64,000 nt of DNA, taken from contig JACOYR010000001.1 of assembly GCA_016181765.1 (NCBI GenBank), forward strand, positions 16,847 to 80,846, written 5' to 3'. Both the position numbers and the translations under genes were made by a program. Source of the stretch: Parcubacteria group bacterium (lineage in GTDB: Bacteria > Patescibacteriota > Patescibacteriia > UBA2169). Positions 1 through 64,000 of this stretch are shown one piece after another. Positions within the stretch are counted from its first letter, which is position 1; each line of letters begins with the position of its first letter. The notes below the pieces were generated by a model. The model saw only the letters and a list, made by a program, of their open reading frames with translations. It did no database searches and was not told the origin of the DNA.

Positions 1-1420
1 CGTCCTTGTACGCAACCGCGCGCATGGTGCGCGACACATCCACGCTGGATGAGACATCCGTACGGATGTCCATGTCCCGCCCCGAAGCCGGCGCGCTGGT
101 GTAGCGCGTCAGTTCGGCGCGGACGTTGGCCGCGCGCTCGGGCACGGTAAGGCTGTCGCGCAGCTCCGCGCGATTGCCTCGTGTGTCCACCGCATAGAGC
201 AGCACGCCGTACCGGCCCGGTTCCAACGCGTTGTAGTCTGCATGGCCGGTGAACGCACTCCCATCGGCCAAGGCGCTGGAATCTTTGGCCCCGACCCGGA
301 GGTTGTAGCTCACGGGCAAGGACTCTTCTTCCTCAATTGAGTACGTAACTACCGTACCCGTAACATTGAGCGAGACTGCCGGCGGGGTAGTGTCCGGCGG
401 AGCCAGGACCGTAACGGTCTGTGTTGCCGCAAGATCCTCGTAGGAGAACCGCACGGTTACGCGGAACGTGCCGTCCGCGTTAGCAACGGTGTCCCTTGAA
501 CTTGGCACCGGCTCTACCGCCTGCACCAAGCTCGGGACACCGTCATACAGAACCGTCAGGAGGCCCCGTGCCACAGCGCTTTGGCCGTAGGCAACGGTCG
601 TATCCTGCGGGCTTACGAACAGCGCCCGGGTGATGGTGCTGACCGCGCCTGCGGGAGTGACCACGATCTCGCGCGGCGGCTCCCCGGGAGCGGGGAATGA
701 ACCCTTGATGATGACGTCAAAGGGCTCAAATGCGGGCGGCTCCTCCAGGCTCTGCACGTGGAACCGGTATTCCGGCTCCATGGCTTGCAGAGCCTTTGCG
801 CCGGGCTCGGGATCGTTGAGGCGCTCATGGAGAGCGTCCCACGCAAGCCGGAAAGACTCCTCATCCATGCGGCCCCTCGGCGCACCCTCGTACAAAACCG
901 GGAATGCGATTGCCACAGGCTTGCCCGAAGCACGCGGACTTCTCCTGCCGAAGTTGTCCGCGAATACGAAGAAGTCCGTGAAGTCCACGATGCCATCGCC
1001 GTTGAAGTCAAAGACCGGATTGAACCGGCCTGACTCTTCCCTCAAGCCGAAGACATCCGCGAACAGGAAAAAGTCGTCAAAGCCCACGACGCCGTCGCCA
1101 TCCCCGTCAGCCGTGATTTCCGGAGCGAAGAAAGCGAGGGTCGCATCCGCCTGCGCGGTGGCAGTGGCGAAGCGTGTTTCCACCAGCGTGGGAACTCCGC
1201 CAATCACCCGCGGCTCGCGCAGGTATCCATCCACCTTGACCCGTCCCGTAAGGGTCCGGCCCGTGATGTCGGATAAACGCAGGAGCGCGTTGTCCTGGGG
1301 CAGTGCAGCGAGTTTGTACACTGGCTCGCTTGCCGGACCCAGAACCGTATCGTCCTTGTCCGAACGGCCCGCGCATCCGAGAATCGCGGCCGCGAAAAGC
1401 AGTGCGACGATCTGTCGCAT
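1..1420 (-). CDS. Lipoprotein (5' end at 1420, runs off window edge) with signal peptide, lipobox (AAILGC) and two dockerin-type calcium-binding repeats
   Basis: Minus-strand frame open from ATG at 1418-1420 to position 1 (no ORF listed because no stop in window). GGAGGA SD 7 nt upstream. Hand translation gives MRQIVALLFAAAILGCAG... and repeats DGDGVVGFDDFFLFADVFG / FDFNGDGIVDFTDFFVFADNFG (dockerin-like). Confidence 0.6.
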   Translation of the reverse strand, partial: MRQIVALLFAAAILGCAGRSDKDDTVLGPASEPVYKLAALPQDNALLRLSDITGRTLTGRVKVDGYLREPRVIGGVPTLVETRFATATAQADATLAFFAPEITADGDGDGVVGFDDFFLFADVFGLREESGRFNPVFDFNGDGIVDFTDFFVFADNFGRRSPRASGKPVAIAFPVLYEGAPRGRMDEESFRLAWDALHERLNDPEPGAKALQAMEPEYRFHVQSLEEPPAFEPFDVIIKGSFPAPGEPPREIVVTPAGAVSTITRALFVSPQDTTVAYGQSAVARGLLTVLYDGVPSLVQAVEPVPSSRDTVANADGTFRVTVRFSYEDLAATQTVTVLAPPDTTPPAVSLNVTGTVVTYSIEEEESLPVSYNLRVGAKDSSALADGSAFTGHADYNALEPGRYGVLLYAVDTRGNRAELRDSLTVPERAANVRAELTRYTSAPASGRDMDIRTDVSSSVDVSRTMRAVAYKD

Positions 1421-1592
1421 GGTATCCTCCTCGGTCTCTCAAGACCAGTGTGTACCGTGTGTGCAGGAATATTGTCAACGACCGGTTTTGCATGCCCATT
1501 TTGGGCGGGTTTCAGTACAGCCTAATTTTAGCCCAAAATAGGTATCATCATACAAGAAATACATACAAAAGTCAAGCGCCGATTCGGTGCTT

Positions 1593-1620
1593 GGCCCAAA
1601 ATGGGGCATGTCCCCATTTT
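1593..1620 (-). terminator. Intrinsic terminator downstream of VIT1-family gene (hairpin TGGGGcatgtCCCCA plus U-run on minus strand)
   Basis: Stem 1602-1606/1612-1616, run of A on plus strand 1597-1600 (= U-run on minus). Lies immediately 3' of stop at 1622. Confidence 0.55.
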
Positions 1621-1621
1621 A

Positions 1622-2380
1622 TTACGCCAAACCTTGCAGTAAATACCCTACCCCATAGGCTGAAACCGCGGCAATGGCGCCAACGCCGAGCATCTCAATG
1701 CCCGAAATAATCCAACTTTCCTTGGTGATCAGAGAGCGCGCGGCGCCCACCGCGAACAACGCAATGGCAGTCATCCCAATGGCTGTGTAAAACACATTCC
1801 CGAATTCAACGCCAAGCACGTACGGCAGGAGCGGCAGCAGTCCCGCAGCCACGAACGCAACAAACGTGGCAACGCTGTTTGATATGGGCTTTTCCTCTTC
1901 TCCGGGAATGATGCCGAGCTCCGCCACCATCATCTCATCAACCCATAGTTTTTTGTCGGCGGTGATGGTTGCAACAATACTCTCCAGTTCCTTGCCTTTG
2001 AATCCTTTGGCGCGGTAGATGTGCTCAATTTCTTTGCGCTCTTCATCCGGAATATTCACGGTTTCCCACTCCTCCATGCGGCGCTCCTTTGCCTGGAGCT
2101 GGTTTTCGCTCCGCGTGCCCAGAAAATTGCCCGTAGCCATGGCAACCCCGTCCGCGAGCAGATTCGCAAACCCGAGGATGAGCACGATTTTCGGCTCAAG
2201 GGATGCGCCCGCGACTCCGGCCACCACCGCGAACGTGGTCACAATTCCGTCATTCGCGCCGTACACCATGTTGCGCAGGTACGAGCCCCGGCCCGCGTGG
2301 TGGTATTGCTCCATGGCTTTGCCGTGATGGTGCGCGGCTTTGACTTCCGCGATCATTTGTTGTTTTTGGTTTTTGTCCAT
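1622..2380 (-). CDS. VIT1/CCC1 family iron/manganese transporter (N-terminal ferritin-like domain plus C-terminal membrane domain)
   Basis: ORF 1622..2428. Product has conserved GANDGIVTTFAVVAGVAGA and C-terminal TM helices typical of VIT family. Likely start MDKNQ at 2380; ORF-track start 2428 is the alternative. Confidence 0.8.
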   Translation of the reverse strand: MDKNQKQQMIAEVKAAHHHGKAMEQYHHAGRGSYLRNMVYGANDGIVTTFAVVAGVAGASLEPKIVLILGFANLLADGVAMATGNFLGTRSENQLQAKERRMEEWETVNIPDEERKEIEHIYRAKGFKGKELESIVATITADKKLWVDEMMVAELGIIPGEEEKPISNSVATFVAFVAAGLLPLLPYVLGVEFGNVFYTAIGMTAIALFAVGAARSLITKESWIISGIEMLGVGAIAAVSAYGVGYLLQGLA

Positions 2381-2485
2381 GCATTCAGTATACACCAAAA
2401 TTTGAAATAAAAAAAATCGGGGCGGCACGCTACCTATGCGTACTCGCCCCCGGCGCCTGTGGCCTGAAAAAACCTCGCGTTCCGC

Positions 2486-2860
2486 TTATGCCCCGGAGGT
2501 GATCCGGACCAGCACCCGCCGCGCCGCATCAAGCAGTTCAGCGGGCCGCACGGGCTTGCAGAGGATCTCGGCGACTTCGGAATTCACAGCCGCGCGCTCC
2601 TCCGCACTCATCGCGCCGCTCAAAACGATGAACGGGCATGTTCGGACGTCAGCGCGGATGGCGTTAATGAGCGCCACCGCGGTCAGGTTTCCGAGGTGGA
2701 AGTCCGTGACCACGAGATCTACGGACCCGCGGCAACCGCGCCACCGCCTGAAGGCGTCGAGCACGCTGTCCGCGAACAGCACCCGGTATCCGTCGCGCCG
2801 GAAGATCTCTGCAACAAGATTCCGCACCGGCTCCTCGTCATCCACGACCAGGATGGTCAT
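2486..2860 (-). CDS. Single-domain response regulator (CheY-like receiver), orphan
   Basis: MTILVVDDEEPVRNLV...DLVVTDFHLG...CKPVRPAELL receiver motifs. GAGGGGA SD before ATG at 2860. Minus-strand extended -10 (TGTTATACT) near 2970. Confidence 0.75.
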   Translation of the reverse strand: MTILVVDDEEPVRNLVAEIFRRDGYRVLFADSVLDAFRRWRGCRGSVDLVVTDFHLGNLTAVALINAIRADVRTCPFIVLSGAMSAEERAAVNSEVAEILCKPVRPAELLDAARRVLVRITSGA

Positions 2861-3040
2861 GGGCGTCCCCTCGCTCATCCAGTCATTCGTCCTTCCTGTC
2901 ATCGCCGCATACCCTCCGTAACGGGTTTGGTGTGAAGACATCTTTTTGTAGAACTAAAGAGCAAAAATAGTATAACACACTTCCTTAAAAAACGCAAGTT
3001 TGCATCAAAAAAGAACCCAAAGGCTCCGCTCAAATCAATG

Positions 3041-3113
3041 GCTCGGGGGCAGGGATTTGAACCCCGATTCACGGCTTCAAAGGCCGCTGTCCTACCATTA
3101 GACGACCCCCGAA
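3041..3113 (-). tRNA. tRNA-Gln (anticodon TTG)
   Basis: Reverse complement folds as cloverleaf: acceptor TCGGGGG/CCCCCGA, D-arm GTCTAATGGTAGGAC, anticodon loop CTTTGAA, T-arm GGGGTTCAAATCCC. Confidence 0.8.
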
Positions 3114-3116
3114 TAA

Positions 3117-3500
3117 TTATGAGGTTTTGTTTTTGAGTTTTTTGTCAAACGTCAAGAGCGGCATCCCGTGCAGCCGCGCGAGCGAAAGTAAAAAGCCGTC
3201 TACAAAGTGCATCCCTCTGCTGTACCATGGCCACATACCCATAAGGGCGCGGCGCTCGGGTACCCGCAACCAACGCTGGCTGACAAAGAGTTCTAATTTT
3301 TCCGCTACCTCACCCCGTTTCTTCTGGTAAAACGACTCAAGCACGAAGCTCGCTTCCGCCACCACGAGCGGGGTAACCATAATGCGCCGCGCTCCCTGCT
3401 GGGCTTGCCGGAACCACGCCGCTGCCTCTTTCTGTTGCGCGCGGTTATCACCGACTAAAAAACGAATCAATACATTAGTATCAAGCAGGCAGGTTTTCAT
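3117..3500 (-). CDS. vapC: PIN-domain toxin VapC
   Basis: MKTCLLDTNVLIRFLVGD... PIN acidic motif. Start overlaps upstream antitoxin stop by 4 nt (ATGA). Confidence 0.8.
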   Translation of the reverse strand: MKTCLLDTNVLIRFLVGDNRAQQKEAAAWFRQAQQGARRIMVTPLVVAEASFVLESFYQKKRGEVAEKLELFVSQRWLRVPERRALMGMWPWYSRGMHFVDGFLLSLARLHGMPLLTFDKKLKNKTS

Positions 3501-3742
3501 GCGCGCCGCGGCCACTGCTTCACAAACGCGTCCCGGGCGGACCGAAGTTCTCTGTCGCTCAATGAGACCGGGGACTTGAGTGATCCTTCCAGAGACCAAA
3601 AATCATCCGTCGGCTGTACGACCATGCGGTTTCCCTGCTCTTGAATAAGCGCTTTGGCGGCTCCTTTGATGCCGAATCGCGCGCGCATTGACTTTGGAAT
3701 GGTGAGCTGCCCCTGCCGCGTAATTGACACAATCTGGTTCAT
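3497..3742 (-). CDS. vapB: AbrB/MazE-fold antitoxin VapB
   Basis: MNQIVSITRQGQLTIPKSMRARFGI swapped-hairpin motif. AT-rich upstream region with TTATTG direct repeats and inverted repeat (probable operator). Confidence 0.75.
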   Translation of the reverse strand: MNQIVSITRQGQLTIPKSMRARFGIKGAAKALIQEQGNRMVVQPTDDFWSLEGSLKSPVSLSDRELRSARDAFVKQWPRRA

Positions 3743-3812
3743 ATTATTATTTCTAACAATAATGCAATAATTCTTTTCATTATCATATATCAAAAATAAT
3801 AGAACGTCAAGT

Positions 3813-4733
3813 TTATACCCTCATATACCTCCGCAAGGCAAGGCTCGTCGCGAACACGGAAATGAGGATGATGCCAAGAAGCTCGCCCCCGAAAATGAGG
3901 GCTACGTTTTGGTTGAGGTACGAGAGCAAGGTGAAATCAACGGGCCCGAGCAGGCCCACCACGTAGGGGTCCGAGAACGTGGCCGCCGCGTACCCAAGCA
4001 CGAACGTGATGCCGCTGCCCACCATGGCGTACAGGATGGCCTCGCCCACGAACGGCCCGCGGATGAACGAGTTGGAAGCTCCCACGAGCTTCATGATGCC
4101 AATCTCGTCGCGGTGCGTGTAAATGGCGATGCGGATGGTGTTCACGATCACGATGAGCGAAATGAGCCCGAAAAATAGAGTGACCCCCCAGCCGATGCGC
4201 TCAAGCTGGCCCGCAATCTGCTCCAGCTTCTCAATGACATAGCTGTTATCGTCAAAGCTTTGGTTGTCTATAAGTACTGCGAACTGCGGGGTCGCGTTCA
4301 GGATGTCTATGACCTTCTGGTAGTCCGACGTGTCAGCGGTATTCACGATTAAGGTGTCCCCGAGCGGATTGTTTGCAAGCTCTTTGAGCGACTCAAGGAT
4401 GAGGGGGCTGTTCTTGTACTGCTCGCGCAGTTTGGCCAGGGCTTCGGACTTGGTGACATGCGCAACCCGCACGACATAGGGCGCATCCTCAAGCGTTTGC
4501 TGGACCACGGCAATCTGCTCTTCTGTGGCAGTCGGCTTAAAGTACACGGATACGTCCACTTTTGATTTGACCAGGCTGATGGCCTCATTCATGACCGCGT
4601 TTATGAACACGAGCGAGGTCACGCTGAAGAGCGTCAGCACGATGATGGTGATGGTTACCATGGAGAGCCAGATATTCCGGGCGAAATTCTGGAGCGAGAA
4701 CTTGGTGATTCGGGAAAGGGAGAGAAAAAGCAT
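3813..4733 (-). CDS. ftsX: Cell division permease FtsX
   Basis: 306 aa, four TM segments, large periplasmic loop. Directly downstream of ftsE. Confidence 0.85.
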   Translation of the reverse strand: MLFLSLSRITKFSLQNFARNIWLSMVTITIIVLTLFSVTSLVFINAVMNEAISLVKSKVDVSVYFKPTATEEQIAVVQQTLEDAPYVVRVAHVTKSEALAKLREQYKNSPLILESLKELANNPLGDTLIVNTADTSDYQKVIDILNATPQFAVLIDNQSFDDNSYVIEKLEQIAGQLERIGWGVTLFFGLISLIVIVNTIRIAIYTHRDEIGIMKLVGASNSFIRGPFVGEAILYAMVGSGITFVLGYAAATFSDPYVVGLLGPVDFTLLSYLNQNVALIFGGELLGIILISVFATSLALRRYMRV

Positions 4734-4800
4734 GTTTGTTCGTCATTCCGAGCCTGCCGAGGAATCTAGCTAGACCCCTCGGCGTTACTCGGGGTGACGG

Positions 4801-5517
4801 TTATAATAGATACTTTCCGCGCTCCTTGTCGCTGATGACTACCCCGTCCTCCAAGGTGATGACGCGGCGGTGCAGGTCGTTGACGATTTCGCGGTTGTGG
4901 GTGACCAGGAGCACGGTGGTGCCGAAGTCGTTGATTTTCTTTAAAAGCTCAATGATGTCGCGGGAGTTGATGGAATCCAAATTTCCGGTGGGCTCGTCCG
5001 CAACCAGGATCTTGGGCCGGTGCGCCAGGGACCGCGCCACCACCACGCGCTGCTGCTCCCCGCCTGAAATCTGGTGCGGAAACCGGCTCATCTTGCCCTC
5101 AAGCCCCACGATGCGCAGGACCTGGGGAACAATTTCCTGTATCTTGCCCCACTCCTCGCCCCCCACTTCCAGGGCGAACGCCACGTTCTCAAACAGAGTC
5201 TTGCGCGGCAGGAGCTTGAAATCCTGGAACACCACGCCGATCTGCTTCCGCAGGATCGGGATTTCCCGCTGTTTGATGTCTGTGATGTCCCACCCCCCGA
5301 TGACAATGCGGCCCTTACTCGGCCGCTCTTCGGCCAGAATGAGCTTGATGAGCGTGGTTTTGCCGGTTCCGCTCTGGCCCACAATGGACACGAACTCCCC
5401 GGGCTCAATCTTGAGGCTTATGTTTTTGAGGGCTGTCTGCTGGCCCGGGTATATTTTGCTTACGCTTTTGAATTCAACCATTGCGCGTGCCGCTAATTGA
5501 CGAAATCCCTCCGACAT
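4801..5517 (-). CDS. ftsE: Cell division ABC ATPase FtsE
   Basis: Walker A GQSGTGKTT, signature LSGGEQQRV, Walker B ILVADEPTGNLD. Start ambiguous: ATG 5517 lies 5 nt after an extended -10 (TGCTATAAT, leaderless); the FtsE-like N-terminus MVEFKSVSKIY begins at 5478. Confidence 0.85.
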   Translation of the reverse strand: MSEGFRQLAARAMVEFKSVSKIYPGQQTALKNISLKIEPGEFVSIVGQSGTGKTTLIKLILAEERPSKGRIVIGGWDITDIKQREIPILRKQIGVVFQDFKLLPRKTLFENVAFALEVGGEEWGKIQEIVPQVLRIVGLEGKMSRFPHQISGGEQQRVVVARSLAHRPKILVADEPTGNLDSINSRDIIELLKKINDFGTTVLLVTHNREIVNDLHRRVITLEDGVVISDKERGKYLL

Positions 5518-5573
5518 ATTACATTATAGCATATAATCCTAACATGACGAAGAGGCTGTGCGCGTCAAACTAG

Positions 5574-5649
5574 GCCACCTTAGCTCAGCTGGTAGAGCAA
5601 TGCTTTCGTAAAGCAGAGGTCCCGGGTTCGATCCCCGGAGGTGGCTCCA
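5574..5649 (+). tRNA. tRNA-Thr (anticodon CGT), CCA encoded
   Basis: GCCACCT...AGGTGGC acceptor, D-arm GCTCAGCTGGTAGAGC, anticodon loop TTCGTAA, T-arm CCGGGTTCGATCCCCGG. Confidence 0.85.
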
Positions 5650-5650
5650 C

Positions 5651-5724
5651 GCGGGATTAGTACAATGGCAGTACGCTAGCTTCCCAAGCTAGAGAAGCGG
5701 GTCCGATTCCCGTATCCCGCTCCA
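5651..5724 (+). tRNA. tRNA-Gly (anticodon CCC), CCA encoded
   Basis: GCGGGAT...ATCCCGC acceptor, anticodon stem-loop CTAGC-TTCCCAA-GCTAG, T-arm GCGGGTCCGATTCCCGT. Confidence 0.85.
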
Positions 5725-5730
5725 ACCCGC

Positions 5731-6651
5731 CTACCGCACGAGCCTGAAAATCGCGAGCTCGCGTTTTTGCTGTTCCACCCACTCGTCAAAATCAAAACCC
5801 CGCACCAGAATGTGGCGGGCCCGGGCTTTTTGCGCGACCCTGTTTTCGTCATACAACACATCTTCCAGCTTGATGATGTGCCAGCCATAGGATGACTTGA
5901 CCGGATCGCTGACCTCGCCTATCTCCATGCCAAAAATCGCCTGCTCCAATGCGGGTTCCAAAGCTCCGCGGCCAAAGTACCCCAAATCGCCGCCCTGGTG
6001 CGCGGTGGCCGCGTCATAGCTCTCCTCGCGCGCGAGTTGCGCGAAGTCAGCGCCCTCTTCCCGCGCGAGAACCACCAAGGACAATGCTTGCTGTTCCAGC
6101 TCCTCATCACTCTTGCCGAACTCGGAGAGCAGGGCGGTTTTGACTTTCTGCTGAAGCAAGAACGGCCGCAGGACCCGCTCAATGAACTGATCGTCATTCC
6201 AGCCGTAGGCCTCCTGCACGAACGCGTGGATTTCCTCCTGGCTCTCGGGGCGCTCGCGGAGCCGCTCCCACTCCAGGTACACCTCCTGGTCCGCGACCGT
6301 AATGCGCTGCTTGCGCGCAAAGATGCGCACCACCTTTTCGGCAATCAGTTTATTCACGAGCCGCTCGCGGATTTCTTGCGGGTCCGGAATCCCGAGAAGC
6401 ACGTTCTTGTTCTCGCGCTGGAAATCCCAGTACCGGTACAATGCCGCAAGATCGGAAAGGTACGTGTGCAGGGGAATGATTTCCCAATCAACAAGAATCG
6501 CGGGGTACGGAATCACGCGCGCAACAGCGTACGCGGCCCGGGACTGCCACTGGAACCGGTAAACGGCAATGCCGCTTATGAATACAAACGCTGCGAACGC
6601 CATTGCTCCGGCAATAACAAAGCGCCGCGCGTTGTTCTTTGCCTTTATCAT
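5731..6651 (-). CDS. Parvulin (PpiC)-type peptidyl-prolyl isomerase, SurA/PrsA-like, membrane anchored
   Basis: N-terminal TM segment. C-terminal parvulin motifs HILVRGF...GGDLGYFGRG...GWHIIKLED. Confidence 0.75.
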   Translation of the reverse strand: MIKAKNNARRFVIAGAMAFAAFVFISGIAVYRFQWQSRAAYAVARVIPYPAILVDWEIIPLHTYLSDLAALYRYWDFQRENKNVLLGIPDPQEIRERLVNKLIAEKVVRIFARKQRITVADQEVYLEWERLRERPESQEEIHAFVQEAYGWNDDQFIERVLRPFLLQQKVKTALLSEFGKSDEELEQQALSLVVLAREEGADFAQLAREESYDAATAHQGGDLGYFGRGALEPALEQAIFGMEIGEVSDPVKSSYGWHIIKLEDVLYDENRVAQKARARHILVRGFDFDEWVEQQKRELAIFRLVR

Positions 6652-7136
6652 TCTGTTTCAACAGAAAGCGCTTCCGGGCTAAAAAAATACTCCCACCAGA
6701 GCTTGAGGTTCGCATCCCCGAGCACCCTTCCCCGGGAGCCGTCCGGGCCGCTTGAGCCTGTCCCGAGGCCGTGAGTACCCGGCATAAACTTCGCCGAGGG
6801 ATCCACGCCGGAATCAGGCGCATTCTGGGAATCAACATCAGGAATCACGACCAGCGACTCGCCGGGCTCGGTGAGATTCAGTTTTTCGCGCGCTTCCTCC
6901 CGGATGAACGAATCAGTCTGCACGTACTCTATGAGCTCGCCCAAACTATCCTTTTCGCGCTCAAGGGCGCTGATCTCCAGGGACAGGGCCGTGATGCGCG
7001 CTTCGGTTGCGCGCTTCTCCAGGACCGCGCGGCTCGCGTACACTCCGAATATGATGACCAACAGCACGAGGAGCGCGACAGCGGGCTTGGACAGTACAAT
7101 TGCTTTGAATAGTCCGTTCGGCATACTAGGGGTCAA
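6648..7136 (-). CDS. Septum formation initiator family protein (FtsB/DivIC-like)
   Basis: N-terminal TM plus coiled coil (RITALSLEISALEREKDSLGELIEY). 4-nt overlap with downstream PPIase. Confidence 0.5.
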   Translation of the reverse strand: MTPSMPNGLFKAIVLSKPAVALLVLLVIIFGVYASRAVLEKRATEARITALSLEISALEREKDSLGELIEYVQTDSFIREEAREKLNLTEPGESLVVIPDVDSQNAPDSGVDPSAKFMPGTHGLGTGSSGPDGSRGRVLGDANLKLWWEYFFSPEALSVETE

Positions 7137-9339
7137 CGCGGATCATGCGCTCCCAGGTCTGGCGGCCATTGAGGTACACGGTTTCTTTGGCATCCCGGAG
7201 CTCCATGGAAAACGCAAGCTTGTACGTCCCGGGTTTGATTGTGCGCGGGTCCAGCGTGAATTTGACGATTCCGGTTTCCCCGGGCAAGATTCTGCTCTTA
7301 TTAAGCGGCACGCCGACCACGGCCTTGTCTATCCAGTCGTTCCTGTCGTAGAACGGGCTCGCGGCCCCATCCTCGCCGACCACCGACACCGCGGCCCGGC
7401 GCGAAACCCATGCCTGGTCAATGCTCGTGTTCTTAAGTTCCAGGGTGATGGAAATCGGCTTCCACTTCTTGCGCACGGCAATGGGAATGTTGTGCTTAAT
7501 AATCTGCGCTGAAACTCCGGATATGATTGACACGCTCTTGCCCACGAGCCCGCCCGGCATTTCCACAATAGCCCCGGATGCGTCCGTGTACTCAAGGATG
7601 TACCACTCGCGGATCACGCCGCCTGCGAGCGGGGCGGCGACGGTGAAGCTGAATTCAGCGATTTGGTTCTGGCTCGCGGTTGACGCGAGTGGAATGCGGT
7701 TGGGAGCGATGAGGGATGATGCGGAACTGTTCTCATCAATCAATTTTACGTACACTTTCCCAGCCTCCCAGGTTGCAGTGCCGCGGTTGCGGAACGAAAC
7801 GCGCACAGTGGCGCTTGAGCCGGCTATGAGCGTGTCCGGAACTCCGATGGTGTCGTAGAGAGAGAGGTGCGAGGGCGCGGACGCGGCGGGGGCGGTTGCA
7901 GAGCTTGCCTGGCCAACGCGTTCCGCGTATGCAATGTAATGCGCGGGGTCAGGGATGGTTGAGTCAATGTACTCAATAGGGTCCCCGACCGAGGTGAGCG
8001 CGAGGGTTTGGTCTGTGGCAATGGGCACGGATGCGAGCCTTGAGGCGCCATAGGTGCGCCGCACAATATCCTCGGACGCAATGCGCTTCTTTTTGCCGTT
8101 TGAAATGACATAATAGGCGTTATCCCGGGATTTGACCAGGCTTCCTTCGGCAAGCGGAAGCGGATCTCCGGGCGGGTAGCTTGAAAGCGTTGCCTGGGAA
8201 ACGTATGCAGGAGTTGCGCGGTTGAAGTTCTCCTGCCATACGCTGTCGTCCAAAAGCTCCCGACGGATGCCGTGCTTGACGTAAAAAATTTCCGGGCCGT
8301 CGCTCTTGAGCAGAACTCCTTTGGGGTACACGGACTGCTCGGTGATGGGCTCGCCCTCTTCCAGGGCATCAAGTTCTGCTTTGGAAACCACTGCCGGGGT
8401 GACAGGTTCGGTATCCGCGAGATGGTACCCGAGCGATGCGAGCGCAGAAGAGCCCACCAACCGGTGCTTGAGCCCGTCCGAGAGTAAATACATTATTCCC
8501 CCGCCCTCGGCCGCCACCACCGCGTTGTTGGCAACAGCAATGGGCTCGCCAATTGCGTAGTACCCGAGCCGCTCGGGCGAGGCGTCAATGGCGTCATCCA
8601 GGGCGTGGTCAGCGAGATAAATGGATGGGGACGCAAACTTGCGGCGCTTATTGTTGTCAATTTTCCAATACTCGTTGGCGGCCGTGTCCCGCAACAGGGC
8701 GCCATCCGGGTAGATGCGCTCTGTAAAGTACTGGTTCCATACCCGCGAAAAGAAAAAGTTGCCGCCAATGCCGGCAAGCGACCCGTGGTAGGGCGTGTAA
8801 ATGTAGAGGTTTGCGGTTGCCTGGTTTGCCGGGGTGACCTGGTACCCATCCTTGGTGGTGGTGGTTTTCCCGGCCGCATACTCAAAGTACGTGCGCTCCG
8901 CGTAAATGCGCTGGGTATCCGCTGCCGCGTCCAGCTGGTTGTAGATGCCTCGGTACTTTTCATTGCACCGGCTGTTGAAGCACGAGTACCCGGTTGCCCA
9001 GTCCAGTTGCTTTTCGGTAGCTGTTGGCTTCTCAATCAAACCCTGCTCTTGCTGGAGTTTTGCAAGCAAAAATTTCTGGCTGATGTTGTACTGCTTTCCG
9101 ATTTCGTACACCATCTCCGAAACTAATTTAGGCACGCCGAATACGTCCGCGGCAACGCCCTTTAAGGCGCTGTTTTTCTGCTCCAAGAATTGCTGGATTG
9201 CGGTCCGGGAAAGCGCGTTGCCATTAAATAGTTCCGCATCAGTCAGGATGTCGTTTCCATCATAAAACCGGGCTTTTGCCGGATTCGGCGCCCCTAAAAA
9301 AAGCGCAATTATCATGATGGACAATACAATATGCTTCAT
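7126..9339 (-). CDS. Large secreted protein (737 aa) with signal peptide and four ~60-aa internal repeats; C-terminal Ig-like beta-rich region
   Basis: MKHIVLSIMIIALFLGAPNPAKA signal. Repeats of type YYVISNGKKKRIASEDIVRRTYG / IMYLLSDGLKHRLVGSSALASLGY / IFYVKHGIRRELLDDSVW / EYWKIDNNKRRKFASPSIY. Confidence 0.7.
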   Translation of the reverse strand: MKHIVLSIMIIALFLGAPNPAKARFYDGNDILTDAELFNGNALSRTAIQQFLEQKNSALKGVAADVFGVPKLVSEMVYEIGKQYNISQKFLLAKLQQEQGLIEKPTATEKQLDWATGYSCFNSRCNEKYRGIYNQLDAAADTQRIYAERTYFEYAAGKTTTTKDGYQVTPANQATANLYIYTPYHGSLAGIGGNFFFSRVWNQYFTERIYPDGALLRDTAANEYWKIDNNKRRKFASPSIYLADHALDDAIDASPERLGYYAIGEPIAVANNAVVAAEGGGIMYLLSDGLKHRLVGSSALASLGYHLADTEPVTPAVVSKAELDALEEGEPITEQSVYPKGVLLKSDGPEIFYVKHGIRRELLDDSVWQENFNRATPAYVSQATLSSYPPGDPLPLAEGSLVKSRDNAYYVISNGKKKRIASEDIVRRTYGASRLASVPIATDQTLALTSVGDPIEYIDSTIPDPAHYIAYAERVGQASSATAPAASAPSHLSLYDTIGVPDTLIAGSSATVRVSFRNRGTATWEAGKVYVKLIDENSSASSLIAPNRIPLASTASQNQIAEFSFTVAAPLAGGVIREWYILEYTDASGAIVEMPGGLVGKSVSIISGVSAQIIKHNIPIAVRKKWKPISITLELKNTSIDQAWVSRRAAVSVVGEDGAASPFYDRNDWIDKAVVGVPLNKSRILPGETGIVKFTLDPRTIKPGTYKLAFSMELRDAKETVYLNGRQTWERMIRVDP

Positions 9340-9411
9340 GCATTAAATGAGACGTGTTTTTTACAATTAGCGTTACAGTATTATAGCACAAAACGCGGCT
9401 TTGAGGAAAGT

Positions 9412-9473
9412 AAAAAAAGGTGTCAGGTACCTTTTTTGTTTTTTTTCTTAAAAAAGGTACCTGACACCTTTTT
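9412..9473 (-). terminator. Long-stem intrinsic terminator (15-bp stem AAGGTGTCAGGTACC/GGTACCTGACACCTT, U-run on minus strand)
   Basis: Perfect inverted repeat 9417-9431 / 9456-9470, A-run 9412-9418 on plus strand. Lies just 3' of stop of 9474..10160 gene. Confidence 0.6.
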
Positions 9474-10160
9474 TTACCCCCCGAAGAACTGCTCAATGGC
9501 GCGGGCTTTTTCCTCGCTCTCGGCCTCGCGCACCTCGTCAATGAGCTTTTGTTCGTCTTCTTTGTCCCCGGCCTGGATGCGCTTCCAGCGCTCTTCGCCC
9601 GCAAGCGATCGGATCTCGCCGATGACGCGGTGCAAATCCTGCTCCGAGAACTGGCGCGGCGCAAGCGTTACCATAAACTCCTGCTGGGTCTTTAAGATGA
9701 GCTTCTGGATGGCGGCGGGATCTTTAATCTGCCCGAGCTCCACCTTCTCAAAGCTGCCCGGGGTGAGGTACAGGGTGCCCACGTTGATCAGGTTCTGCAG
9801 GATGCCCTTGCGCCGATAGGTGACATCATATATCTTGTCCAAGTCAATCTGGGACACCATGCGGTCCAGAATGCCGTTCTGGCGGATGATGACCACGCGC
9901 TTGCTGGTGATGCCGATGATGCCGTAGTACCACCTCCGCCAGGTGCGGTAGAGCCAGAATGTCCCGGAGAGGAATAGGAGCCCCAGGAGCACGCTCCCAA
10001 GCGTGCCCCAGGTAAGGAATAAATACAGGAAAAAAAACGGCGAAAGAAAGAGGAGGAATCCGCCGATACACTGCCAAAAGTACACGAGCCAAAACTCGTG
10101 GTACACGCCGCGCACGTCCTCGTCGTCATCCAGGTTCTTGATGACTTTCCTAATATCCAT
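9474..10160 (-). CDS. Membrane protein with bacterial PH-like (YdbS/YdbT-type) domain
   Basis: Two TM helices followed by ITSKRVVIIRQNGILDRMVSQIDLDKIYDVTY motif typical of bPH_2/DUF304. Confidence 0.55.
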   Translation of the reverse strand: MDIRKVIKNLDDDEDVRGVYHEFWLVYFWQCIGGFLLFLSPFFFLYLFLTWGTLGSVLLGLLFLSGTFWLYRTWRRWYYGIIGITSKRVVIIRQNGILDRMVSQIDLDKIYDVTYRRKGILQNLINVGTLYLTPGSFEKVELGQIKDPAAIQKLILKTQQEFMVTLAPRQFSEQDLHRVIGEIRSLAGEERWKRIQAGDKEDEQKLIDEVREAESEEKARAIEQFFGG

Positions 10161-10255
10161 ATCCGCGGTACAAGAACGGAAGGATGACGAACGAGAACCC
10201 CACGATGAGCGTGATGATGGTCCAGATGATTTTGATGATGGTTTTGCGCTTCATA

Positions 10256-12022
10256 TTATCGCTTTAATACCTCCAAAAACGCTTTGGCCGGAATCTCAAC
10301 TTTCCCGAATGAGGTCATGCGCTTTTTGCCTTTTTTCTGCTTTTCCAAAAGCTTGCGCTTGCGCGTAACATCCCCGCCGTACAAGCCTTTGGTGACATCC
10401 TTGCGCAGGGCGCTGATGCGCTCCGCGGCAATGATCTTGGCGCCGATGGCTGCCTGGAGCTTTATCACGAACTGCTGTTTAGGAATCAGATCTTTGAGTT
10501 TTGCGACCATGCGCTTGCCGGTCTCGTAGGCATCATCCCTGCTCACCAAAATACTGAACGCTTCCACCACCTCTTCGGCAACCCAGATATCAAGCCGCAC
10601 GATGTCCGCTTTGCGGTAATCTTTGAGCTCGTAGTTTAAGGACGCGTACCCGCTGGATGCGCTCTTTAGTGTATCATAAAAATCCGTGATTAAACCAGCG
10701 AGCGGAATCTCAAAATGCAAGACCACGCGCGTCTCATCTAAATACTCGGTGTTACCGAACAAGCCGTGCCGCTCCTGTACCAAGGACATCAATCCGCCCA
10801 CGTACGCTTTGGGAGCCACGATTTCGGCTTTGACCCAAGGCTCCCGGATTTCCACTATTTTTGACGGGTCCGGAAGTTCCTGCGGAGAGTGGATGGTAAC
10901 CGCGCCGTTGCTTGCGAGCTTGACTTCGTAGGCCACCGAGGGGGTGGTGATGACCAGGCGCAGCCCATGCTCGCGCTTTAAGCGCTCCGCAAGAATTTCC
11001 ATGTGCAGCATGCCCAAGAACCCGCACCGATACCCGAACCCAAGAGCCTTGGACTGCTCCTGCTCAAACTGCAAAGCCGCGTCCTGGAGGCTGATTTCCT
11101 CCATGCCGTCCCGCAGTTTGGGGTACTCGTCCCCGGATTCCGGAAAAATGCCGGCAAACACCATGGGCTTTACCTCTTTGTACCCAGGGAGGGCGCTTGC
11201 CTTGTCTTTTGCGAGCGTGACCGTGTCCCCGACCCGCGCGTGCCCCACCTCCTTGAAGCCCGTGACAATGTACCCGATTTCGCCGGCAATGAGTTCAGGC
11301 TTGGGGTTGAATTTGGGCTTGAACGTGCCCACCTCCAGGGCGTGCGTGTCCCGCTTGGAACTAATGAGATGAATGACATCCCCTTTTTTGATGGCGCCGT
11401 TTACGATGCGCACGTACGCAACCACCCCGCGGTAGTCATCGTACAGTGAATCAAAAATCAGGGCTTGAGTTTTGTCGCTTTTTGTTTCAGGAGCCGGAAC
11501 GCGCTTGATGACTTCATCTAAAAGCTCTTTTACGCCCTGGCCGGTTTTGCCGCTTGCGAGCAGAATTTCGTCTGCTTTGACTCCCAGGAGTTTGACCAGC
11601 TCCTGCGTAACTTTCTCTACATCAGCTGCGGGCAAATCAATTTTGTTGATGACCGGAATGATGGCAAGATTCTGGTCAATGGCAAGGTAGAGGTTTGCGA
11701 GGGTCTGCGCTTCCACGCCTTGGGACGCGTCAACGAGCAAGATCGCTCCCTCAACGGCCTGCAAAGACCGCGACACTTCATAACTGAAGTCAACGTGCCC
11801 CGGCGTATCAATCAAATTCAAAATATATCCCTCGTACTCCATGCGCACGGGCTGGAGCTTGATGGTGATGCCGCGCTCCCGCTCCAGCTCCATCTGATCC
11901 AGCATCTGGTCTTTCATGTCCCGCTTGGACACGGTGTGCGTCAGCTCCAAAAACCTATCCGCGAGCGTGGATTTGCCGTGGTCAATGTGGGCGATGATGC
12001 AAAAATTCCGTATGTCCTGCAT
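10256..12022 (-). CDS. lepA: Elongation factor 4 (LepA)
   Basis: MQDIRNFCIIAHIDHGKSTLADR G1 motif, DTPGHVDF, NKIDL, C-terminal LepA-specific domain. Start at ATG 12022 preceded by TATACT -10 about 8 nt upstream (leaderless); ORF-track start 12112 is the alternative. Confidence 0.9.
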   Translation of the reverse strand: MQDIRNFCIIAHIDHGKSTLADRFLELTHTVSKRDMKDQMLDQMELERERGITIKLQPVRMEYEGYILNLIDTPGHVDFSYEVSRSLQAVEGAILLVDASQGVEAQTLANLYLAIDQNLAIIPVINKIDLPAADVEKVTQELVKLLGVKADEILLASGKTGQGVKELLDEVIKRVPAPETKSDKTQALIFDSLYDDYRGVVAYVRIVNGAIKKGDVIHLISSKRDTHALEVGTFKPKFNPKPELIAGEIGYIVTGFKEVGHARVGDTVTLAKDKASALPGYKEVKPMVFAGIFPESGDEYPKLRDGMEEISLQDAALQFEQEQSKALGFGYRCGFLGMLHMEILAERLKREHGLRLVITTPSVAYEVKLASNGAVTIHSPQELPDPSKIVEIREPWVKAEIVAPKAYVGGLMSLVQERHGLFGNTEYLDETRVVLHFEIPLAGLITDFYDTLKSASSGYASLNYELKDYRKADIVRLDIWVAEEVVEAFSILVSRDDAYETGKRMVAKLKDLIPKQQFVIKLQAAIGAKIIAAERISALRKDVTKGLYGGDVTRKRKLLEKQKKGKKRMTSFGKVEIPAKAFLEVLKR

Positions 12023-12168
12023 GGTTTGAAGTATAATGGAAAGCCCGGGTTTGGGCAACAAAAACACCTTGACACACGCATCACGGCGGAGTAACGTGGT
12101 ATCTGTTCGCAACGCACCTTTAGTTTCCGCACATTCACCACACCCCCCCTGCCAAAAAGGAGGAAGTG

Positions 12169-12429
12169 ATGGAACAGTTGTTAACGCCTTTGGCCAGGAT
12201 TCGCCTGGCTTGTGCCCTGGGACTTCGCTCGGCGGCCCTGGACTACCTGCCTGCTGAACTGGGGTTCTTGGACACCAACGAAGGAGCCGCTGTCTCTGAC
12301 GTGTACGCGCTCCGGCAAGCGAGCAAACACGGCCTTGACCTCTCCACGCTCACGTGGCCCGTGCCCAACGAGGACAGCTTCGTGGCTGCGTGCCGCCACA
12401 GCGCGGCCATAGAGGCTGCCTCGGCGTAA
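12169..12429 (+). CDS. Hypothetical small protein (GC-rich)
   Basis: Strong SD AAAAAGGAGGAAGTG then ATG at 12169. No recognisable domain. Confidence 0.4.
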   Translation: MEQLLTPLARIRLACALGLRSAALDYLPAELGFLDTNEGAAVSDVYALRQASKHGLDLSTLTWPVPNEDSFVAACRHSAAIEAASA

Positions 12430-12543
12430 GCCGGAGAGCGCTCATCCAGGGCGCAATCGCACCCCAACCCAGAGCCCTGCCCCTCCTCGCAGGACGGGCA
12501 CGGTCTTTTTTATCCACACCGCACTTGCACCCGGTGCCTGCGC

Positions 12544-12572
12544 TTGACATCAAATAATCATGGAATTACAAT
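12544..12572 (+). promoter_or_regulatory. Sigma70-type promoter for hicBA (TTGACA-17-TACAAT); start codon 6 nt after -10, so leaderless
   Basis: TTGACA 12544-12549, 17-nt spacer, TACAAT 12567-12572, ATG 12579. Confidence 0.6.
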
Positions 12573-12578
12573 AAAAAT

Positions 12579-12833
12579 ATGGAAACAGGAGCGCAAAAAA
12601 ATTATTCCTATTCGGTTTTTTACGAAGCCGCTCCAGAAGGCGGCTATGTTGCGTTTGTCCCCTCTTTGCCGGGTTGCCACACCCAGGGAGAAACCCTGGA
12701 AGAAGCGGAAGCCAATATTAAAGAAGCCATTGAAGCCTATTTGGAAAGCATGGCAGGCTCGGGCGCGCCGCTTCCTGCAGAAACGAAATCATTCCAGGGA
12801 GTCGTAAACGTTCCGTTCTCGGTCCGCGCCTAA
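12579..12833 (+). CDS. hicB: HicB-family antitoxin (UPF0150)
   Basis: YSVFYEAAPEGGYVAFVPSLPGCHTQGETLEEAEANIKEAIEAYLE is the HicB N-terminal fold. Confidence 0.75.
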   Translation: METGAQKNYSYSVFYEAAPEGGYVAFVPSLPGCHTQGETLEEAEANIKEAIEAYLESMAGSGAPLPAETKSFQGVVNVPFSVRA

Positions 12834-12838
12834 ATACT

Positions 12839-13066
12839 ATGCCGTACCTGCCCTCGCTTTCCGCCAGGGACGTGGTCCGAGCGCTCAAACAAGCGGGATT
12901 CGTGGAAGATCGCCAAAAAGGGAGCCACCTTGTTTTGGTTCATCCGCAGTCAAAGGCGCGCACCGTGGTACCCTTGCATGCGGGAAGATCCATCAAAAAA
13001 TCGCTCCTACATGCCATCATCGCAGACGCGGGGCTGACCCCTGAAACATTCAAAAACCTGCTCTAG
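12839..13066 (+). CDS. hicA: HicA-family mRNA interferase toxin
   Basis: RDVVRALKQAGFVEDRQKGSHLVLVHPQSKARTVVPLHAGRSIKKSLLHAIIADAG matches HicA/YcfA dsRBD-like toxins. Confidence 0.75.
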   Translation: MPYLPSLSARDVVRALKQAGFVEDRQKGSHLVLVHPQSKARTVVPLHAGRSIKKSLLHAIIADAGLTPETFKNLL

Positions 13067-13096
13067 CCAAAAACCGCCGCCAAGGCGGATTTTTGA
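13066..13096. terminator. Bidirectional hairpin terminator between hicA and murJ
   Basis: CCGCC-gccaa-GGCGG with A-run before and T-run after. Confidence 0.5.
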
Positions 13097-13129
13097 TAGT
13101 GTGGATGCTTCTTTATGGAACAGAATTCA

Positions 13130-14695
13130 TCACACCCGCATCTCCTCCAGTTTCACCAGCTTCCCTAAGCCCACATACACAAGCAGGCCAACGCTGCCCG
13201 CAACAGAGGCCTGTACCATCAACCCTAAGCCGGTATGCGTATCAACGTAGGGCGCCGCGATGACGAGCGTACTATACAGCGCCCAGCCCGCAATGACCGA
13301 AGCGAGCGTGATTTTCATAGTTGATGAAAACACGCGGCTATCATCCAGGTCCCCGAGCCGCTTGCGCAGCAAGAGCCAGAGCGCGAGCATGTTCAAAACG
13401 CTCGCAATGGAAAACCCGAGCCCGAGCCCGGCAACGCCCATGGCCGCAGACAGCGTGATGGAGAGGTAGATGTTGAGGCCAAGCGAGAGCACGCTCACGA
13501 TGACCGGGGTCTTGGTGTCCTGCAAAGCGTAGAACACGCGCGCAATGAGCGGAATCAGGCTCTGCGCAAATAACGAAATAGCGAAAAACGACAATGTGCG
13601 CGCCGTAAGAATGGTGGCATCCCAATCAAACTCGCCTGCGCCGAGCACCAGCCGGACAATGTGCGCGCGCAAAAGGATGATGAAGATGGATGACGGAATG
13701 GCGATGGACAGGATGCGGCGCATTGCTTTGGAAAATGACTGGATGAGGTGGGGCACGTCTTTTTTGACCCATGCCTCGCTGAACAGGGGAAAATACACGA
13801 GCGCCACCGGAATCGCGAAAATGCCGATAGGCACGTTCTGGAGGTTGTTTGCCGCGTTGAAAATGGCAACTGACCCGATTGCCAATGTTGAGCCGATGAT
13901 GGTGGACACCACCTGGTTGATCTGGCTGATGGCGAGGCCAAAGGTGCGCGGCAGCATGAGCAGCCCGATTTTCCACACGCCCCGCATGCGCCAATTGATT
14001 TTAAATGAGTATTTGAAGCCGAGGCTTGATAAGGACGGGAACTGCACGAGGAAGTGCAGGAACGCGCCCAAAACCACGCCCCAGGCAAGCCCCTCAATGC
14101 CGAACATGGGCACCAGAACCGTAATGCCGAGGATTATGCCGATGTTGTACATTACGGGCGCGACCGCGAACGCGGTAAACCGCTTGAACGCATTTAAGAT
14201 GCTTGAGGCGATGTTGGAGAGCCCCAAAAACAGGATGCCGATGAGCATGATGCGCGTGAGCTCCGCGGTTGCGATGCGTTTCTGGAGATCAAACCCGGGC
14301 GCAATGATGCTGATGAGCTCCGGGGCAAAGTAAAACGCCAAAAGCCCGAGCCCCACCATGGCGATGAGGATGATGTTGAGCACGGAATTCGCGATTTTCC
14401 AGGCGTCTTGCTTGTTCTTGTGCCAGTACTCCAAGAACACCGGAATGAATGCGGCCGACAATGCGCCCAAGACCAGGGTGTTAAAAATGAGGTCCGGCAG
14501 GCGGAATGCCGCATAGTACGTATCAAGCGTGTCCCCGGCTCCGAAGGTTGAGAACAAGAGCCTATCCCGCACCAGCCCGAGGCCCCGCGAGAACAAGGAA
14601 AAGAAGGCAATGATGATAGCCCCGCCGGTTGCGGTGGTGGTGAGCTTGTTTTTGAATGATTTTACGGTCATTGCGAGCGGCCTTTCTTGTGTCAT
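13130..14695 (-). CDS. murJ: Lipid II flippase MurJ (MviN)
   Basis: 521 aa, about 14 TM segments. Conserved MurJ N-terminal GLVRDRLLFSTFGAGDTLDTYYAAFRLPDLIF. Confidence 0.85.
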   Translation of the reverse strand: MTQERPLAMTVKSFKNKLTTTATGGAIIIAFFSLFSRGLGLVRDRLLFSTFGAGDTLDTYYAAFRLPDLIFNTLVLGALSAAFIPVFLEYWHKNKQDAWKIANSVLNIILIAMVGLGLLAFYFAPELISIIAPGFDLQKRIATAELTRIMLIGILFLGLSNIASSILNAFKRFTAFAVAPVMYNIGIILGITVLVPMFGIEGLAWGVVLGAFLHFLVQFPSLSSLGFKYSFKINWRMRGVWKIGLLMLPRTFGLAISQINQVVSTIIGSTLAIGSVAIFNAANNLQNVPIGIFAIPVALVYFPLFSEAWVKKDVPHLIQSFSKAMRRILSIAIPSSIFIILLRAHIVRLVLGAGEFDWDATILTARTLSFFAISLFAQSLIPLIARVFYALQDTKTPVIVSVLSLGLNIYLSITLSAAMGVAGLGLGFSIASVLNMLALWLLLRKRLGDLDDSRVFSSTMKITLASVIAGWALYSTLVIAAPYVDTHTGLGLMVQASVAGSVGLLVYVGLGKLVKLEEMRV

Positions 14696-15096
14696 TGCGA
14701 GGGAGTAGCGGCGTGGACGCTCCTTGGCGGCCGCGACGCTTTCCTCTCAAGCGTCCACGCCCCCAAAGAGGGTCGAGGCCGCCCTTTTATGCCTTATTCT
14801 ACCATATTTTTTGAGCAAAAAAAAGAAGGCGCAGCGTCTATCTCCCGAACTTCTGTGGGATAACAGACTGCATGCGCCTTGGCGATTTATAGCGCGGAGC
14901 CATCCGCGGTGCGATATTTTTTAGGTACTTCGCATGTACTGCCTCCTTTCGGATTCCTTATCCGCGCCATGGCCGACGCTTTTTGGGCCATGGCTGCGGA
15001 CACACTTTGCGTGTCAGGCTCAAGGCCCCTGCCGGATGTTCCGGCGCGGCTCTAAGCCTGGGGTCGCGCGTCGCCGGAGCGGCGAGGCGCGGTGGG

Positions 15097-15651
15097 TCAG
15101 GCGGCTACGATGTGCAAGTGGGGACGGCCGTTCTTGCCCCCCTTGACCACCTTCTGACGGGGCCCGAAGGTGTTCGCGGCGAACGCCTTTGCCGCAACGA
15201 GCTTGCGCTCGTGCTCCGCGGCTGCGAGGCGCTTCTCCTCGGCCTTGGCCGCGCGATCCTCGTCCCGGAGGGACTCGTTGCGCCGCCGAGAGCCAAGCTC
15301 GTCGATCTGCCGGGTGGTGAGCTTGAGATCCGGCACGCACCCAGCCTCCTTCAGGAGAGCGAGGTGCTCATCGCATAGGAAGCCGCCAGCCTCCTCGATG
15401 TCGAGGAGCCCCGCCTGGTGCAGAGGCTTCGCGAGCCTCGGCAGACGGTGGAGCACCACGTTCGACGCCAGGTGCACCGGGATGGCGCACCCGCACGGCG
15501 GCGTCGACAGGTCGTCCGGATTCTCGCGGAACCCGCAGTGCACATGCGTGATCTCGGTCCTTTCGGGACCGGCCATAATCTCCCGCACGTACTCCTTCTG
15601 TTCCTTTGCCATCTCGTGCATCTCCTGCGTGAGAAAGTGAACCGCATGCAA
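15097..15651 (-). CDS. Hypothetical protein, His/Cys-rich N-terminus, Lys/Ala-rich C-terminus; lies in GC-rich (~66%) patch
   Basis: 184 aa ORF; HVHCGF...PPCGCAIPVH...FLCDEH cluster. No confident family. Confidence 0.45.
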   Translation of the reverse strand: MHAVHFLTQEMHEMAKEQKEYVREIMAGPERTEITHVHCGFRENPDDLSTPPCGCAIPVHLASNVVLHRLPRLAKPLHQAGLLDIEEAGGFLCDEHLALLKEAGCVPDLKLTTRQIDELGSRRRNESLRDEDRAAKAEEKRLAAAEHERKLVAAKAFAANTFGPRQKVVKGGKNGRPHLHIVAA

Positions 15652-15663
15652 GGCAACAGGATG

Positions 15664-15817
15664 TTGCCAAGACTAAACTGGAGGTCAGGGTGGGGATGGG
15701 TTTATATAATTGGCCCTCCCATATAAACCCTGGGGCTAGATGGCAAATCCACACTGCCTTACGGCACTATGGTCCTAAAAGGCGCCATCAGCACATCCCT
15801 CCAGACTAGTCCTGGCA
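15664..15817. repeat. MITE-like structured element: imperfect 21-nt terminal inverted repeats enclosing a 10-bp hairpin
   Basis: TTGCCAAGACTAAACTGGAGG (15664-15684) vs CCTCCAGACTAGTCCTGGCAA (15797-15817). Inner GGGTTTATATA...TATATAAACCC. Confidence 0.45.
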
Positions 15818-15939
15818 AGAAGTAAATGAACGGTTTTTGATTACAAGGGGGTATTATAGCACAAATCAAAAAACCTGTCAAGGGTCTTTGGCAGGGTGCT
15901 TTTTTAGGCTAAAAATGGGCTAAAACCACCCCCTAGCCC

Positions 15940-15975
15940 CCTCCTTGGCAAGGAGGGGGAAGTAGATAGGCAAAC
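15940..15975 (-). repeat. Palindromic repeat family copy 1 (CCCCCTCCTTGGCAAGGAGGGGG + CTAGGGGGTGG tail)
   Basis: Perfect palindrome. Followed (minus orientation) by CTAGGGGGTGG as in copies at 46113 and 53549. Confidence 0.7.
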
Positions 15976-16001
15976 CCGCTCCTGAATACAGGAGCGGGAA
16001 T

Positions 16002-18836
16002 CTAATCATCAAATGAGACTGCAAAACCGGTATCTGATGACAAGTCGCCCTCAAACACGGTTAATCCCGGGCCGAGCACAGACACTTCCCCGTCACCCGC
16101 TGCCTTGCTCCATGAAACTGACCAATTGGAGGGGTAGCGCAGCGCCATTGAATACGGAATCGGCCGAGCGCCGGCTTGTTTCTGCATGATCAGGGAGTAG
16201 CCGGTTCTGGTGTTCGGATTCAGCAAATCATACGGCTTAATTTTGAACGGCAGTTTGTATTTGATTTTCGCCACAACCACAGCGCCAGGAGCAACCTGCA
16301 GCCAGTTGCCGAACACGGTCTTGCCGAACTCGCGGGTGATGCGCGTGCCGCTCGCCTCATCAATGATCACCTTGCCTTCAATGCGAGCAAGCTCTTCATC
16401 GTCCTGGTAATATACCTGCGGAGTTTCAAATAAATTTGATGCCGGCGCTTTGGTTCCGGTAAATGAAACAAGCTCGCTGCCATCGGGGGCGTACACGCGC
16501 ACATAGTCCACGTTGTTTACGCCGGTGAACGCATCACCAAGGTCCCCGCGGTGCTCGCGGATGATGGTGAGTTCTGTTGTGGCCCTGCCTTCATCATCAA
16601 TCACCACTTCCTGGCTCCAGGATTCACTGATCACCCCGTCGGTCTTGCCGCCGCCGATGTTCGCGTGGACCACGGAGAGGTAATCCGTGCTCGCGGATGC
16701 AATGCCCGGCTGCCAGCCCCGGGCTCTGAACGACTCGTTTGCCTCCTGGTCCGCAAAGTAGAGCAGAATGTTCTTTTGGCTGATTTCAGACCTGATGAGC
16801 CCGAGGAGTTCAAGCGCGCGTTCCCCGCTTGAGGCGAGCACGGATTCCAGGACGCGCGGCAATAATTCCCCGATGTACGCCTTTGGCTTGTTCTCTTCTT
16901 TATCATACTCAAGCTCAACCGCAGTTTGGATTTCGGAAATCACGTTTTCGCTGGTAAGCGTTACCCCCTGCTCCGGGAATGCCACGGGCCCGGTGATTGC
17001 CAAGAGCTTTTCCAGGGTGGTTGCCTGCACCGCAATCACCCCGTCCACCGTGGAGTAGCCGGCGTGCTCCAAAAACCAGACGACCTTTGCGGCGCTCGTT
17101 GGCCAGTCCGGGTACCAGTTCGCATCCTGCAGTTCCCAGCGGGCATTGATGAGGGAGAGCGGCTTTGGGGCTTTGACATGCTCCGAGAGATAGCCTTGGA
17201 AATCGTATGCCCCGCCGCCCGGAACCTCTATGTTCACAACCTGCCCGCCGGAAATATCCACGAACGCGAGGCTGCCGATGAACCCGCCCGCCGGGCGCAG
17301 CTCATTGTTGTTCTGGAAGAGCACGGCATAGCGCTTGAGCTCGCGTTCCCCGAGGAGCGTGGAGACTGTGCCCGTAAGCTGGAGCGTATCCTGGATCGCC
17401 GCATTCACGCGGGGCAGTGCCTCGGATGCAGCTGAAAATTTTTCGCGGTACTCTTCGGGCACGGCATTTGGGCTGACTGCCGAGAGGTGCGCTTCTGCGC
17501 TTGCCAAATGCGGCAGAGCGGCCTGGAGCGCTGAACTCAAGCTTGCGAGTGTTTCGGTCGGGCGTTCTCCCGCGCCCAAAGCGCGCGCTGCTTCCTCCAG
17601 GTACTGCCCGGCCTGGGCAAGCTCATCTCCGGCGCCGATCGCGTGCACGCCATCCTGGCCGGCCGGCAAAACTTCCACGAGCGCGCGCAAGGGTGCATTG
17701 AGGGAATCCAGGCTCTGCCGCGCCTGCTCAAAATTCGTCCTTGCCGCGGCAAGGTCCAGAAGGGCGATATTCTGGTAGCCTTCCTTGGTGGCTCCGAGGA
17801 CCGATCCGCGCAGAAAGCTTATTTTTTCTGGAGCAGTCTCTAAAAACTTAACCGGCAACATCACGAACATGCCGATGAGGGCAAACGCCGCGAGCTTGCG
17901 GTAGAGGTGTTGCGGCGGGCGCGCGAACACGGAAAAATAATTGATAACTGCCTCTGCCGCGGCTTTGCCCGAACCCGCCGCAAGCAAGCCGAGAGCGCTG
18001 ACCGCGCGGTAGACTCCGGCAACGCCGAGCGTCACGAGCTTGATGGGCACCACGAGCACTGCTTTGGCCACTGCGATGAGCGTAAAAAACGCCTGCTGGA
18101 TTGCCCACGACACGAATCGGGCCGCTGCCCGGACCACGCTCTTGCTGCCCTTGTTTCCCGCCTCTATGAGGGAGAGGAGCACGGTACACGCAAGCAAAAA
18201 TCCGAGCGGAATGGAAAGTACGAATTCAAACAGCCAGCGTATGGTTGCGAAAAAGGCGCGTATCACCCCGGCGCTCGTGCGGTCCATTATTTCCGAAAAT
18301 GCGACAGGTTTTTGCTTTGCCCTGTGCTTTGATTTGCTTTTCCTCCCCAAGAGGTCAACCGTAACCCGGCCTGCGGCGTTTTTGTACGTTTCCGCGGCCT
18401 GGCTGCGCAAGCGCGCAACCTCCTTCTGCCACCGGGGATTGTCCGGAAGCACGCGGCTTGCGCTGCTTTTGCGGGCGGCCTGCTTGGGCGCGGCTTGTGC
18501 CCCTTTCTCCCACTCCCCGAGCAGGCGCACCACGTGCGGGGAGCGCGTGTTTTCGCCGTGGCGCACAGCCAGGACGTACGAGGGCGCGGCAGGCTTCTCT
18601 CTGCTTGGGGCCTTTAGGGCGCTCTCTTGTGCGGGCGCGGGCGCTTCCGTGGGCATGGTGCTCCTCGGTGCGCGTCGGTGTTCGTACCCGCGCTTGGTTA
18701 CCAGAGCCTCGTAATCGTCGTGGTGGATCACCTTTTTGGTGATTGAAAAATCAAGATTGTCCTTGGCCTCCCGGGCAATTTTCCGTGATGACAGCGATTT
18801 TGATTTTAGCGGAGTTTTGTTTTCTTTTTTGGGCAT
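16002..18836 (-). CDS. Very large (944 aa) membrane-anchored extracellular protein, DUF4012-like
   Basis: N-terminal basic region, TM helices at aa 190-330, extracellular region with LFQNNNELRPAGGFIGS motif (DUF4012 signature as I recall it). Confidence 0.7.
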   Translation of the reverse strand: MPKKENKTPLKSKSLSSRKIAREAKDNLDFSITKKVIHHDDYEALVTKRGYEHRRAPRSTMPTEAPAPAQESALKAPSREKPAAPSYVLAVRHGENTRSPHVVRLLGEWEKGAQAAPKQAARKSSASRVLPDNPRWQKEVARLRSQAAETYKNAAGRVTVDLLGRKSKSKHRAKQKPVAFSEIMDRTSAGVIRAFFATIRWLFEFVLSIPLGFLLACTVLLSLIEAGNKGSKSVVRAAARFVSWAIQQAFFTLIAVAKAVLVVPIKLVTLGVAGVYRAVSALGLLAAGSGKAAAEAVINYFSVFARPPQHLYRKLAAFALIGMFVMLPVKFLETAPEKISFLRGSVLGATKEGYQNIALLDLAAARTNFEQARQSLDSLNAPLRALVEVLPAGQDGVHAIGAGDELAQAGQYLEEAARALGAGERPTETLASLSSALQAALPHLASAEAHLSAVSPNAVPEEYREKFSAASEALPRVNAAIQDTLQLTGTVSTLLGERELKRYAVLFQNNNELRPAGGFIGSLAFVDISGGQVVNIEVPGGGAYDFQGYLSEHVKAPKPLSLINARWELQDANWYPDWPTSAAKVVWFLEHAGYSTVDGVIAVQATTLEKLLAITGPVAFPEQGVTLTSENVISEIQTAVELEYDKEENKPKAYIGELLPRVLESVLASSGERALELLGLIRSEISQKNILLYFADQEANESFRARGWQPGIASASTDYLSVVHANIGGGKTDGVISESWSQEVVIDDEGRATTELTIIREHRGDLGDAFTGVNNVDYVRVYAPDGSELVSFTGTKAPASNLFETPQVYYQDDEELARIEGKVIIDEASGTRITREFGKTVFGNWLQVAPGAVVVAKIKYKLPFKIKPYDLLNPNTRTGYSLIMQKQAGARPIPYSMALRYPSNWSVSWSKAAGDGEVSVLGPGLTVFEGDLSSDTGFAVSFDD

Positions 18837-18845
18837 GTGCGGTGA

Positions 18846-28273: not shown

Positions 28274-28516
28274 TTAGCCCTTGAGCTTGCTGATGGACCG
28301 CCCGATGCCCATGGTTACCAGAACCACAATGGCCGTGACCAGGGCTGCGTAGATGAATTTGACGGCGATCCCGTCCGGTTCGCCGAACACGTTGGCCTTT
28401 TCAAATAAATCCTGGATAGCGCTGTTCCACGCGAGTGCCGCCACCAGGCCAAAGCCCGCGGTTGCGAGGGTTGCCATGTGCTCCAGGATTTCCAATTTTA
28501 GGCGTTTTTTAGGCAT
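28274..28516 (-). CDS. Small membrane protein (80 aa, two TM helices)
   Basis: ORF with hydrophobic segments ATLATAGFGLVAALAW and IYAALVTAIVVLVTMGI. Confidence 0.5.
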   Translation of the reverse strand: MPKKRLKLEILEHMATLATAGFGLVAALAWNSAIQDLFEKANVFGEPDGIAVKFIYAALVTAIVVLVTMGIGRSISKLKG

Positions 28517-29519
28517 GGGAAAGTTTGTGGTTTTGTTTCTTTAAGGCGGCCGCGAGCTCGCTCGGCCGCAGTATGCCCGCCTGGGCGCCGATTTTACAGA
28601 TGACTGATTCGGAATTAGCAAGGCCGAGATCCAGGGCGTACGCAACATCATTCTTTGCAATCAAGCCGGCAATGAACCCGGAGAGGAGCGCATCCCCGGC
28701 GCCGGTCGGCTCCAGCGCCTTGATCCTCGGGTCAGCAGCCATGTGCAGCATCCCGCCCGCGTCCGCGTAGTAAACGCCGGCCGGCCCGTCGCTTAAAAGC
28801 ACGCGCTCGGGGCCGGCCGCGACCAGGGCCCCGAGAAGCGCTTTGGGGTTGTTGGCCGCACCCGTAAGCTCAAGCGCTTCATCCCTGTTGACGTTGAACA
28901 CAGAACAAATTTTCATAAACGGACGCACCCCGGAAAGGCCCGCTTTGAGCTGGACCGAGCCTGGGTTCCATGCCCATGAAATGTTGTGCGCTTTCGCGGT
29001 TTTTGAAATATCGCGGAGCTCATTTTTCCACGCACGCCCCGAGAGCGCGGACGTGCAGTACCATTTCGTTTTGGCGGCTGAACGCGCGGCCGGAGAAAAG
29101 TTGTTGGCCTTGGAGGCCCCCCGCTCGGTGAGCACGACCCGGTCGCGCTTCCGTGAGCCTGCAACAATGAGCGTGGAAAAGGCCGTGGGAAGCTTTGGGT
29201 CGCGCTGCACAAACCGCGTGGCTATGCCCTCGGATGCAAGCGTGCGCGCCACAACCCTGCCAGCTTCATCATTTCCCACGCGCACCATTGCCGCGGCTTT
29301 CAAGCCCATCCGGCTGAACGTGACCGCGGCGTTGGCCCCGCCCCCGCCGATGGTCCGCGCCGAAGAAACAACGTCAATCTTCGCGCCCTGCTCAAGCGCA
29401 ATCAACTTTTTGCGCTTTGGGTCAGGGTTCGGGTTCGCGATGACCGGCGCATCCGCAGGGTCCACGAACAAGAAAGTGTCGCGCACCGCGCTGCCAATAG
29501 TGATCACGTCGTACTTCAT
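28509..29519 (-). CDS. PfkB-family carbohydrate/nucleoside kinase (ribokinase-like)
   Basis: MKYDVITIGSAVRD..., GGGGANAAV, C-terminal EPTGAGDALLSGFIAG anion-hole motif. Confidence 0.75.
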   Translation of the reverse strand: MKYDVITIGSAVRDTFLFVDPADAPVIANPNPDPKRKKLIALEQGAKIDVVSSARTIGGGGANAAVTFSRMGLKAAAMVRVGNDEAGRVVARTLASEGIATRFVQRDPKLPTAFSTLIVAGSRKRDRVVLTERGASKANNFSPAARSAAKTKWYCTSALSGRAWKNELRDISKTAKAHNISWAWNPGSVQLKAGLSGVRPFMKICSVFNVNRDEALELTGAANNPKALLGALVAAGPERVLLSDGPAGVYYADAGGMLHMAADPRIKALEPTGAGDALLSGFIAGLIAKNDVAYALDLGLANSESVICKIGAQAGILRPSELAAALKKQNHKLSHA

Positions 29520-30430
29520 ACCCAGTCCTTGCGCTTGAAAATGAGGAGGAAAACGAGGATGATCCCGCCGAGCGCCCCGAAGAGCAGCCACACGAAGCTC
29601 GGGTGCCCTATGAGCGGCAACCCCTCAACGTTCATGCCGTAGAACCCGGTTAAGAGCGTCATGGGCAGGAGGGATACGGAAATTACGGTGAGAAGCTTGA
29701 TGACCTCGTTGGTGCGCTGGGAAATCAAGGACTCATTGACGTTGTGCAGGGTGTTCATGACCTCCACATTGCCCGCGGTGATTGCGTGGAGCCGGTTAAG
29801 GGTATCCTGGACGTCGTCAAAGTACAGTGACAGGTCTTTGGGGAGGTAGGGTTTGTCCGCGTGCACGAGCGAGGCGAGCGCCACGAGCTGGGGGTTTAAG
29901 ATGCGCTGCAAGCGGATGAGGTTGCGCCGGATGAGCGCAATGCGCCAGACCGTGCCCTTGCCTGTCTGCTCGCTGTAAATTTCCTCTTCAATGTCCCCCA
30001 TCTGCGTGGACATCCTCCTGATCACGCTCCAGCTCGCTTCGGTGAGCGCATCCAGGAGCTTGTACAGCAGAAACCCGGCGCCCTGGCCCATGAACTCGTG
30101 CTGGTACTCATCGTCCGCCTCAATCTGCTGGCGGATCTCGTGGATTTTTCCGGAGTCGCCCTTTGCGACCGTGATGAGGTGGCTGTTTGAGAGGAACACG
30201 TCAAGCTCAAACACGTGGATGCGCTCCTCGTCTTTGTGGTAGTGCGGGAAGTGGAAAATCGCGAACACATAGTCCTTGTAAAAGTCGGACTTGGGCTGCT
30301 GGGGGCCGGCCTGTACGTCCTCAATGTCCAGGGGGTGGAACTGAAAATCTTTTTTGAGCGCGCTTACGGTTTTCTTGTCGTTGTCCGTAAAGTGGCGCCA
30401 CGTGATGTTGTTGCGGATGATTGGTTTCAT
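29516..30430 (-). CDS. corA: Magnesium/cobalt transporter CorA
   Basis: YGMNVEG (GMN) motif followed by two C-terminal TM helices. Confidence 0.85.
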   Translation of the reverse strand: MKPIIRNNITWRHFTDNDKKTVSALKKDFQFHPLDIEDVQAGPQQPKSDFYKDYVFAIFHFPHYHKDEERIHVFELDVFLSNSHLITVAKGDSGKIHEIRQQIEADDEYQHEFMGQGAGFLLYKLLDALTEASWSVIRRMSTQMGDIEEEIYSEQTGKGTVWRIALIRRNLIRLQRILNPQLVALASLVHADKPYLPKDLSLYFDDVQDTLNRLHAITAGNVEVMNTLHNVNESLISQRTNEVIKLLTVISVSLLPMTLLTGFYGMNVEGLPLIGHPSFVWLLFGALGGIILVFLLIFKRKDWV

Positions 30431-31656
30431 GTTCTTTTTGCGCGCGCTGGCAGGGCCTGGAGCACGAGATACCCGATCAAGAAAAGGCTGAACAACCCGA
30501 GCAGGCCGACCAGGAGCTTGACCGCAAGGTTGCCCAGGTTCCAGAAGCCGATGGATATGCGCTCTGCTGCAAGACCCAGGCCTCCGGCGCCGTCGCTTAC
30601 GGACAAAGCCACCTCATACTCGCCCGCCCCGGGAAACGCGTGTTCCGCATCCATGGCCTGGGCATACGTCCCATCCCCGAAATCCCACAAATACAAGAAT
30701 GAGCCGTCTGCGCCCAGCACCTCAAATTGGTAGCGGTTCCAGGCGATTTTGCTTTTTGCGATTGAAACGTCCAAAGTGTAGTCAGCCTCGGACTGGTCCG
30801 GGAACGTGTATTCAACTTCCTCTGTTTTGTATTCGGGCGCGCCATCGGGTTCCTGCTCTGCCTGCGGCGCGGCTTCGACGCCGGAGGCGGCGGAGCCGCT
30901 TTGACCGCCAGCGTCGCGGCCGCCAGAGCCTGTCCCGAGTATTCCCGAGGGATCCACGCCGCTTGGCTCTGGAACGCTTGGCGCTGGAGCGGCCTTGATG
31001 TTCGGGTCAAACGGGGCAGGATCATCCCCGTTTGGCACCCCGTCATTGTCGTTGTCCGGGTCCGCGTTGTTGCCAATGCCGTCCTTGTCGTTATCGTATT
31101 TTTCGTTGGGATCAAGCGGGAACGCGTCAATCCCGTCGTGCGCACCATCCTGGTCCGTGTCCGCGACAAGCGGGTTTGAGCCTTTGACGCGCTCCAAGCC
31201 GTCCTCAACAGTGTCATTGTCATCATCCATGTCTATGGTGTCAAAGATGCCGTCCTTGTCCGTGTCCAAATCAACGATAAAATCAGTGATTTCAGCGGTG
31301 TTGTTTTCGGAATTCTCATCCCCTGCATCCGGATTGATGACAGATACCGCAATGTCGTAGTACCCCTCCAAGGGCCCCCAGTCCACGAACACGGTGGATT
31401 CTTTCTGGCTGAGCACGGTGATGGGCTGAACGCTCCCGACCTGGGTTTGGTTCACCTTGAACTCCACGCTCGCGCGCACGTCCTGCTGGCTTTGGTTCTT
31501 GATGGTCGCGTAGATGCGGACAATCTCCCCGGCCAGAGGCTTTGTATTGGAAAAGTAGACGTTTTCTTTGGGCACGGCCAAATCAGCCGCAGATACGGCG
31601 AGCGGAGCGAGCAGTATTAAACTCACTACTGCGATGGTCTGAACAAGCTTCAGCAT
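30427..31656 (-). CDS. Secreted, C-terminally membrane-anchored protein with CARDB-like N-domain, thrombospondin type-3 (Asp-rich calcium-binding) repeats and a PKD domain
   Basis: Signal peptide. Repeated DxDxDGxxDxxD units (DTDKDGIFDTIDMDDDNDTVED, DTDQDGAHDGID, DNDKDGIGNNADPDNDNDGVPNGDD). WDFGDGTYAQAMDAEHAFPGAGEYEVALSVSDGAG PKD motif. C-terminal TM. Confidence 0.75.
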   Translation of the reverse strand: MLKLVQTIAVVSLILLAPLAVSAADLAVPKENVYFSNTKPLAGEIVRIYATIKNQSQQDVRASVEFKVNQTQVGSVQPITVLSQKESTVFVDWGPLEGYYDIAVSVINPDAGDENSENNTAEITDFIVDLDTDKDGIFDTIDMDDDNDTVEDGLERVKGSNPLVADTDQDGAHDGIDAFPLDPNEKYDNDKDGIGNNADPDNDNDGVPNGDDPAPFDPNIKAAPAPSVPEPSGVDPSGILGTGSGGRDAGGQSGSAASGVEAAPQAEQEPDGAPEYKTEEVEYTFPDQSEADYTLDVSIAKSKIAWNRYQFEVLGADGSFLYLWDFGDGTYAQAMDAEHAFPGAGEYEVALSVSDGAGGLGLAAERISIGFWNLGNLAVKLLVGLLGLFSLFLIGYLVLQALPARAKRT

Positions 31657-31680
31657 GCAGCTAGTATACTATATTTTGGA

Positions 31681-32328
31681 TTATTGGGCAACAACGTCTT
31701 CTATGACCACAGGCTTGTTGGGCCGGTCGCGCGGATCGCGGGAAACCTTGGAAATCGCATCCACCACATCCATGCCGCTTGTGACCTGGCCGAACACCGC
31801 GTGCTTGGATGAAAGCGGCTCTTTGTCGTAATCCAGGAACGTGTTGTCAGCAATGTTGATGAAGAACTGGGAGCCCCCGGTTCCGGGTCCCGCATTTGCC
31901 ATGGAAATGGCGCCCCGCACGTTGGATGAGCCCTGGTAAAACTCGTCTTCTATGAAGTAGCCCGGGCCTCCGGTGCCGTCATTTGCCGGATCATCATCTT
32001 TTGACAAAGGGTCTCCGCCTTGGATCATGAAATCCGGAATCACGCGGTGGAACGCGACCCCATCATAGAAATCTTCTTTGGCGAGCTTGAGGAAATTGCC
32101 TGCGGTGATCGGGGCCTTGTCCATAAACAGTTCAATCGCAATGTCGCCCATGCTCGTCTTGAGGGTCGCGATTGGGTTTGCGGAAGGGGTTTCGGGCGCG
32201 CTTGATTCTGGGGCCATGGTTTCTTCTCCTTGGGGCTCATTAAATACTGATGCTTGGTCCTTTTGGCCGCACGACACCCCGAGGAGTGCAACTGCGAACA
32301 CGAGCGGGAACAATTTTGCTTTTTGCAT
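31681..32328 (-). CDS. Cyclophilin-type peptidyl-prolyl isomerase, secreted/lipoprotein
   Basis: GNFLKLAKEDFYDGVAFHRVIPDFMIQGGDP...GAISMANAGPGTGGSQFFI cyclophilin signature; N-terminal signal with Cys. Confidence 0.85.
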   Translation of the reverse strand: MQKAKLFPLVFAVALLGVSCGQKDQASVFNEPQGEETMAPESSAPETPSANPIATLKTSMGDIAIELFMDKAPITAGNFLKLAKEDFYDGVAFHRVIPDFMIQGGDPLSKDDDPANDGTGGPGYFIEDEFYQGSSNVRGAISMANAGPGTGGSQFFINIADNTFLDYDKEPLSSKHAVFGQVTSGMDVVDAISKVSRDPRDRPNKPVVIEDVVAQ

Positions 32329-32334
32329 ACGCGC

Positions 32335-32805
32335 TTAAAACTTAATTGGTATTGAAACAAGGTCCTGCTCCGAGCCGTCAAACGGGCTCTTGGAAAAGGC
32401 TTCCAGTACGCCTGAATCAGCGGCAACGTTTTCAAACAGCAGAAGCTCGCCGAACGAACCAAACCCGTCTTCCCCTGCCGCGGCCGCGGTTGCCTGCTTT
32501 TCGGCAATCACGGTTCCGCTTGCATCTTTAAGGCGCAAGTGGAGCGCGGGTGCGGAGGCCTTGGCAGAGCCTTTAACGAGCATGGGGCTTGTTATTGTTG
32601 CGTCCGGCCGGGGCTGGGTGACTCGCACGTTCCCGGAATCTGAAATAACAGGCTCGCCTTCTTCGGCTTGCGGAACATCGGCAATTATTTCCTGGCTTGA
32701 GTCCTCCTGCGGCCGACTCACCTCGGGCTCATTCGGCGCCTGCTTGTACGCGAGGCCGAGCATGGCAGCGAGCAGTATGATGGTGATGAAAATGTATTTT
32801 GCCAT
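32335..32805 (-). CDS. Secreted hypothetical protein (signal anchor plus beta-rich domain)
   Basis: 156 aa; N-terminal TM/signal, no confident family. Confidence 0.5.
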   Translation of the reverse strand: MAKYIFITIILLAAMLGLAYKQAPNEPEVSRPQEDSSQEIIADVPQAEEGEPVISDSGNVRVTQPRPDATITSPMLVKGSAKASAPALHLRLKDASGTVIAEKQATAAAAGEDGFGSFGELLLFENVAADSGVLEAFSKSPFDGSEQDLVSIPIKF

Positions 32806-32954
32806 GGGTTGATAATATCATCCGCCTTTTTAGCCGTCAAACGTATCTGAACTTATGCAATGAACGCGGTGCGCAAGATGCACGTCTCCTATGTGCAAAC
32901 TCCCGCAGAAACAACGCCTCTCGGAACTTCCACTGAAAATTCTAAAACTGCCGA

Positions 32955-33242
32955 CTAGCTTTCCTGCATGTAGTCAACGACTATAGCTATAATTTTTTGC
33001 ACCGTCTCGCTGCATGATTTAAATTGAATTCTATCTAAAACGTCATTTCCATACTTCCGCATCAAGTCGCTAATCAGCGCATGAATAAAAGACTGGGTCG
33101 CAGAATCAACGCCTTCAAAATTCAAAACAATGCTTTCTCCTTTTTCCAACGCGGGTATCAGCTGCGCAACCCTTATATTCCTGGCTAAATCCTTGTCTTC
33201 GGCAAACGAGCCGGTTTTGTCGAATAATGTAATGGTTCTCAT
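32955..33242 (-). CDS. STAS-like small protein (DUF4325-type), partner of upstream GHKL ATPase
   Basis: 95 aa; LIPALEKGESIVLNFEGVDSATQSFIHALISDL resembles STAS/anti-anti-sigma fold (DUF4325). Confidence 0.55.
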   Translation of the reverse strand: MRTITLFDKTGSFAEDKDLARNIRVAQLIPALEKGESIVLNFEGVDSATQSFIHALISDLMRKYGNDVLDRIQFKSCSETVQKIIAIVVDYMQES

Positions 33243-33245
33243 AGG

Positions 33246-34214
33246 TTATATAAATTTAGGCTTTCTGTAACGCGCTGTTTTTCTCTCTCTAATAGCCTCG
33301 CGGTATGTTTGCGAGATTAAATCCAAAAGCAGCGAAAACTCGCTCGTGGTCGCCAAAGAAATATCTATGCCAACCACCGTGCCCTCCCAATTGGGAAGAT
33401 GAACCTCGCTCGAATGACGGTCGCGCAACGGGTCAGCATACAATTTAATCTTCTTAATCTTCGACGATTGTCTCTTTAACAGTTTGTACATTGCCGTGCC
33501 GCTGTAAATCACGAAAAAATCCCGATTTACGTTAGCAATTGATTTGATAAAGAATAATCCAGCTCCGGCATTTTGTTCTGTCCCGCCTTCTTTTCTCGTC
33601 GTACCAGTAATGCCAGGAGTTAACGCAAGGCGTATTGCGTCAAGATCATCTTTTGGATTATACGCATTATTAATAGTCTTCCAGATGCCGACCCCGGTAT
33701 CGGCTATTCCGATTCGGATAGTATTGCTCTTTTGAAAATATTGCGCCGCAACAAGAGCACCGTACTGTGACAAAGAGTGCTCAAGCACATTACGCACCAA
33801 CTCGCTGATAATATACCGTATAGGTTCCGCATGTTTTGGACTAAGGTGCAAAAGAGGCGTCATCTCGGTGATAAATTTTTTCAATTCCTCGCTGGTGTTA
33901 ATTTGAGTTAAAGGTATGAATCGTCCGGCTGGTTCATGTTTTTTTATTACCATGTCCGACTGAACACCTAAAAATTTAAAAAGCCCCATGCGTTCCAAGT
34001 AGTGTTTTGACCGCGCAGTAAATTTTTCACACGTAATATATGAGGGGTCTAACTCAAGGCCAAGTGCCGCAACCATTGCCAAAACAACTGGATGAATGGA
34101 TATCCAATTCGGATTCGCGGTAATCTCAAGCTTCCCCTTGTTTGATGGGTCAAAACTCTTAAAAAAAGAATCAATATTACCCAAAAAAGCGCTATTTGGC
34201 AAATGTATCTTCAT
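33246..34214 (-). CDS. GHKL-superfamily ATPase (anti-sigma-factor/RsbW-like kinase fold) with about 120-aa N-terminal extension
   Basis: N-box ISELVRNVLEHS, G1 GIADTGVGI, G2 GTTRKEGGTEQNAGAGLFF. 4-nt spacing to downstream STAS-like gene. Confidence 0.7.
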   Translation of the reverse strand: MKIHLPNSAFLGNIDSFFKSFDPSNKGKLEITANPNWISIHPVVLAMVAALGLELDPSYITCEKFTARSKHYLERMGLFKFLGVQSDMVIKKHEPAGRFIPLTQINTSEELKKFITEMTPLLHLSPKHAEPIRYIISELVRNVLEHSLSQYGALVAAQYFQKSNTIRIGIADTGVGIWKTINNAYNPKDDLDAIRLALTPGITGTTRKEGGTEQNAGAGLFFIKSIANVNRDFFVIYSGTAMYKLLKRQSSKIKKIKLYADPLRDRHSSEVHLPNWEGTVVGIDISLATTSEFSLLLDLISQTYREAIRERKTARYRKPKFI

Positions 34215-34244
34215 AAACTCAAATTATGTTCATTTATCCAATAT

Positions 34245-34292
34245 TTTACCGGGATTTTTGATAAAAGTCAATATACCCAAATTCCCGGTAAA
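34245..34292. promoter_or_regulatory. Palindromic operator-like inverted repeat (TTTACCGGGAT-N25-ATTCCCGGTAAA) in promoter region of the GHKL/STAS operon
   Basis: 11-bp perfect arms, 31-78 nt upstream of start codon at 34214. Confidence 0.45.
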
Positions 34293-34519
34293 AATAAGGG
34301 GTTTCTGTATTTACCAACCACAGAATGAACGGTGCCACTTGTAATCTGTTGACAGAACACGAACGTTGTGATAAAGGTACCTTTGTAATCCGCACCTGGA
34401 CAACCAATCACCCCACCCTTTGCCGCAAGGAGGGCACTGTGGTCAAAACCGCGATCAGACCGTTTCCCACGTGGCGCACTCATGGCGCTCACGATCCGCT
34501 GACCCGGAAGGAGGAGAGT

Positions 34520-34948
34520 ATGTTCCGTGTTGAAAGCGCAACCTCGTACGACGGTGTGGTCCGCTTTCTTCGGGAAGAGGATGGACCTGCCGCGCTGTTG
34601 GCGAGCGAGCTCGCAATGTTCCTGGAAGAGCGCCTCGGAATGCCGGTGGAGATGGTGTACAACACAGGTTTCCATGGGAACGCACCGAGCGCTATGTGCC
34701 ATATCACGTTTCCGAGAGTCGGCCACGGAATAGCTCGGTTCCTGGTGTTTAAGAACGTTGACTACAAAAGGACGCCGGATGAGTGGCTTCCAGACACAAC
34801 CAACGCGCAGTTCTTTCGGCACATGCTCAAAGAGGCTGCGTGTTCCATCCAGCAGATGGCCCTGCCCCAGCTCCAGCGCCAGTTGGAGGGATGGACCGCG
34901 CGGGTGAGTGAAATCCTCGCGGAAACCGAACAGGCGGTTCCGGCCTGA
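34520..34948 (+). CDS. Hypothetical protein (GC-rich, 142 aa)
   Basis: GGAGGAG SD 7 nt before ATG at 34520. ORF-track 34325..34948 longer version lacks SD. Confidence 0.45.
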   Translation: MFRVESATSYDGVVRFLREEDGPAALLASELAMFLEERLGMPVEMVYNTGFHGNAPSAMCHITFPRVGHGIARFLVFKNVDYKRTPDEWLPDTTNAQFFRHMLKEAACSIQQMALPQLQRQLEGWTARVSEILAETEQAVPA

Positions 34949-35051
34949 CCGCTCCTTGGGGCGCAACAACCCCGAACCGAAGCCTCGTGCGCTCCCCGCG
35001 CCCGAGGCTTCTTTTTTTGTCCGCAATGCGCACACGTTTGCAAAGAACCCC

Positions 35052-35085
35052 ACCTTAGTCCTCCCCTTGGTAAGGGGAGGAAACC
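35052..35085 (-). repeat. Palindromic repeat family copy 2 (CCTCCCCTTGGTAAGGGGAGG variant with GACTAAGGTGGGG tail)
   Basis: Palindrome at about 35060-35080 between convergent gene ends. Confidence 0.55.
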
Positions 35086-36044
35086 TAAAAGTCGCCGATT
35101 TCCTTTTTGAAGATTTCCTCAATGGTGAACGAATCAAGGGTCCACACGAGTTTTGAATTCTCGCGGCTGATGTAGTATTCCTCGCTCGGCGCGGGCAGCT
35201 TGTCCCCCACGTACAGCGCGTCTTTTTCCCCGGTTTCAAACCCAAGCTCAATGCGGATAGTTTGCGCCTTGTCCGCCGAAGAAGAGGAGCTGCCGGTAAT
35301 GCCGGCTTGCTCTTTGGTGACATCTTCTTTGATATCAGCCGCAAATAAATCTGCCAATGACGCGAGCACAGGCCCGATCACCGCATCGGACGAATCTTTT
35401 GAAAACGGCGTTACCTGCTTCCAGCCGTCCCCGGTTTTGATCAACGAAATCTCCACCTCATTATAGCGCCAGTCAATGGACGTAACTTTGAGCGGGTCAA
35501 ATATCCACACGCGCTTGTCGCGCCAGTCCGTGCGGTTGAACACGGGCCGGATGTTTTGCGCCGCCAGATAGACGTTGTCCGAATCGGCGCGGCGGACGTA
35601 TGTGCTCAAAAAACCCGGGCCCTCTTTGCCGATAATGGCGTCTATAACCTGGGTATCCCCTTCCCACGCCTGAATCTTGACGCCCACATCATCCACCTGC
35701 AGTTCCTCGCGCTTTTCCGGATTGCGGCTCGCGAGCTCCCCGCGGGGCAGGTCAGCAAATATCTTGAGCAGGTCCGCGATGTACTCCGGATTCACGCGGT
35801 ACGCGCCCTTGTTCGCGACCACCCATTCATCATCCCGCTTTTCCAGAACATTCTCATATAATCCGTTGACCCCGAGGATGCGGATTTTATCCAGGGCATC
35901 CGCGTCCACGCGGAAAAATGTGGCATCAGAACGCGCATTTTTGTTGCCGGCCATGCCTTGATATATACCCAAGCCGACAAGAAGCACGGCGAGCACGCCG
36001 AGGAGGAAAAAAATATTTTTGAACTTGGAGATTAGCAAAGTCAT
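35085..36044 (-). CDS. DUF4340-domain protein (partner of Gld-type ABC transporters), N-terminal TM anchor
   Basis: 319 aa, TM at N-terminus. Family commonly encoded with gldA/gldF/gldG-like operons. Confidence 0.6.
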   Translation of the reverse strand: MTLLISKFKNIFFLLGVLAVLLVGLGIYQGMAGNKNARSDATFFRVDADALDKIRILGVNGLYENVLEKRDDEWVVANKGAYRVNPEYIADLLKIFADLPRGELASRNPEKREELQVDDVGVKIQAWEGDTQVIDAIIGKEGPGFLSTYVRRADSDNVYLAAQNIRPVFNRTDWRDKRVWIFDPLKVTSIDWRYNEVEISLIKTGDGWKQVTPFSKDSSDAVIGPVLASLADLFAADIKEDVTKEQAGITGSSSSSADKAQTIRIELGFETGEKDALYVGDKLPAPSEEYYISRENSKLVWTLDSFTIEEIFKKEIGDF

Positions 36045-36167
36045 ATTTTAATACGAGACGGCGTCCGTTTGAGCAATCGTTAGTATTTATATATTAACAT
36101 AGGATTTGGCATGGGACAAAATAAGGAGAAATTTTGGCTAATTTAAGCTAAAAATAATAGTTTTTCA

Positions 36168-36196
36168 TTGACAAAATATATTAGATATGTTAATAT
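36168..36196 (+). promoter_or_regulatory. Sigma70-type promoter (TTGACA-17-TAATAT) for 36341..36811
   Basis: TTGACA 36168-36173, TAATAT 36191-36196. Confidence 0.5.
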
Positions 36197-36227
36197 GTAG
36201 GCATACAAAAAGTTCTTTTTATCCTCT

Positions 36228-36274
36228 TCTGACTACTGTTTTATAGGTTAAATGCCTATAGACCAGTAGTCAGA
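36228..36274. promoter_or_regulatory. Operator-like palindrome TCTGACTACTG-N25-CAGTAGTCAGA (with inner TATAGG/CCTATA repeat) in the 5' leader/divergent promoter region
   Basis: 11-bp perfect arms 36228-36238 / 36264-36274. Confidence 0.45.
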
Positions 36275-36340
36275 AAAAAGTCATAATGGGTTGGCTAAAT
36301 GGCCGACCTAGGCAACTCACTTCATTTTTGGAGGTGAACC

Positions 36341-36811
36341 ATGGGGTTTTTTGAGGCAGTAGGAATGTTGTTGGGAGCCTTGGCGGGGTTCCTGGGGTTG
36401 AGTTTCTGGGGCGCCTTCACCAAGCGTCCCACCACTCTATTCTTCAGCCTCCTGATCATCGGGGTGCTGATCCCGATGATGACCGGGACCGTCGGCGACG
36501 GCAACTCGCCATGGATGGTCATCGCAGAGGTCATCATTTTCGGTGCCATCGGTGTCGGCATATTTGGTTCAATCATGTCGACGGGGGCCAAGGCCCGATT
36601 CCTGATGGGAGCGTCGATGATCATCACCTCAGCCTCATGCTTTTGGGGGTTCTCTGGGATGCTCCCCTCTGTCCCCCTGCAGCACCCTTACCTCCATCAG
36701 GTTATGGAGGGCCTGATCTGGGTCATCGCAACCCCGATCGGGCTGATGGGACTCTCAGAACTCATCTGCGATCATCCCTTCGGAGTCAAGGGAGCCAGGA
36801 TCGCTCACTGA
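36341..36811 (+). CDS. Hypothetical polytopic membrane protein (156 aa), inserted in opposite orientation inside the Gld-like operon
   Basis: GGAGGTGA SD 6 nt before ATG; 4-5 TM helices. Confidence 0.6.
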   Translation: MGFFEAVGMLLGALAGFLGLSFWGAFTKRPTTLFFSLLIIGVLIPMMTGTVGDGNSPWMVIAEVIIFGAIGVGIFGSIMSTGAKARFLMGASMIITSASCFWGFSGMLPSVPLQHPYLHQVMEGLIWVIATPIGLMGLSELICDHPFGVKGARIAH

Positions 36812-36837
36812 CGACAAGGAAGTCGTCATGCACTTTT

Positions 36838-36878
36838 GAGGAGGGTATCACACGGATGTGGTACCCTCGCTTTTTTTA
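36838..36878. terminator. Bidirectional intrinsic terminator (GAGGGTAC...GTACCCTC, T7 run) between convergent 36341..36811 and gldG-like gene
   Basis: Stem 36841-36848/36861-36868 followed by TTTTTTT; preceded by smaller hairpin GACGAC-aaggaa-GTCGTC. Confidence 0.6.
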
Positions 36879-38492
36879 TATCTCCACCCTTGCCTTGCGC
36901 CTGCGGGCCGCGCGGAGAAGACCGTAGCACGCGAACAGAATCGGCATGCCAGCGATGTTGAGCCACTTGATCTGGGATCTGCGCTGGTCCGAGAGCTGCT
37001 TAAGCGGCCGGTCCGTGACGCCCTTGGAGCGGATCTCAATGAGGCTTGCATCGCTCGTAAGCGCGTCCACCAGGTTTGCGAAAAACACGGCATTCGCCTC
37101 CCACCGGCTGACGTTGATATCAAGCGGAAAATCCGCATCCCCGATCACAATGAGCCGGCCTTCCGCAGTTTCGGATTTGAACTGCACACGCTCGGCTGCG
37201 GCCGGCGGCTCGGAGCCCTCTCCATCGCCATCAATACTAACCCGGCCCGGAATGTCGTCAGCCGTAAACATGCTCTTGAAATACCCGGAGAGCATGGTTC
37301 CCACGACAAATGACCGCTGGTCCTCGGGCGCGGGAGCCTGTATCAGGCGCGGGTTCAACTGCCAGTTGCTGTCCTGGGCCCAGGCGCCTGCGGTGGTGCG
37401 CACCAAATCCGTGCGCACGGTGCGCTCATCAAGTTTTTCCTCAATGACGTCAATGCTTGATGCCCAAGTCAGCACCAGGGACTCCAGTTGGTTCACTATG
37501 TTTGAATCCGGGTTAAACCCTCCCTTTTGGATCTTGACCCACAAGGGGTACGGCGCATAGAACTGGGTCTGGTCCGTGCGGAACGGCGCGAGCTCATGGG
37601 AAACATCCAGCACCAAATCCTTGTTCAGGCGGATGCCGTGGCTCGCCAAAAATTCTCCGAGCGAGCCCTCGCGCTTTTGGGCGGTGAGGGTGTTAAAGTC
37701 CACGTCCGCGCCTTCGGCAAGGATTAGCAGATCGCCGCCCCGCATCAAGAACTGGTCAAGCACGTAGAGGTCCCTGCGGTTGAGGCTTGTAGGCCCCGGA
37801 ACCACCAGCGTCGCGATGCGCTCCGGAATGAGCTCAACGTTCTGCAGGGTAATGTCTTCCACGCGGTACTGCTGTTCCAGCATCCCGCGCACGCGCGCGA
37901 GCGCTGTCCCGGGCTGTGCTCCCTTGTCCGCCACAAAAGCAACCGTGGGGAGCTCCTGTTGGGCCACCCGCGTGATGGCCGCGGCCAGATCATACTCCAA
38001 CGTGGATGCGTCCTGCACAATAGGGATAATCTCCTGGTTATCCCCGTAAAAGGCGGCAAGCCCCAAATACCCGTTCGTAACCTGGAACGCATCTTTCTGC
38101 ACCACGTTGAACTGCAGGGTCGGGATGCCGACGCCCTGCGCCTCCCGCGCGAGCTCGTCGCTTGAGCCCGGGTCAAGGTACGTAACTTTGACATTGCCGG
38201 AGCTTGAGTTTTCAAATTCGGACAAGATGCCGCGCACGTCCTGGTTGCGCACCAGCAAGTACCCGGGCAGCTGACTCGTAAAGTAGGCTTTGACGTTCAC
38301 CACGTCATCCATGCTCGCCAAGATATCTTTCGTAGTGCGCGAGATGCTGTAGTCTTTGTTCTCGGTCGCGTCCCATCGCGCAAAAATTTTGAGCGACACC
38401 AGGTTCAGCACCACTGCCACTGCCGCAACCAAACCAATGGCGAGCAGGGCGCTTGCGCGGTTCACTTGTTTTTTGGAGTTGAAAAGCGCCAT
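36876..38492 (-). CDS. GldG-like ABC-transporter auxiliary protein (ABC-type uncharacterized transport system)
   Basis: Start MALFNSKKQ (ATG about 38492); N- and C-terminal TM anchors with large extracytoplasmic domain. ORF-track 38705 start is GC-skewed low-complexity. Confidence 0.7.
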   Translation of the reverse strand: MALFNSKKQVNRASALLAIGLVAAVAVVLNLVSLKIFARWDATENKDYSISRTTKDILASMDDVVNVKAYFTSQLPGYLLVRNQDVRGILSEFENSSSGNVKVTYLDPGSSDELAREAQGVGIPTLQFNVVQKDAFQVTNGYLGLAAFYGDNQEIIPIVQDASTLEYDLAAAITRVAQQELPTVAFVADKGAQPGTALARVRGMLEQQYRVEDITLQNVELIPERIATLVVPGPTSLNRRDLYVLDQFLMRGGDLLILAEGADVDFNTLTAQKREGSLGEFLASHGIRLNKDLVLDVSHELAPFRTDQTQFYAPYPLWVKIQKGGFNPDSNIVNQLESLVLTWASSIDVIEEKLDERTVRTDLVRTTAGAWAQDSNWQLNPRLIQAPAPEDQRSFVVGTMLSGYFKSMFTADDIPGRVSIDGDGEGSEPPAAAERVQFKSETAEGRLIVIGDADFPLDINVSRWEANAVFFANLVDALTSDASLIEIRSKGVTDRPLKQLSDQRRSQIKWLNIAGMPILFACYGLLRAARRRKARVEI

Positions 38493-38496
38493 AGGA

Positions 38497-39240
38497 TTAC
38501 CGCCAGTTGCGCGAGCTAATGGCCTGGACGTTGAGGTACACGGAAAGGCCGGTGAATGAGAGGTAGTAGATGACGTCCCGCGTGTCCACCACCCCGCGCG
38601 AGAGCGTATCAAAGTGGGAGGCTGTGGAGAGGAACTGCAGCACCGCGGCCACGGGGCCGGACACGAACCCGAGCACCTGGTTGGAACCCATGATAAAGAG
38701 TACAAACATCACGGACAAGCTCACCAGGAACGCCACAATCTGGTTGCGCGTGAATGATGACGCCAAGAGCCCGAGCGAGAGGTACGCACTACCGAGGAGG
38801 AGCGCGCCCAGGTACCCGGTGACAACCACCCCGGTATCAATGTCCCCGAGCCAGCCAATGGTTGCGGGAAGGGTGAAAGAAAAGGCGAGCACCAAGGCGA
38901 GGAACGCAAAGCTGGACAAAAATTTTGCAAGCACCACCTCAAAGTCGCGGATGGGCAAGGTGAGCAGAAACTCCACGGTGTTGCTCTTTTTCTCCTCGGC
39001 CCAGCTGCGCATGGTAATGGCCGGCGCGAGGAGGAGGAACACCCAGGGCAGGAGCCCGAACCACTGCCGCATGACTGCCTGGTCCGTAAGGAAAAAACTC
39101 TGGAAAAACAGCCAGTTGGTGGCCACCAAAAACACGGCCGCGAAAATATAGGCAATGGGACTTCCGAGGTAGCTCGCAAATTCCCGCCTGAAAATAGGGG
39201 TGATGTTTGAGATGCTTGAGGTGATGGCTGTTAGTTTCAT
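38497..39240 (-). CDS. ABC-2 type transporter permease (GldF-like)
   Basis: Six TM helices; start MKLTAITSS with ATGA overlap to upstream ATPase gene. Confidence 0.7.
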   Translation of the reverse strand: MKLTAITSSISNITPIFRREFASYLGSPIAYIFAAVFLVATNWLFFQSFFLTDQAVMRQWFGLLPWVFLLLAPAITMRSWAEEKKSNTVEFLLTLPIRDFEVVLAKFLSSFAFLALVLAFSFTLPATIGWLGDIDTGVVVTGYLGALLLGSAYLSLGLLASSFTRNQIVAFLVSLSVMFVLFIMGSNQVLGFVSGPVAAVLQFLSTASHFDTLSRGVVDTRDVIYYLSFTGLSVYLNVQAISSRNWR

Positions 39241-40160
39241 ACCGTCAATCTCCTGAACACGTCCTCCAAGTTCTCGTGCTTCTTGTACATTTCCAGCAGG
39301 GTCCACTTGTTGGACACGGCTGACTTAAAAATCAACTCCCTGCCGTCCCCTTCCGTAATCTCAACCCCGAACGCGTAGATGTCCCTGCCCTCGCCCGCAT
39401 ATTCTCTGATGGCGCCCACGGTGCGGTACTCGGAAAGCATCTGCCGCACCAGGCCGCGGTCGCCCTTGAACTTGATGTAAATGACCTCGCGGTTAGAGCC
39501 GAGGGTGAGCTCATCCGCCGTGCCCTGGGCAACGATTTTCCCATTGTTGATGATGACCACGCGCGAGCATGTCGCCGTAACCTCCGGCAGGATGTGGGTT
39601 GAGAGGATGACGGTCTTCTCTTTTCCGATCTGCTTGATGAGATCGCGGATCTCAACGATCTGGTTCGGGTCCAATCCGCTCGTGGGCTCATCCAGGATGA
39701 GGATGTCCGGGTTGTGCATCATGGCCTGCGCCAAGCCCGCGCGCTGGCGGTACCCCTTGGAAAGCGCGTCAATGGATTTTGAGTACACGCTCCCCAAGCC
39801 GCACACGTCAACCATGCGCCGGATGGCGGTACCTCGCTTGGCTTTGGGAATCCTGCGGGCGGCTGCCACAAACGCCAGATACTCGTGCACGCGCATGTCC
39901 GTGTACAGAGGATTGGTTTCGGGCAGATACCCGATGCGGCTGCGGATTTCAAACGAGCTGTCCACCACGTCCAACCCGTCCACCATGGCAGTGCCGGACG
40001 TGGGCGCAATAAAGCCGGTGATGATCTTTAAGGTCGTGGACTTTCCGGCTCCGTTCGGGCCCAAAAAACCCAGGACTTCCCCGGTCCGCACCTCAAAGTT
40101 CACGTTATCCAAGGCGCGGGTAGGGCCGTAGGTTTTGGTGAGATTTTGTATCTGGATCAT
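39237..40160 (-). CDS. ABC transporter ATP-binding protein (GldA-like)
   Basis: Walker A GPNGAGKST, signature LSKGYRQRAGLAQA, Walker B ILILDEPTSGLD. Minus-strand -10 TGCTATAAT at about 40185. Confidence 0.85.
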   Translation of the reverse strand: MIQIQNLTKTYGPTRALDNVNFEVRTGEVLGFLGPNGAGKSTTLKIITGFIAPTSGTAMVDGLDVVDSSFEIRSRIGYLPETNPLYTDMRVHEYLAFVAAARRIPKAKRGTAIRRMVDVCGLGSVYSKSIDALSKGYRQRAGLAQAMMHNPDILILDEPTSGLDPNQIVEIRDLIKQIGKEKTVILSTHILPEVTATCSRVVIINNGKIVAQGTADELTLGSNREVIYIKFKGDRGLVRQMLSEYRTVGAIREYAGEGRDIYAFGVEITEGDGRELIFKSAVSNKWTLLEMYKKHENLEDVFRRLTV

Positions 40161-40218
40161 ACTGAAAAAACGACATCTTTTGGGATGTCATTATAGCATA
40201 CCTTGCCCGGCAATCAAG

Positions 40219-40458
40219 CTACCCGAACAGGTCAAAAAACAGGTCAAACTTTTTGGCGAACCGCCGGATTTTGTAGGCCGCCGCAATGGAGCCCAAACCC
40301 ATGAGGATGAACGCGAACGCGAAAAACAGGATCAGGAGCTGTGGGTACATCACAATGAGGAGCCCCAGGAAAACCATGACCCCGCCCTGCACCACCAACT
40401 GCCACGCCAATGCGTGCGTGGAGTGCTTTGCTTCTTTTATGAAATGGATTCGTTCCAT
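40219..40458 (-). CDS. Small membrane protein (79 aa)
   Basis: Two hydrophobic helices; no family call. Confidence 0.45.
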   Translation of the reverse strand: MERIHFIKEAKHSTHALAWQLVVQGGVMVFLGLLIVMYPQLLILFFAFAFILMGLGSIAAAYKIRRFAKKFDLFFDLFG

Positions 40459-40490
40459 GCGATTATTATACCATATAACTCGTCTTTTTC

Positions 40491-41486
40491 CTACAAACTC
40501 TGCATCAGCTCGCGGAACACCTTGTCCGCTTTTTTGCGCTCAACCACGATATCGTTCAATGCCGCGAGTATGGGCAGTTTGAGCCGCTCTTTTGCCGCAA
40601 TCTGGTGCAGGCTCTCAATGGCAGAGAGGCCTTCCACGGTTTCCCCAACTTTTGAGAGGGCCGCGGTTATGGTCTTGCCTTTCCCGATGAGCTCGCCGAA
40701 GGCCCGGTTGCGGCTCTCCGGGGACAGGCATGTTGCCAGGGCATCCCCGAATCCGGCAAGGCCGTACACCGTCTCCTCGGATCCGCCCATCTTCCAGATG
40801 AGGCGCGAGAGCTCGCGGAACCCCTCGGTAAGGATCCACGCGTACGTGTTGTACCCGTACCCCATGCCCGCCATGATGCCGGATGCCACGGCGAGCGCGT
40901 TTTTGGCAACCCCGGAAAGCGCGACCCCGGCCATGTCCCGCGTTTCCACAACCTTAAACCAATCATTGGAAAACGCGTCCAACGCGCGCCGCGAATACTC
41001 ATTGGAGCGCTCCGAGGCGAGCGTTGCGGCCGTGGGCTTTTTGAGGGCGATTTCCCGCGCAAACGTGGGGCCGGACAAAAGCATGGTCTGGTGCCGAAAC
41101 GCGCTTCCCAGCTCTTCCAAAATGATCTCGGGCATGGTTTTGAAACTCTTGGGTTCAAGACCCTTGGCAACACAGACAATCACGCAGTTGCGCGCAATCG
41201 CGTCCTTGATGCGCCCGGCAACTTCCCGCACCGCGCTTGATGCCACGGCCACCACAACCATGTCCCGGCTCGCCACGGCTCTCGCGATGTTGGCTTCGGC
41301 TTTGATGGCGTTCTCAAGCCCAAGCTCGGAAAGGGAGCGCGGGTTCTTGTGGAACCGGTTGATGCCATCGCAAACGTCCCGCTCTATGTCCCAAAGCGTA
41401 ACTTTGTACCTGTTTTCGGCAAGCACGGTCGCGAGGGCCGTGCCCATGGCGCCTGCGCCTAAAATTGTTGCGGAAGCTTGAGGCAT
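40491..41486 (-). CDS. gpsA: NAD(P)H-dependent glycerol-3-phosphate dehydrogenase
   Basis: TILGAGAMGTALA Rossmann motif; conserved GLEN, KG, GP.FAREI elements. Confidence 0.85.
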   Translation of the reverse strand: MPQASATILGAGAMGTALATVLAENRYKVTLWDIERDVCDGINRFHKNPRSLSELGLENAIKAEANIARAVASRDMVVVAVASSAVREVAGRIKDAIARNCVIVCVAKGLEPKSFKTMPEIILEELGSAFRHQTMLLSGPTFAREIALKKPTAATLASERSNEYSRRALDAFSNDWFKVVETRDMAGVALSGVAKNALAVASGIMAGMGYGYNTYAWILTEGFRELSRLIWKMGGSEETVYGLAGFGDALATCLSPESRNRAFGELIGKGKTITAALSKVGETVEGLSAIESLHQIAAKERLKLPILAALNDIVVERKKADKVFRELMQSL

Positions 41487-42136
41487 TGTACTGCGGTTAC
41501 TACTTCATCCGTAAATATATCACTGATGCCCGCGTTTTGGAAGTACCGGATGCCGTCCTCGCGGTTCAAGACCCCGCCATACACCTTAAACCCCTGGTTT
41601 TGGAACCGCTCCTTGAGCGCCGCGAGGCGGCGCAAGGGAACCATCCGGCGGAAGAGCGGCTCGCTGCCGGGTATGCCGTCCAGCCACCCGATGTACACGG
41701 CATGGCTTGGGCGGGGCTTTCTGACATAGGACCACGCCGGGAGCGAGAGAATTTGGTCCACTTTGAGTTTTGGAAAATCCGCTTGCGCCCTGATAGCGGT
41801 TTTAAGGTTGTACGCGAACCCGATGAGGTGCACGCGCTCCCAGACATCCAGGCTGCTGATGCGGCGGGCAACATGCGCCAAAAGCTCTGCTGATGAGTCT
41901 TTGAGCTCCAAAAAAAACGGCGCAGGTTCTTTGTGCGCGATGTACGCAAACAGATCATCCAGGGTGATGAGGCCCTGTGAACTTTTGGCCGGGTCGTGCG
42001 AAACAACGGCCTGCCCATCGCCCGCAATGCGGACATCGGTTTCTATGGCATCCGCTCCCGCGCTAAAAGCCGCGTCAAATGCCGCGAACGTGTTTTCCGG
42101 ATGCTCTTTTGCGTATCCCCGGTGGCTGATAATCAT
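41459..42136 (-). CDS. Glycerophosphodiester phosphodiesterase (GDPD/UgpQ family)
   Basis: MIISHRGYAKEHPENTFAAFDAAFSAGADAIETDVRIAGDG catalytic His/Glu/Asp motifs. Overlaps gpsA start. Confidence 0.75.
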   Translation of the reverse strand: MIISHRGYAKEHPENTFAAFDAAFSAGADAIETDVRIAGDGQAVVSHDPAKSSQGLITLDDLFAYIAHKEPAPFFLELKDSSAELLAHVARRISSLDVWERVHLIGFAYNLKTAIRAQADFPKLKVDQILSLPAWSYVRKPRPSHAVYIGWLDGIPGSEPLFRRMVPLRRLAALKERFQNQGFKVYGGVLNREDGIRYFQNAGISDIFTDEVVTAVQCLKLPQQF

Positions 42137-42137
42137 A

Positions 42138-43547
42138 CTATAGTTCAACACTGTTTCCCCGCCTGGGTGAGGCAACCGAAACAGGCGGCAGTGTGCGGTT
42201 GACCAGATCAGTAAACGTAGCCATGGCCCGCGCTTCCCCGTGCACCAGAAACAGTTTTGAGAGGCCGCGCACGGACGCGATGTACTCCAGGAGCTCGGCT
42301 TGGTCCGCGTGCGCGGACAGGGCGTGCGCGGTTTCCACGCGCGCTTTTACGTCATACGTCCGGTTAAAAATGCGCACCGGCGAAACCCCGTCCTGGATGC
42401 GCCTGCCCAGCGTGTTCTCGGCTTGGTATCCGGTGATGAGGATGGCGTTGTTGGGATGAGTGATGCTGTTCTTGAGGTGATGGAGCACGCGTCCCGCCTC
42501 CATCATGCCGCTTGCCGATATGACCATCAGGGGGCCGCCCATTTCGTTGAGGCGCTTTGACTCTTCCGTGGTTACGGCATAGGATAAGCCCTCAAACATC
42601 AGGGGCACATCTTTTTCCGGATCAAAATCTTTCCAGGTTTGGTTATCAAACACATTGCGGTGCTTCTTAAATATCTCAGTGACGCGGGCCGCCAAGGGGC
42701 TGTCCAAATACACCGGAATCCGGGGAAACCCCTTGATGTGGAACATCTGGTGCAGGAGGTAGATGAGTTCCTGGGTGCGGCCTAAAGCGAACGCGGGCAC
42801 AATGATTTTTGATTGGCGCTTGATGGCGCGCTCTATGAGTTCGGCTACGATTTTCTCGGTTTTAGCCTGCGGCTCGTGCACGCGGTCCCCGTACGTCGCT
42901 TCCGATAAAAGGATGTCCACGTTCTCCCGGATGGGGTCGGGATCGCGCAAGATGGGCGCGTTCTTCCGGCCCAAATCCCCGGTAAAGGCGAGCGTCTTGG
43001 TACGGCCAGACTCTTTGATTTCTATCACCGCAACCGCAGACCCCAGGATGTGGCCCGCATCATACATTTTGAACCTGACTGAATCGGATAATGATGTCCA
43101 GCCCCCGCCGAGATGGACGTACTCTGCGGGTTTGAATTGCCGCATGGTTGCCGCGACATCGTCCTGCGTGTACAGCGGCTCAATGGGGTTCTGATTTTTC
43201 TGCAAGTGGCGATTCAAGTACTCGGTGTCCGACTCCTGGATGTGCGCCGCATCAAGCAGCATGGCTTCGGCCACGTCTATGGTCGCGGGTGTTGCGTAAA
43301 TCGGACCGTCAAAACCCTGCTTCACGAGGAGCGGGAGCAGGCCGCAGTGGTCCAGGTGCGCGTGCGAGAGGATGGCCGCGCCTATTGACGAAGCAACCAT
43401 GGGAAAAGTGCGGTTCAGCCTCTCGGCCTCGGAACGGTGGCCCTGGTGGAACCCGCAGTCAAGTAAGAGCCGAAAACCGCCTTCAGTTTCTATGAGGTGT
43501 TTGGATCCGGTGACGTTTTGCGCTGCCCCGTGGAACGTAATTCGCAT
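42138..43547 (-). CDS. MBL-fold beta-CASP ribonuclease (RNase J / CPSF-like)
   Basis: HAHLDHCG motif 2, beta-CASP motifs, C-terminal RNA-metabolising MBL domain; start MRITFHGAAQNVTGS. Confidence 0.8.
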   Translation of the reverse strand: MRITFHGAAQNVTGSKHLIETEGGFRLLLDCGFHQGHRSEAERLNRTFPMVASSIGAAILSHAHLDHCGLLPLLVKQGFDGPIYATPATIDVAEAMLLDAAHIQESDTEYLNRHLQKNQNPIEPLYTQDDVAATMRQFKPAEYVHLGGGWTSLSDSVRFKMYDAGHILGSAVAVIEIKESGRTKTLAFTGDLGRKNAPILRDPDPIRENVDILLSEATYGDRVHEPQAKTEKIVAELIERAIKRQSKIIVPAFALGRTQELIYLLHQMFHIKGFPRIPVYLDSPLAARVTEIFKKHRNVFDNQTWKDFDPEKDVPLMFEGLSYAVTTEESKRLNEMGGPLMVISASGMMEAGRVLHHLKNSITHPNNAILITGYQAENTLGRRIQDGVSPVRIFNRTYDVKARVETAHALSAHADQAELLEYIASVRGLSKLFLVHGEARAMATFTDLVNRTLPPVSVASPRRGNSVEL

Positions 43548-43588
43548 ATGCGTGTAGTGTACCAAGTTTAGTGCTATACTGAAAGCAT

Positions 43589-44245
43589 ATGAAGCTACCC
43601 TACAAAATCAATCCAAAATTGGAGGCGCTGACCCTCCTCGTGCTCCTTGGGGCGTCTGTTGCGGCATTCTACTTCTATACGAACTTCCCGCCGGAAGTGG
43701 CAACGCACTGGAACTTCCAGGGAGAGGCGGACGGATTTTCGGGCCGCGCGTTTGCCGCGTTCTTTTTCCCGGCGCTCGCGTGGGCCATCTATCTGCTCAT
43801 CACGTTCCTGCCGCTCATTGACCCGAAGCGCGACCGGTACAAAGAGTTCTCGGGCGCGTACAATGCCATGCGCTTGCTGGTGGTTGTGGTGCTTACGGTG
43901 CTGTATGCGACTGCCTCGGCAAACGGCATCGGGTACAACATTCCAGTGGGCACGGTTACGCCCATATTAGTCGGAATTATGTTTGTGGCGTTGGGAACAC
44001 TCATGCCCCGCATCAAGCGCAACTGGTTTTTTGGCATCCGCACGCCCTGGACCCTTTCCTCGGAAACCGTGTGGGCCGAAACCCACCGCGTGGGCGCCGT
44101 GCTCTTTGCGCTCGCGGGCGCGGCCTTTATCATCATCCCGTTTCTGCCTAACACTTTTGCGCTGCCGCTCTTTATCGCGGTGCTGGTACTGCTCCTGGTG
44201 AACACGGTTGGCTACTCCTGGTGGGTGTGGCGGAAACTGCAGTAG
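43589..44245 (+). CDS. SdpI/YhfL-family membrane protein
   Basis: KRNWFFGIRTPWTLSSETVWAETH signature of SdpI family. Plus-strand -10 TGCTATACT ends 8 nt before ATG (leaderless). Confidence 0.65.
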   Translation: MKLPYKINPKLEALTLLVLLGASVAAFYFYTNFPPEVATHWNFQGEADGFSGRAFAAFFFPALAWAIYLLITFLPLIDPKRDRYKEFSGAYNAMRLLVVVVLTVLYATASANGIGYNIPVGTVTPILVGIMFVALGTLMPRIKRNWFFGIRTPWTLSSETVWAETHRVGAVLFALAGAAFIIIPFLPNTFALPLFIAVLVLLLVNTVGYSWWVWRKLQ

Positions 44246-44307
44246 GCGCGGTCGCGCGCCAAGAACGCCGCCGCGTCCGCCTGGCTGTGGGGGAGTATGC
44301 TGTATGC

Positions 44308-44550
44308 TTATTCAAACTCCGGCAAGGGAATTCCTTTTTCGCGCAAACGATTAACAATGTCGGCGCGCTCTTTGCGTTCTGATTCGCTCAACTGGGTTTG
44401 CCTGCTGGTTTCACCAAGCGCAACCAAACGCTCTGCGTCTTTCTGGTCCGCGCCAAGGATCTGTAAAAGCCTGATAGTTTCTATGGTACCCAGGTTGTGC
44501 AAGTACTGGGCAGTCAATTCGTGGGGCTCGCCTTCCATATTCTCCATCAT
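44308..44550 (-). CDS. Hypothetical small acidic protein
   Basis: 80 aa ORF; no family. Confidence 0.4.
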   Translation of the reverse strand: MMENMEGEPHELTAQYLHNLGTIETIRLLQILGADQKDAERLVALGETSRQTQLSESERKERADIVNRLREKGIPLPEFE

Positions 44551-44598
44551 ACCAAAAAGCGGCCCTGGGGGAAAGGCCGCTCTCTGGGGGGTTGGTAC

Positions 44599-45444
44599 CT
44601 ATTCAACCTTCTTCTCAAACAATTTCCACTGTCCGCCGCGGTGCATGCCTGCCGCGCCGCCCGGGCCTCCAGGGAACGGGCCTTCGCCTTCCACGAACTT
44701 CATCACCGGCTCATCCGCCACGTTCACGCCGAGCGTTACCTGCTGGCCTTCCGCGTTGGTGTAGCGCAGGAATTTGGCGGGCTGCATCTCTTCCATATCA
44801 GCCTCGTGCTCCTCTATCTTGGCTTGAATTTCCTCGGGAAGGTTCTCAAGGTCCTCGGCGGAATGACGCATCATCTTAAACCCGAACGCGCGCCCGGCCT
44901 TGCCCATAAATCCGGGGATGGGCATCTCGTCCGCACTCACCACTTCAAGGTCCGAAGCTGCCTGCGCCTCGGCCAGCGAATCCGCAAGGGATGCTTTCAT
45001 CTGCGCGTGCATGGCCTCGCGCTCTTCATCCGAAATCTCCATCATGCCGCGGAACAAGCCCGCCTCGCCGGGCTCCCTAAAGTGCACGCGGTCAGCGAAC
45101 TTAACCTCTAAATCAGCTTTTTCCTCGTCCGTGAGGTTGATGAAGCGCGCAAACATGCGCTTTACGGAATCCTGGGCCTGGGCCTGCGCAACTTCGGAAG
45201 CGCTGGGGCCCAAAACGCCGGCAGCCACGACCAGGCCGAACACGCCGAGCGTGGCTGCGAGGGTGCTCTTTTTGCCTAATGACATAGTGTGTACCGTATC
45301 ATTAATAATGTGGCCAAACGAACGCACGCTGGAGCGGTGTTCATGCGCGGTAAGCAACGCCACCTTGAGGCGGCGCTTATGGCTTTCCATGCGCGCGACT
45401 TGCGGTTTCGCAAGGTTTTCAAATGGATGGTTCTCCGTGTGCAT
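44599..45444 (-). CDS. Putative anti-sigma factor / periplasmic stress protein (single TM; periplasmic region with LTxxE/ISDEE repeats)
   Basis: Directly downstream (4 nt) of ECF sigma gene. Cytoplasmic about 65 aa, TM STLAATLGVFGLVVAAGVLG, periplasmic domain. Start codon uncertain (45444 or 45285). Confidence 0.5.
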   Translation of the reverse strand: MHTENHPFENLAKPQVARMESHKRRLKVALLTAHEHRSSVRSFGHIINDTVHTMSLGKKSTLAATLGVFGLVVAAGVLGPSASEVAQAQAQDSVKRMFARFINLTDEEKADLEVKFADRVHFREPGEAGLFRGMMEISDEEREAMHAQMKASLADSLAEAQAASDLEVVSADEMPIPGFMGKAGRAFGFKMMRHSAEDLENLPEEIQAKIEEHEADMEEMQPAKFLRYTNAEGQQVTLGVNVADEPVMKFVEGEGPFPGGPGGAAGMHRGGQWKLFEKKVE

Positions 45445-45448
45445 ACGT

Positions 45449-46105
45449 TTAGCTCTCTTTGGGCGCGGGACTAATCGCGCCTTCTGCATCTACAACGCGG
45501 CCGTCCTCTTTTGGTTGCGCGACAGCGCCCGCCGATGAGGCGGGCATCTTCTTGTGAAGCAGGGCGGTACCGCGGGACAATAATGACTTGACGGTTCCCT
45601 CCCGCTTTCCCAAAATTGACGCAATCTCTGATATCTTTTTATCTTCAAAATACCGGAGTGATAATACTTCCTGGTATTTTTCCGGAAGTTTGCGCAGGGC
45701 CGCGTGCGCGAGCTTCCACGATTGCGCGCGCTCCAGCTCCTCTTCCTGCTCCATCAATTCCCGCGCCAGATCGCGCTCATCGGCAAGCTCAATGCCGGAT
45801 TTTTCAAGCAGGGCCTCCAGCGAGTAGTGGCGCTTTTTGGCGGCGCGGAAATACTGGTTGATTTCGTTGGTCGCGATCCGGTAGAGCCAGGATGAAATTG
45901 AGATGCCGCGCCACTTGAATTGCCACAGCCTGTCCAAGGCTTTGAAAAACGTTTCAGACGCGATGTCCTGGGCCGCATGCACGTTGCCCGTGCGCTTTAA
46001 GATGTATCCGAAAATGGGCTCATAGTACTCGTCAAAAACCGCCCCGAACGCTTGGGGGTCTTTTTGCGCTTGTGTGATGAGTTGCTTTTCTTGTTGCTTG
46101 TCCAT
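45449..46105 (-). CDS. ECF-type RNA polymerase sigma-70 factor
   Basis: Region 2 (YYEPIFGYILKRTGNVHAAQDIASETFFKA) and region 4 HTH (VLSLRYFEDKKISEIASILGKREGTVKSLLSRG). Confidence 0.8.
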   Translation of the reverse strand: MDKQQEKQLITQAQKDPQAFGAVFDEYYEPIFGYILKRTGNVHAAQDIASETFFKALDRLWQFKWRGISISSWLYRIATNEINQYFRAAKKRHYSLEALLEKSGIELADERDLARELMEQEEELERAQSWKLAHAALRKLPEKYQEVLSLRYFEDKKISEIASILGKREGTVKSLLSRGTALLHKKMPASSAGAVAQPKEDGRVVDAEGAISPAPKES

Positions 46106-46112
46106 ACAGTTC

Positions 46113-46150
46113 CCCCTCCTTTCATAAGGAGGGGGCTAGGGGGTGGTGAG
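46113..46150 (+). repeat. Palindromic repeat family copy 4 (CCCCCTCCTTtcatAAGGAGGGGG + CTAGGGGGTGG). Its arm supplies the SD (AAGGAGGGGG) 7 nt upstream of the ECF sigma start codon on the minus strand
   Basis: Minus-strand reading: CCCCCTCCTTatgaAAGGAGGGGGaactgtATG. Confidence 0.65.
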
Positions 46151-46302
46151 AGGGTCAGTCAATCAAAAATCCGCGTCTAGTATACTATAACGCGGGGGTG
46201 GCGGAAAGGTTGCATTGCGCTTTTGTGATTTTTCTGGTATAACGGAGTGGCCCAACTATTTCGGAATTTCCACCCTCCGAGCCGCAGGAGGCGGCAGACG
46301 AG

Positions 46303-46527
46303 ATGACGAAAGAAGCGCTCTTTACTGGTTTGTTCCTGGGGGGACCCGCAATCGTGTTCACGGTCTATGTGTTGATCGCGAATCCGAGCATTGATCGCGC
46401 GGTCGTGGGACTCGTGCTGTGCATGGTTTGGGCGGTTGCCTGGAACGCCACGCTCCTGTCCCCAGGGCCGTTTTCACTGCCGCCGCAACCGCACATGAGG
46501 AATACGTCGGAACAGACGTCAGAGTAG
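46303..46527 (+). CDS. Small membrane protein (74 aa)
   Basis: Two TM helices; followed by strong terminator. Confidence 0.45.
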   Translation: MTKEALFTGLFLGGPAIVFTVYVLIANPSIDRAVVGLVLCMVWAVAWNATLLSPGPFSLPPQPHMRNTSEQTSE

Positions 46528-46566
46528 CGCCCGCAAGCGCGTAACAACAACGCGCGCGTTCCACGA

Positions 46567-46607
46567 CCCCCCGCAGGCTCAACTAGCTGCGGGGGGTATT
46601 TATTTTG
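46567..46607 (+). terminator. Intrinsic terminator (10-bp GC stem CCCCCCGCAG/CTGCGGGGGG, then TATTTATTTT)
   Basis: 46567-46576 / 46587-46596. Confidence 0.65.
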
Positions 46608-46639
46608 CAAAAAAGACCACTTAAAAATACGGCAAAATA

Positions 46640-46775
46640 CGGCTCAACCCCCTCCAAAGCCCTGGGAGCCTTGCGGCTCATTTACACCATTTGAGCCGCA
46701 CCTGCGGCTCACGATGCACGGAGATGAGCCACAACCCAGAGAACCAACTCGTCGCGGCGGCAGCTGGGGCGCCGC
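46640..46775. repeat. Direct repeat A (about 100-130 nt; about 85% identical to 48805-48935). Contains internal 31-nt duplication and a decayed copy of the 3' end of a 48877..49338-like gene
   Basis: CGGCTCAACCCCCTCCAAAGCCCTGGGAGCCTTGCGGCTCA...CGATGCACGGAGATGAGCCACAACCCAGAGAACC vs copy B. Confidence 0.6.
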
Positions 46776-46786
46776 TCTCTTCGGCG

Positions 46787-47086
46787 TTATGCCAACTCTT
46801 TCATCTTGCCGGTTGAGTACTGGTGCAGAACGGACGACACCAGTGTCTGGTAGGGCAAACCCTTCTCCTGCGCCCGCACTTTCAGCGCGTGTAAATCCCG
46901 CTCCGAGATGCGGATGTTGATGTTGCGCTTCTTGATCAGCGTTGCGCGCGCGGCGGCCACGAGCTTCTGCTTTTCTTCTTCAAGATTGGGCACGCTCTTA
47001 AACTCGCCTCTGTTATAGGCGTCCAGAAGTTCCTTCTCTTCCCTATCTAATGATTCGTAATATTTTTCCTCTAGATCCTGTGGCAT
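46787..47086 (-). CDS. brnA: BrnA antitoxin (ribbon-helix-helix, CopG-like)
   Basis: 99 aa; C-terminal RISERDLHALKVRAQEKGLPYQTLVSSVLHQY RHH motif; paired with BrnT. Confidence 0.7.
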   Translation of the reverse strand: MPQDLEEKYYESLDREEKELLDAYNRGEFKSVPNLEEEKQKLVAAARATLIKKRNINIRISERDLHALKVRAQEKGLPYQTLVSSVLHQYSTGKMKELA

Positions 47087-47089
47087 AGA

Positions 47090-47386
47090 TTATCTCTTAG
47101 TGATATACTTTTTTGTCGCCTTTCGGCTTGGTATGATGGTTTTTAAAAAAATTTTCTCATCATCTTCCACATACGGAACAAGGTACGCGTATCCGCCAAC
47201 TTCCACGACGAACATTTTCTGGTTGGGATACTTTTTCTGATTCAGGTGCCGAATAATGTCCAGCACCCGTTCGTTTTTATTTAGTAGCGGAACCATGTCA
47301 TCAAAACAGACTCCATGCCGAATTCTTAATTGCGAATTTTTGTCTTTGTTCCACTGGTAATCCTTCATGTACACATAATATGACAA
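47090..47386 (-). CDS. brnT: BrnT toxin (DUF497 ribonuclease)
   Basis: 98 aa; WNKDKNSQLRIRHGVCFDDMVPL and FVVEVGGYAYLVPYVEDDEKIFLKTIIPSRKATKKY typical of BrnT. Confidence 0.7.
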   Translation of the reverse strand: MSYYVYMKDYQWNKDKNSQLRIRHGVCFDDMVPLLNKNERVLDIIRHLNQKKYPNQKMFVVEVGGYAYLVPYVEDDEKIFLKTIIPSRKATKKYITKR

Positions 47387-47602
47387 TGTCTATATTTTGT
47401 CAATACTCCTTTTCCACAACAAAAACGCACCACTGCGCGCCTCCGTGTACCCCCATCGGCTCAAATGGTGTACATGAGCCGACTTTTAGTCTGGTGGTGA
47501 GGCGACCTGGTGGGCGATAAAAGAAAACCGCCCCATCTCGCGCGTGGCAAGACAGGGCGGGTGTGCGGCGCACTAAAAACAGACAGTGCGCGAACTATGG
47601 AG

Positions 47603-48658
47603 CTACCGACCCTCCTCCTGGGAGAGCACCTCAAGACGCTCCTCTGCATCAAGCTTGGCCTGGAGCGCCTTGTCCTGTTCGCGGAGGAGCGCCATCTGCG
47701 CTTCGGTCCGCTGGCGATACAGGTACACGATTGCGGCCTTGGAACCGGCCAGCGCGGCCTCTTCCATGGACCGGGGCACACCACGCTCTTTGCGCAACCC
47801 ATTCTCGGTCAGCCGGGGAATATCCGACAGCTCCGTGCCCAGCGCCAGCTGTTCCAGCTTCAGGAAACAGGCCGTGTCAAACTCCCAGCTCTGACCAAGG
47901 AGAAGTATGATCTCGTCGAGGCTGTCCAGGATCTCAATGAACCGATCCCGGCGCGCGAACAAGAGCATCTGCATGCGGGAGTCGCGCTCCAAGATATGGC
48001 GCATGCCCGGCAGATGCGGGGCAAGTCCATGACCCCGGTACTGTTCAAACTTCCAGCCGACCTCGCACAGGTCCATGAGAAACGCGCGGACGATTCTGGG
48101 GTAGAACCCGCGCTCCGGGTGACGGTGCGGGTAGTTCCGAATCCCGCCCCCCTCGCGGCGGAAAAACCAGAGCACCTTCCGAAACACCTCGGGCACGAAG
48201 ATGTGCTCCACCCAGGCCCATGAAGGTATGGTGGGGTGCGTTTCGTGGCTCCGGAGCCGCTCGCGCGCGAACACCTCAAACGCGTCCCGAGCGATCCGCT
48301 GGCGGATTTCCGGCCAGCTCCGGCGTTCGCCAAGAAAGAACGGCCGGGAGTCCGAATGCCAGCCCAAACCGCGCTCACCTGCCCTGTTGAAGCTCCCCGT
48401 GTCGTTGTGGCCGTCAGCCACTTCCATATACAGGCAGTCGCGCTCCACCTCTTCTTCCGCGCCCGCAACCTGCATGGTGTAGCCGCCAAGAATCAGATCA
48501 CGCTTCCTGCCTGCCTCTGTGGCCGCGCCAAACTCCTGCTTCCACTCGCGCCACAAAGTCATGCTGCTGGTGACTGAAAGGAGCGGATGGTGTCCCTCTT
48601 CTCGGGCTGGTGCCGCATCTTCGTTCGTAGGTGCGTGCGTAGCCATGATGGCCTCCAC
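47603..48658 (-). CDS. Hypothetical protein, GC-rich (about 64%), His/Arg-rich
   Basis: 351 aa ORF with no competing frame. Composition deviates from neighbours. Confidence 0.5.
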   Translation of the reverse strand: MEAIMATHAPTNEDAAPAREEGHHPLLSVTSSMTLWREWKQEFGAATEAGRKRDLILGGYTMQVAGAEEEVERDCLYMEVADGHNDTGSFNRAGERGLGWHSDSRPFFLGERRSWPEIRQRIARDAFEVFARERLRSHETHPTIPSWAWVEHIFVPEVFRKVLWFFRREGGGIRNYPHRHPERGFYPRIVRAFLMDLCEVGWKFEQYRGHGLAPHLPGMRHILERDSRMQMLLFARRDRFIEILDSLDEIILLLGQSWEFDTACFLKLEQLALGTELSDIPRLTENGLRKERGVPRSMEEAALAGSKAAIVYLYRQRTEAQMALLREQDKALQAKLDAEERLEVLSQEEGR

Positions 48659-48804
48659 AAAAAAATGAACTGCATTTTACGCCGATTGACGCTCGGCGAA
48701 ACGTACCCCTAACCTACGCCCGAAACCGCATTTTGTCAATCCAAAAACCGCCCCAACGCACCCCAAAATACCCACCTCATCGGCGCCCGCCTGCCGGCGA
48801 GGCA

Positions 48805-48935
48805 GGGACAGGCGGCTCAACCCCTCCAAAGCCCCGGGGGCCTTGCGGCTCACGATGCCCGGAGATGAGCCACAGCCTAGGAAACCGGCTCGTACCGGGC
48901 ATGGCTGGCAGCGCCCACCCGCTTGAGCCGCCCGG
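48805..48935. repeat. Direct repeat B (partner of 46640-46775), overlapping stop codon and 3' UTR hairpins of 48877..49338
   Basis: See repeat A. Confidence 0.6.
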
Positions 48936-49338
48936 CGCGGACCAGCTCCGAGAGGTAGCGGGTGGCCGTGGCATCCGAGACGCGGAGCAATTTTTGCACG
49001 CCATCATTGGTGATGCTCCCCTCTGCGCGGGCGCGGGCCGCGATTTTCTCCAGCTTTGCCCGCTTGCGGAACTGGATTCTCTCCCGTGCCCGCGACAACA
49101 GCCCCCGCACTCCGCTTTCCGTGCCTGCCAGAGAGGCGGCAGGAGCTGGGGATGATGAAGTAACTGGGACCAAAGGCGGGGTTGATGGTTCAGGCGCGGC
49201 TAGCTCGGGTAGGGGTGATGGTGTGGGTACGTCCGCCGGAGAAACGGATTCGGACTGAACCACGGGTTCCACCGGCGGCACGGACGCGGCTGGCTCAACC
49301 GAGGGTTCAGGTGTAATTGCGGGAGTTTCTTGTTGCAT
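48877..49338 (-). CDS. Pro-rich protein with C-terminal winged-helix/HTH DNA-binding domain
   Basis: N-terminal PEPS-rich low complexity. C-terminal ITNDGVQKLLRVSDATATRYLSELVRAGRLKRVG HTH. Minus-strand -10 TGCTATACT at about 49390. Confidence 0.5.
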   Translation of the reverse strand: MQQETPAITPEPSVEPAASVPPVEPVVQSESVSPADVPTPSPLPELAAPEPSTPPLVPVTSSSPAPAASLAGTESGVRGLLSRARERIQFRKRAKLEKIAARARAEGSITNDGVQKLLRVSDATATRYLSELVRAGRLKRVGAASHARYEPVS

Positions 49339-49429
49339 TGATTGGATGATAGGGCAAAAAGGTACCTTTAGGCTTTCCTTATGATGTCAGTATAGCATAT
49401 CAACATTTGTACCGAGATTACTCTCTTAG

Positions 49430-49568
49430 GACTTACGCGTTTGACAGAAATAGTCGTCATTCTGGAGGCTTTGTACTCAAAGCCGATAGAATCTCCGTGA
49501 AAAACGCATAGATTCTATCGCTCAAGAGTACTTTCGCTCCAGAATGACGTCAAACGCGTAAGTCCTAT
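49430..49568. repeat. Long imperfect palindrome (about 140 nt) forming an extended hairpin at the boundary of the AT-rich island
   Basis: GGACTTACGCGTTTGAC/GTCAAACGCGTAAGTCC (17 bp), GTCATTCTGGAG/CTCCAGAATGAC (12 bp), GATAGAATCT/AGATTCTATC (10 bp), centre CCGTGAAAAACGC. Confidence 0.65.
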
Positions 49569-49570
49569 CT

Positions 49571-50221
49571 CTAACAAATTTGCACATTCCCATCGCCTAG
49601 GCACACTTGGTGCTTCAGATCCCATAATAAGTATCTAATGTAGTGAGTTTCTTCAGGCGATGATTCGCTACTCAAAAGCTTGTGTATATTTCGTGCAAAA
49701 AACTTCTTTGAATTTCTACTGGCTTGAGCGCTTGAATTTCCCTTGAGTAAGGAGATAGCCACTTGGTTTGAGGGCTCAAGGAAAAGTTCGGCCACTGTAT
49801 CTTGATGGGGGCGTGAAATCTGATGCTCATCGTACCAAAAAATAAAATCCGCATCGTACCCTATATACGAAAAAGTGCCGGACTTTACGCTTTTAGGTCC
49901 TAACTCAACTGCTGATTGACACGATAAAGCGTATACAACCCTAGATTCAAAAATATCCTCATTAACACCCGCCCGAACTAGAATCTTATCATCTTGTCCG
50001 GTGACATGACCTGGACCACCATGACCATTTATAAAAACAAATGAGGGCTTGAGCTTCTTGACTCTGCTTTCAAATTCTTTTTTATTTGCTTTCTCGCCAT
50101 GGAGATCAAATAGCCTAAATCCTTTTGCATTGATAATTTTTATTACCTTGCCAGCCCATGCAGATAAATACCGAGTTGGAATATCATGATTAGGCCTCGT
50201 CACTAAGCACGCTATACTCAT
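49571..50221 (-). CDS. Hypothetical protein with minimal caspase-like (CHAT/C14-like) His-Cys dyad; AT-rich island gene 3
   Basis: 216 aa. Hydrophobic strand plus H (PSFVFINGHGGPGH) and hydrophobic strand plus C (VVYALSCQSA) about 25 aa apart, reminiscent of the caspase/hemoglobinase fold. GC about 40% vs window about 57%. Confidence 0.5.
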   Translation of the reverse strand: MSIACLVTRPNHDIPTRYLSAWAGKVIKIINAKGFRLFDLHGEKANKKEFESRVKKLKPSFVFINGHGGPGHVTGQDDKILVRAGVNEDIFESRVVYALSCQSAVELGPKSVKSGTFSYIGYDADFIFWYDEHQISRPHQDTVAELFLEPSNQVAISLLKGNSSAQASRNSKKFFARNIHKLLSSESSPEETHYIRYLLWDLKHQVCLGDGNVQIC

Positions 50222-50474
50222 ACAGTTCGCCAGTTTTTAATGACTGCAAAAAATTCATATCAATTTCAATCATTTTTTTGCCTATCTCGTCTCCATCGCT
50301 CACATGCTGGATTAAATCATCTCTGCTAAAAGACCCCTCGCCGCCAATCGACATACTAAAACCAACAGGCATCGCACCGAGACGCGCCTTAACCAATTCT
50401 CGAACATCCTCATCACGCTCTTCCTGTTCCGTCTGTCCGCTCTGTTGTGCATTTTGTGTTTGTGTCGTACTCAT
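50190..50474 (-). CDS. Hypothetical small acidic protein; AT-rich island gene 2
   Basis: 94 aa ORF; overlaps gene 3 start by 32 nt and gene 1 stop by 4 nt. Confidence 0.45.
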   Translation of the reverse strand: MSTTQTQNAQQSGQTEQEERDEDVRELVKARLGAMPVGFSMSIGGEGSFSRDDLIQHVSDGDEIGKKMIEIDMNFLQSLKTGELYEYSVLSDEA

Positions 50475-50665
50475 ATAATTTGAAGTTCGACGAGTTTGTT
50501 AAAAATTTTTTTACCAAGCTCGGTATCATTACTGATCTCAACATAAGCAACATTCCATGTTATGGGAATGCGCCTGTCATTCTCTCGCTCAACCGTCAAG
50601 ACAATATCATCCCGAATATTAATGGGAAGGTTTGCGTAAACTTTCAAAAATCTTGCCTTGTCCAT
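50471..50665 (-). CDS. Hypothetical small protein; AT-rich island gene 1
   Basis: 64 aa ORF, first gene of the three-gene minus-strand cassette. Confidence 0.4.
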   Translation of the reverse strand: MDKARFLKVYANLPINIRDDIVLTVERENDRRIPITWNVAYVEISNDTELGKKIFNKLVELQII

Positions 50666-50928
50666 AGATCTCTAATTTCTTTTATTATACCACATTCTCA
50701 ACATTCACGCCAACACCGTACCACTCCAATCTTGGAAGGTCAAATCATTTATGTATCCCTTCCTCTTTCATCATACCACCTAAATACTTTCTATCCTATA
50801 CACGCCACTCGGCGAGGCAAGCACCAAGGCCAGCGTGCCCGCCGATGAGGTGGATGCCGAGTTTACCCGCCGGAGAGAGGCGGGCTTACCTTGATCCTCG
50901 CGAGAGGCGAGGCTGATTTGACAACTAT

Positions 50929-50957
50929 TGACTTTTTTATTAAAATATGCTATCATT
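50929..50957 (+). promoter_or_regulatory. Sigma70-type promoter (TTGACT-17-TATCAT with TGc extension) for 51005..51709
   Basis: TTGACT 50929-50934; TGCTATCAT 50949-50957; SD AAGGAG then GTG start. Confidence 0.55.
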
Positions 50958-51004
50958 ATATTCACAAAAACCAACCATAATGCACCTACACAAGGAGAAA
51001 GACA

Positions 51005-51709
51005 GTGAGCACCAAATCGCTCCAGAAGTTGTACGACGAGGGATTCTTCAAGCCCGGACACTCGGAAGCAGTAGATGAGTGCATCACAAACATCGTCTTG
51101 CTCAACACCGACCAAGTGTTCCGCACGGGAGTGCCGCGCAGGATCCCCCGCCCAGCACTCCCCGCAGAAGAATTCACGTTTCACTGGTCTCGCTTCGTGG
51201 GCGCGGTTACGGCCAACTTCCCGAACATTGAGCCGTACAACCTGACGGCCATCACCACGCTCATGGTCGCGGAGAAGCGCCACCAGGAAGAACTGTTTCT
51301 CTGCCAGCTCATCGAGGCGCTCTGCCCCAGCTGCGAGTCGATGTGCTTCCTCGGACACGCCTACTGGCACCTCGAGGATCGCTACCTCGCGCTGCAGTGC
51401 TACCAGGAAGCGCACCGCCGCAGTGAGCGCTTCTGCAAGGAGCGCAAACTCGGGCCCGACAACCCCAACTGGCTGGACGCGGGGGATTACCTCCGCTACG
51501 CCGCCGAGTGCCAGCTCGCGCTGGACATGCCCGGCGACGCCCTCACGTCGCTCGTGCGCTGCGTACAGATCTTCAAAGCAGCAGGCAAGTACGGCACCTT
51601 CAAGCGCGAGGATCTGACCAGGATCCACCGGTCCGTGATGGAAGCCGCCGGATGGAATGCCGTCGGCGATCTGTGGGAAGTTCCCACAGAAGCACCTACT
51701 GGCGCGTAG
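51005..51709 (+). CDS. Hypothetical protein (GTG start), Cys-containing, TPR-like helical repeats; GC-rich orphan between AT-rich segments
   Basis: AAGGAG SD 8 nt before GTG; followed by strong terminator. Confidence 0.55.
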   Translation: MSTKSLQKLYDEGFFKPGHSEAVDECITNIVLLNTDQVFRTGVPRRIPRPALPAEEFTFHWSRFVGAVTANFPNIEPYNLTAITTLMVAEKRHQEELFLCQLIEALCPSCESMCFLGHAYWHLEDRYLALQCYQEAHRRSERFCKERKLGPDNPNWLDAGDYLRYAAECQLALDMPGDALTSLVRCVQIFKAAGKYGTFKREDLTRIHRSVMEAAGWNAVGDLWEVPTEAPTGA

Positions 51710-51734
51710 AATCACTCAGCGCGCCACCCCCGAT

Positions 51735-51770
51735 CCCCCGCACGCTATCGCTAGGTGCGGGGGTTTTTAT
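51735..51770 (+). terminator. Intrinsic terminator (CCCCCGCAC...GTGCGGGGG then TTTTTAT)
   Basis: 9-bp GC stem. Confidence 0.65.
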
Positions 51771-51854
51771 ACAAAAACACCCCGCCGCCGGTCCGCCGCC
51801 TGCTCGCCGAGGAGGCGGGGAGAGGCGGGTTAATCTGGTCCATGATATAATAAA

Positions 51855-52313
51855 GTGCGTATGCACATAGAAATAGACCAATCCGGAAAAATTGAGCACA
51901 CCAGCAAAACCACGGTTATCGCCTACGCAAACGGCAGTTCAAGAAGCTTGCAGATAAGCGCGAGCGAAAAACAAAAACTCATACGAACGATGAAAACAAA
52001 CAGGCATCCCAAGACCACATACGTGTACACCATATTTGCAACGCTCATATTTATGCTTCTGCGCGACATGCGCGCAAGCGATTCCACAAGCGTCACCATC
52101 GACAGGGAATACCCGGGCAAAGAACCAACTATCAAAAACTTCCTGCTGCAGCTCTACCGGAAAGCCCATAAAAAATCTCCGGCCATACGGTTTGACACTA
52201 TCGGGAAGAAGAGTATGGCGCACAAAGCCGCGCTTGCGGTGTTCCAAAATAAAAAGCGCCCTGACATCATAGTCACGGCCCAAGACGCCTTACAGACGCT
52301 GTACGAGAGATAA
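51855..52313 (+). CDS. Hypothetical protein (AT-rich)
   Basis: 152 aa ORF with TM segment; followed by hairpin ATCCCGG-tccag-CCGGGAT. Confidence 0.4.
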   Translation: MRMHIEIDQSGKIEHTSKTTVIAYANGSSRSLQISASEKQKLIRTMKTNRHPKTTYVYTIFATLIFMLLRDMRASDSTSVTIDREYPGKEPTIKNFLLQLYRKAHKKSPAIRFDTIGKKSMAHKAALAVFQNKKRPDIIVTAQDALQTLYER

Positions 52314-52565
52314 AAAGGTTGGAGATCCCGGTCCAGCCGGGATAATCCTTAGCTAAGAACGCCGATTATGAACGTTGGTCACTAAGGCATCCAACCGTTG
52401 GTGGCAGTATACCACGCCTCCCGGAAAAGTCAAGCCCACGAATTGAGATGTCATTTCAGTAGTGGTGCGTTAAAAATTCAATAGAGACAAAGCATAAACC
52501 ACGCTCATCATCTCATCCTACGCTCTTGAGTACAAGAGCTTCGGACGACAGGCGGCAGAAGACTC

Positions 52566-52907
52566 TCATCCTGAAATCTTTTCAATCGTAGAAGGCACAA
52601 TATATATATCCCAATCCGACATACCGATCACATCAACAATTTCATACCTGATTTTTACCGGCAATCCAACTTTCTTGAATTCATTCGGCAATTCATAAAT
52701 AGCCGACGTATCTGAAAAAGAAAGACGTTCTTTTTTTACCGGAATACCAAGAAAGGTGCGGCTGGTTTCAATCCCCCACCAACCACCATCTTGATCTATA
52801 TACTGAATCGTTCCAACGCGCGTCTTAGTCTGCATCGGGTCTATCACCCAAAATGCCCCATACATTATCAATCCAACTATTGCAATAACCAAAATCTTTT
52901 TTATCAT
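52566..52907 (-). CDS. Hypothetical membrane-anchored protein
   Basis: 113 aa, N-terminal TM; 4-nt overlap with rarA. Confidence 0.45.
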   Translation of the reverse strand: MIKKILVIAIVGLIMYGAFWVIDPMQTKTRVGTIQYIDQDGGWWGIETSRTFLGIPVKKERLSFSDTSAIYELPNEFKKVGLPVKIRYEIVDVIGMSDWDIYIVPSTIEKISG

Positions 52908-54058
52908 AGATACTTCTTATTTTTCAACTCCTCCGGCAGAAAGCTCTCATCAGTATACTTCTCATACCCATTGCCATAACCCAGCTCCTTCATCAACCCT
53001 GTCGGCGCATTGCGGATATTGAGGGGAACCGGGAGGTTGCCGTGCTGTTTCACATCCGCTTGAGCGGCGCGCAGGGCATCATAGCTGGAGCGGTCCTTTT
53101 TGCATTGGCACAAATACGCCACTCCATGGGCGAGGTTAATGGCGCACTCCGGGTAGCCGATGGTTTCGCAGCTGCGGAACACGGCGTTGGCGACGACGAG
53201 AGCCGTGGGCGCGGCCAGGCCAATGTCCTCGCTCGCGAATATCACCATCCGGCGGGCAATAAAGAGCGGGTCCTCCCCCGCGTCCACCATGCGCGCCAAA
53301 TAGTAGATGGCGGCGTCCGGCTGGCTCGCGCGCATGCTTTTGATGAACGCGCTGATGACGTTGTAATGCTCCTCCCCTTTTTTGTCGTAACGCAAATGTT
53401 TTGATTGGAGCGCCTGTTTGAGGTTTGCGACGGTGATATCCTTGTACAGGGTTGCGGTTGCCTCCAGCATGGAGATGGCGGCGCGGGCGTCTCCGTTTGC
53501 CATGGCAATGAGCCAGTCCTTGGCATCCTGGTCCACAGAACCTCCCCTAGCCCCTCCTTGGTAAGGAGGGGAATTTAGGATGCGGTTGATGATGGAGAGC
53601 ATATCATCTTTTGTGAGCTCGTTGAGGACGAACACGCGGCAGCGTGAGAGGAGCGGGCTGATGACCTCAAAGCTCGGGTTTTCCGTGGTCGCGCCAATGA
53701 GCGTAAGCTCCCCGGTTTCAACGTAGGGCAGGAGAAAATCCTGTTGGGCCTTGTTGAAGCGGTGAATTTCGTCAAGAAACAATACTTTTGATTTTTCAGT
53801 TTCATGGCTGATGATGTGCTTGATGTCTGCTTTGCCCGCGGACACGGCAGACAGCTCAAACAGCTCCGCATCCAGGGCGCGGGCATAGATTTTGGCGAGC
53901 GTGGTTTTGCCTACACCCGGCGGGCCCCAGAGGATGAATGAAAAGAGGTGCTTTTCCTGGATGGCAACGCGCAAAGGCTTGTCCGGGCCCACAAGATGCT
54001 CTTGGCCCATGAATTCATCCAAAGACTTGGGGCGGATTTTTGAGGCAAGGGGTTCCAT
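52904..54058 (-). CDS. rarA: Replication-associated recombination protein A (RarA/MgsA AAA+ ATPase)
   Basis: Walker A GPPGVGKTT, Walker B VLFLDEIHRFNK, sensor motifs, C-terminal MgsA domain. Contains in-frame palindromic repeat insertion (see repeat copy 3). Confidence 0.85.
   Translation of the reverse strand: MEPLASKIRPKSLDEFMGQEHLVGPDKPLRVAIQEKHLFSFILWGPPGVGKTTLAKIYARALDAELFELSAVSAGKADIKHIISHETEKSKVLFLDEIHRFNKAQQDFLLPYVETGELTLIGATTENPSFEVISPLLSRCRVFVLNELTKDDMLSIINRILNSPPYQGGARGGSVDQDAKDWLIAMANGDARAAISMLEATATLYKDITVANLKQALQSKHLRYDKKGEEHYNVISAFIKSMRASQPDAAIYYLARMVDAGEDPLFIARRMVIFASEDIGLAAPTALVVANAVFRSCETIGYPECAINLAHGVAYLCQCKKDRSSYDALRAAQADVKQHGNLPVPLNIRNAPTGLMKELGYGNGYEKYTDESFLPEELKNKKYL
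53549..53585 (-). repeat. Palindromic repeat family copy 3 (CCCCTCCTTGGTAAGGAGGGG + CTAGGGGAGG), located inside rarA coding sequence in frame (encodes SPPYQGGARGG linker)
   Basis: rc reads AATTCCCCTCCTTACCAAGGAGGGGCTAGGGGAGG = ...N S P P Y Q G G A R G G... Confidence 0.65.
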
Positions 54059-54123
54059 AGTAGAGCGTCACCCCGAGCGAAGTCGAGGGGTCTAGTCATT
54101 TTACTCCTATCATAAAATAAGGC

Positions 54124-54158
54124 AAAAAAAGCAGGCAGCACCCGTGGAGGCGCTGCCT
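54124..54158 (-). terminator. Intrinsic terminator on minus strand (AGGCAGC...GCTGCCT, U-run)
   Basis: 7-bp stem, A7 run on plus strand 54124-54130. Confidence 0.55.
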
Positions 54159-54198
54159 AGAGATTCACTGCCCACAAAACCCCGAACTCCCTGGCTGC

Positions 54199-54555
54199 CT
54201 ATGTCAGCGCTCCGGCCGTGATGAGATGATTGGACAGGACCGTGGCAAGGTCAGTTAGGCGCACGCGCTGCATCATCGCCTCAAGCAGTGGGCCGGACGG
54301 ATGCGGCACAGGATGCTCGCTGTACGGGCAACAGGTGTTGCCCAGATAACGCAGGTACAAACGCACCACCTCGGGCCGGTCCCGGCCAATACCCGGGTGG
54401 CTGCGGTGCGTCTTGATGTGGTATGCAATCAGGTCCCGCTCGCGCAAGCCGTGCGCCTGCAGGAGGTAGTAGAGCGCGTCATAGACAGTCTGTTCGCACA
54501 TCGGATGAACTGTGCAACTCAACACGGAAAACGCGATCGCCCTGCCCGAGATCAT
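54199..54555 (-). CDS. Hypothetical protein
   Basis: ORF 54199..54627; start MISGRAIAF at 54555 plausible. Confidence 0.4.
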   Translation of the reverse strand: MISGRAIAFSVLSCTVHPMCEQTVYDALYYLLQAHGLRERDLIAYHIKTHRSHPGIGRDRPEVVRLYLRYLGNTCCPYSEHPVPHPSGPLLEAMMQRVRLTDLATVLSNHLITAGALT

Positions 54556-54683
54556 GAGCAGGACTTGTCCGCGCTCCCTGCTTTCAGGAGCTTCTGCGGA
54601 CTGGTACGAAAATATGTAAAGGTACACGTCGCCCTCCTATGGTGAAGGAACGTGGTAATGCGCTTTCTTTTATATTATTGATG

Positions 54684-54881
54684 CTACTTGGAGAGCCGCA
54701 AGCCGTTCAGCCCCACGTACCAGCCGACGATGACGGCAATCCAGCTGAAAAACAAGGGCACGTCCCAGTTGTTCAGGCCGAGCTCCCAAGCGTTTACGCT
54801 CCGCACAAAGTGCAGGGTTCCTCCCAAAAATAGGATGATGCCCGCGACCAAATTGAAATTCTTTTGTTTCATTTCACGCAT
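54684..54881 (-). CDS. Small membrane protein (65 aa, two TM)
   Basis: Minus-strand -10 TGCTATACT at about 54899. Confidence 0.45.
   Translation of the reverse strand: MREMKQKNFNLVAGIILFLGGTLHFVRSVNAWELGLNNWDVPLFFSWIAVIVGWYVGLNGLRLSK

Positions 54882-64000: not shown

Follow-up and report, generated by a model that had tools for sequence, protein, structure and literature searches.

The 64,000-nt stretch of Parcubacteria (Patescibacteria) DNA analyzed here, hereafter called the window, carries four short dispersed repeats that very probably are class II purine-motif intrastrand-triplex repeats, of the same kind as the BoxC, PIT, and TM_ECO elements (Hoyne & Maher 2000, 2002; Holder et al. 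2015, PMC4666352). A preliminary description had regarded them as a novel family of palindromes followed by a CTAGGGGGTGG tail; this architecture has, in fact, already been published as BoxC/PIT/TM_ECO, with an identical class II purine-motif definition in the TM_ECO literature (Holder 2015, PMC4666352), and because the repeats belong to a described class, the genome would not be hiding a new element type. The palindrome and its tail consist, in order, of a pyrimidine arm, a loop, a purine arm, a 3-nt spacer, and a mirror of the purine arm, in which G lies opposite G and A lies opposite A or T. That the CTAGGGGGTGG tail mirrors the purine arm, the defining feature, had been missed.

Copy 1 (positions 15924 to 15959, minus strand, 36 nt) is intergenic and reads CCCCCTCCTT-GCC-AAGGAGGGGG-CTA-GGGGGTGGTT on the minus strand (pyrimidine arm, loop, purine arm, spacer, and mirror third strand), being triplex compatible at 10/10 positions. 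Copy 2 (35046 to 35081, minus strand, 36 nt) represents a variant family and is composed of TCCTCCCCTT-ACC-AAGGGGAGGA-CTA-AGGTGGGGTT on the minus strand, again with 10/10 compatible positions. Copy 3 (46112 to 46147, plus strand, 36 nt) is located beside the start of an ECF sigma gene and has the plus-strand composition CCCCCTCCTT-TCAT-AAGGAGGGGG-CTA-GGGGGTGGT (9/10), and copy 4 (53539 to 53571, minus strand), with CCCCTCCTT-ACC-AAGGAGGGG-CTA-GGGGAGGTT on the minus strand (9/9), lies inside rarA and is 33 nt long, equivalent to 11 codons. The arms CCCC(C)TCCTT and AAGGAGGGG(G) are common to copies 1, 3, and 4, whereas copy 2 differs (TCCTCCCCTT and AAGGGGAGGA). An explicit stem search found perfect stems of 9 to 10 bp, the DNA hairpin folds range from –9.4 to –11.9 kcal/mol, and the second-loop spacer is CTA in all four. 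The first loops of copies 1 to 4 are 3, 3, 4, and 3 nt long, respectively; a 4-nt loop, which had been claimed for every copy, is therefore found only in copy 3.

All four elements of the preliminary description exist and overlap the ranges given there, but the ranges of copies 1, 2, and 4 were off by about 6 to 16 nt and left out the conserved flank on one side. It was likewise right in placing one copy in rarA and one at the sigma gene, but had swapped the two sites, since the rarA copy is that at 53539 to 53571 and the sigma copy that at 46112 to 46147. A search for the three-part triplex motif (8-nt core, at most one mismatch) recovered exactly these four matches in the 64-kb window versus none in 100 local shuffles, and the plain palindrome pattern is likewise above its shuffles in the window. 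A class I triplex search of the window gave 0 matches, and an Rfam scan of the window detected only RNase P RNA and four tRNAs, with no match at the repeats. A pyrimidine-motif triplex on the C-rich strand was considered and rejected, because its third strand would be AACC(A/T)CCCC, with A in place of the necessary T. The string CCCTTTGCCGCAAGGAGGG, described as a degenerate copy, is present at 34416 to 34434 (plus strand), about 85 nt upstream of the ATG at 34520, but it satisfies neither the hairpin nor the triplex rules; it is possibly a copy that has decayed and lost part of its pyrimidine arm, and the gene starting at 34520 has its own Shine-Dalgarno (SD) sequence, GGAAGGAGGAGAGT. A separate, CGTC-headed repeat family, distinct from the triplex-type copies, occurs in the window at 4741 to 4799 and 54066 to 54095.

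The resemblance to BoxC/PIT/TM_ECO extends through the whole element: a pyrimidine arm of 9 to 10 nt, a loop of 3 to 6 nt, a purine arm, a second loop of 3 nt, and a reverse-Hoogsteen strand running as the mirror of the purine arm, in which either A or T matches an A, for a total of about 34 to 37 nt in which stems are conserved and loops are variable. Both are dispersed in either orientation, form inverted pairs (in other genomes in the case of the present family), and show no associated transposase (for the window copies, among the 10 ORFs scanned). The finder used here recovers five of the six published TM_ECO sequences. The window repeats are nevertheless a different sequence family of the same kind, as their stems are of the CCCCTCCTT / AAGGAGGGG / GGGG[AT]GGTT type rather than CCCTCNCCC / GGGNGAGGG / GGGNGAGGG, and their arms do not match the TM_ECO/BoxC consensus CCCTCNCCC N3-6 GGGNGAGGG N3 GGGNGAGGG. 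Arms of the TM_ECO type (GGGAGAGGG and then GGGTGAGGG) share some contigs with the AAGGAGGGG type. Compared with TM_ECO, which has four runs of at least three G, the window copies have only two and little G-quadruplex potential; in addition, TM_ECO elements are always intergenic in E. coli K-12 (Holder 2015, PMC4666352), whereas in the present Parcubacteria host one copy is in frame in a conserved gene and another supplies an SD sequence. For a TM_ECO oligonucleotide, the triplex was seen by circular dichroism (CD) and NMR (Holder 2015, PMC4666352); it was undetected by in vivo DMS footprinting and did not form in double-stranded DNA in vitro (PMC4666352).

Comparison across other genomes, where the check for further copies proposed in the preliminary description returned many, supports the third strand. 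A hairpin-only pattern matched at least 120 stretches from many phyla, and GGGG[AT]GG is found within 7 nt on one side in 89 of 142 hairpins. In another 29 of the 142, it lies beyond a self-folding mini-hairpin sitting in the spacer, and a recognizable third strand is absent in about 17% of canonical hairpins. The second loop can accommodate such a mini-hairpin. Under a stricter score, 99 of 147 hairpins pass, compared with a mean of 3.4 and a maximum of 9 in shuffles. Of 71 hairpins with other arms in about 1 Mb of DNA from other genomes, 52 have a third strand that mirrors their own arm, against means of 2.5 with shuffled flanks and 15.3 (maximum, 24) in an arm-swap control that is imperfect because many arm families look alike. 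Opposite G, the third strand has G 1,021 times and another base 14 times; opposite A, it has T (344), A (132), C (19), or G (11). The same covariation is visible within the window, where the variant arm AAGGGGAGGA of copy 2, in place of AAGGAGGGGG, is accompanied by the tail AGGTGGGGTT in place of GGGGGTGGTT. Arm and mirror third strand appear to change together in at least 15 stem families from many phyla and predicted viral contigs, and the motif is present in 58 viral stretches. Such covariation across many families speaks, on comparative grounds, for selection of the triplex fold itself, and from the sequence rules together with the covariation, we infer that the window copies can fold as triplexes.

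Copy 4 lies in frame in rarA (52904 to 54058, minus strand), which encodes the 384-amino-acid replication-associated recombination protein A. Its G-rich strand is the sense strand of the gene, and its 33 nt, a multiple of three, encode the 11 residues S163-PPYQGGARG-G173 (SPPYQGGARGG) in a variable loop of the RarA lid domain. The composition of the element is such that stop codons are possible only in the loop or the spacer. The closest RarA orthologues (P0002 to P0004, 86 to 89% identity) do not have the 11 residues, and the 33 nt are absent from the rarA DNA of two relatives (L123 and L125), bearing out the earlier proposal of a lineage-specific, in-frame insertion; orthologues without the repeat do not encode SPPYQGGARGG. 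In alignments with relatives, the codons flanking the site are too diverged to define insertion boundaries or a target duplication.

Copy 3 is adjacent to the gene of an ECF-type sigma-70 family protein (45449 to 46105, minus strand; 218 amino acids, with Sigma70_r2 and r4_2 domains). In the sense of the sigma mRNA (minus), the arm AAGGAGGGGG lies 6 nt (AACTGT) upstream of the ATG at 46105, not 7 nt as previously measured, and is the only SD-like sequence before the gene. As had been proposed, this SD would be base paired in the RNA, in a 10-bp hairpin of about –20 kcal/mol. A promoter-like motif, GCAACCTTT-N16-CGTTATAGTA (46181 to 46213, minus strand), is conserved upstream of orthologous sigma genes in two relatives (L123 and L126), and its position suggests that copy 3 belongs to the transcribed sigma leader. 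The orthologous leaders contain neither the element nor an SD, and the leader is too diverged in alignments with relatives for insertion boundaries to be defined. Translational control of the sigma gene by copy 3 is possible; more simply, sequestration of the SD would be a by-product of the insertion.

The remaining two copies lie beyond the 3' ends of genes. Copy 1 is located 43 nt downstream of the stop codon of a 944-amino-acid open reading frame (ORF; 16002 to 18836, minus strand), with another hairpin (15975 to 15998) in between, and copy 2 begins 3 nt past the TAG stop codon of a DUF4340 gene (35085 to 36044, minus strand). These two copies had been described as terminator-like hairpins, but a T-run follows neither, and they are not canonical terminators. 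The only terminator-like prediction near copy 1 is a weak hairpin, GGGCTAGGGGGTGGTTTTAGCCC with ATTTTT after it; this hairpin overlaps the third strand of the copy and is distinct from its stem.

These gene contexts could be taken to indicate that the repeats act at the RNA level, with copy 3 as an SD-sequestering switch of the sigma gene and copies 1 and 2 as terminators or mRNA-stabilizing 3' hairpins. The hairpin that encloses the SD arm so close to the ATG, the conserved upstream promoter-like motif by which copy 3 should be transcribed, the short distances of copies 1 and 2 from the preceding stop codons (43 nt and 3 nt, respectively), and the weak hairpin with ATTTTT at copy 1 are in line with this idea. 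However, the same element also occurs within a coding region, the orthologous sigma genes work with neither element nor SD, the hairpins of copies 1 and 2 are not followed by T-runs, and PIT elements have neither promoter nor terminator activity in E. coli, according to the cited literature. An RNA-level role was set aside as a general explanation because elements in other genomes occur in either orientation relative to genes and are unbiased with respect to local GC skew (69 versus 74); with GC skew as the proxy, no replication-strand bias was found either. RNA regulation also leaves the mirror third strand unexplained, as the purine motif forms in DNA and not in RNA (cited literature), and is quite improbable. 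It is hardly credible that rarA has ordinary conserved coding sequence here and that the four sites resemble each other by coincidence, as SD-like or low-complexity sequence: the corresponding loop of E. coli RarA is indeed similarly long and contains YGGQ, but the closest orthologues have no such segment in protein or DNA, and the 33 nt contain the full three-part motif, which was never found in the shuffles.

A mobile element of the REP/MITE type, as the preliminary description had suggested, would have its palindrome moved by RAYT, an IS200/IS605-type tyrosine transposase, or another transposase, and its conserved tail would function in recognition or as a guide, not as a triplex strand. 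Like REP and BIME sequences, which are dispersed palindromic repeats of 20 to 40 nt often arranged in inverted pairs or clusters, the present elements are short, dispersed, and patchy among close relatives; two of these have 0 elements in 21 kb and 17 kb, respectively, which is too little sequence for a significant difference. In other genomes, they often form inverted pairs 40 to 500 nt apart, as well as tandem arrays, and they extend to predicted viral contigs. REPs, however, have a conserved GTAG-type head and a link to a RAYT gene, and neither was observed with the window elements: the spacer context is CTAG in the window and TTAG, CTG, TTG, CAG, or others elsewhere, so that the tetranucleotide beside the hairpin is not conserved and no GTAG- or CGTC-type tag is present, and a scan of 10 ORFs, each located either between copies 3 and 4 or close to copy 1, found no RAYT (Y1 transposase) gene. 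The ORFs adjoining copy 3 encode a BrnT/BrnA toxin-antitoxin pair and proteins without a family match, with no transposase, and the scanned set as a whole gave nothing else. Whereas MITEs are units of 50 to 500 bp with terminal inverted repeats and target-site duplications, the window copies are solitary 33- to 36-nt units without terminal inverted repeats, in flanks too diverged to define a duplication. Mobility genes were also not found near TM_ECO, in which inverted pairs are common (Holder 2015, PMC4666352). A recognition tail is not expected to change as the mirror of each arm variant, and a REP/MITE-type element is improbable. A G-quadruplex/hairpin switch, a model put forward for BoxC of E. 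coli and for repeats of archaea, would instead exploit the four G-runs of the G-rich purine arm and tail, and published work describes related sequences that switch between G-quadruplex, hairpin, and triplex in K+. Each window copy could form a two-tetrad quadruplex at best, because only two of its runs (GG, GGGG(G), GGGG(G), and GG) have three or more G, whereas the G-quadruplex motif calls for four; moreover, mirror symmetry and the matching of A by A or T, neither of which a quadruplex requires, are both observed. This switch is accordingly very improbable.

For the intrastrand triplex, we propose that the pyrimidine and purine arms of the G-rich strand would form a Watson-Crick hairpin of 9 to 10 bp, and that the third segment would fold back antiparallel onto the purine arm after the 3-nt spacer, pairing through reverse-Hoogsteen G*G-C, A*A-T, and T*A-T triplets. 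Because the motif forms in DNA and not in RNA according to the literature, the selected structure is most likely one of DNA, a transient single-stranded fold during replication, repair, or a copying step. The patchy distribution suggests a selfish repeat, and the family is most likely maintained as a repeat that is selfish or nearly neutral and is copied by some mechanism, its local effects probably being by-products of where copies landed. Copy 4 would have added 11 residues to the variable loop of the RarA lid domain, copy 3 would have put a strong SD 6 nt before the sigma start, with sequestration in the hairpin most likely damping translation, and copies 1 and 2 would have landed just past gene 3' ends.

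Published copies of such repeats, namely, TM_ECO of E. coli K-12 (PMC4666352) and a repeat of methanogenic archaea (PMC8044849), are intergenic only. The latter, the G-rich/C-rich repeat of Methanomicrobiaceae, similarly combines a dispersed GC hairpin with a G-rich strand and could form an antiparallel intramolecular triplex, but it is archaeal, entirely intergenic, and strong in G-quadruplex potential and has the opposite strand order, with the C-tract 3' of the G-runs (PMC8044849). In-frame occupation of genes, mostly in Patescibacteria, by contrast, appears to be undescribed; the cases comprise RarA (two or more hot spots in several lineages), Lgt, TsaE, CysRS (genes rarA, lgt, tsaE, and cysS), a beta-CASP nuclease, and a family 2 glycosyltransferase, among others. 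Searches of the literature for the raw repeat sequences or the encoded peptide strings returned nothing relevant. The closest parallel in behavior is the Rickettsia palindromic elements (RPEs), which were reportedly described by Ogata and colleagues in 2000 as in-frame insertions in conserved protein-coding genes. RPEs measure about 100 to 150 bp, are not known outside Rickettsia, and lack a mirror third strand. Both are small palindromic repeats that add peptide segments at permissive sites in a reduced genome; unlike RPEs, the window elements are 33 to 36 nt long, have an unrelated sequence, and occur in many phyla, and the likeness is one of behavior only.

A broader reading, to which we would give somewhat less than even odds, is that these elements regularly settle in frame and in leaders, in Patescibacteria and occasionally elsewhere, as an RPE-like source of protein loops and SD sequences, and that the DNA triplex is selected in vivo. 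The genes that carry in-frame copies are essential or conserved, and most of them belong to ultrasmall Patescibacteria genomes in which intergenic space is scarce; the occurrence in many phyla and on predicted viral contigs bears on how the family spreads. For annotators, the elements yield segments rich in G, P, and S (SPPYQGGARGG, SPSFTKEGVGGG, and PLLxKEGLGEV), as well as spurious ORFs. If true, the broader reading would suggest that a class of repeats that has been without a function since the 1990s is copied or maintained by an undiscovered, structure-specific mechanism.

An exhaustive search of the window for perfect stems of 8 bp or longer, together with direct reading of the four sites, confirmed four homopyrimidine/homopurine hairpins: copy 1 at 15937-15959 (CCCCCTCCTT-GGC-AAGGAGGGGG), copy 2 at 35059-35081 (TCCTCCCCTT-GGT-AAGGGGAGGA), copy 3 at 46112-46135 (CCCCCTCCTT-TCAT-AAGGAGGGGG), and copy 4 at 53551-53571 (CCCCTCCTT-GGT-AAGGAGGGG). 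When copy 3 is read on the minus strand and the other three on the plus strand, all four share the one-sided flank AACC(A/T)CCCC-TAG, and the full elements occupy 15924-15959, 35046-35081, 46112-46147, and 53539-53571; the G+C content of the window is 56%. The repeat family claimed in the preliminary description is therefore real, and its elements lie where they were reported, with coordinates shifted and the labels of two copies interchanged: judged by ORF positions, 53539-53571 is the rarA copy and 46112-46147 the sigma-factor copy.

The flank proved to be the key to the architecture. A one-genome-per-species scan for the bare hairpin CCCCTCCTT-N3-4-AAGGAGGGG matched at least 120 stretches, and the matches listed include Bacteroidota, Pseudomonadota, Acidobacteriota, Nitrospirota, Nitrospinota, Chloroflexota, Planctomycetota, Verrucomicrobiota, Armatimonadota, Chlamydiota, Omnitrophota, and many Patescibacteria lineages. 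Almost every hairpin in the flank listing carries GGGG(T/A)GGTT on one side, past a variable spacer of 2 to 5 nt. This tail is the mirror image, not the complement, of the purine arm AAGGAGGGG, with G matched by G and A by A or T. Antiparallel purine-motif triple helices pair G*G-C, A*A-T, and T*A-T; the tail obeys these rules, so that the order along the G-rich strand is pyrimidine arm, loop, purine arm, spacer, and third strand. A pyrimidine-motif triplex on the C-rich strand was ruled out because A stands where T is required.

If the tail is a third strand, it should follow the arm when the arm changes. In copy 2 the arm differs (AAGGGGAGGA) and the tail differs to match (AGGTGGGGTT), with 10/10 compatible positions. 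In about 1 Mb of loci fetched from other genomes, 52 of 71 hairpins with noncanonical arms (for instance, GGGAGAGGG, AAGGGGAGG, AAAGGGGGA, AAGAGAGGG, GAGGAGAGGG, and AGGGGGGGA) are accompanied by a tail mirroring the respective arm with one mismatch or none, compared with means of 2.5 for shuffled flanks and 15.3 (maximum, 24) for swapped arms. Among 147 canonical hairpins selected regardless of tail, the third strand passes in 99 (shuffle mean, 3.4; maximum, 9). By a simple pattern, the tail lies within 7 nt of the hairpin in 89 of 142 canonical cases, and in a further 29 it lies past a GC mini-hairpin in the spacer (e.g., T-GGCGCGAAGCGCC-GGGGTGGTT), which folds on itself so that the tail would still reach the side of the purine arm. 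The third-strand base opposite G is G in 1,021 of 1,035 positions; opposite A it is T (344), A (132), C (19), or G (11). Applied to the whole window, a three-part finder returned exactly the four copies and found none in 100 local shuffles; no class I (reverse-order) motif was found in the window. The variant with a mini-hairpin as second loop, between purine arm and third strand, is seen, for example, at L048 4091, L053 5670, L057 3694, and L110 4471 (loci from other genomes; T-GGCGCGAAGCGCC-G and GCAGCCGCTTCGGCTGAC are examples), and it would escape published searches because these limit the second loop to 1 to 6 nt (ITxF) or 0 to 10 nt (Hoyne et al.). In a Thiomargarita sp. MAG (L094 7128-7292), triplex units stand in tandem with a period of 41 nt, CCCCTCCTTACCAAGGAGGGGTTGGGGGTGGTTAAGTTCCT being repeated several times.

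The claim that the family is novel was not supported; the window repeats belong to an already described class. Holder et al. (2015; PMC4666352) reported abundant bacterial “intrastrand triplex” repeats, among them the E. coli BoxC repeats, which are the PIT elements of Hoyne and Maher and are termed TM_ECO. Their consensus, CCCTCNCCC N3-6 GGGNGAGGG N3 GGGNGAGGG, is a class II purine motif (pyrimidine arm, purine arm, reverse-Hoogsteen strand) with 3,610 copies across 262 proteobacterial genomes; the single-stranded oligonucleotide forms a triplex by CD and NMR, which was undetected in double-stranded DNA and by in vivo DMS footprinting (PMC4666352). Inverted pairs are frequent, strand bias and an associated transposase are absent, and earlier studies had detected neither promoter nor terminator activity (PMC4666352). 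Our finder recovers five of six published TM_ECO sequences, and TM_ECO-type arms are present in some contigs that hold the AAGGAGGGG type. The window family shares the architecture of TM_ECO but differs in stem sequence and in having just two G runs of length three or greater, which makes a G-quadruplex a poor alternative. The REP/MITE framing of the repeats was likewise not supported.

TM_ECO is exclusively intergenic in E. coli K-12 (PMC4666352), and every copy of a related archaeal repeat is intergenic (PMC8044849). Copy 4 lies inside the rarA ORF (52904..54058, minus strand), where it encodes S163-G173, SPPYQGGARGG; two Logan contigs bear the same rarA gene. When 26 orthologues are aligned, the closest proteins (P0002 to P0004; 86 to 89% identity, 373 to 375 aa) read INR-T-SFNM-DQEA, whereas the window protein reads INR-ILN-SPPYQGGARGG-SV-DQDA. 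At the DNA level, five codons in L123 and L125 correspond to three codons, the 33-nt element, and two codons in the window. The suggested in-frame, lineage-specific insertion thus holds at both levels. The site aligns with a variable lid-domain loop of E. coli RarA (PDB 3PVS). Further rarA orthologues from Patescibacteria are occupied by elements of this kind. L124 has two 36-nt copies in another frame (SPSFTKEGVGGG), one at the copy 4 site and the other at a second hot spot, where L126 and L127 have inverted pairs that have decayed. In L128 a single element lies at the copy 4 site, with extra sequence nested within. The shared site may reflect a single old insertion followed by precise losses, or else repeated hits. 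The same variable linker in the rarA of P0010 (L129, ~2290-2330) contains other small GC hairpins, CCCGCC-CGA-GGCGGG and TCCGCC-TTG-GGCGGA, and apparently tolerates small palindromic inserts of several kinds.

Screening 180 elements for long spanning open frames, with Pfam scans of the candidates, confirmed six genes with internal copies, in both orientations: cysS of a Phycisphaerae MAG (between the catalytic and DALR domains), rarA of another Patescibacteria MAG, lgt of Andersenbacteria, a beta-CASP nuclease gene of Magasanikbacteria, tsaE of Giovannonibacteria, and a family 2 glycosyltransferase gene. Among scan-derived loci, verified genes contain 4 of 24 elements on Patescibacteria contigs and 2 of 149 on other contigs, a rough count since checking covered long frames only. 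Occupation of genes is helped by the composition of the element, which confines possible stop codons to the loop or spacer; in copy 4, the CTAG spacer does contain a TAG, but not in the reading frame. A literature search of incomplete coverage returned no description of triplex-type elements within genes or in Patescibacteria.

Copy 3 (46112-46147) adjoins the start of the ECF sigma ORF (45449..46105, minus strand), reading AAGGAGGGGG-AACTGT-ATG on the minus strand, a spacing of 6 nt rather than the 7 nt first given. The gene is orthologous to one in L123 (71% identity). The sigma leaders of the window, L123, and L126 all contain GCAACCTTT-N16-CGTTATAGTA (window 46181-46213, minus strand; L123 12350-12383; L126 ~10296-10330), probably an autoregulated ECF-type promoter. 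In L123 and L126 the ATG comes within ~25 to 35 nt after the motif, and these very short leaders have no SD-like sequence, whereas the window leader has ~56 extra nt, element included. The repeat has accordingly donated an SD to the sigma gene, as had been suspected. In RNA, the arms are predicted to form a 10-bp hairpin (centroid energy, –20.2 kcal/mol), so that the element would both bring a strong SD and hide it. Copy 3 may serve regulation; more simply, it is read as a by-product of insertion that probably damps sigma translation. No transposase lies beside copy 3, whose neighbors are a BrnT/BrnA-like toxin-antitoxin pair (46787-47386) and ORFs without a family match. That pair and a 351-aa ORF without a Pfam match are bracketed by direct repeats (84 to 94% identical) and a 25-nt inverted repeat (96% complementary) at 46649-46757, 48821-48898, 46674-46698, and 47457-47481; the segment may be a small mobile cassette.

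Copies 1 and 2 lie just 3′ of minus-strand genes with the G-rich strand as sense. The terminator role assigned to them found no support: neither hairpin is followed by a T-run, and the only terminator-like scanner match near copy 1 is a weak separate hairpin that uses the third strand (GGGCTAGGGGGTGGTTTTAGCCC, then ATTTTT). The minus strand also carries a perfect match to the sigma-70 promoter consensus (15853-15881; TTGACA-17 nt-TATAAT plus an upstream TG) a short way downstream of copy 1, oriented toward the next ORF on that strand.

The window holds further repeats. A CGTC-headed family, CGTCA-YYCCGAG-N5-6-CGAGGRR-TCTAG, occurs at 4741-4799, as two adjoining units in opposite orientation, and at 54066-54095, where one unit precedes the rarA start codon by 8 nt; its short stem covaries between units (TTCC/GGAA versus CCCC/GGGG), with GA/GA mismatches alongside. 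A long inverted repeat of ~135 nt between ORFs (49430-49564; GACTTACGCGTTTGA ... TCAAACGCGTAAGTC, enclosed arms starting CGTCATTCTGGAG) looks like a MITE or large hairpin. At 9410-9477, a perfect 28-nt inverted repeat (GTAAAAAAAGGTGTCAGGTACCTTTTTT / AAAAAAGGTACCTGACACCTTTTTTTAC) has arms 12 nt apart, either of which forms a small hairpin by itself. A bacterial class A RNase P RNA and four tRNA genes (Gln-TTG, Thr-CGT, Gly-CCC, Gln-CTG) are found at 23745-24151, 3039-3112, 5574-5724, and 60903-60976; the two tRNA-Gln genes share 82% identity.

As to spread, the orientation of the elements is unbiased with respect to local GC skew (69 versus 74), and no element occurs in partly syntenic stretches of 21 kb and 17 kb from close relatives of the window organism, which are too short for significance. 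Holder et al. found TM_ECO unconnected with phages or plasmids (PMC4666352). Predicted viral contigs yielded 58 stretches with the window-type hairpin (IMG/VR, L130 to L187; e.g., IMGVR_UViG_3300044996_000692), with the third strand present in 64 of 71 hairpins; one 23.6-kb contig has up to 6 copies. We infer that the repeats are most likely selfish or near-neutral DNA, and that their persistent selected property is the capacity of the G-rich strand, when single-stranded, to fold into a hairpin plus third strand. The cross-family covariation of arm and third strand and the in-gene behavior in Patescibacteria are worth following up.

Follow-up and report, generated by a model that had tools for sequence, protein, structure and literature searches.

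What are the two direct repeats of about 100 nt that enclose 2.1 kb of DNA beside a small wHTH gene of a Parcubacteria bacterium, and what do they say about the genes between them? The window, by which we mean the whole 64-kb stretch of DNA that was analysed, had been read in an initial annotation as holding the candidate product of site-specific integration into, or duplication of, a gene 3′ end. We compared the repeats with each other, with the genes that they enclose and with related loci.

Direct repeats at the 3′ end of a wHTH gene

The existence of the direct repeats was borne out by a repeat search and by local alignment. Repeats A and B have 88 matches and 12 mismatches, that is, identity at 88 of 100 aligned bases, together with one 31-nt indel and three small indels. 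The repeat search returned a 55-nt block of 84% identity (46703-46757 versus 48844-48898) and a 32-nt block of 94% identity (46649-46680 versus 48821-48852). A 30-nt repeat core, allowing up to 3 mismatches, matches only at A and B within the 64 kb and matched nowhere in any of 100 shuffled sequences. The gene order (HTH gene, 347-aa gene, brnT, brnA) is identical in Logan assemblies of at least 8 sequencing runs, which excludes an assembly artefact. Given the shuffles and the agreement of independent assemblies, a chance origin of the repeats was rejected. Their parts are as follows.

46640-46773, minus strand: repeat A, the distal, complete copy (aligned to B, 88/100)
46640-46673: tail of A, reading GGGGGTTGAGCCG on the minus strand
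46674-46698: hairpin hp1 of A, CGGCTCA-TTTACACCATT-TGAGCCG
46703-46733: hairpin hp2 of A
46736-46773: decayed last ~13 wHTH codons in A
48813-48915, minus strand: repeat B, the proximal copy in use, without hp1 (aligned to A)
48813-48843: tail of B
48844-48874: hairpin hp2 of B
48877-48915: functional last 13 wHTH codons and stop codon in B
48877-49338, minus strand: wHTH gene, 153 aa, which anchors the element

Repeat B covers the stop and last codons of the wHTH gene, and the C-terminal homology that had been described for A is likewise present. In register, A reads R-D-E-L-V-L-W where B reads R-Y-E-P-V-S-stop, the stop codon TAG being replaced by TGG at 46736-46738, and A keeps a weaker homology to the gene end over about 13 codons. 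The C terminus encoded under B (..RYEPVS-stop) is canonical for a large protein family, with more than 200 homologues and a canonical ending ..RYEP.., and B is therefore the copy in use. The alignment supports the view that repeat A is a displaced and decayed copy of the wHTH 3′ end and its 3′ flank; the order hp2-hp1-tail in A is the native 3′ flank order of the homologues in loci L004, L019 and L025. Homology between A and B runs through TTGAGCCG, and the two diverge immediately past it.

The 31 nt of A that are absent from B had been taken for an internal tandem duplication. Only 9 nt (TGCGGCTCA) are in fact repeated, on either side of a segment that is hairpin hp1, and this layout fits a loss of hp1 from B by deletion between the 9-nt repeats. 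The 12 mismatches are of mixed types. A diversity-generating retroelement was rejected, as these mismatches are not adenine-specific and no reverse transcriptase was found by Pfam and NCBIfam among the island ORFs scanned.

Two modules and a third hairpin copy

Between A and B lie two sets of genes and a third copy of hp1.

46787-47086, minus strand: brnA-like antitoxin gene, 99 aa (Pfam CopG_antitoxin)
47090-47386, minus strand: brnT-like toxin gene, 98 aa from TTG (Pfam BrnT_toxin)
47375-47403, minus strand: promoter-like site of brnTA, TTGACA-17-TATTAT, 11/12 matches
47457-47481, no strand assigned: middle hp1 copy, CGGCTCA-AATGGTGTACA-TGAGCCG, inverted relative to hp1 of A
47528-47560, minus strand: intrinsic-terminator-like hairpin of the 347-aa gene, a 14-bp stem followed by TTTTCTTTT
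47603-48646, minus strand: 347-aa gene of an uncharacterised CPR protein family (identical deposited protein)

The identification of a brnTA pair holds for one partner by Pfam's own thresholds: brnA passes the CopG_antitoxin cut-off of 28 (PF12441; E = 3.4e-7, 31.3 bits) and matches BrnA_antitoxin at E = 0.0026, whereas brnT matches BrnT_toxin (PF04365) over its full length (E = 8e-5) at 23.3 bits, under the cut-off of 34.5. Gene calls in public assemblies start brnT at 47368, which gives 92 aa. The toxin gene lies upstream of the antitoxin gene with a 3-nt gap, and toxin-first order is typical of brnTA loci.

The third gene, first listed as an orphan ORF of 351 aa (47603-48658), belongs to a CPR family of about 234 representatives. 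Its probable start is an ATG at 48646, giving a 347-aa product identical to a deposited Parcubacteria protein, and its GC periodicity is of the coding type (GC1/2/3 = 68/44/76%). Word-indexed searches returned only the protein itself and one other; the family, 234 representatives at E<=1e-3 with full-length matches, emerged from an exhaustive search. The protein has no match in Pfam, NCBIfam or PDB sequences, and its AF2 model (pLDDT 88.9) is mostly alpha-helical with one beta-hairpin, the best Foldseek match in the PDB having E = 0.17. We rejected the idea that it is a hidden recombinase, given the lack of any family or PDB-sequence match and of any structural match to a confident model.

GC content is 39% in brnT, 52% in brnA and 63% in the 347-aa gene, against 56% for the window, and the DNA between A and B is, with this support, accessory and compositionally foreign. 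It is not one islet. With a terminator for the 347-aa gene (47560-47528) and a promoter for brnTA (47403-47375), the 2.1 kb comprises two independent transcription units, and the third hairpin copy lies between them. This middle hp1, a 25-nt inverted repeat 96% complementary to hp1 of A, has the terminator of the 347-aa gene on one side and the brnTA promoter on the other, and coincides exactly with the GC step from 0.39 to 0.61. The 347-aa gene and brnTA are thus two self-contained modules marked off by three element copies. Of the original reading, a displaced gene end and foreign cargo remain, but the single islet does not.

The inverted arrangement raises the question of whether brnTA lies on an invertible switch, a 0.8-kb segment that ends in the hp1 copies at 46674-46698 and 47457-47481 and flips between them, the similarity of A and B then being secondary. 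The 25-nt inverted repeats bracket brnTA exactly, inverted pairs predominate among the second sites of other loci, and in a distant subgroup 31-nt inverted repeats surround the wHTH-coding part. We nevertheless regard a switch as quite improbable: all assemblies, from at least 8 samples, have a single orientation, the brnTA promoter lies inside the segment so that flipping would not switch brnTA, homologous modules keep their orientation in L018/L037 and L023/L030, and no invertase was found. Logan contigs, which represent at least 8 samples, contained no excision, inversion or alternative junction.

A variable island absent from a syntenic relative

All of these features lie within a larger region that differs between relatives.

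46106-52903, no strand assigned: variable GC-mosaic island that holds the whole finding (tblastx synteny with L009)

The island is bordered by a sigma-70 gene (45449-46105) and mgsA (52904-54058), and its genes range from 37 to 65% GC, against a window mean of 56%. By tblastx, the distance between the sigma gene and mgsA is 6.8 kb here and 1.3 kb in L009 (CG10_46_32), the syntenic genome closest to this one, which has none of the island genes, the wHTH gene included, and carries an AbrB/Doc-like pair without hairpins in the same slot. The comparison of syntenic regions that had been proposed therefore did find a relative without the 2.1-kb segment, but the absence spans the whole 6.8-kb island together with the HTH gene. 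With the whole island absent and the AbrB/Doc-like pair in its place, L009 is neither an example of this arrangement minus A nor a clean empty site.

A conserved palindromic element across CPR bacteria

A and B, like the short middle copy, represent a composite palindromic element that is conserved across CPR bacteria and tied there to one family of small wHTH genes, whose stop codon it either overlaps or follows directly. Our survey used a strict pattern and loci picked by HTH similarity, with 6-kb flanks; in these 491 kb from 76 non-redundant HTH loci we observed 89 GGCTCA-N9-15-TGAGCC hairpins, where 0.1 were expected from shuffles. At least one hairpin occurs at or near the HTH stop in 66/76 non-redundant metagenomic loci and at least two in 21/76, and 80 of the 89 hairpins fall within -600 to +1000 nt of that stop. 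The core consists of GGCTCA, a near-invariant loop of 11-12 nt (AATGGTG[G/T]AAA or A[AT][TC]GGTGGGAAT) and TGAGCC, and extra GGCTCA/TGAGCC hexamers often stand beside it.

Among first sites, the loop is forward relative to the gene in 19 and reverse in 14, and its orientation is reversed between L040 and L043 on one side and L052 on the other, close relatives whose flanks are identical. The outer stem covaries, with 67 double-change cells against 27 in shuffles, and none of 500 shuffles reached the observed value. Because the loop occurs in both orientations, flips between relatives and is enclosed by a covarying stem, the element acts at the DNA level. An RNA-level 3′-UTR element is unlikely, given the two loop orientations and modules that have their own terminator and promoter; Rfam returned nothing for 46-53 kb at the gathering score or at E<=5.

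A covariance model built from other genomes, without window sequences, recovered hp1 of A (41.1 bits, E = 5e-9) and the middle hp1 (25.8 bits, E = 7e-5), and with filters off its only sites in the 64 kb were those at 46.6-48.9 kb. The alternative named at the outset, that the repeats are a common genome-wide intergenic element, was rejected for the 64-kb window on this search and on that with the repeat core. Full-text literature searches turned up no account of the element for CPR bacteria. A phage origin was also rejected, as IMG/VR contains no wHTH homologue and its 49 matches to the hairpin pattern have unrelated loops.

The AF2 model of the wHTH protein has a disordered, Pro-rich N terminus, a long helix and a MarR/ArsR-like winged helix, and its Foldseek matches are regulators of the MarR, CadC and ArsR types. 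With such a predicted DNA binder encoded next to the element, the hexamers could simply be its operators. In the fullest form of this explanation, which is the main rival to the one that we prefer and which we judge unlikely though serious, the hexamers, and especially the everted pairs TGAGCC-N7-GGCTCA, would be wHTH binding sites with a part in regulation, insulation or nucleoid organisation; A would be the remains of a local duplication or of a destroyed second HTH copy, and the genes between the repeats would have arrived by illegitimate recombination in a hotspot, with no dedicated site-specific recombination. The modelled fold is the one found in dimeric operator-binding regulators, the sites cluster tightly around a gene able to read them, and either orientation would serve, as for double-stranded DNA sites. 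B and the middle copy are each followed, along transcription, by the next module, and some 55 nt separate the middle copy from the brnTA promoter; the searches revealed no recombinase; and, as L009 shows with its AbrB/Doc pair, the slot between the sigma gene and mgsA is a hotspot without the element too. Operators do not, however, account for several other observations. There is no hexamer pair in the promoter region of the HTH gene itself (49339-49430), and no minus-strand gene has A upstream of it; the covarying outer stem indicates pairing as a hairpin or cruciform, for which a plain operator has no use; and symmetric half-sites leave the invariant, asymmetric centre of 11-12 nt unexplained. 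Also unexpected are sharp breaks in homology at 90% identity (L058/L066) and the bracketing of unrelated cargo in many lineages.

Element copies around unrelated genes

In other loci, further hairpin copies 0.2-4.7 kb away bracket unrelated accessory genes. Locus L040 has Z1 and Dcm between direct element copies, with an additional 40-nt flank repeat; in L028 a macro-domain/UDG-like set is split by element copies; and in L018, L024, L030 and L037 second copies flank genes of unknown function. L058 and L066 have in common a 478-nt block of 90% identity that comprises the HTH gene and the hairpin and nothing more. The end of the alignment lies within 10 nt of the distal end of the hairpin in 41/74 pairs, a coincidence that could partly reflect ordinary fast intergenic divergence.

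Some distal copies carry codons of the HTH 3′ end (window repeat A, L024 and L030), as att-site duplications carry gene 3′-end codons. In L018, L028, L042 and L050 the gene-end codons of distal copies are inverted, which is not a product of simple integration. By neighbourhood clustering, downstream gene content is not conserved among loci and there is no conserved partner gene, a recombinase included. None of the genes of the window island was found in 80 HTH loci, no module recurred in identical form in a second context, and there was no clean pair of empty and occupied sites, L040, L043 and L052 all differing downstream.

Searches for a recombinase

The integrase that the initial annotation suggested looking for was found neither in the segment nor in the window ORFs tested. 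Among the 32 window ORFs scanned against Pfam there were no matches to Phage_integrase, no recombinase being found either in the segment or in the 20 scanned ORFs outside it, and tblastn of the window with tyrosine and serine recombinases, those of L080 (a verified tyrosine recombinase), L068 and L005, returned nothing. Elsewhere, a recombinase lies within 6 kb in 7/83 loci searched. Xer-like genes occur 1.5-3 kb from the HTH gene only in L043, L052 and L080 (3/76 non-redundant loci), and in L005, L055 and L068 a large serine recombinase is encoded downstream of the HTH homologue, at a distance of 0.6-0.9 kb. GC skew shows no switch in the window, and a chromosomal dif site at the terminus was rejected on that ground.

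These results bear on the possibility of a classical islet, inserted by an integrase at the HTH 3′ end as others are into tRNA genes, from which the integrase was later deleted, A and B being fossil attL and attR and the hairpin family incidental. Direct repeats that include a gene 3′ end, a decayed distal copy and cargo of different GC would all be expected of such an islet, and large serine recombinases do lie near some HTH homologues. We consider it improbable, as neither Pfam nor tblastn revealed an integrase or its remnant, the segment falls into two independent units separated by a third site copy, and in many lineages cargo is bracketed by this element where no integrase is present. Nor is integration by serine integrases known to create direct repeats of about 100 nt.

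A fragment of a true integron, an attC cluster without a nearby integrase and with IntI encoded elsewhere, would explain co-oriented genes each followed by an imperfect palindrome, with a toxin–antitoxin pair in one cassette. The terminal motifs GCTCAAC and GTTGAGC fit RYYYAAC and GTTRRRY, which we take to be the attC consensus for the ends of a single imperfect hairpin 57-141 nt long, and B folds with a terminal stem of 10-12 bp that spans 121 nt: on the minus strand, GCTCAAG and GTTGAGC stand 121 nt apart and pair in the minimum-free-energy fold, with a branched interior. The energy of this fold is unexceptional, however (z = -1.3), the ORFs tested include no intI, a promoter and a terminator are present within the cassettes themselves, and site orientation flips. 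Moreover, homology between A and B runs through TTGAGCCG, where an attC crossover (G|TT) would stop it before TT, and A lacks an R′′-like partner. An integron in the strict sense is accordingly highly improbable.

A proposed cassette-type recombination site served in trans

The bracketing copies look like an undescribed cassette-type recombination site. In our preferred explanation, to which we give about even odds (roughly 0.5), a recombinase acting in trans uses the element for recombination or attachment, in the manner of dif modules and integron cassettes, although the element belongs to neither. The element itself, its conservation and position, its covarying stem, its two orientations, the unrelated cargo that it brackets and the loss of homology at its distal edge are observed; we infer both recombination at the element and the enzyme responsible. 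Self-contained accessory modules would join the chromosome on the distal side of a TGAGCC arm, and each event would leave the module flanked by two element copies, with the result that modules would stack behind the HTH gene. The window would then hold a stack of two modules, one being the 347-aa gene and its terminator and the other brnTA and its promoter. The displaced, decaying 13-codon gene end would survive in A, the distal copy, B would later have lost hp1 by deletion between the 9-nt repeats, and the recombinase would act from outside the segment.

Several observations speak for such a site: the position of the middle copy between terminator and promoter at the GC step, the break in homology at the element, the unrelated cargo between copies, and the absence of the island from the syntenic relative. 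Others speak against it, namely that no recombinase was found and that no shuffling was seen.

More broadly, and more tentatively, CPR (Patescibacteria) genomes may possess an undescribed cassette-capture system in which a conserved palindromic site of ~25-60 bp on the 3′ end of the ubiquitous small wHTH gene receives accessory and defence modules (toxin–antitoxin, restriction-modification-like and others). A recombinase acting in trans would insert and stack these modules and might also invert them; it may be the host Xer, assisted by the wHTH protein. We put this wider proposal at somewhat less than an even chance. CPR bacteria are ultra-small and have tiny genomes with few recognisable mobile elements, and their exchange of defence and addiction genes is poorly understood; to our knowledge, no integrons have been reported in them. 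If the proposal is true, it would describe a cassette-capture system functionally parallel to integrons and dif modules and made of unrelated parts. A conserved site would give a sequence handle on the variable gene pool of CPR bacteria in metagenomes, would explain the assembly fragmentation of such regions, and would point to a testable recombination system and to a function of the wHTH protein, which is widespread and uncharacterised. If the hexamers are operators instead, the result would define the DNA that a very common CPR regulator probably binds.

Comparison with known systems

REP/BIME elements (REPINs) with RAYT are likewise short hairpins with a conserved stem that occur in both orientations and often as inverted pairs around a gene. 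The hairpins described here are not dispersed, being confined to this locus in the 64 kb and lying mostly within about 1 kb of the HTH gene elsewhere; their loop is conserved, and there is no HUH transposase.

Islands at the 3′ ends of tRNA, tmRNA and protein genes share with this locus a duplicated gene end, foreign DNA between the copies, a distal copy that decays and the stacking of units. Here, by contrast, no integrase stands at the island edge, the units measure 0.8-1.3 kb, and the target is a protein gene with a conserved palindromic 3′ flank.

Integron arrays and CALIN (attC sites, for example the VCRs of Vibrio) also consist of co-oriented genes, each followed by an imperfect palindrome of ~50-130 nt, with repeats that are ~85-95% alike, toxin–antitoxin and unknown cargo, and no recombinase in the cassettes. 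Integron cassettes are promoterless, their sites all point in one direction, and the cassette boundary falls within R′ (G|TT). Such arrays differ from the present element, which is accompanied by neither IntI nor attI, serves cassettes with their own promoters and terminators, has a sequence-conserved loop that flips orientation, and has its junction after TTGAGCC and not inside it.

Dif modules (pdif, of Acinetobacter plasmids, served by host XerC/XerD) are likewise modules of 0.8 to a few kb, often toxin–antitoxin, without a recombinase of their own, between short sites with two inverted arms around an asymmetric centre. Their site is a 28-bp 11-6-11 XerC/XerD sequence, and neighbouring sites are commonly in opposite orientation (PMC6449649). 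The inverted hp1 copies around brnTA (46674-46698 and 47457-47481), with no recombinase inside, match the dif-module layout, and hp1 can be parsed in a dif-like way into inverted arms of 8-9 bp (GGCTCAA[A/T]) and an asymmetric core of 6-8 bp (GGTGG[G]). It is, however, no 28-bp 11-6-11 site, and we see no sequence resemblance to dif. There is no GC-skew switch at the element, and only 3/76 non-redundant loci have an Xer-like gene near it. The site here also extends into a covarying stem and extra hexamers, and, unlike the sites of dif modules, the element is chromosomal, occurs in CPR bacteria and is always anchored on one wHTH gene.

Direct repeats at the 3′ end of a wHTH gene

The window under study belongs to a 334,869-bp contig of a Parcubacteria-group (CPR/Patescibacteria) metagenome-assembled genome. 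The direct repeats reported in the initial annotation are real: a distal copy, A (46640-46773), and a proximal copy, B (48813-48915), have 88 matching and 12 mismatched positions and a 31-nt indel in local alignment, and their core occurs only twice in the 64 kb and never in shuffles. A repeat search of the window pairs 46703-46757 with 48844-48898 (55 nt, 84%) and 46649-46680 with 48821-48852 (32 nt, 94%); similarity ends right after TTGAGCCG. B covers the last 13 codons and the stop of a winged helix-turn-helix (HTH) gene, and A, as had been proposed, holds a remnant of that gene end (R-D-E-L-V-L-W versus R-Y-E-P-V-S-stop in B). The coding part of B is native, because its C terminus, ..G....RYEP.., is canonical for the family.

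Features of the repeat segment, in minus-strand order
48877-49338, minus: HTH gene (153 aa), then B (hairpin hp2 and tail)
47603-48646, minus: 347-aa gene, with its own terminator at 47560-47528
47481-47457: middle copy of hairpin hp1
47403-47375: brnTA promoter, TTGACA-17-TATTAT, then brnT and brnA
46640-46773: A (decayed gene end, hp2, hp1, tail)

In Logan assemblies from no fewer than eight sequencing runs, the HTH gene, the 347-aa gene, brnT and brnA follow one another in the identical order, which rules out an assembly artefact. The 31 nt peculiar to A, first read as a tandem duplication, are instead a hairpin, hp1 (CGGCTCA-TTTACACCATT-TGAGCCG, 46674-46698). A 9-nt repeat, TGCGGCTCA, bounds them on both sides, so hp1 was most simply lost from B by deletion between these repeats. 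An inverted hp1 copy (96%) at 47457-47481 leaves brnTA bracketed by 25-nt inverted repeats. An invertible brnTA switch would have this layout; we consider it improbable, and the public assemblies (Logan, at least eight runs) contain no population-level variants at the locus.

Two transcription units between the repeats

GC content is 39% in brnT, 52% in brnA, 63% in the 347-aa gene and 65% in the HTH gene (window, 56%), and the element copies coincide with the GC steps. Together with the order of signals, this divides the 2.1 kb into two transcription units that are independent of each other, with three element copies as their limits, rather than the single islet previously envisaged. Of the BrnT/BrnA pair, brnA exceeds the Pfam cut-off; the match of brnT is full-length but scores below it.

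The 347-aa protein, identical to the deposited HYT31_00340, had been called an orphan but has about 234 relatives with full-length matches (E ≤ 1e-3), from Parcubacteria and Patescibacteria where named. The gene is real, with coding-type composition (GC1/2/3 = 68/44/76%). The protein has no match in Pfam, NCBIfam or PDB sequences, and its AlphaFold model (pLDDT 88.9), mostly α-helical with one β-hairpin, has no fold match in the PDB (best E = 0.17); we therefore rejected it as a recombinase. Family members (window 47603-48646 and P0122-P0270) keep the motifs HPL, LLHxGF, ADGH, KAFxVL, PSW, LWFFR and KLEELAL. Many lie on contigs of 1-1.6 kb that hardly exceed the gene, and in L010 the gene adjoins a methylase/HNH/Vsr cluster.

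A hairpin element across CPR loci

The same hairpins occur downstream of HTH homologues on unrelated contigs; the hp2-hp1-tail order of A recurs in L004, L019 and L025, and the L004 stem is compensatory (GACTCA/TGAGTC). In 76 non-redundant HTH loci (491 kb), the pattern GGCTCA-N9-15-TGAGCC was found 89 times versus 0.1 in shuffles; 66 loci carry one or more hairpins and 21 carry two or more. Most (80/89) lie within -600 to +1000 nt of the HTH stop, and in 37 loci a hairpin sits exactly there. A TGAGCC arm is supplied by the codons of the conserved Y-E-P (TAT GAG CCn), and in some loci the ORF continues through the hairpin (..EPVSGSNGGN*).

Three to four stem pairs outside the hexamer, which played no part in site selection, covary strongly (91.7% paired versus 79% in shuffles; 67 double changes versus 27). 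The loop is nearly invariant (AATGGTG[G/T]AAA or A[AT][TC]GGTGGGAA[T]) and occurs in both orientations relative to the HTH gene (19:14), flipped amid identical flanks in close relatives (L040 and L043 versus L052; window A versus L019 and L004). A covariance model built without window sequences and run over the whole window with filters off gave three matches and no others: the hp1 of A (41.1 bits, E = 5e-9), the middle hp1 copy (25.8 bits) and the hp2 of B (17 bits). No Rfam family matches the element, full-text literature searches found no description of it, and neither the element nor the HTH gene occurs in IMG/VR viral contigs. It is apparently an undescribed, CPR-wide hairpin, tied to one wHTH gene and bracketing variable modules.

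The 153-aa HTH protein (identical to HYT31_00345) belongs to a very large CPR family, with more than 200 relatives scored and at least 440 confirmed stretches in JGI metagenomes. Its model combines a disordered N terminus with a long helix and a winged helix of the MarR/ArsR type; the protein could plausibly bind the hexamers, possibly in the role of operator protein or accessory factor. Large ORFs (about 450-1,020 aa) lie 1-6 kb upstream of homologues in L015, L018, L028, L033, L037, L038, L060 and L085. They read as putative type I restriction-modification subunits, and their recurrence suggests that the HTH gene tends towards defence-island-like regions.

In a distant HTH subgroup (C terminus ..VSYS[RK][IM]*), the sequence behind the gene contains a conserved RNA-like element (GGGAGT..GCGCACGGGTGG..GGGGCAAGCAC..CCGCTAGGGCGTC; L090 6380-6790, L047 6324-6560 and about 15 other loci), with an inverted partial copy about 300 nt further downstream; against Rfam it gave chance-level matches only, none at gathering score. 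In L090, 31-nt inverted repeats (GAACGGCTCAAATACCAGTAAATGAGCCGTT; 5996-6026 and 6673-6705), with similar pairs in L051, L061, L068, L072, L077, L083 and L087, have one member within the HTH ORF, in its Pro-rich linker, and the other downstream, and so bracket the wHTH-coding part and the RNA-like element as a candidate intragenic invertible segment.

Copies as module boundaries

The distance from the first element copy to a second is 0.2-4.7 kb, and the second is usually found right behind the last of a gene set co-oriented with the HTH gene. The cargo is a Z1-domain protein and a C-5 cytosine methylase in L040 (direct hp1 copies with about 40 nt of repeated flank), macro-domain and UDG-like gene sets split by a further copy in L028, and genes of unknown function in L018, L024, L030 and L037. 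By loop, most pairs are inverted; by flanks, the copies of L024 and L030 (loops flipped), L040 and window A count as direct repeats, HTH 3′-end codons included. At the distal copies of L018, L028, L042 and L050 these codons are inverted, which speaks against our main reading, as simple integration cannot make such copies.

When related loci are compared, homology reaches the element and goes no further. The only block common to L058 and L066 is 478 nt long (90% identity) and comprises the HTH gene and hairpin; of 74 pairwise alignments, 41 terminate no more than 10 nt from the distal end of the hairpin. The genes of the neighbourhood otherwise show no conservation, and many of them are restriction-modification or other accessory genes.

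A variable island

In the related genome CG10_46_32 (L009; RNase J 76% identical), RNase J, a 281-aa gene, sigma-70 and mgsA keep the window's order, but sigma-70 and mgsA are 1.3 kb apart versus 6.8 kb in the window (46106-52903). It has none of the island genes, the HTH gene included, so the repeat locus sits within a larger, GC-mosaic variable island; nor does it have a GGCTCA/TGAGCC hairpin. Its slot (7493-8119) holds a different, putative toxin-antitoxin pair (AbrB/SpoVT-like, 77 aa; Doc/Fic-like, 129 aa), which marks the slot as a recurrent landing place for addiction modules, and the slot is a hotspot in the lineage. As the main rival, the hexamers might be wHTH binding sites and the duplication an ordinary scar in a hotspot, a possible but less favoured account.

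The window contains other repeats. A 141-nt imperfect palindrome (49427-49567; perfect 19-nt outer arms, TAGGACTTACGCGTTTGAC), unique in the window, sits right behind the stop of a 216-aa ORF (49571), on the upstream side of the HTH gene. Six distinct Logan contigs reach it, and five of them, all from different runs, break off within it at about 49456. The small palindrome CCCTCCTT-N3-4-AAGGAGGG has three copies in the window (0 expected; 15939-15957, 46114-46133, 53552-53570), one just upstream of the sigma-70 start and another within mgsA, where it adds about 11 codons in frame (ILNSPPYQGGARGGS) compared with L009. A perfect 28-nt inverted repeat at 9410-9477 (GTAAAAAAAGGTGTCAGGTACCTTTTTT and its complement, 12 nt apart) is probably a bidirectional terminator.

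Search for a recombinase and comparison with known systems

No integrase lies in the segment or the window ORFs scanned; recombinases were absent from the segment, from 20 other window ORFs (Pfam scan) and from tblastn results. Across 83 HTH loci, large serine recombinases lie near four (L005, L055, L068, L069) and Xer-like tyrosine recombinases near three (L043, L052, L080). A fossil integrase-borne islet would fit repeats at a gene end; we regard it as unlikely. Judged by its sequence, hp1 could be read as two inverted arms of 8-9 bp that flank an asymmetric core of 6-8 bp, a layout typical of tyrosine-recombinase core sites; it does not resemble dif, and there is no GC-skew switch at the element site.

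We favour, with a probability of about 0.5, a DNA-level recombination or attachment site. Accessory modules would be stacked at the element behind the wHTH gene by a trans-acting enzyme, and A would be the original gene end, displaced. The observation itself is confirmed, and its first interpretation, integration into or duplication of a gene 3′ end, is borne out in part: the repeats hold up, but the segment is not a single islet. Against our reading stand the negative recombinase searches, the lack of population-level variants in the public assemblies and the inverted gene-end copies. Likewise, no clean empty site was found among the related loci compared, and HTH loci searched with the window island genes showed no cargo in two contexts.

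The proposed arrangement would work similarly to dif modules and integron cassettes, but membership tests failed for both. The site has no dif-like sequence. A true integron fragment is very unlikely: no IntI was found in the ORFs tested, the cassettes have their own promoters, the sites are flipped and the junction lies outside the G|TT position of integrons. The locus, with a hairpin element that looks undescribed, apparently belongs to the site-bounded gene modules, a known kind of arrangement.

Follow-up and report, generated by a model that had tools for sequence, protein, structure and literature searches.

The 64,000 nucleotides of Parcubacteria group bacterium DNA analysed here (a stretch of contig JACOYR010000001.1, hereafter the window) contain a long palindrome between two minus-strand genes, which raised the question of what kind of sequence it represents. 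A MITE, a cruciform recombination site and a structured RNA had all been named as candidates in the initial annotation of this stretch. The evidence presented below makes it very likely that the element is a 141-bp non-coding MITE, a derivative or parasite of a small IS701-family IS that circulates in Patescibacteria.

Structure of the palindrome and its insertion site

The long imperfect palindrome described in the initial annotation was present, and its exact limits were established as 49427-49567 (141 bp) instead of 49430-49568. The 12-bp stem was recovered as previously described, and the outer arm, previously read as 17 bp, was found to be 19 bp long. The GC content of the element was 44%, and no ORF of at least 40 aa was found within 49427-49567. 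The spacer AGAAATAGTC separated the left terminal repeat from the subterminal CGTCATTC motif. The inner arms comprised 40 nt and were 75% complementary overall, with imperfect pairing beyond the 12-bp stem. Folding of both strands, which had been put forward as a check on the palindrome, yielded RNA structures of -78.5 kcal/mol (z -12.6) for the plus strand and -78.3 kcal/mol (z -10.8) for the minus strand, and ssDNA structures of -47.1 and -47.8 kcal/mol (z -11.9 and -13.6). These values were far better than those of shuffled controls, and none of 200 shuffles matched the RNA or ssDNA folds of the 141-bp sequence. The hairpin extends over the whole length because the element consists of two inverted halves, each composed of a terminal repeat and a subterminal CGTCATTC-hairpin-GAATC unit; it is in itself no designed RNA or recombination structure. 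The coordinates of all the features are listed in Table 1.

Table 1. Features of the palindromic element, its flanks and the housekeeping RNA genes of the window
Feature	Position	Strand	Remarks
Complete element, very probably a non-autonomous MITE	49427-49567	.	Defined by inverted repeats, edge of similarity and flanking duplication
Left target-site duplication TCTCT	49422-49426	.	
Right target-site duplication TCTCT	49568-49572	.	Overlaps two bases of the TAG stop codon at 49571-49573
Left terminal inverted repeat TAGGACTTACGCGTTTGAC	49427-49445	+	19/19 complementary to the right end
Right terminal inverted repeat, plus-strand reading GTCAAACGCGTAAGTCCTA	49549-49567	-	19/19 complementary to the left end
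One-sided 10-nt spacer or bulge AGAAATAGTC	49446-49455	+	Unpaired in folds
12-bp stem GTCATTCTGGAG/CTCCAGAATGAC	49456-49467 and 49537-49548		
Central loop CCGTGAAAAACGC	49495-49507		
Half-unit 1, CGTCATTC...AGAATCTCC	49455-49497	+	Local hairpin ATTCTG/TAGAAT plus GGCTTTG/CAAAGCC
Half-unit 2, CGTCATTC...AGAATCTATG	49507-49549	-	Inverted partner of half-unit 1; degenerate local hairpin
Flanking gene HYT31_00350	49571-50221	-	216-aa conserved Patescibacteria protein
Flanking ORF of 153 aa	48877-49338	-	Weak C-terminal winged-helix signal
Housekeeping RNAs (RNase P RNA class A, tRNAs)	23745-24151; 3042-3112; 5574-5721; 60906-60976		

The element begins 3 nt past the stop codon of the 216-aa ORF, and the ATG of the next minus-strand ORF lies 88 nt beyond its left end, which fits its previously annotated placement between a gene start at 49338 and a stop at 49571. 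The insertion kept the stop codon of the 216-aa gene and left the gene undisrupted. The encoded protein, named hypothetical protein HYT31_00350 (Parcubacteria group bacterium) at NCBI, had 412 homologues across Patescibacteria, about 50-58% identical, and no match to Pfam or to PDB sequences. An NGHGG...ALSCQS pattern in its sequence could be a His/Cys dyad, and the caspase-like label of the initial annotation, which these sequence comparisons did not confirm, may still hold. The ORF on the other side had been annotated as an HTH gene; winged-helix matches were indeed present, weak and sub-threshold, and an exact-protein look-up of this 153-aa ORF found no record.

The GC content changed at about 49340, from about 63% on the left to 42-49% on the right. 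Low-GC patches of 42-49% were located at 49340-51000, 52000-53000, 33000-34000 and 24000-25000, the segment average being about 57%, and the patch next to the element contained three small same-strand ORFs (216, 94 and 64 aa) with no Pfam matches. The proposal that the palindrome marks an island boundary was not upheld. The element is flanked by its own intact 5-bp duplication and therefore represents a simple insertion, not the end of a larger island. It does not bound the low-GC block, and the adjacent 216-aa gene belongs to the broadly distributed Patescibacteria family described above.

Distribution and boundaries of elements sharing the terminus

Additional copies, for which a search had been recommended in the initial annotation, were found outside the window; within its 64 kb a second copy was sought and the element proved to be single. 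When one-genome-per-species bacterial and archaeal contigs (596 Gb) were searched with the exact 19-mer TAGGACTTACGCGTTTGAC, it was present in 69 stretches from about 28 MAGs, where by our own arithmetic about 4 occurrences would be expected by chance. The MAGs were nearly all Patescibacteria (Moran-, Uhr-, Taylor-, Lipton-, Falkow-, Kuenen- and Sungiibacteria, Saccharibacteria and unclassified Parcubacteria). Three of them carried other labels, namely Bdellovibrionales (L027, L061 and L074, CAYLWX01) or Gammaproteobacteria (L048 and L072); this may be due either to genuine horizontal transfer or to errors in binning or labelling. The 19-mer was also present in at least 120 metagenome contigs, many of them named 'Hain-H..', which we take to be Hainich groundwater samples. 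Viral contigs contained no match to the 19-mer, and blastn of 49380-49620 against phage and plasmid collections returned no match.

Similarity was lost sharply outside TAGGAC in all 76 family termini. The terminus was conserved through position 17, giving a nearly invariant 17-nt TAGGACTTACGCGTTTG, and its inverted partner, slightly degenerate in sequence, lay at a distance of 46-286 bp, with 131-178 bp as the commonest spacing. The exact 19-mer formed both ends in only 2 of 102 distinct elements, one of which was the window copy; its two perfect termini suggest that this copy is recent or well kept. Exact 5-bp duplications flanked 36 of the 60 non-redundant genome elements (0.56% in mismatched-flank controls) and 43 of the 80 metagenome elements (0.57% in the equivalent controls). 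Other duplication lengths were rare in the genome set, with counts of 4, 2, 1, 0 and 0 for 3, 4, 6, 7 and 8 bp, respectively. The duplicated pentamers were AT-rich and all different, and the family comprised many independent insertions. A TA duplication of the IS630 kind, with ends starting at GGAC, was considered and rejected, since the 5-bp flanks outside TAGGAC were duplicated in most copies.

The interiors of the family differed strongly between lineages. A BLAST search with the interior of the window copy against more than 190 fetched loci recovered nothing beyond itself, and the subfamily-specific 23-mer ACGCGTTTGACGTCATTCTGGAG had no match in metagenome contigs. The MAG H32-bin131_1 (contigs JBBTTG0100000xx, loci L009-L075) contained about 34 exact terminus matches, nearly all of which belonged to near-identical copies of one 177-bp element, with a 228-bp variant in L011 and L063. 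The pattern suggests that the element multiplied recently in a genome that is presumably very small, and such a number in one MAG is notable for genomes of this size. At L009:5292-5468, a 177-bp copy abutted the truncated terminus of another copy (TTAGGACTTACGC joined to TAGGACTTACGCG) without a clean duplication, suggesting insertion into, or recombination with, a pre-existing copy. Overall, the family with the nearly invariant TAGGACTTACGCGTTTG terminus and its IS701 relatives occupies many Patescibacteria lineages and is abundant in groundwater metagenomes.

Further information was obtained from short-read assemblies. Six Logan contigs (SRR121133xx/SRR121134xx), retrieved via the 216-aa protein, ended at the same base 33 nt past the gene. 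All six ended in TAGGACTTACGCGTTTGACGTCATTCTGGA, that is, 30 nt from the outer edge of the palindrome inward. One left-flank contig from the same sample began with the outermost 30 nt of the left end, in reverse complement. The Logan assemblies presumably use k=31, so that 30 nt equals k-1, and a contig that ends k-1 bases into a sequence points to a node that is entered from several flanks. As the breaks were located 30 nt inside both ends, the samples hold further copies with identical termini. Breakage of k=31 assemblies by the palindrome itself was rejected, as the two 30-mers differ after position 19, and with an empty-site allele the break would fall in the flank, not within the element. 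The source genome itself may hold other copies and a full IS, a point on which the contig breaks are the observation that bears. Short-read assemblies are thus interrupted at predictable places by this family, a point to bear in mind when CPR genomes are closed.

Full-length copies carrying an IS701-family transposase

Several loci contained full-length copies of 1.06-1.10 kb with the same ends, 5-bp duplications and a DDE transposase of 320-325 aa. The copy at L034:2625-3684 (Sungiibacteriota; 1060 bp, duplication AGTAT) was filled by a 323-aa ORF (L034:2707-3678), whose product matched NCBIfam NF049921 transpos_IS701_2 with 359.2 bits (cutoff 250) and Pfam DDE_Tnp_1 with 3.4e-15; a Y-x2-R-x3-E-x6-K signature was readable in the protein sequence. 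Further full-length copies were identified in L128 (1086 bp, duplication ATCGT) and, with the same ends, in L083 and L171. Three more were found through the transposase protein alone: L198 (1075 bp, duplication ATATA), L196 (1068 bp, duplication ATAAA, with a 58% identical transposase and diverged ends CAGGAGTTACGCGTTTG) and L197, a 1,072-bp contig that was essentially the IS. The Uhrbacteria loci L012 and L179 had the same ends around a transposase that was only 50% identical, and L015, also with the same ends, encoded a transposase that was 93% identical over a C-terminal fragment. In L120 (1063 bp, same ends), tblastn found no transposase. The same or near-identical ends thus enclosed an IS701-type transposase in L034, L198, L128, L179, L012 and L196, and the window 19-mer was identical to the right end of L034 and to the ends of L198 and L012. 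The initial reading of the palindrome as a MITE is supported by these ends shared with an autonomous IS, by the 5-bp duplications and by the many copies elsewhere.

The transposase clade comprised 1,557 members at E <= 1e-20. The contigs that carry them mostly measured 1.0-1.4 kb, which means that the IS assembles by itself. None of the 120 transposase homologues listed carried an HYT31 tag, and a transposase gene was sought in the 64-kb window without success. The transposase ORF ended in ...GSNA*, with its TAA stop inside the right terminal repeat (GTCAAACGCG-TAA-GTCCTA; L034:3664-3684 and equivalents). This repeat is therefore constrained both as coding sequence and as a binding site. Between L034 and L012, whose transposases were only 50% identical, the 19-nt terminus was the same.

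We propose that a full-length copy supplies the DDE transposase in trans and that the enzyme would bind the 17-19-bp terminal repeats, TAGGACTTACGCGTTTG(AC). By analogy with the DDE enzymes of the IS4/IS701 group, the transposase would cut at the outer T and the element would be joined to a 5-bp staggered cut in AT-rich target DNA. Repair of the stagger would leave the 5-bp duplication, here TCTCT. The empty site would read ...TTTGTTAGAGAGTAATCTCGG... with a single AGAGA; an empty-site allele was sought through orthologues of the 216-aa gene and none was found, the nearest homologues of this flanking gene being at most 58% identical. The window copy may still be mobile.

The element resembles bacterial MITEs such as MITEAba12 of Acinetobacter (PMC6382973) and the Correia elements of Neisseria in being small and non-coding. 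It likewise shares with them IS-identical terminal repeats, a fixed-length duplication, many copies across genomes, a typically intergenic position and the capacity to form a hairpin. In contrast to these elements, its partner belongs to the IS701 family and its hosts are Patescibacteria, and the interior of its family varies strongly between lineages whereas the 17-nt terminus is nearly invariant. Among IS701-family elements, ISDge5 of Deinococcus geothermalis and ISAba11 of Acinetobacter have, like the full-length relatives described here, a single DDE transposase and terminal inverted repeats. ISDge5 was shown experimentally to make 5-nt direct repeats (PMC8533066), and the full-length relatives also had 5-bp duplications. 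Unlike such ISs, the window element lacks a transposase. The full-length relatives are short (1.06-1.10 kb) and have the transposase stop inside the right repeat, and the family terminus TAGGACTTACGCGTTTG is unlike the ISDge5 repeat CTCAGGAGTTGCACCT. In the papers covered by our literature search, neither this terminus nor MITEs of Patescibacteria were mentioned; MITEs and the IS701 family are both known, and this terminus family seems not to have been described before.

Interior half-units and competing explanations

The two halves of the interior were examined individually. Half-unit 1 formed a local ssDNA fold of -8.9 kcal/mol (z -3.9). The local fold of half-unit 2 was no better than shuffles (z +0.5), and in the full-length fold this half paired with half-unit 1. 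The ordered skeleton GTCATYC..GRATC..GATYC..GRATGAC was present in 26 of 93 distinct members, including the window copy, and in none of 200 interior shuffles. Only one end of these elements has a spacer (8-25 nt) separating the terminal repeat from the motif; this is a trait of the subfamily, and the bulge of the window copy corresponds to it. These units recall the NTS CGTCATTCCCGCGMAVGCGGGAATCYRG/dRS3 and SRM sequences, which are targets of Ssn, small GIY-YIG single-strand DNA nucleases (PMC11893778); Patescibacteria are not mentioned in the main text of that paper. Both groups of sequences have a 5' (C/T)GTCAT, a short hairpin based on ATTC...GAAT and then ATC(C/T)(A/G)G. The published SRM pattern, HGTCWYN(0-2)YYVSBRHN(0-5)WNVSBRGN(0-2)RNCYNB (PMC11893778), occurred in 33 of 149 related element instances. 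Its density was 1.79 per kb in the elements versus 0.031 per kb in 1.17 Mb of surrounding DNA, a 58-fold difference, with 75 matches in total versus 1-7 in composition-matched surrogates. Of the matches outside the elements, about half were remote from every terminus, which indicates that such hairpins occur independently as well. The NTS was matched at 28 of 28 positions at L038:2946-2973 and at 27 of 28 in L045. NTS-like hairpins were observed at L045:160-187 and 4478-4505, and Patescibacteria contigs carry many others.

These similarities raise the alternative that the element is in essence a pair of SRM/NTS-like hairpins, in which each strand would offer a CGTCAT-hairpin-ATC site to an Ssn-family nuclease and the IS701-type ends would be a mere vehicle. 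Both halves of the window copy begin with CGTCATTC and end with AGAATC, and the ordered skeleton, the SRM density and the NTS matches of the relatives argue in the same direction. However, the SRM pattern was absent from the window copy, as was any match to the NTS with 3 or fewer mismatches; a significant local hairpin was formed by one half alone, and the stems of this copy are longer than those of the NTS and SRMs, and imperfect. The units of the subfamily also differ from NTS and SRMs in forming an inverted pair enclosed by transposon ends, with no ssn gene found nearby. No GIY-YIG ORF was found in the 64-kb window with a loose pattern and phmmer. The two hits at fetched loci were confirmed with Pfam; these small GIY-YIG proteins resembled UPF0213 and are at most candidate Ssn/cd10448 members. 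Moreover, this explanation leaves the terminal repeats and the 5-bp duplications unaccounted for, and would at best add to the MITE explanation. We consider it unlikely, and the related idea that the subfamily spreads Ssn recognition hairpins through Patescibacteria, with the window copy as a diverged member serving a lineage-specific nuclease, is similarly doubtful. If true, it would connect the spread of transposons with how uptake-dependent bacteria control incoming single-stranded DNA, and a vehicle for Ssn hairpins would give a mechanism for the multiplication of such hairpin repeats. The NTS-like hairpins in many members are in any case a lead on how SRMs spread, one that is not established for the window copy.

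A structured RNA selected for its function, whether as a terminator, as a 3' hairpin stabilising the mRNA of the 216-aa gene or as a leader of the next gene, was judged much less probable still. In its favour, a stop codon 3 nt away on one side and a same-strand gene starting 88 nt away on the other make transcription of the element probable, the RNA fold reaches -78 kcal/mol (z about -11 to -13), and transcripts are known to be affected by other bacterial MITEs. Against this reading, a promoter and terminator consensus scan of 49250-49700 found nothing, and the minus-strand sequence following the hairpin, AGAGAGTAATC, contained no U-tract, in agreement with the initial remark that the hairpin is far longer than an intrinsic terminator. 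There was no Rfam match at the gathering threshold, and a permissive Rfam scan gave only mir-234 (19.8 bits against a gathering value of 58, E 0.41), a chance match. The same family is inserted with target duplications in unrelated contexts, and its interiors are not conserved across lineages. The earlier suggestion of a structured RNA or 3' UTR element is thus not supported as an account of what the element is. Any RNA effect, such as that of a 3' hairpin on the upstream transcript, is possible as a by-product of the insertion. The least probable reading, and a highly improbable one, is a site for site-specific recombination, whether an integron attC, a cruciform crossover site (as initially suggested) or an island end bounding the low-GC stretch 49340-51000. 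The GC step and the position immediately after an ORF, as is typical of attC sites, would suit it. Nevertheless, no integrase or recombinase was found among the neighbouring ORFs, there is no second copy in the window to bound an island or to form a cassette array, the intact 5-bp duplication indicates simple insertion into pre-existing sequence, and the family evidence points to DDE transposition. Under the MITE reading, the hairpin is explained as ordinary mobile DNA and no RNA or recombination function is needed.

Several minor observations were made at the related loci and in the window. The GIY-YIG protein of L028 was evaluated as a candidate Ssn and resembled only UPF0213 proteins. In L033, a small GIY-YIG ORF at 3735-4172 on the minus strand (PF01541, 33 bits) lacked the N-terminal 13 profile positions, and a 177-bp MITE with the duplication TGATC (L033:4167-4343) was situated exactly where this ORF is truncated; the gene seems to have been disrupted by the MITE. 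The window contained a perfect 28-bp inverted repeat with a 12-nt loop at 9410-9477 (GTAAAAAAAGGTGTCAGGTACCTTTTTT / AAAAAAGGTACCTGACACCTTTTTTTAC), as well as shorter strong palindromes at 36227-36275 and 62589-62658. An apparent type II toxin-antitoxin pair was located at 46787-47386 on the minus strand, about 2 kb to the left of the 141-bp element. Its toxin was BrnT-like (98 aa, sub-threshold Pfam match) and its antitoxin CopG/BrnA-like (99 aa, PF12441 with 31.3 bits, cutoff 28). A bacterial RNase P RNA of class A (198.9 bits) and four tRNA genes were the ordinary housekeeping RNAs identified in the window.

Follow-up and report, generated by a model that had tools for sequence, protein, structure and literature searches.

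A strictly conserved three-gene cassette of Patescibacteria encoding a predicted stand-alone clan CD cysteine peptidase and two small acidic partner proteins

The window analyzed here is a 64,000-nt stretch of DNA from a Parcubacteria group bacterium (GenBank assembly GCA_016181765.1, contig JACOYR010000001.1, positions 16,847 to 80,846 of the forward strand). Three overlapping open reading frames, designated genes A, B and C, lie in it between a promoter-like site and a long hairpin. Positions are counted from the first letter of the window.

50684..50713, minus strand: promoter-like site (-35 TTGGCG, 18-nt spacer, extended -10 TG-TATAAT), from a consensus scan
50471-50665, minus strand: gene A, ORF of 64 aa
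50190-50474, minus strand: gene B, ORF of 94 aa; its start overlaps the stop of A by 4 nt
49571-50221, minus strand: gene C, ORF of 216 aa; its start overlaps the stop of B by 32 nt
49427..49567, no strand assigned: 141-nt near-perfect hairpin, beginning 4 nt past the stop of C

Three overlapping minus-strand ORFs of 64, 94 and 216 aa, with overlaps of 4 and 32 nt, had been claimed in an earlier sequence-only reading of this DNA and were found exactly so. The promoter-like site sits ~19 nt ahead of the start codon of gene A and is taken as a candidate only, since such sites were not above the chance number in the region. The cassette had also been described as AT-rich, and measurement agreed: its GC content was 41.0% (1095 nt) against 56.2% for the window, 0.28% of 1095-nt segments were equally AT-rich, and the cassette was the lowest-GC 1.1 kb of the window. 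GC at third codon positions (GC3) was 0.36, 0.43 and 0.38 in C, B and A, compared with 0.68-0.81 in neighboring genes (e.g., RarA). The 5' side of the cassette is a GC-rich block with ORFs on both strands; the GC-rich short repeats reported there were not reproduced, the search turning up only short two-copy matches. RarA/MgsA is encoded 2.2 kb from the cassette. A BrnT/BrnA pair was also observed 2.2 kb from it.

The hairpin was folded as RNA (-78.4 kcal/mol, z = -10.3). Its outer arms (49427-49445 and 49549-49567) are 19 nt long and perfect, the enclosed 40-nt pair is imperfect, and there is no U-tract. A palindrome of ~140 nt on the 3' side of the cassette, as noted earlier, is therefore real at 141 nt; its proposed role as a boundary did not survive, as the structure is local to this genome. 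No Rfam family was matched, the sequence is single-copy in the window, and just 3 of 80 other loci showed a similar structure 3' of C, on which grounds both a module boundary and a conserved RNA were rejected. The hairpin may serve as a local transcript-end or stabilizing structure.

For comparison across genomes, 80 loci from species-representative genomes and 4 metagenomic loci were collected, and their six-frame ORFs were searched with HMMs of A, B and C. The three genes were adjacent, in the same order and co-directional in 83/84 loci, the exception being cut by a contig end, which disposes of the possibility raised by the sequence-only reading that they never co-occur elsewhere. Median gaps were +2 nt (A to B) and -8 nt (B to C), the spacing expected of translationally coupled genes, and the three are probably coupled. 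Tandem or double copies of the cassette were present in some genomes, and in one locus (L083) exactly the 1,140-nt cassette was duplicated at 90% identity. Beyond A-B-C, no flanking gene family was common to more than 6 of 82 loci. A conserved wider neighborhood was considered and rejected, linkage to RarA being confined to the window and three loci (L001, L010 and one more). Given the near-universal adjacency, the tight spacing, the unconserved flanks and the exact duplication, A-B-C is regarded as one self-contained unit.

Carriers of the cassette included Parcubacteria/Paceibacterota, Microgenomates, Gracilibacteria, Peribacteria, Saccharimonadales and many named candidate phyla, with identities of 40-58% across the phyla of the candidate phyla radiation (CPR). 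A clade of Omnitrophota metagenome-assembled genomes and one Latescibacter single-amplified genome nested among the CPR sequences. The neighbor-joining tree followed taxonomy in part, with Uhrbacteria and Microgenomates scattered; together with the Omnitrophota clade, this scatter makes some horizontal transfer likely. Relatives of C were found in the hundreds as full-length proteins of ~215 aa, with 47-59% identity among the 120 best listed, and the organism names on those 120 were all of Patescibacteria (CPR) lineages. In a search of 5.8 billion proteins the closest homologue was 58% identical. In a profile search of 1.84 billion representatives, E <= 1e-3 was reached by 2,281 clusters and E <= 1e-30 by 367; counted at 50% identity, the family comprises ~2,300 clusters. 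Fused domains were absent from the 150 best representatives, all of which stand alone; their lengths were mostly ~200-220 aa, with some shorter, partial sequences. The CPR literature on caspases, gingipains, CHAT proteins and orthocaspases yielded nothing relevant to the C family.

By its predicted model, C is a stand-alone cysteine peptidase of the caspase-haemoglobinase fold (clan CD; the fold of caspases, gingipains and CHAT proteins). The model is an alpha/beta/alpha sandwich with a central, mostly parallel beta-sheet; hydrophobic blocks lead into a His-Gly after strand 3 and into a Cys after strand 4. FVFIN-G-H67-G ends the strand at residues 61-65 and VVYAL-S-C101 ends the strand at residues 95-99. 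His67, within N-G-H-G, and Cys101, within S-C, are separated by 34 residues and stand in the order and placement canonical for clan CD. After Asp141 the model continues into a C-terminal helical bundle and then a final strand. No signal peptide was present, the first strand begins at residue 4 and there are no extra domains. Across 339 distinct sequences, G66 was conserved in 338/338, H67 in 337/338, G68 in 338/338, C101 in 337/337 and Asp141 in 334/336. Since the His67/Cys101 dyad is near-invariant, C is not considered a pseudo-protease. The motifs FVFINGHGGPGH and VVYALSCQSA, from which a caspase-like His/Cys pair had been proposed, were both found in C, and the proposal holds up in fold and in conservation. 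The accompanying statement that the scaffold is far smaller than any other was overstated. C80 cysteine protease domains of MARTX and TcdB are ~200-250 aa, a similar size, and what remains is that C lies at the small end for a stand-alone member of clan CD.

Profile libraries were searched with the cassette proteins and their homologues. No Pfam, NCBIfam, PADLOC or PHROGs model matched A, B or C of the window, profile searches of PDB sequences gave nothing above noise for any of the three, and Pfam searches of 34 C, 28 B and 35 A homologues likewise gave nothing above noise. An aspartate aminotransferase match to C (E 0.029) and a match of B to a designed protein among PDB sequences were judged spurious. 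The Pfam families of the clan (C14, C25, CHAT, C13, C11 and C50) were all unmatched at E <= 10 by C of the window and 34 members, save for C25 at E 0.08 in one member; the C family is thus a new sequence family in a known clan. A-B-C is a new, strictly conserved three-gene architecture that holds a new peptidase sequence family.

Asp141 is a candidate S1 residue. In gingipain K (Kgp), the S1 pocket binds Lys and has Asp516 as its floor. The His-Cys and Cys-Asp spacings of C (34 and 40) were compared with those of Kgp His444, Cys477 and Asp516 (33 and 39; residues named in PMC13266019). From this resemblance in spacing and the role of Asp516, we infer that Asp141 would line the S1 pocket of C, which would then prefer substrates with Lys or Arg in the P1 position. 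Arg9 and Arg137, in 'TRP' motifs after strands 1 and 5, were considered as a caspase-like basic S1 pocket and rejected: Arg9 was present in only 288/335 sequences, and position 137 varied among R, H, K, N and L in a 34-sequence alignment inspected by eye.

The two partners had been described as belonging to no recognizable family, which the empty Pfam, NCBIfam, PADLOC, PHROGs and PDB-sequence searches bore out. A is acidic (family median pI 5.4), and its predicted model comprises a helix, a beta-hairpin and two further helices. Twelve positions were invariant in 35 sequences (F6, Y10, N12, L13, P14, R18, W37, N38, V39, A40, E43 and T48), mean column identity was 54%, and the protein has essentially no tails, ending in a hydrophobic ...L-x-I-I. 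The model of A had no structural neighbor and matched no helix-turn-helix, ribbon-helix-helix or other DNA-binding fold; of the two partners, A alone shows a novel fold in its predicted structure. B is also acidic (family median pI 5.1) and has a conserved core (LVxARL...SIGSxGxF...GDxIGKKI...LRSLKEG) between a Lys/Glu-rich N-terminal tail and a C-terminal tail, both variable; it is less conserved than A. Lys80 of B is near-invariant and stands just ahead of a conserved Gly. C is basic (family median pI 9.0). A and B were compared as possible paralogues; hhalign gave an in-register alignment, yet with an E value of 0.02-0.03 and a probability of ~2%, and the relationship was not established.

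Known clan CD systems were compared with the cassette. Gingipains R and K (family C25, Porphyromonas gingivalis) are 9-13% identical to C, and PF01364 was reached by one of 34 C members, at E 0.08. As secreted virulence proteases, gingipains exceed 400 aa and join several domains, among them a prodomain, an Ig-like domain and a type IX secretion C-terminal domain, whereas C is a bare 216-aa predicted cytosolic protein with two small operon partners. Orthocaspases and metacaspases (C14) have a p20/p10 linker architecture that is absent from C, their Cys motif is Q/D-A-C-x-G in contrast to S-C-x-S in C, and PF00656 was unmatched at E <= 10 by C of the window and 34 members. The closest structural relatives of C include CHAT defense proteases, namely SAVED-CHAT of type III CRISPR/CBASS and TPR-CHAT/Csx29 ('Craspase'). 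Unlike these, C carries no SAVED, TPR or other sensor, no PF12770 match was obtained, the 150 best representatives are all unfused, and the cassette has neither CRISPR/CBASS genes nearby nor the patchy distribution of a defense island. Separase, a eukaryotic protein, differs in its length of more than 1,000 aa and its large helical regulatory domain. Its partner securin has no sequence relationship to A or B, and the binding of C by A or B is something we infer. A precedent by analogy for a non-defense, single-substrate role of C may be found in HetF of Anabaena, a clan CD protease (caspase-HetF class) that cleaves PatU3 after Arg117 and governs cell division and differentiation via this one small protein (PMC9457339). 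HetF differs in being a large membrane-associated divisome protein, and PatU3 is not an operon partner and has no known homology to A or B.

The reading we prefer, and to which we assign an even chance, is that C works in the cytosol as an active endopeptidase of clan CD and is gated by, or acts on, the co-produced acidic proteins A and B. Many lineages of Patescibacteria (CPR), and one clade of Omnitrophota, have retained the operon on their chromosomes. C would be catalytically competent as a peptidase, with His67 as general base and Cys101 as nucleophile, and with Asp141 in the S1 pocket it would favor cleavage after Lys or Arg, as gingipain K does. A and B would be produced in step with C and bind it; a complex is suggested by the strict co-occurrence, the probable coupling and the charges (pI 5.4 and 5.1 versus 9.0). 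Within such a complex A and B may keep C inactive or act as its chaperones, much as securin does for separase or a prodomain for a gingipain; alternatively, they may be its dedicated substrates. In either case the output would be a proteolytic switch gated by the partners.

A three-component toxin-antitoxin or abortive-infection/defense module, in which a toxic protease C is restrained by antitoxin-like A and B, was weighed against this and is considered rather unlikely. Phage or stress would degrade or displace A and B, and the freed C would cleave essential host or phage proteins. The layout is that of a type II toxin-antitoxin system, with small acidic genes ahead of a larger basic enzyme (pI 5.4 and 5.1 versus 9.0), 4-8-nt overlaps and gaps of a few nt, a resemblance of layout only. 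The AT-rich composition with codons rare for the host genome, the duplication of the cassette as a unit (including tandem and double copies), and the presence of SAVED-CHAT and Craspase TPR-CHAT among the nearest structural relatives of C are also in keeping with such a selfish or defense module, as is a variable gene context. Among the 149 nearest neighbors (~40 loci), AbiEi occurred twice, Bro-N twice and RhuM once; GmrSD and a restriction-modification methylase were also occasional neighbors, and BrnT/BrnA lies 2.2 kb off in the window. These neighbors are few, however, in a mixed set with no recurrent family that includes enolase, RpoB, SecA, PheRS and aldolase, and no PADLOC family occurred more than 4 times among the 149. 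The enrichment beside known defense genes that was to be looked for was therefore not seen. In PADLOC-DB v2, A, B and C were unmatched at E <= 1, and C has no sensor domain, its top representatives being bare proteins of up to ~220 aa. No relatives of the cassette were found in IMG/VR, among INPHARED phages or among PLSDB plasmids, and a viral or plasmid origin was rejected on that basis. Divergence is unusually slow and even for a conflict system (40-58% across phyla; 54% mean column identity in A), and the cassette is kept in a complete Levyibacteriota chromosome of only 0.76 Mb (L072). Synteny of RarA and the cassette is common to the window and L001, between which C is ~54% and RarA 49-51% identical; C therefore diverges no faster than its housekeeping neighbor. 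With no PADLOC match and with flanks that are unconserved and partly housekeeping, the description of the locus as a defense island was not upheld. The cassette has the appearance of a chromosomal resident of long standing, not of a defense island gained recently.

The preferred reading was also set against a maturation system, in which A and/or B, assembled into a small heteromeric complex, are the functional products and C processes them; this we hold to be decidedly unlikely. C might, for example, trim the tails of B at the ...LRSLK-EG boundary, as Prp matures L27 or as prodomain-removing enzymes act. The core of B is flanked by tails of variable length, which would suit such trimming, and the near-invariant Lys80 before a conserved Gly would be consistent with an S1 pocket in which Asp141 selects for Lys/Arg. 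The conservation of A (12 invariant of ~60 positions) goes beyond the needs of an inhibitor, and the co-occurrence of the three genes is strict. Against this, the cleavage site in B is a guess, a function of A and B in their own right is presumed, and A has essentially no tails to trim. Genes for processing proteases are moreover often dispensable or unlinked, while the linkage of A, B and C is absolute.

Low GC was examined across loci, as it bears on the claim that the cassette is a horizontally acquired operon. Cassette GC was below that of the flanks in 65/75 loci. GC3 of C was below the flanking-gene mean in 53/66 loci (Wilcoxon p = 1.4e-8) and below every flanking gene in 28 loci, with deficits greatest in GC-rich hosts. 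Between the window and L001, the four-fold sites of C were saturated (29% identical), and GC at four-fold sites in the two genomes was 0.45 and 0.53 for C but 0.88 and 0.85 for RarA. The family as a whole shows the AT shift, which is not peculiar to an insertion in the window; because it recurs in 65/75 loci and persists at saturated sites, low GC here is no mark of recent arrival. A recent foreign insertion in this genome, its AT-richness being unameliorated donor composition, is accordingly very improbable. Such an event would match the lowest-GC 1.1 kb of the window, GC3 of 0.36-0.43 against ~0.70 in neighbors, and flanks consisting of a long palindrome and a GC-rich block that is absent from the syntenic relative. 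It is contradicted by the same RarA-linked position in L001 (RarA 49%, C ~54% identical), by four-fold sites that are saturated yet AT-shifted in both genomes, and by the shift in 53/66 loci; and no donor is apparent, since even the best match among 5.8 billion proteins shares only 58% identity. The claim of horizontal acquisition is thus unsupported, the cassette being a widespread chromosomal module with RarA synteny, family-wide low GC and no viral or plasmid copies found. Either the AT shift is actively maintained, or sequence from AT-rich relatives replaces the locus again and again. If maintained, it could be so, for example, through rare codons that limit dosage or through low mRNA structure that favors coupling.

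A role for C as a transpeptidase or ligase (as in legumain-type ligases or GPI transamidase), tagging targets with A, B or a fragment, is scarcely credible: A and B have no ubiquitin-like or other tag fold (A by its model), the module has no activating-enzyme gene, and the termini (the hydrophobic ...L-x-I-I of A and the variable tails of B) are unlike known conjugation termini.

Partner-gated proteolysis, as preferred here, may be extended to a 'minimal caspase' switch that is lineage-wide in ultra-small bacteria dependent on hosts (CPR and Omnitrophota), an extension that we put forward tentatively as possible. A and B would form a securin-like latch, and its release would lead to proteolysis governing cell fate, such that a cell would turn dormant, divide, or kill itself when infected or deprived of its host. 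The AT-rich, rare-codon sequence would then be selectively kept, resulting in low dosage.

Patescibacteria have tiny genomes in which most genes are without known function. None of the Pfam, NCBIfam, PADLOC and PHROG profile libraries detects the present module. Its AT and rare-codon bias, persisting in GC-rich genomes, constitutes a separate evolutionary signal, and the cassette is a caution against taking low GC as recent horizontal transfer. As the module is kept at housekeeping-like conservation over many CPR phyla and is common to Omnitrophota, it likely matters for the biology of its carriers. If the preferred reading is true, it would add a compact new family to the clan of caspases, gingipains and separase and would provide a simple bacterial model of partner-gated caspase-fold proteolysis.

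The cassette of genes A, B and C is bordered in the window by two features:

49427-49567: 141-nt near-perfect hairpin, immediately 3' of gene C, the predicted clan CD peptidase gene (-78.4 kcal/mol, z -10.3)
50780-52313: GC-rich block (GC 0.60-0.66) between the cassette and the housekeeping gene RarA; both of its strands carry long ORFs

The hairpin matched no Rfam family, had no second copy within the window, and was not found to be conserved in the loci of other genomes. A comparable long hairpin was present 3' of the C gene of one such locus, L016. The hairpin of the window may be a terminator or the remnant of a palindromic element. Within the GC-rich block, the real gene is probably the 234-aa plus-strand ORF at 51005-51709, which has a third-codon-position GC (GC3) of 0.81 and weak TPR matches. 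The block is absent from L001, a syntenic relative with its cassette near RarA, and a VanZ-QueH gene is in its place. Large proteins are encoded at both loci:

Window 55872-59501, minus strand: protein of 1209 aa that includes a GH9 glycosyl hydrolase domain
L001 6839-10468: 1210-aa SpaA-like surface protein, adjoining the cassette

Only a 139-aa C-terminal domain is common to the two proteins (40% identity), and this may be an anchoring or sorting domain.

Other small genes and patches of the window with shifted or lower GC were as follows:

24750-25193, minus strand: stand-alone RNase H/RVT_3-type ORF, 147 aa, within a further patch of lower GC
33246-34214, minus strand: AT-rich patch (0.41 GC) with a 322-aa ORF
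46787-47386, minus strand: adjoining BrnT-like toxin and CopG/BrnA-like antitoxin genes, identified by Pfam matches
52566-52907, minus strand: 113-aa ORF with a 4-nt overlap with the RarA stop codon

The patch at 33246-34214 was the only other one in the window to match the cassette in AT-richness, and its ORF gave a weak match to a histidine-kinase-like ATPase (HATPase_c_2). The BrnT-like toxin (98 aa; PF04365, E 8e-5) is paired with a 99-aa antitoxin (PF12441, E 3e-7), and the gene for the toxin shows an AT shift as well (GC3 0.48). Besides the cassette, the 113-aa ORF was a second small gene with an abrupt AT shift (GC3 0.38, versus 0.70 for RarA); it had no match in Pfam.

Extra copies of the cassette were found within single MAGs. 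L083, a locus from a Patescibacteria MAG, carries two A-B-C copies (118-1257 and 5484-6623) 5.4 kb apart and 90% identical; the duplicated unit is exactly 1,140 nt, and no duplication was found beyond the three genes. MAG CAYZOB01 carries two divergent copies on separate contigs (L019 and L051), with C genes placed in different parts of the neighbor-joining tree of C homologues, reflecting either true paralogy or transfer, or else a chimeric bin.

Carriers outside the CPR (Patescibacteria) comprised Omnitrophota (L059, L061, L066, L067, L070, L071 and L073), a Latescibacter SAG (L060) and a 'Pacearchaeota' MAG (L080), the archaeal label of which may be a binning error. The Omnitrophota and Latescibacter sequences form a single clade nested among CPR sequences in the C tree, a placement suggestive of one transfer between ultra-small lineages.
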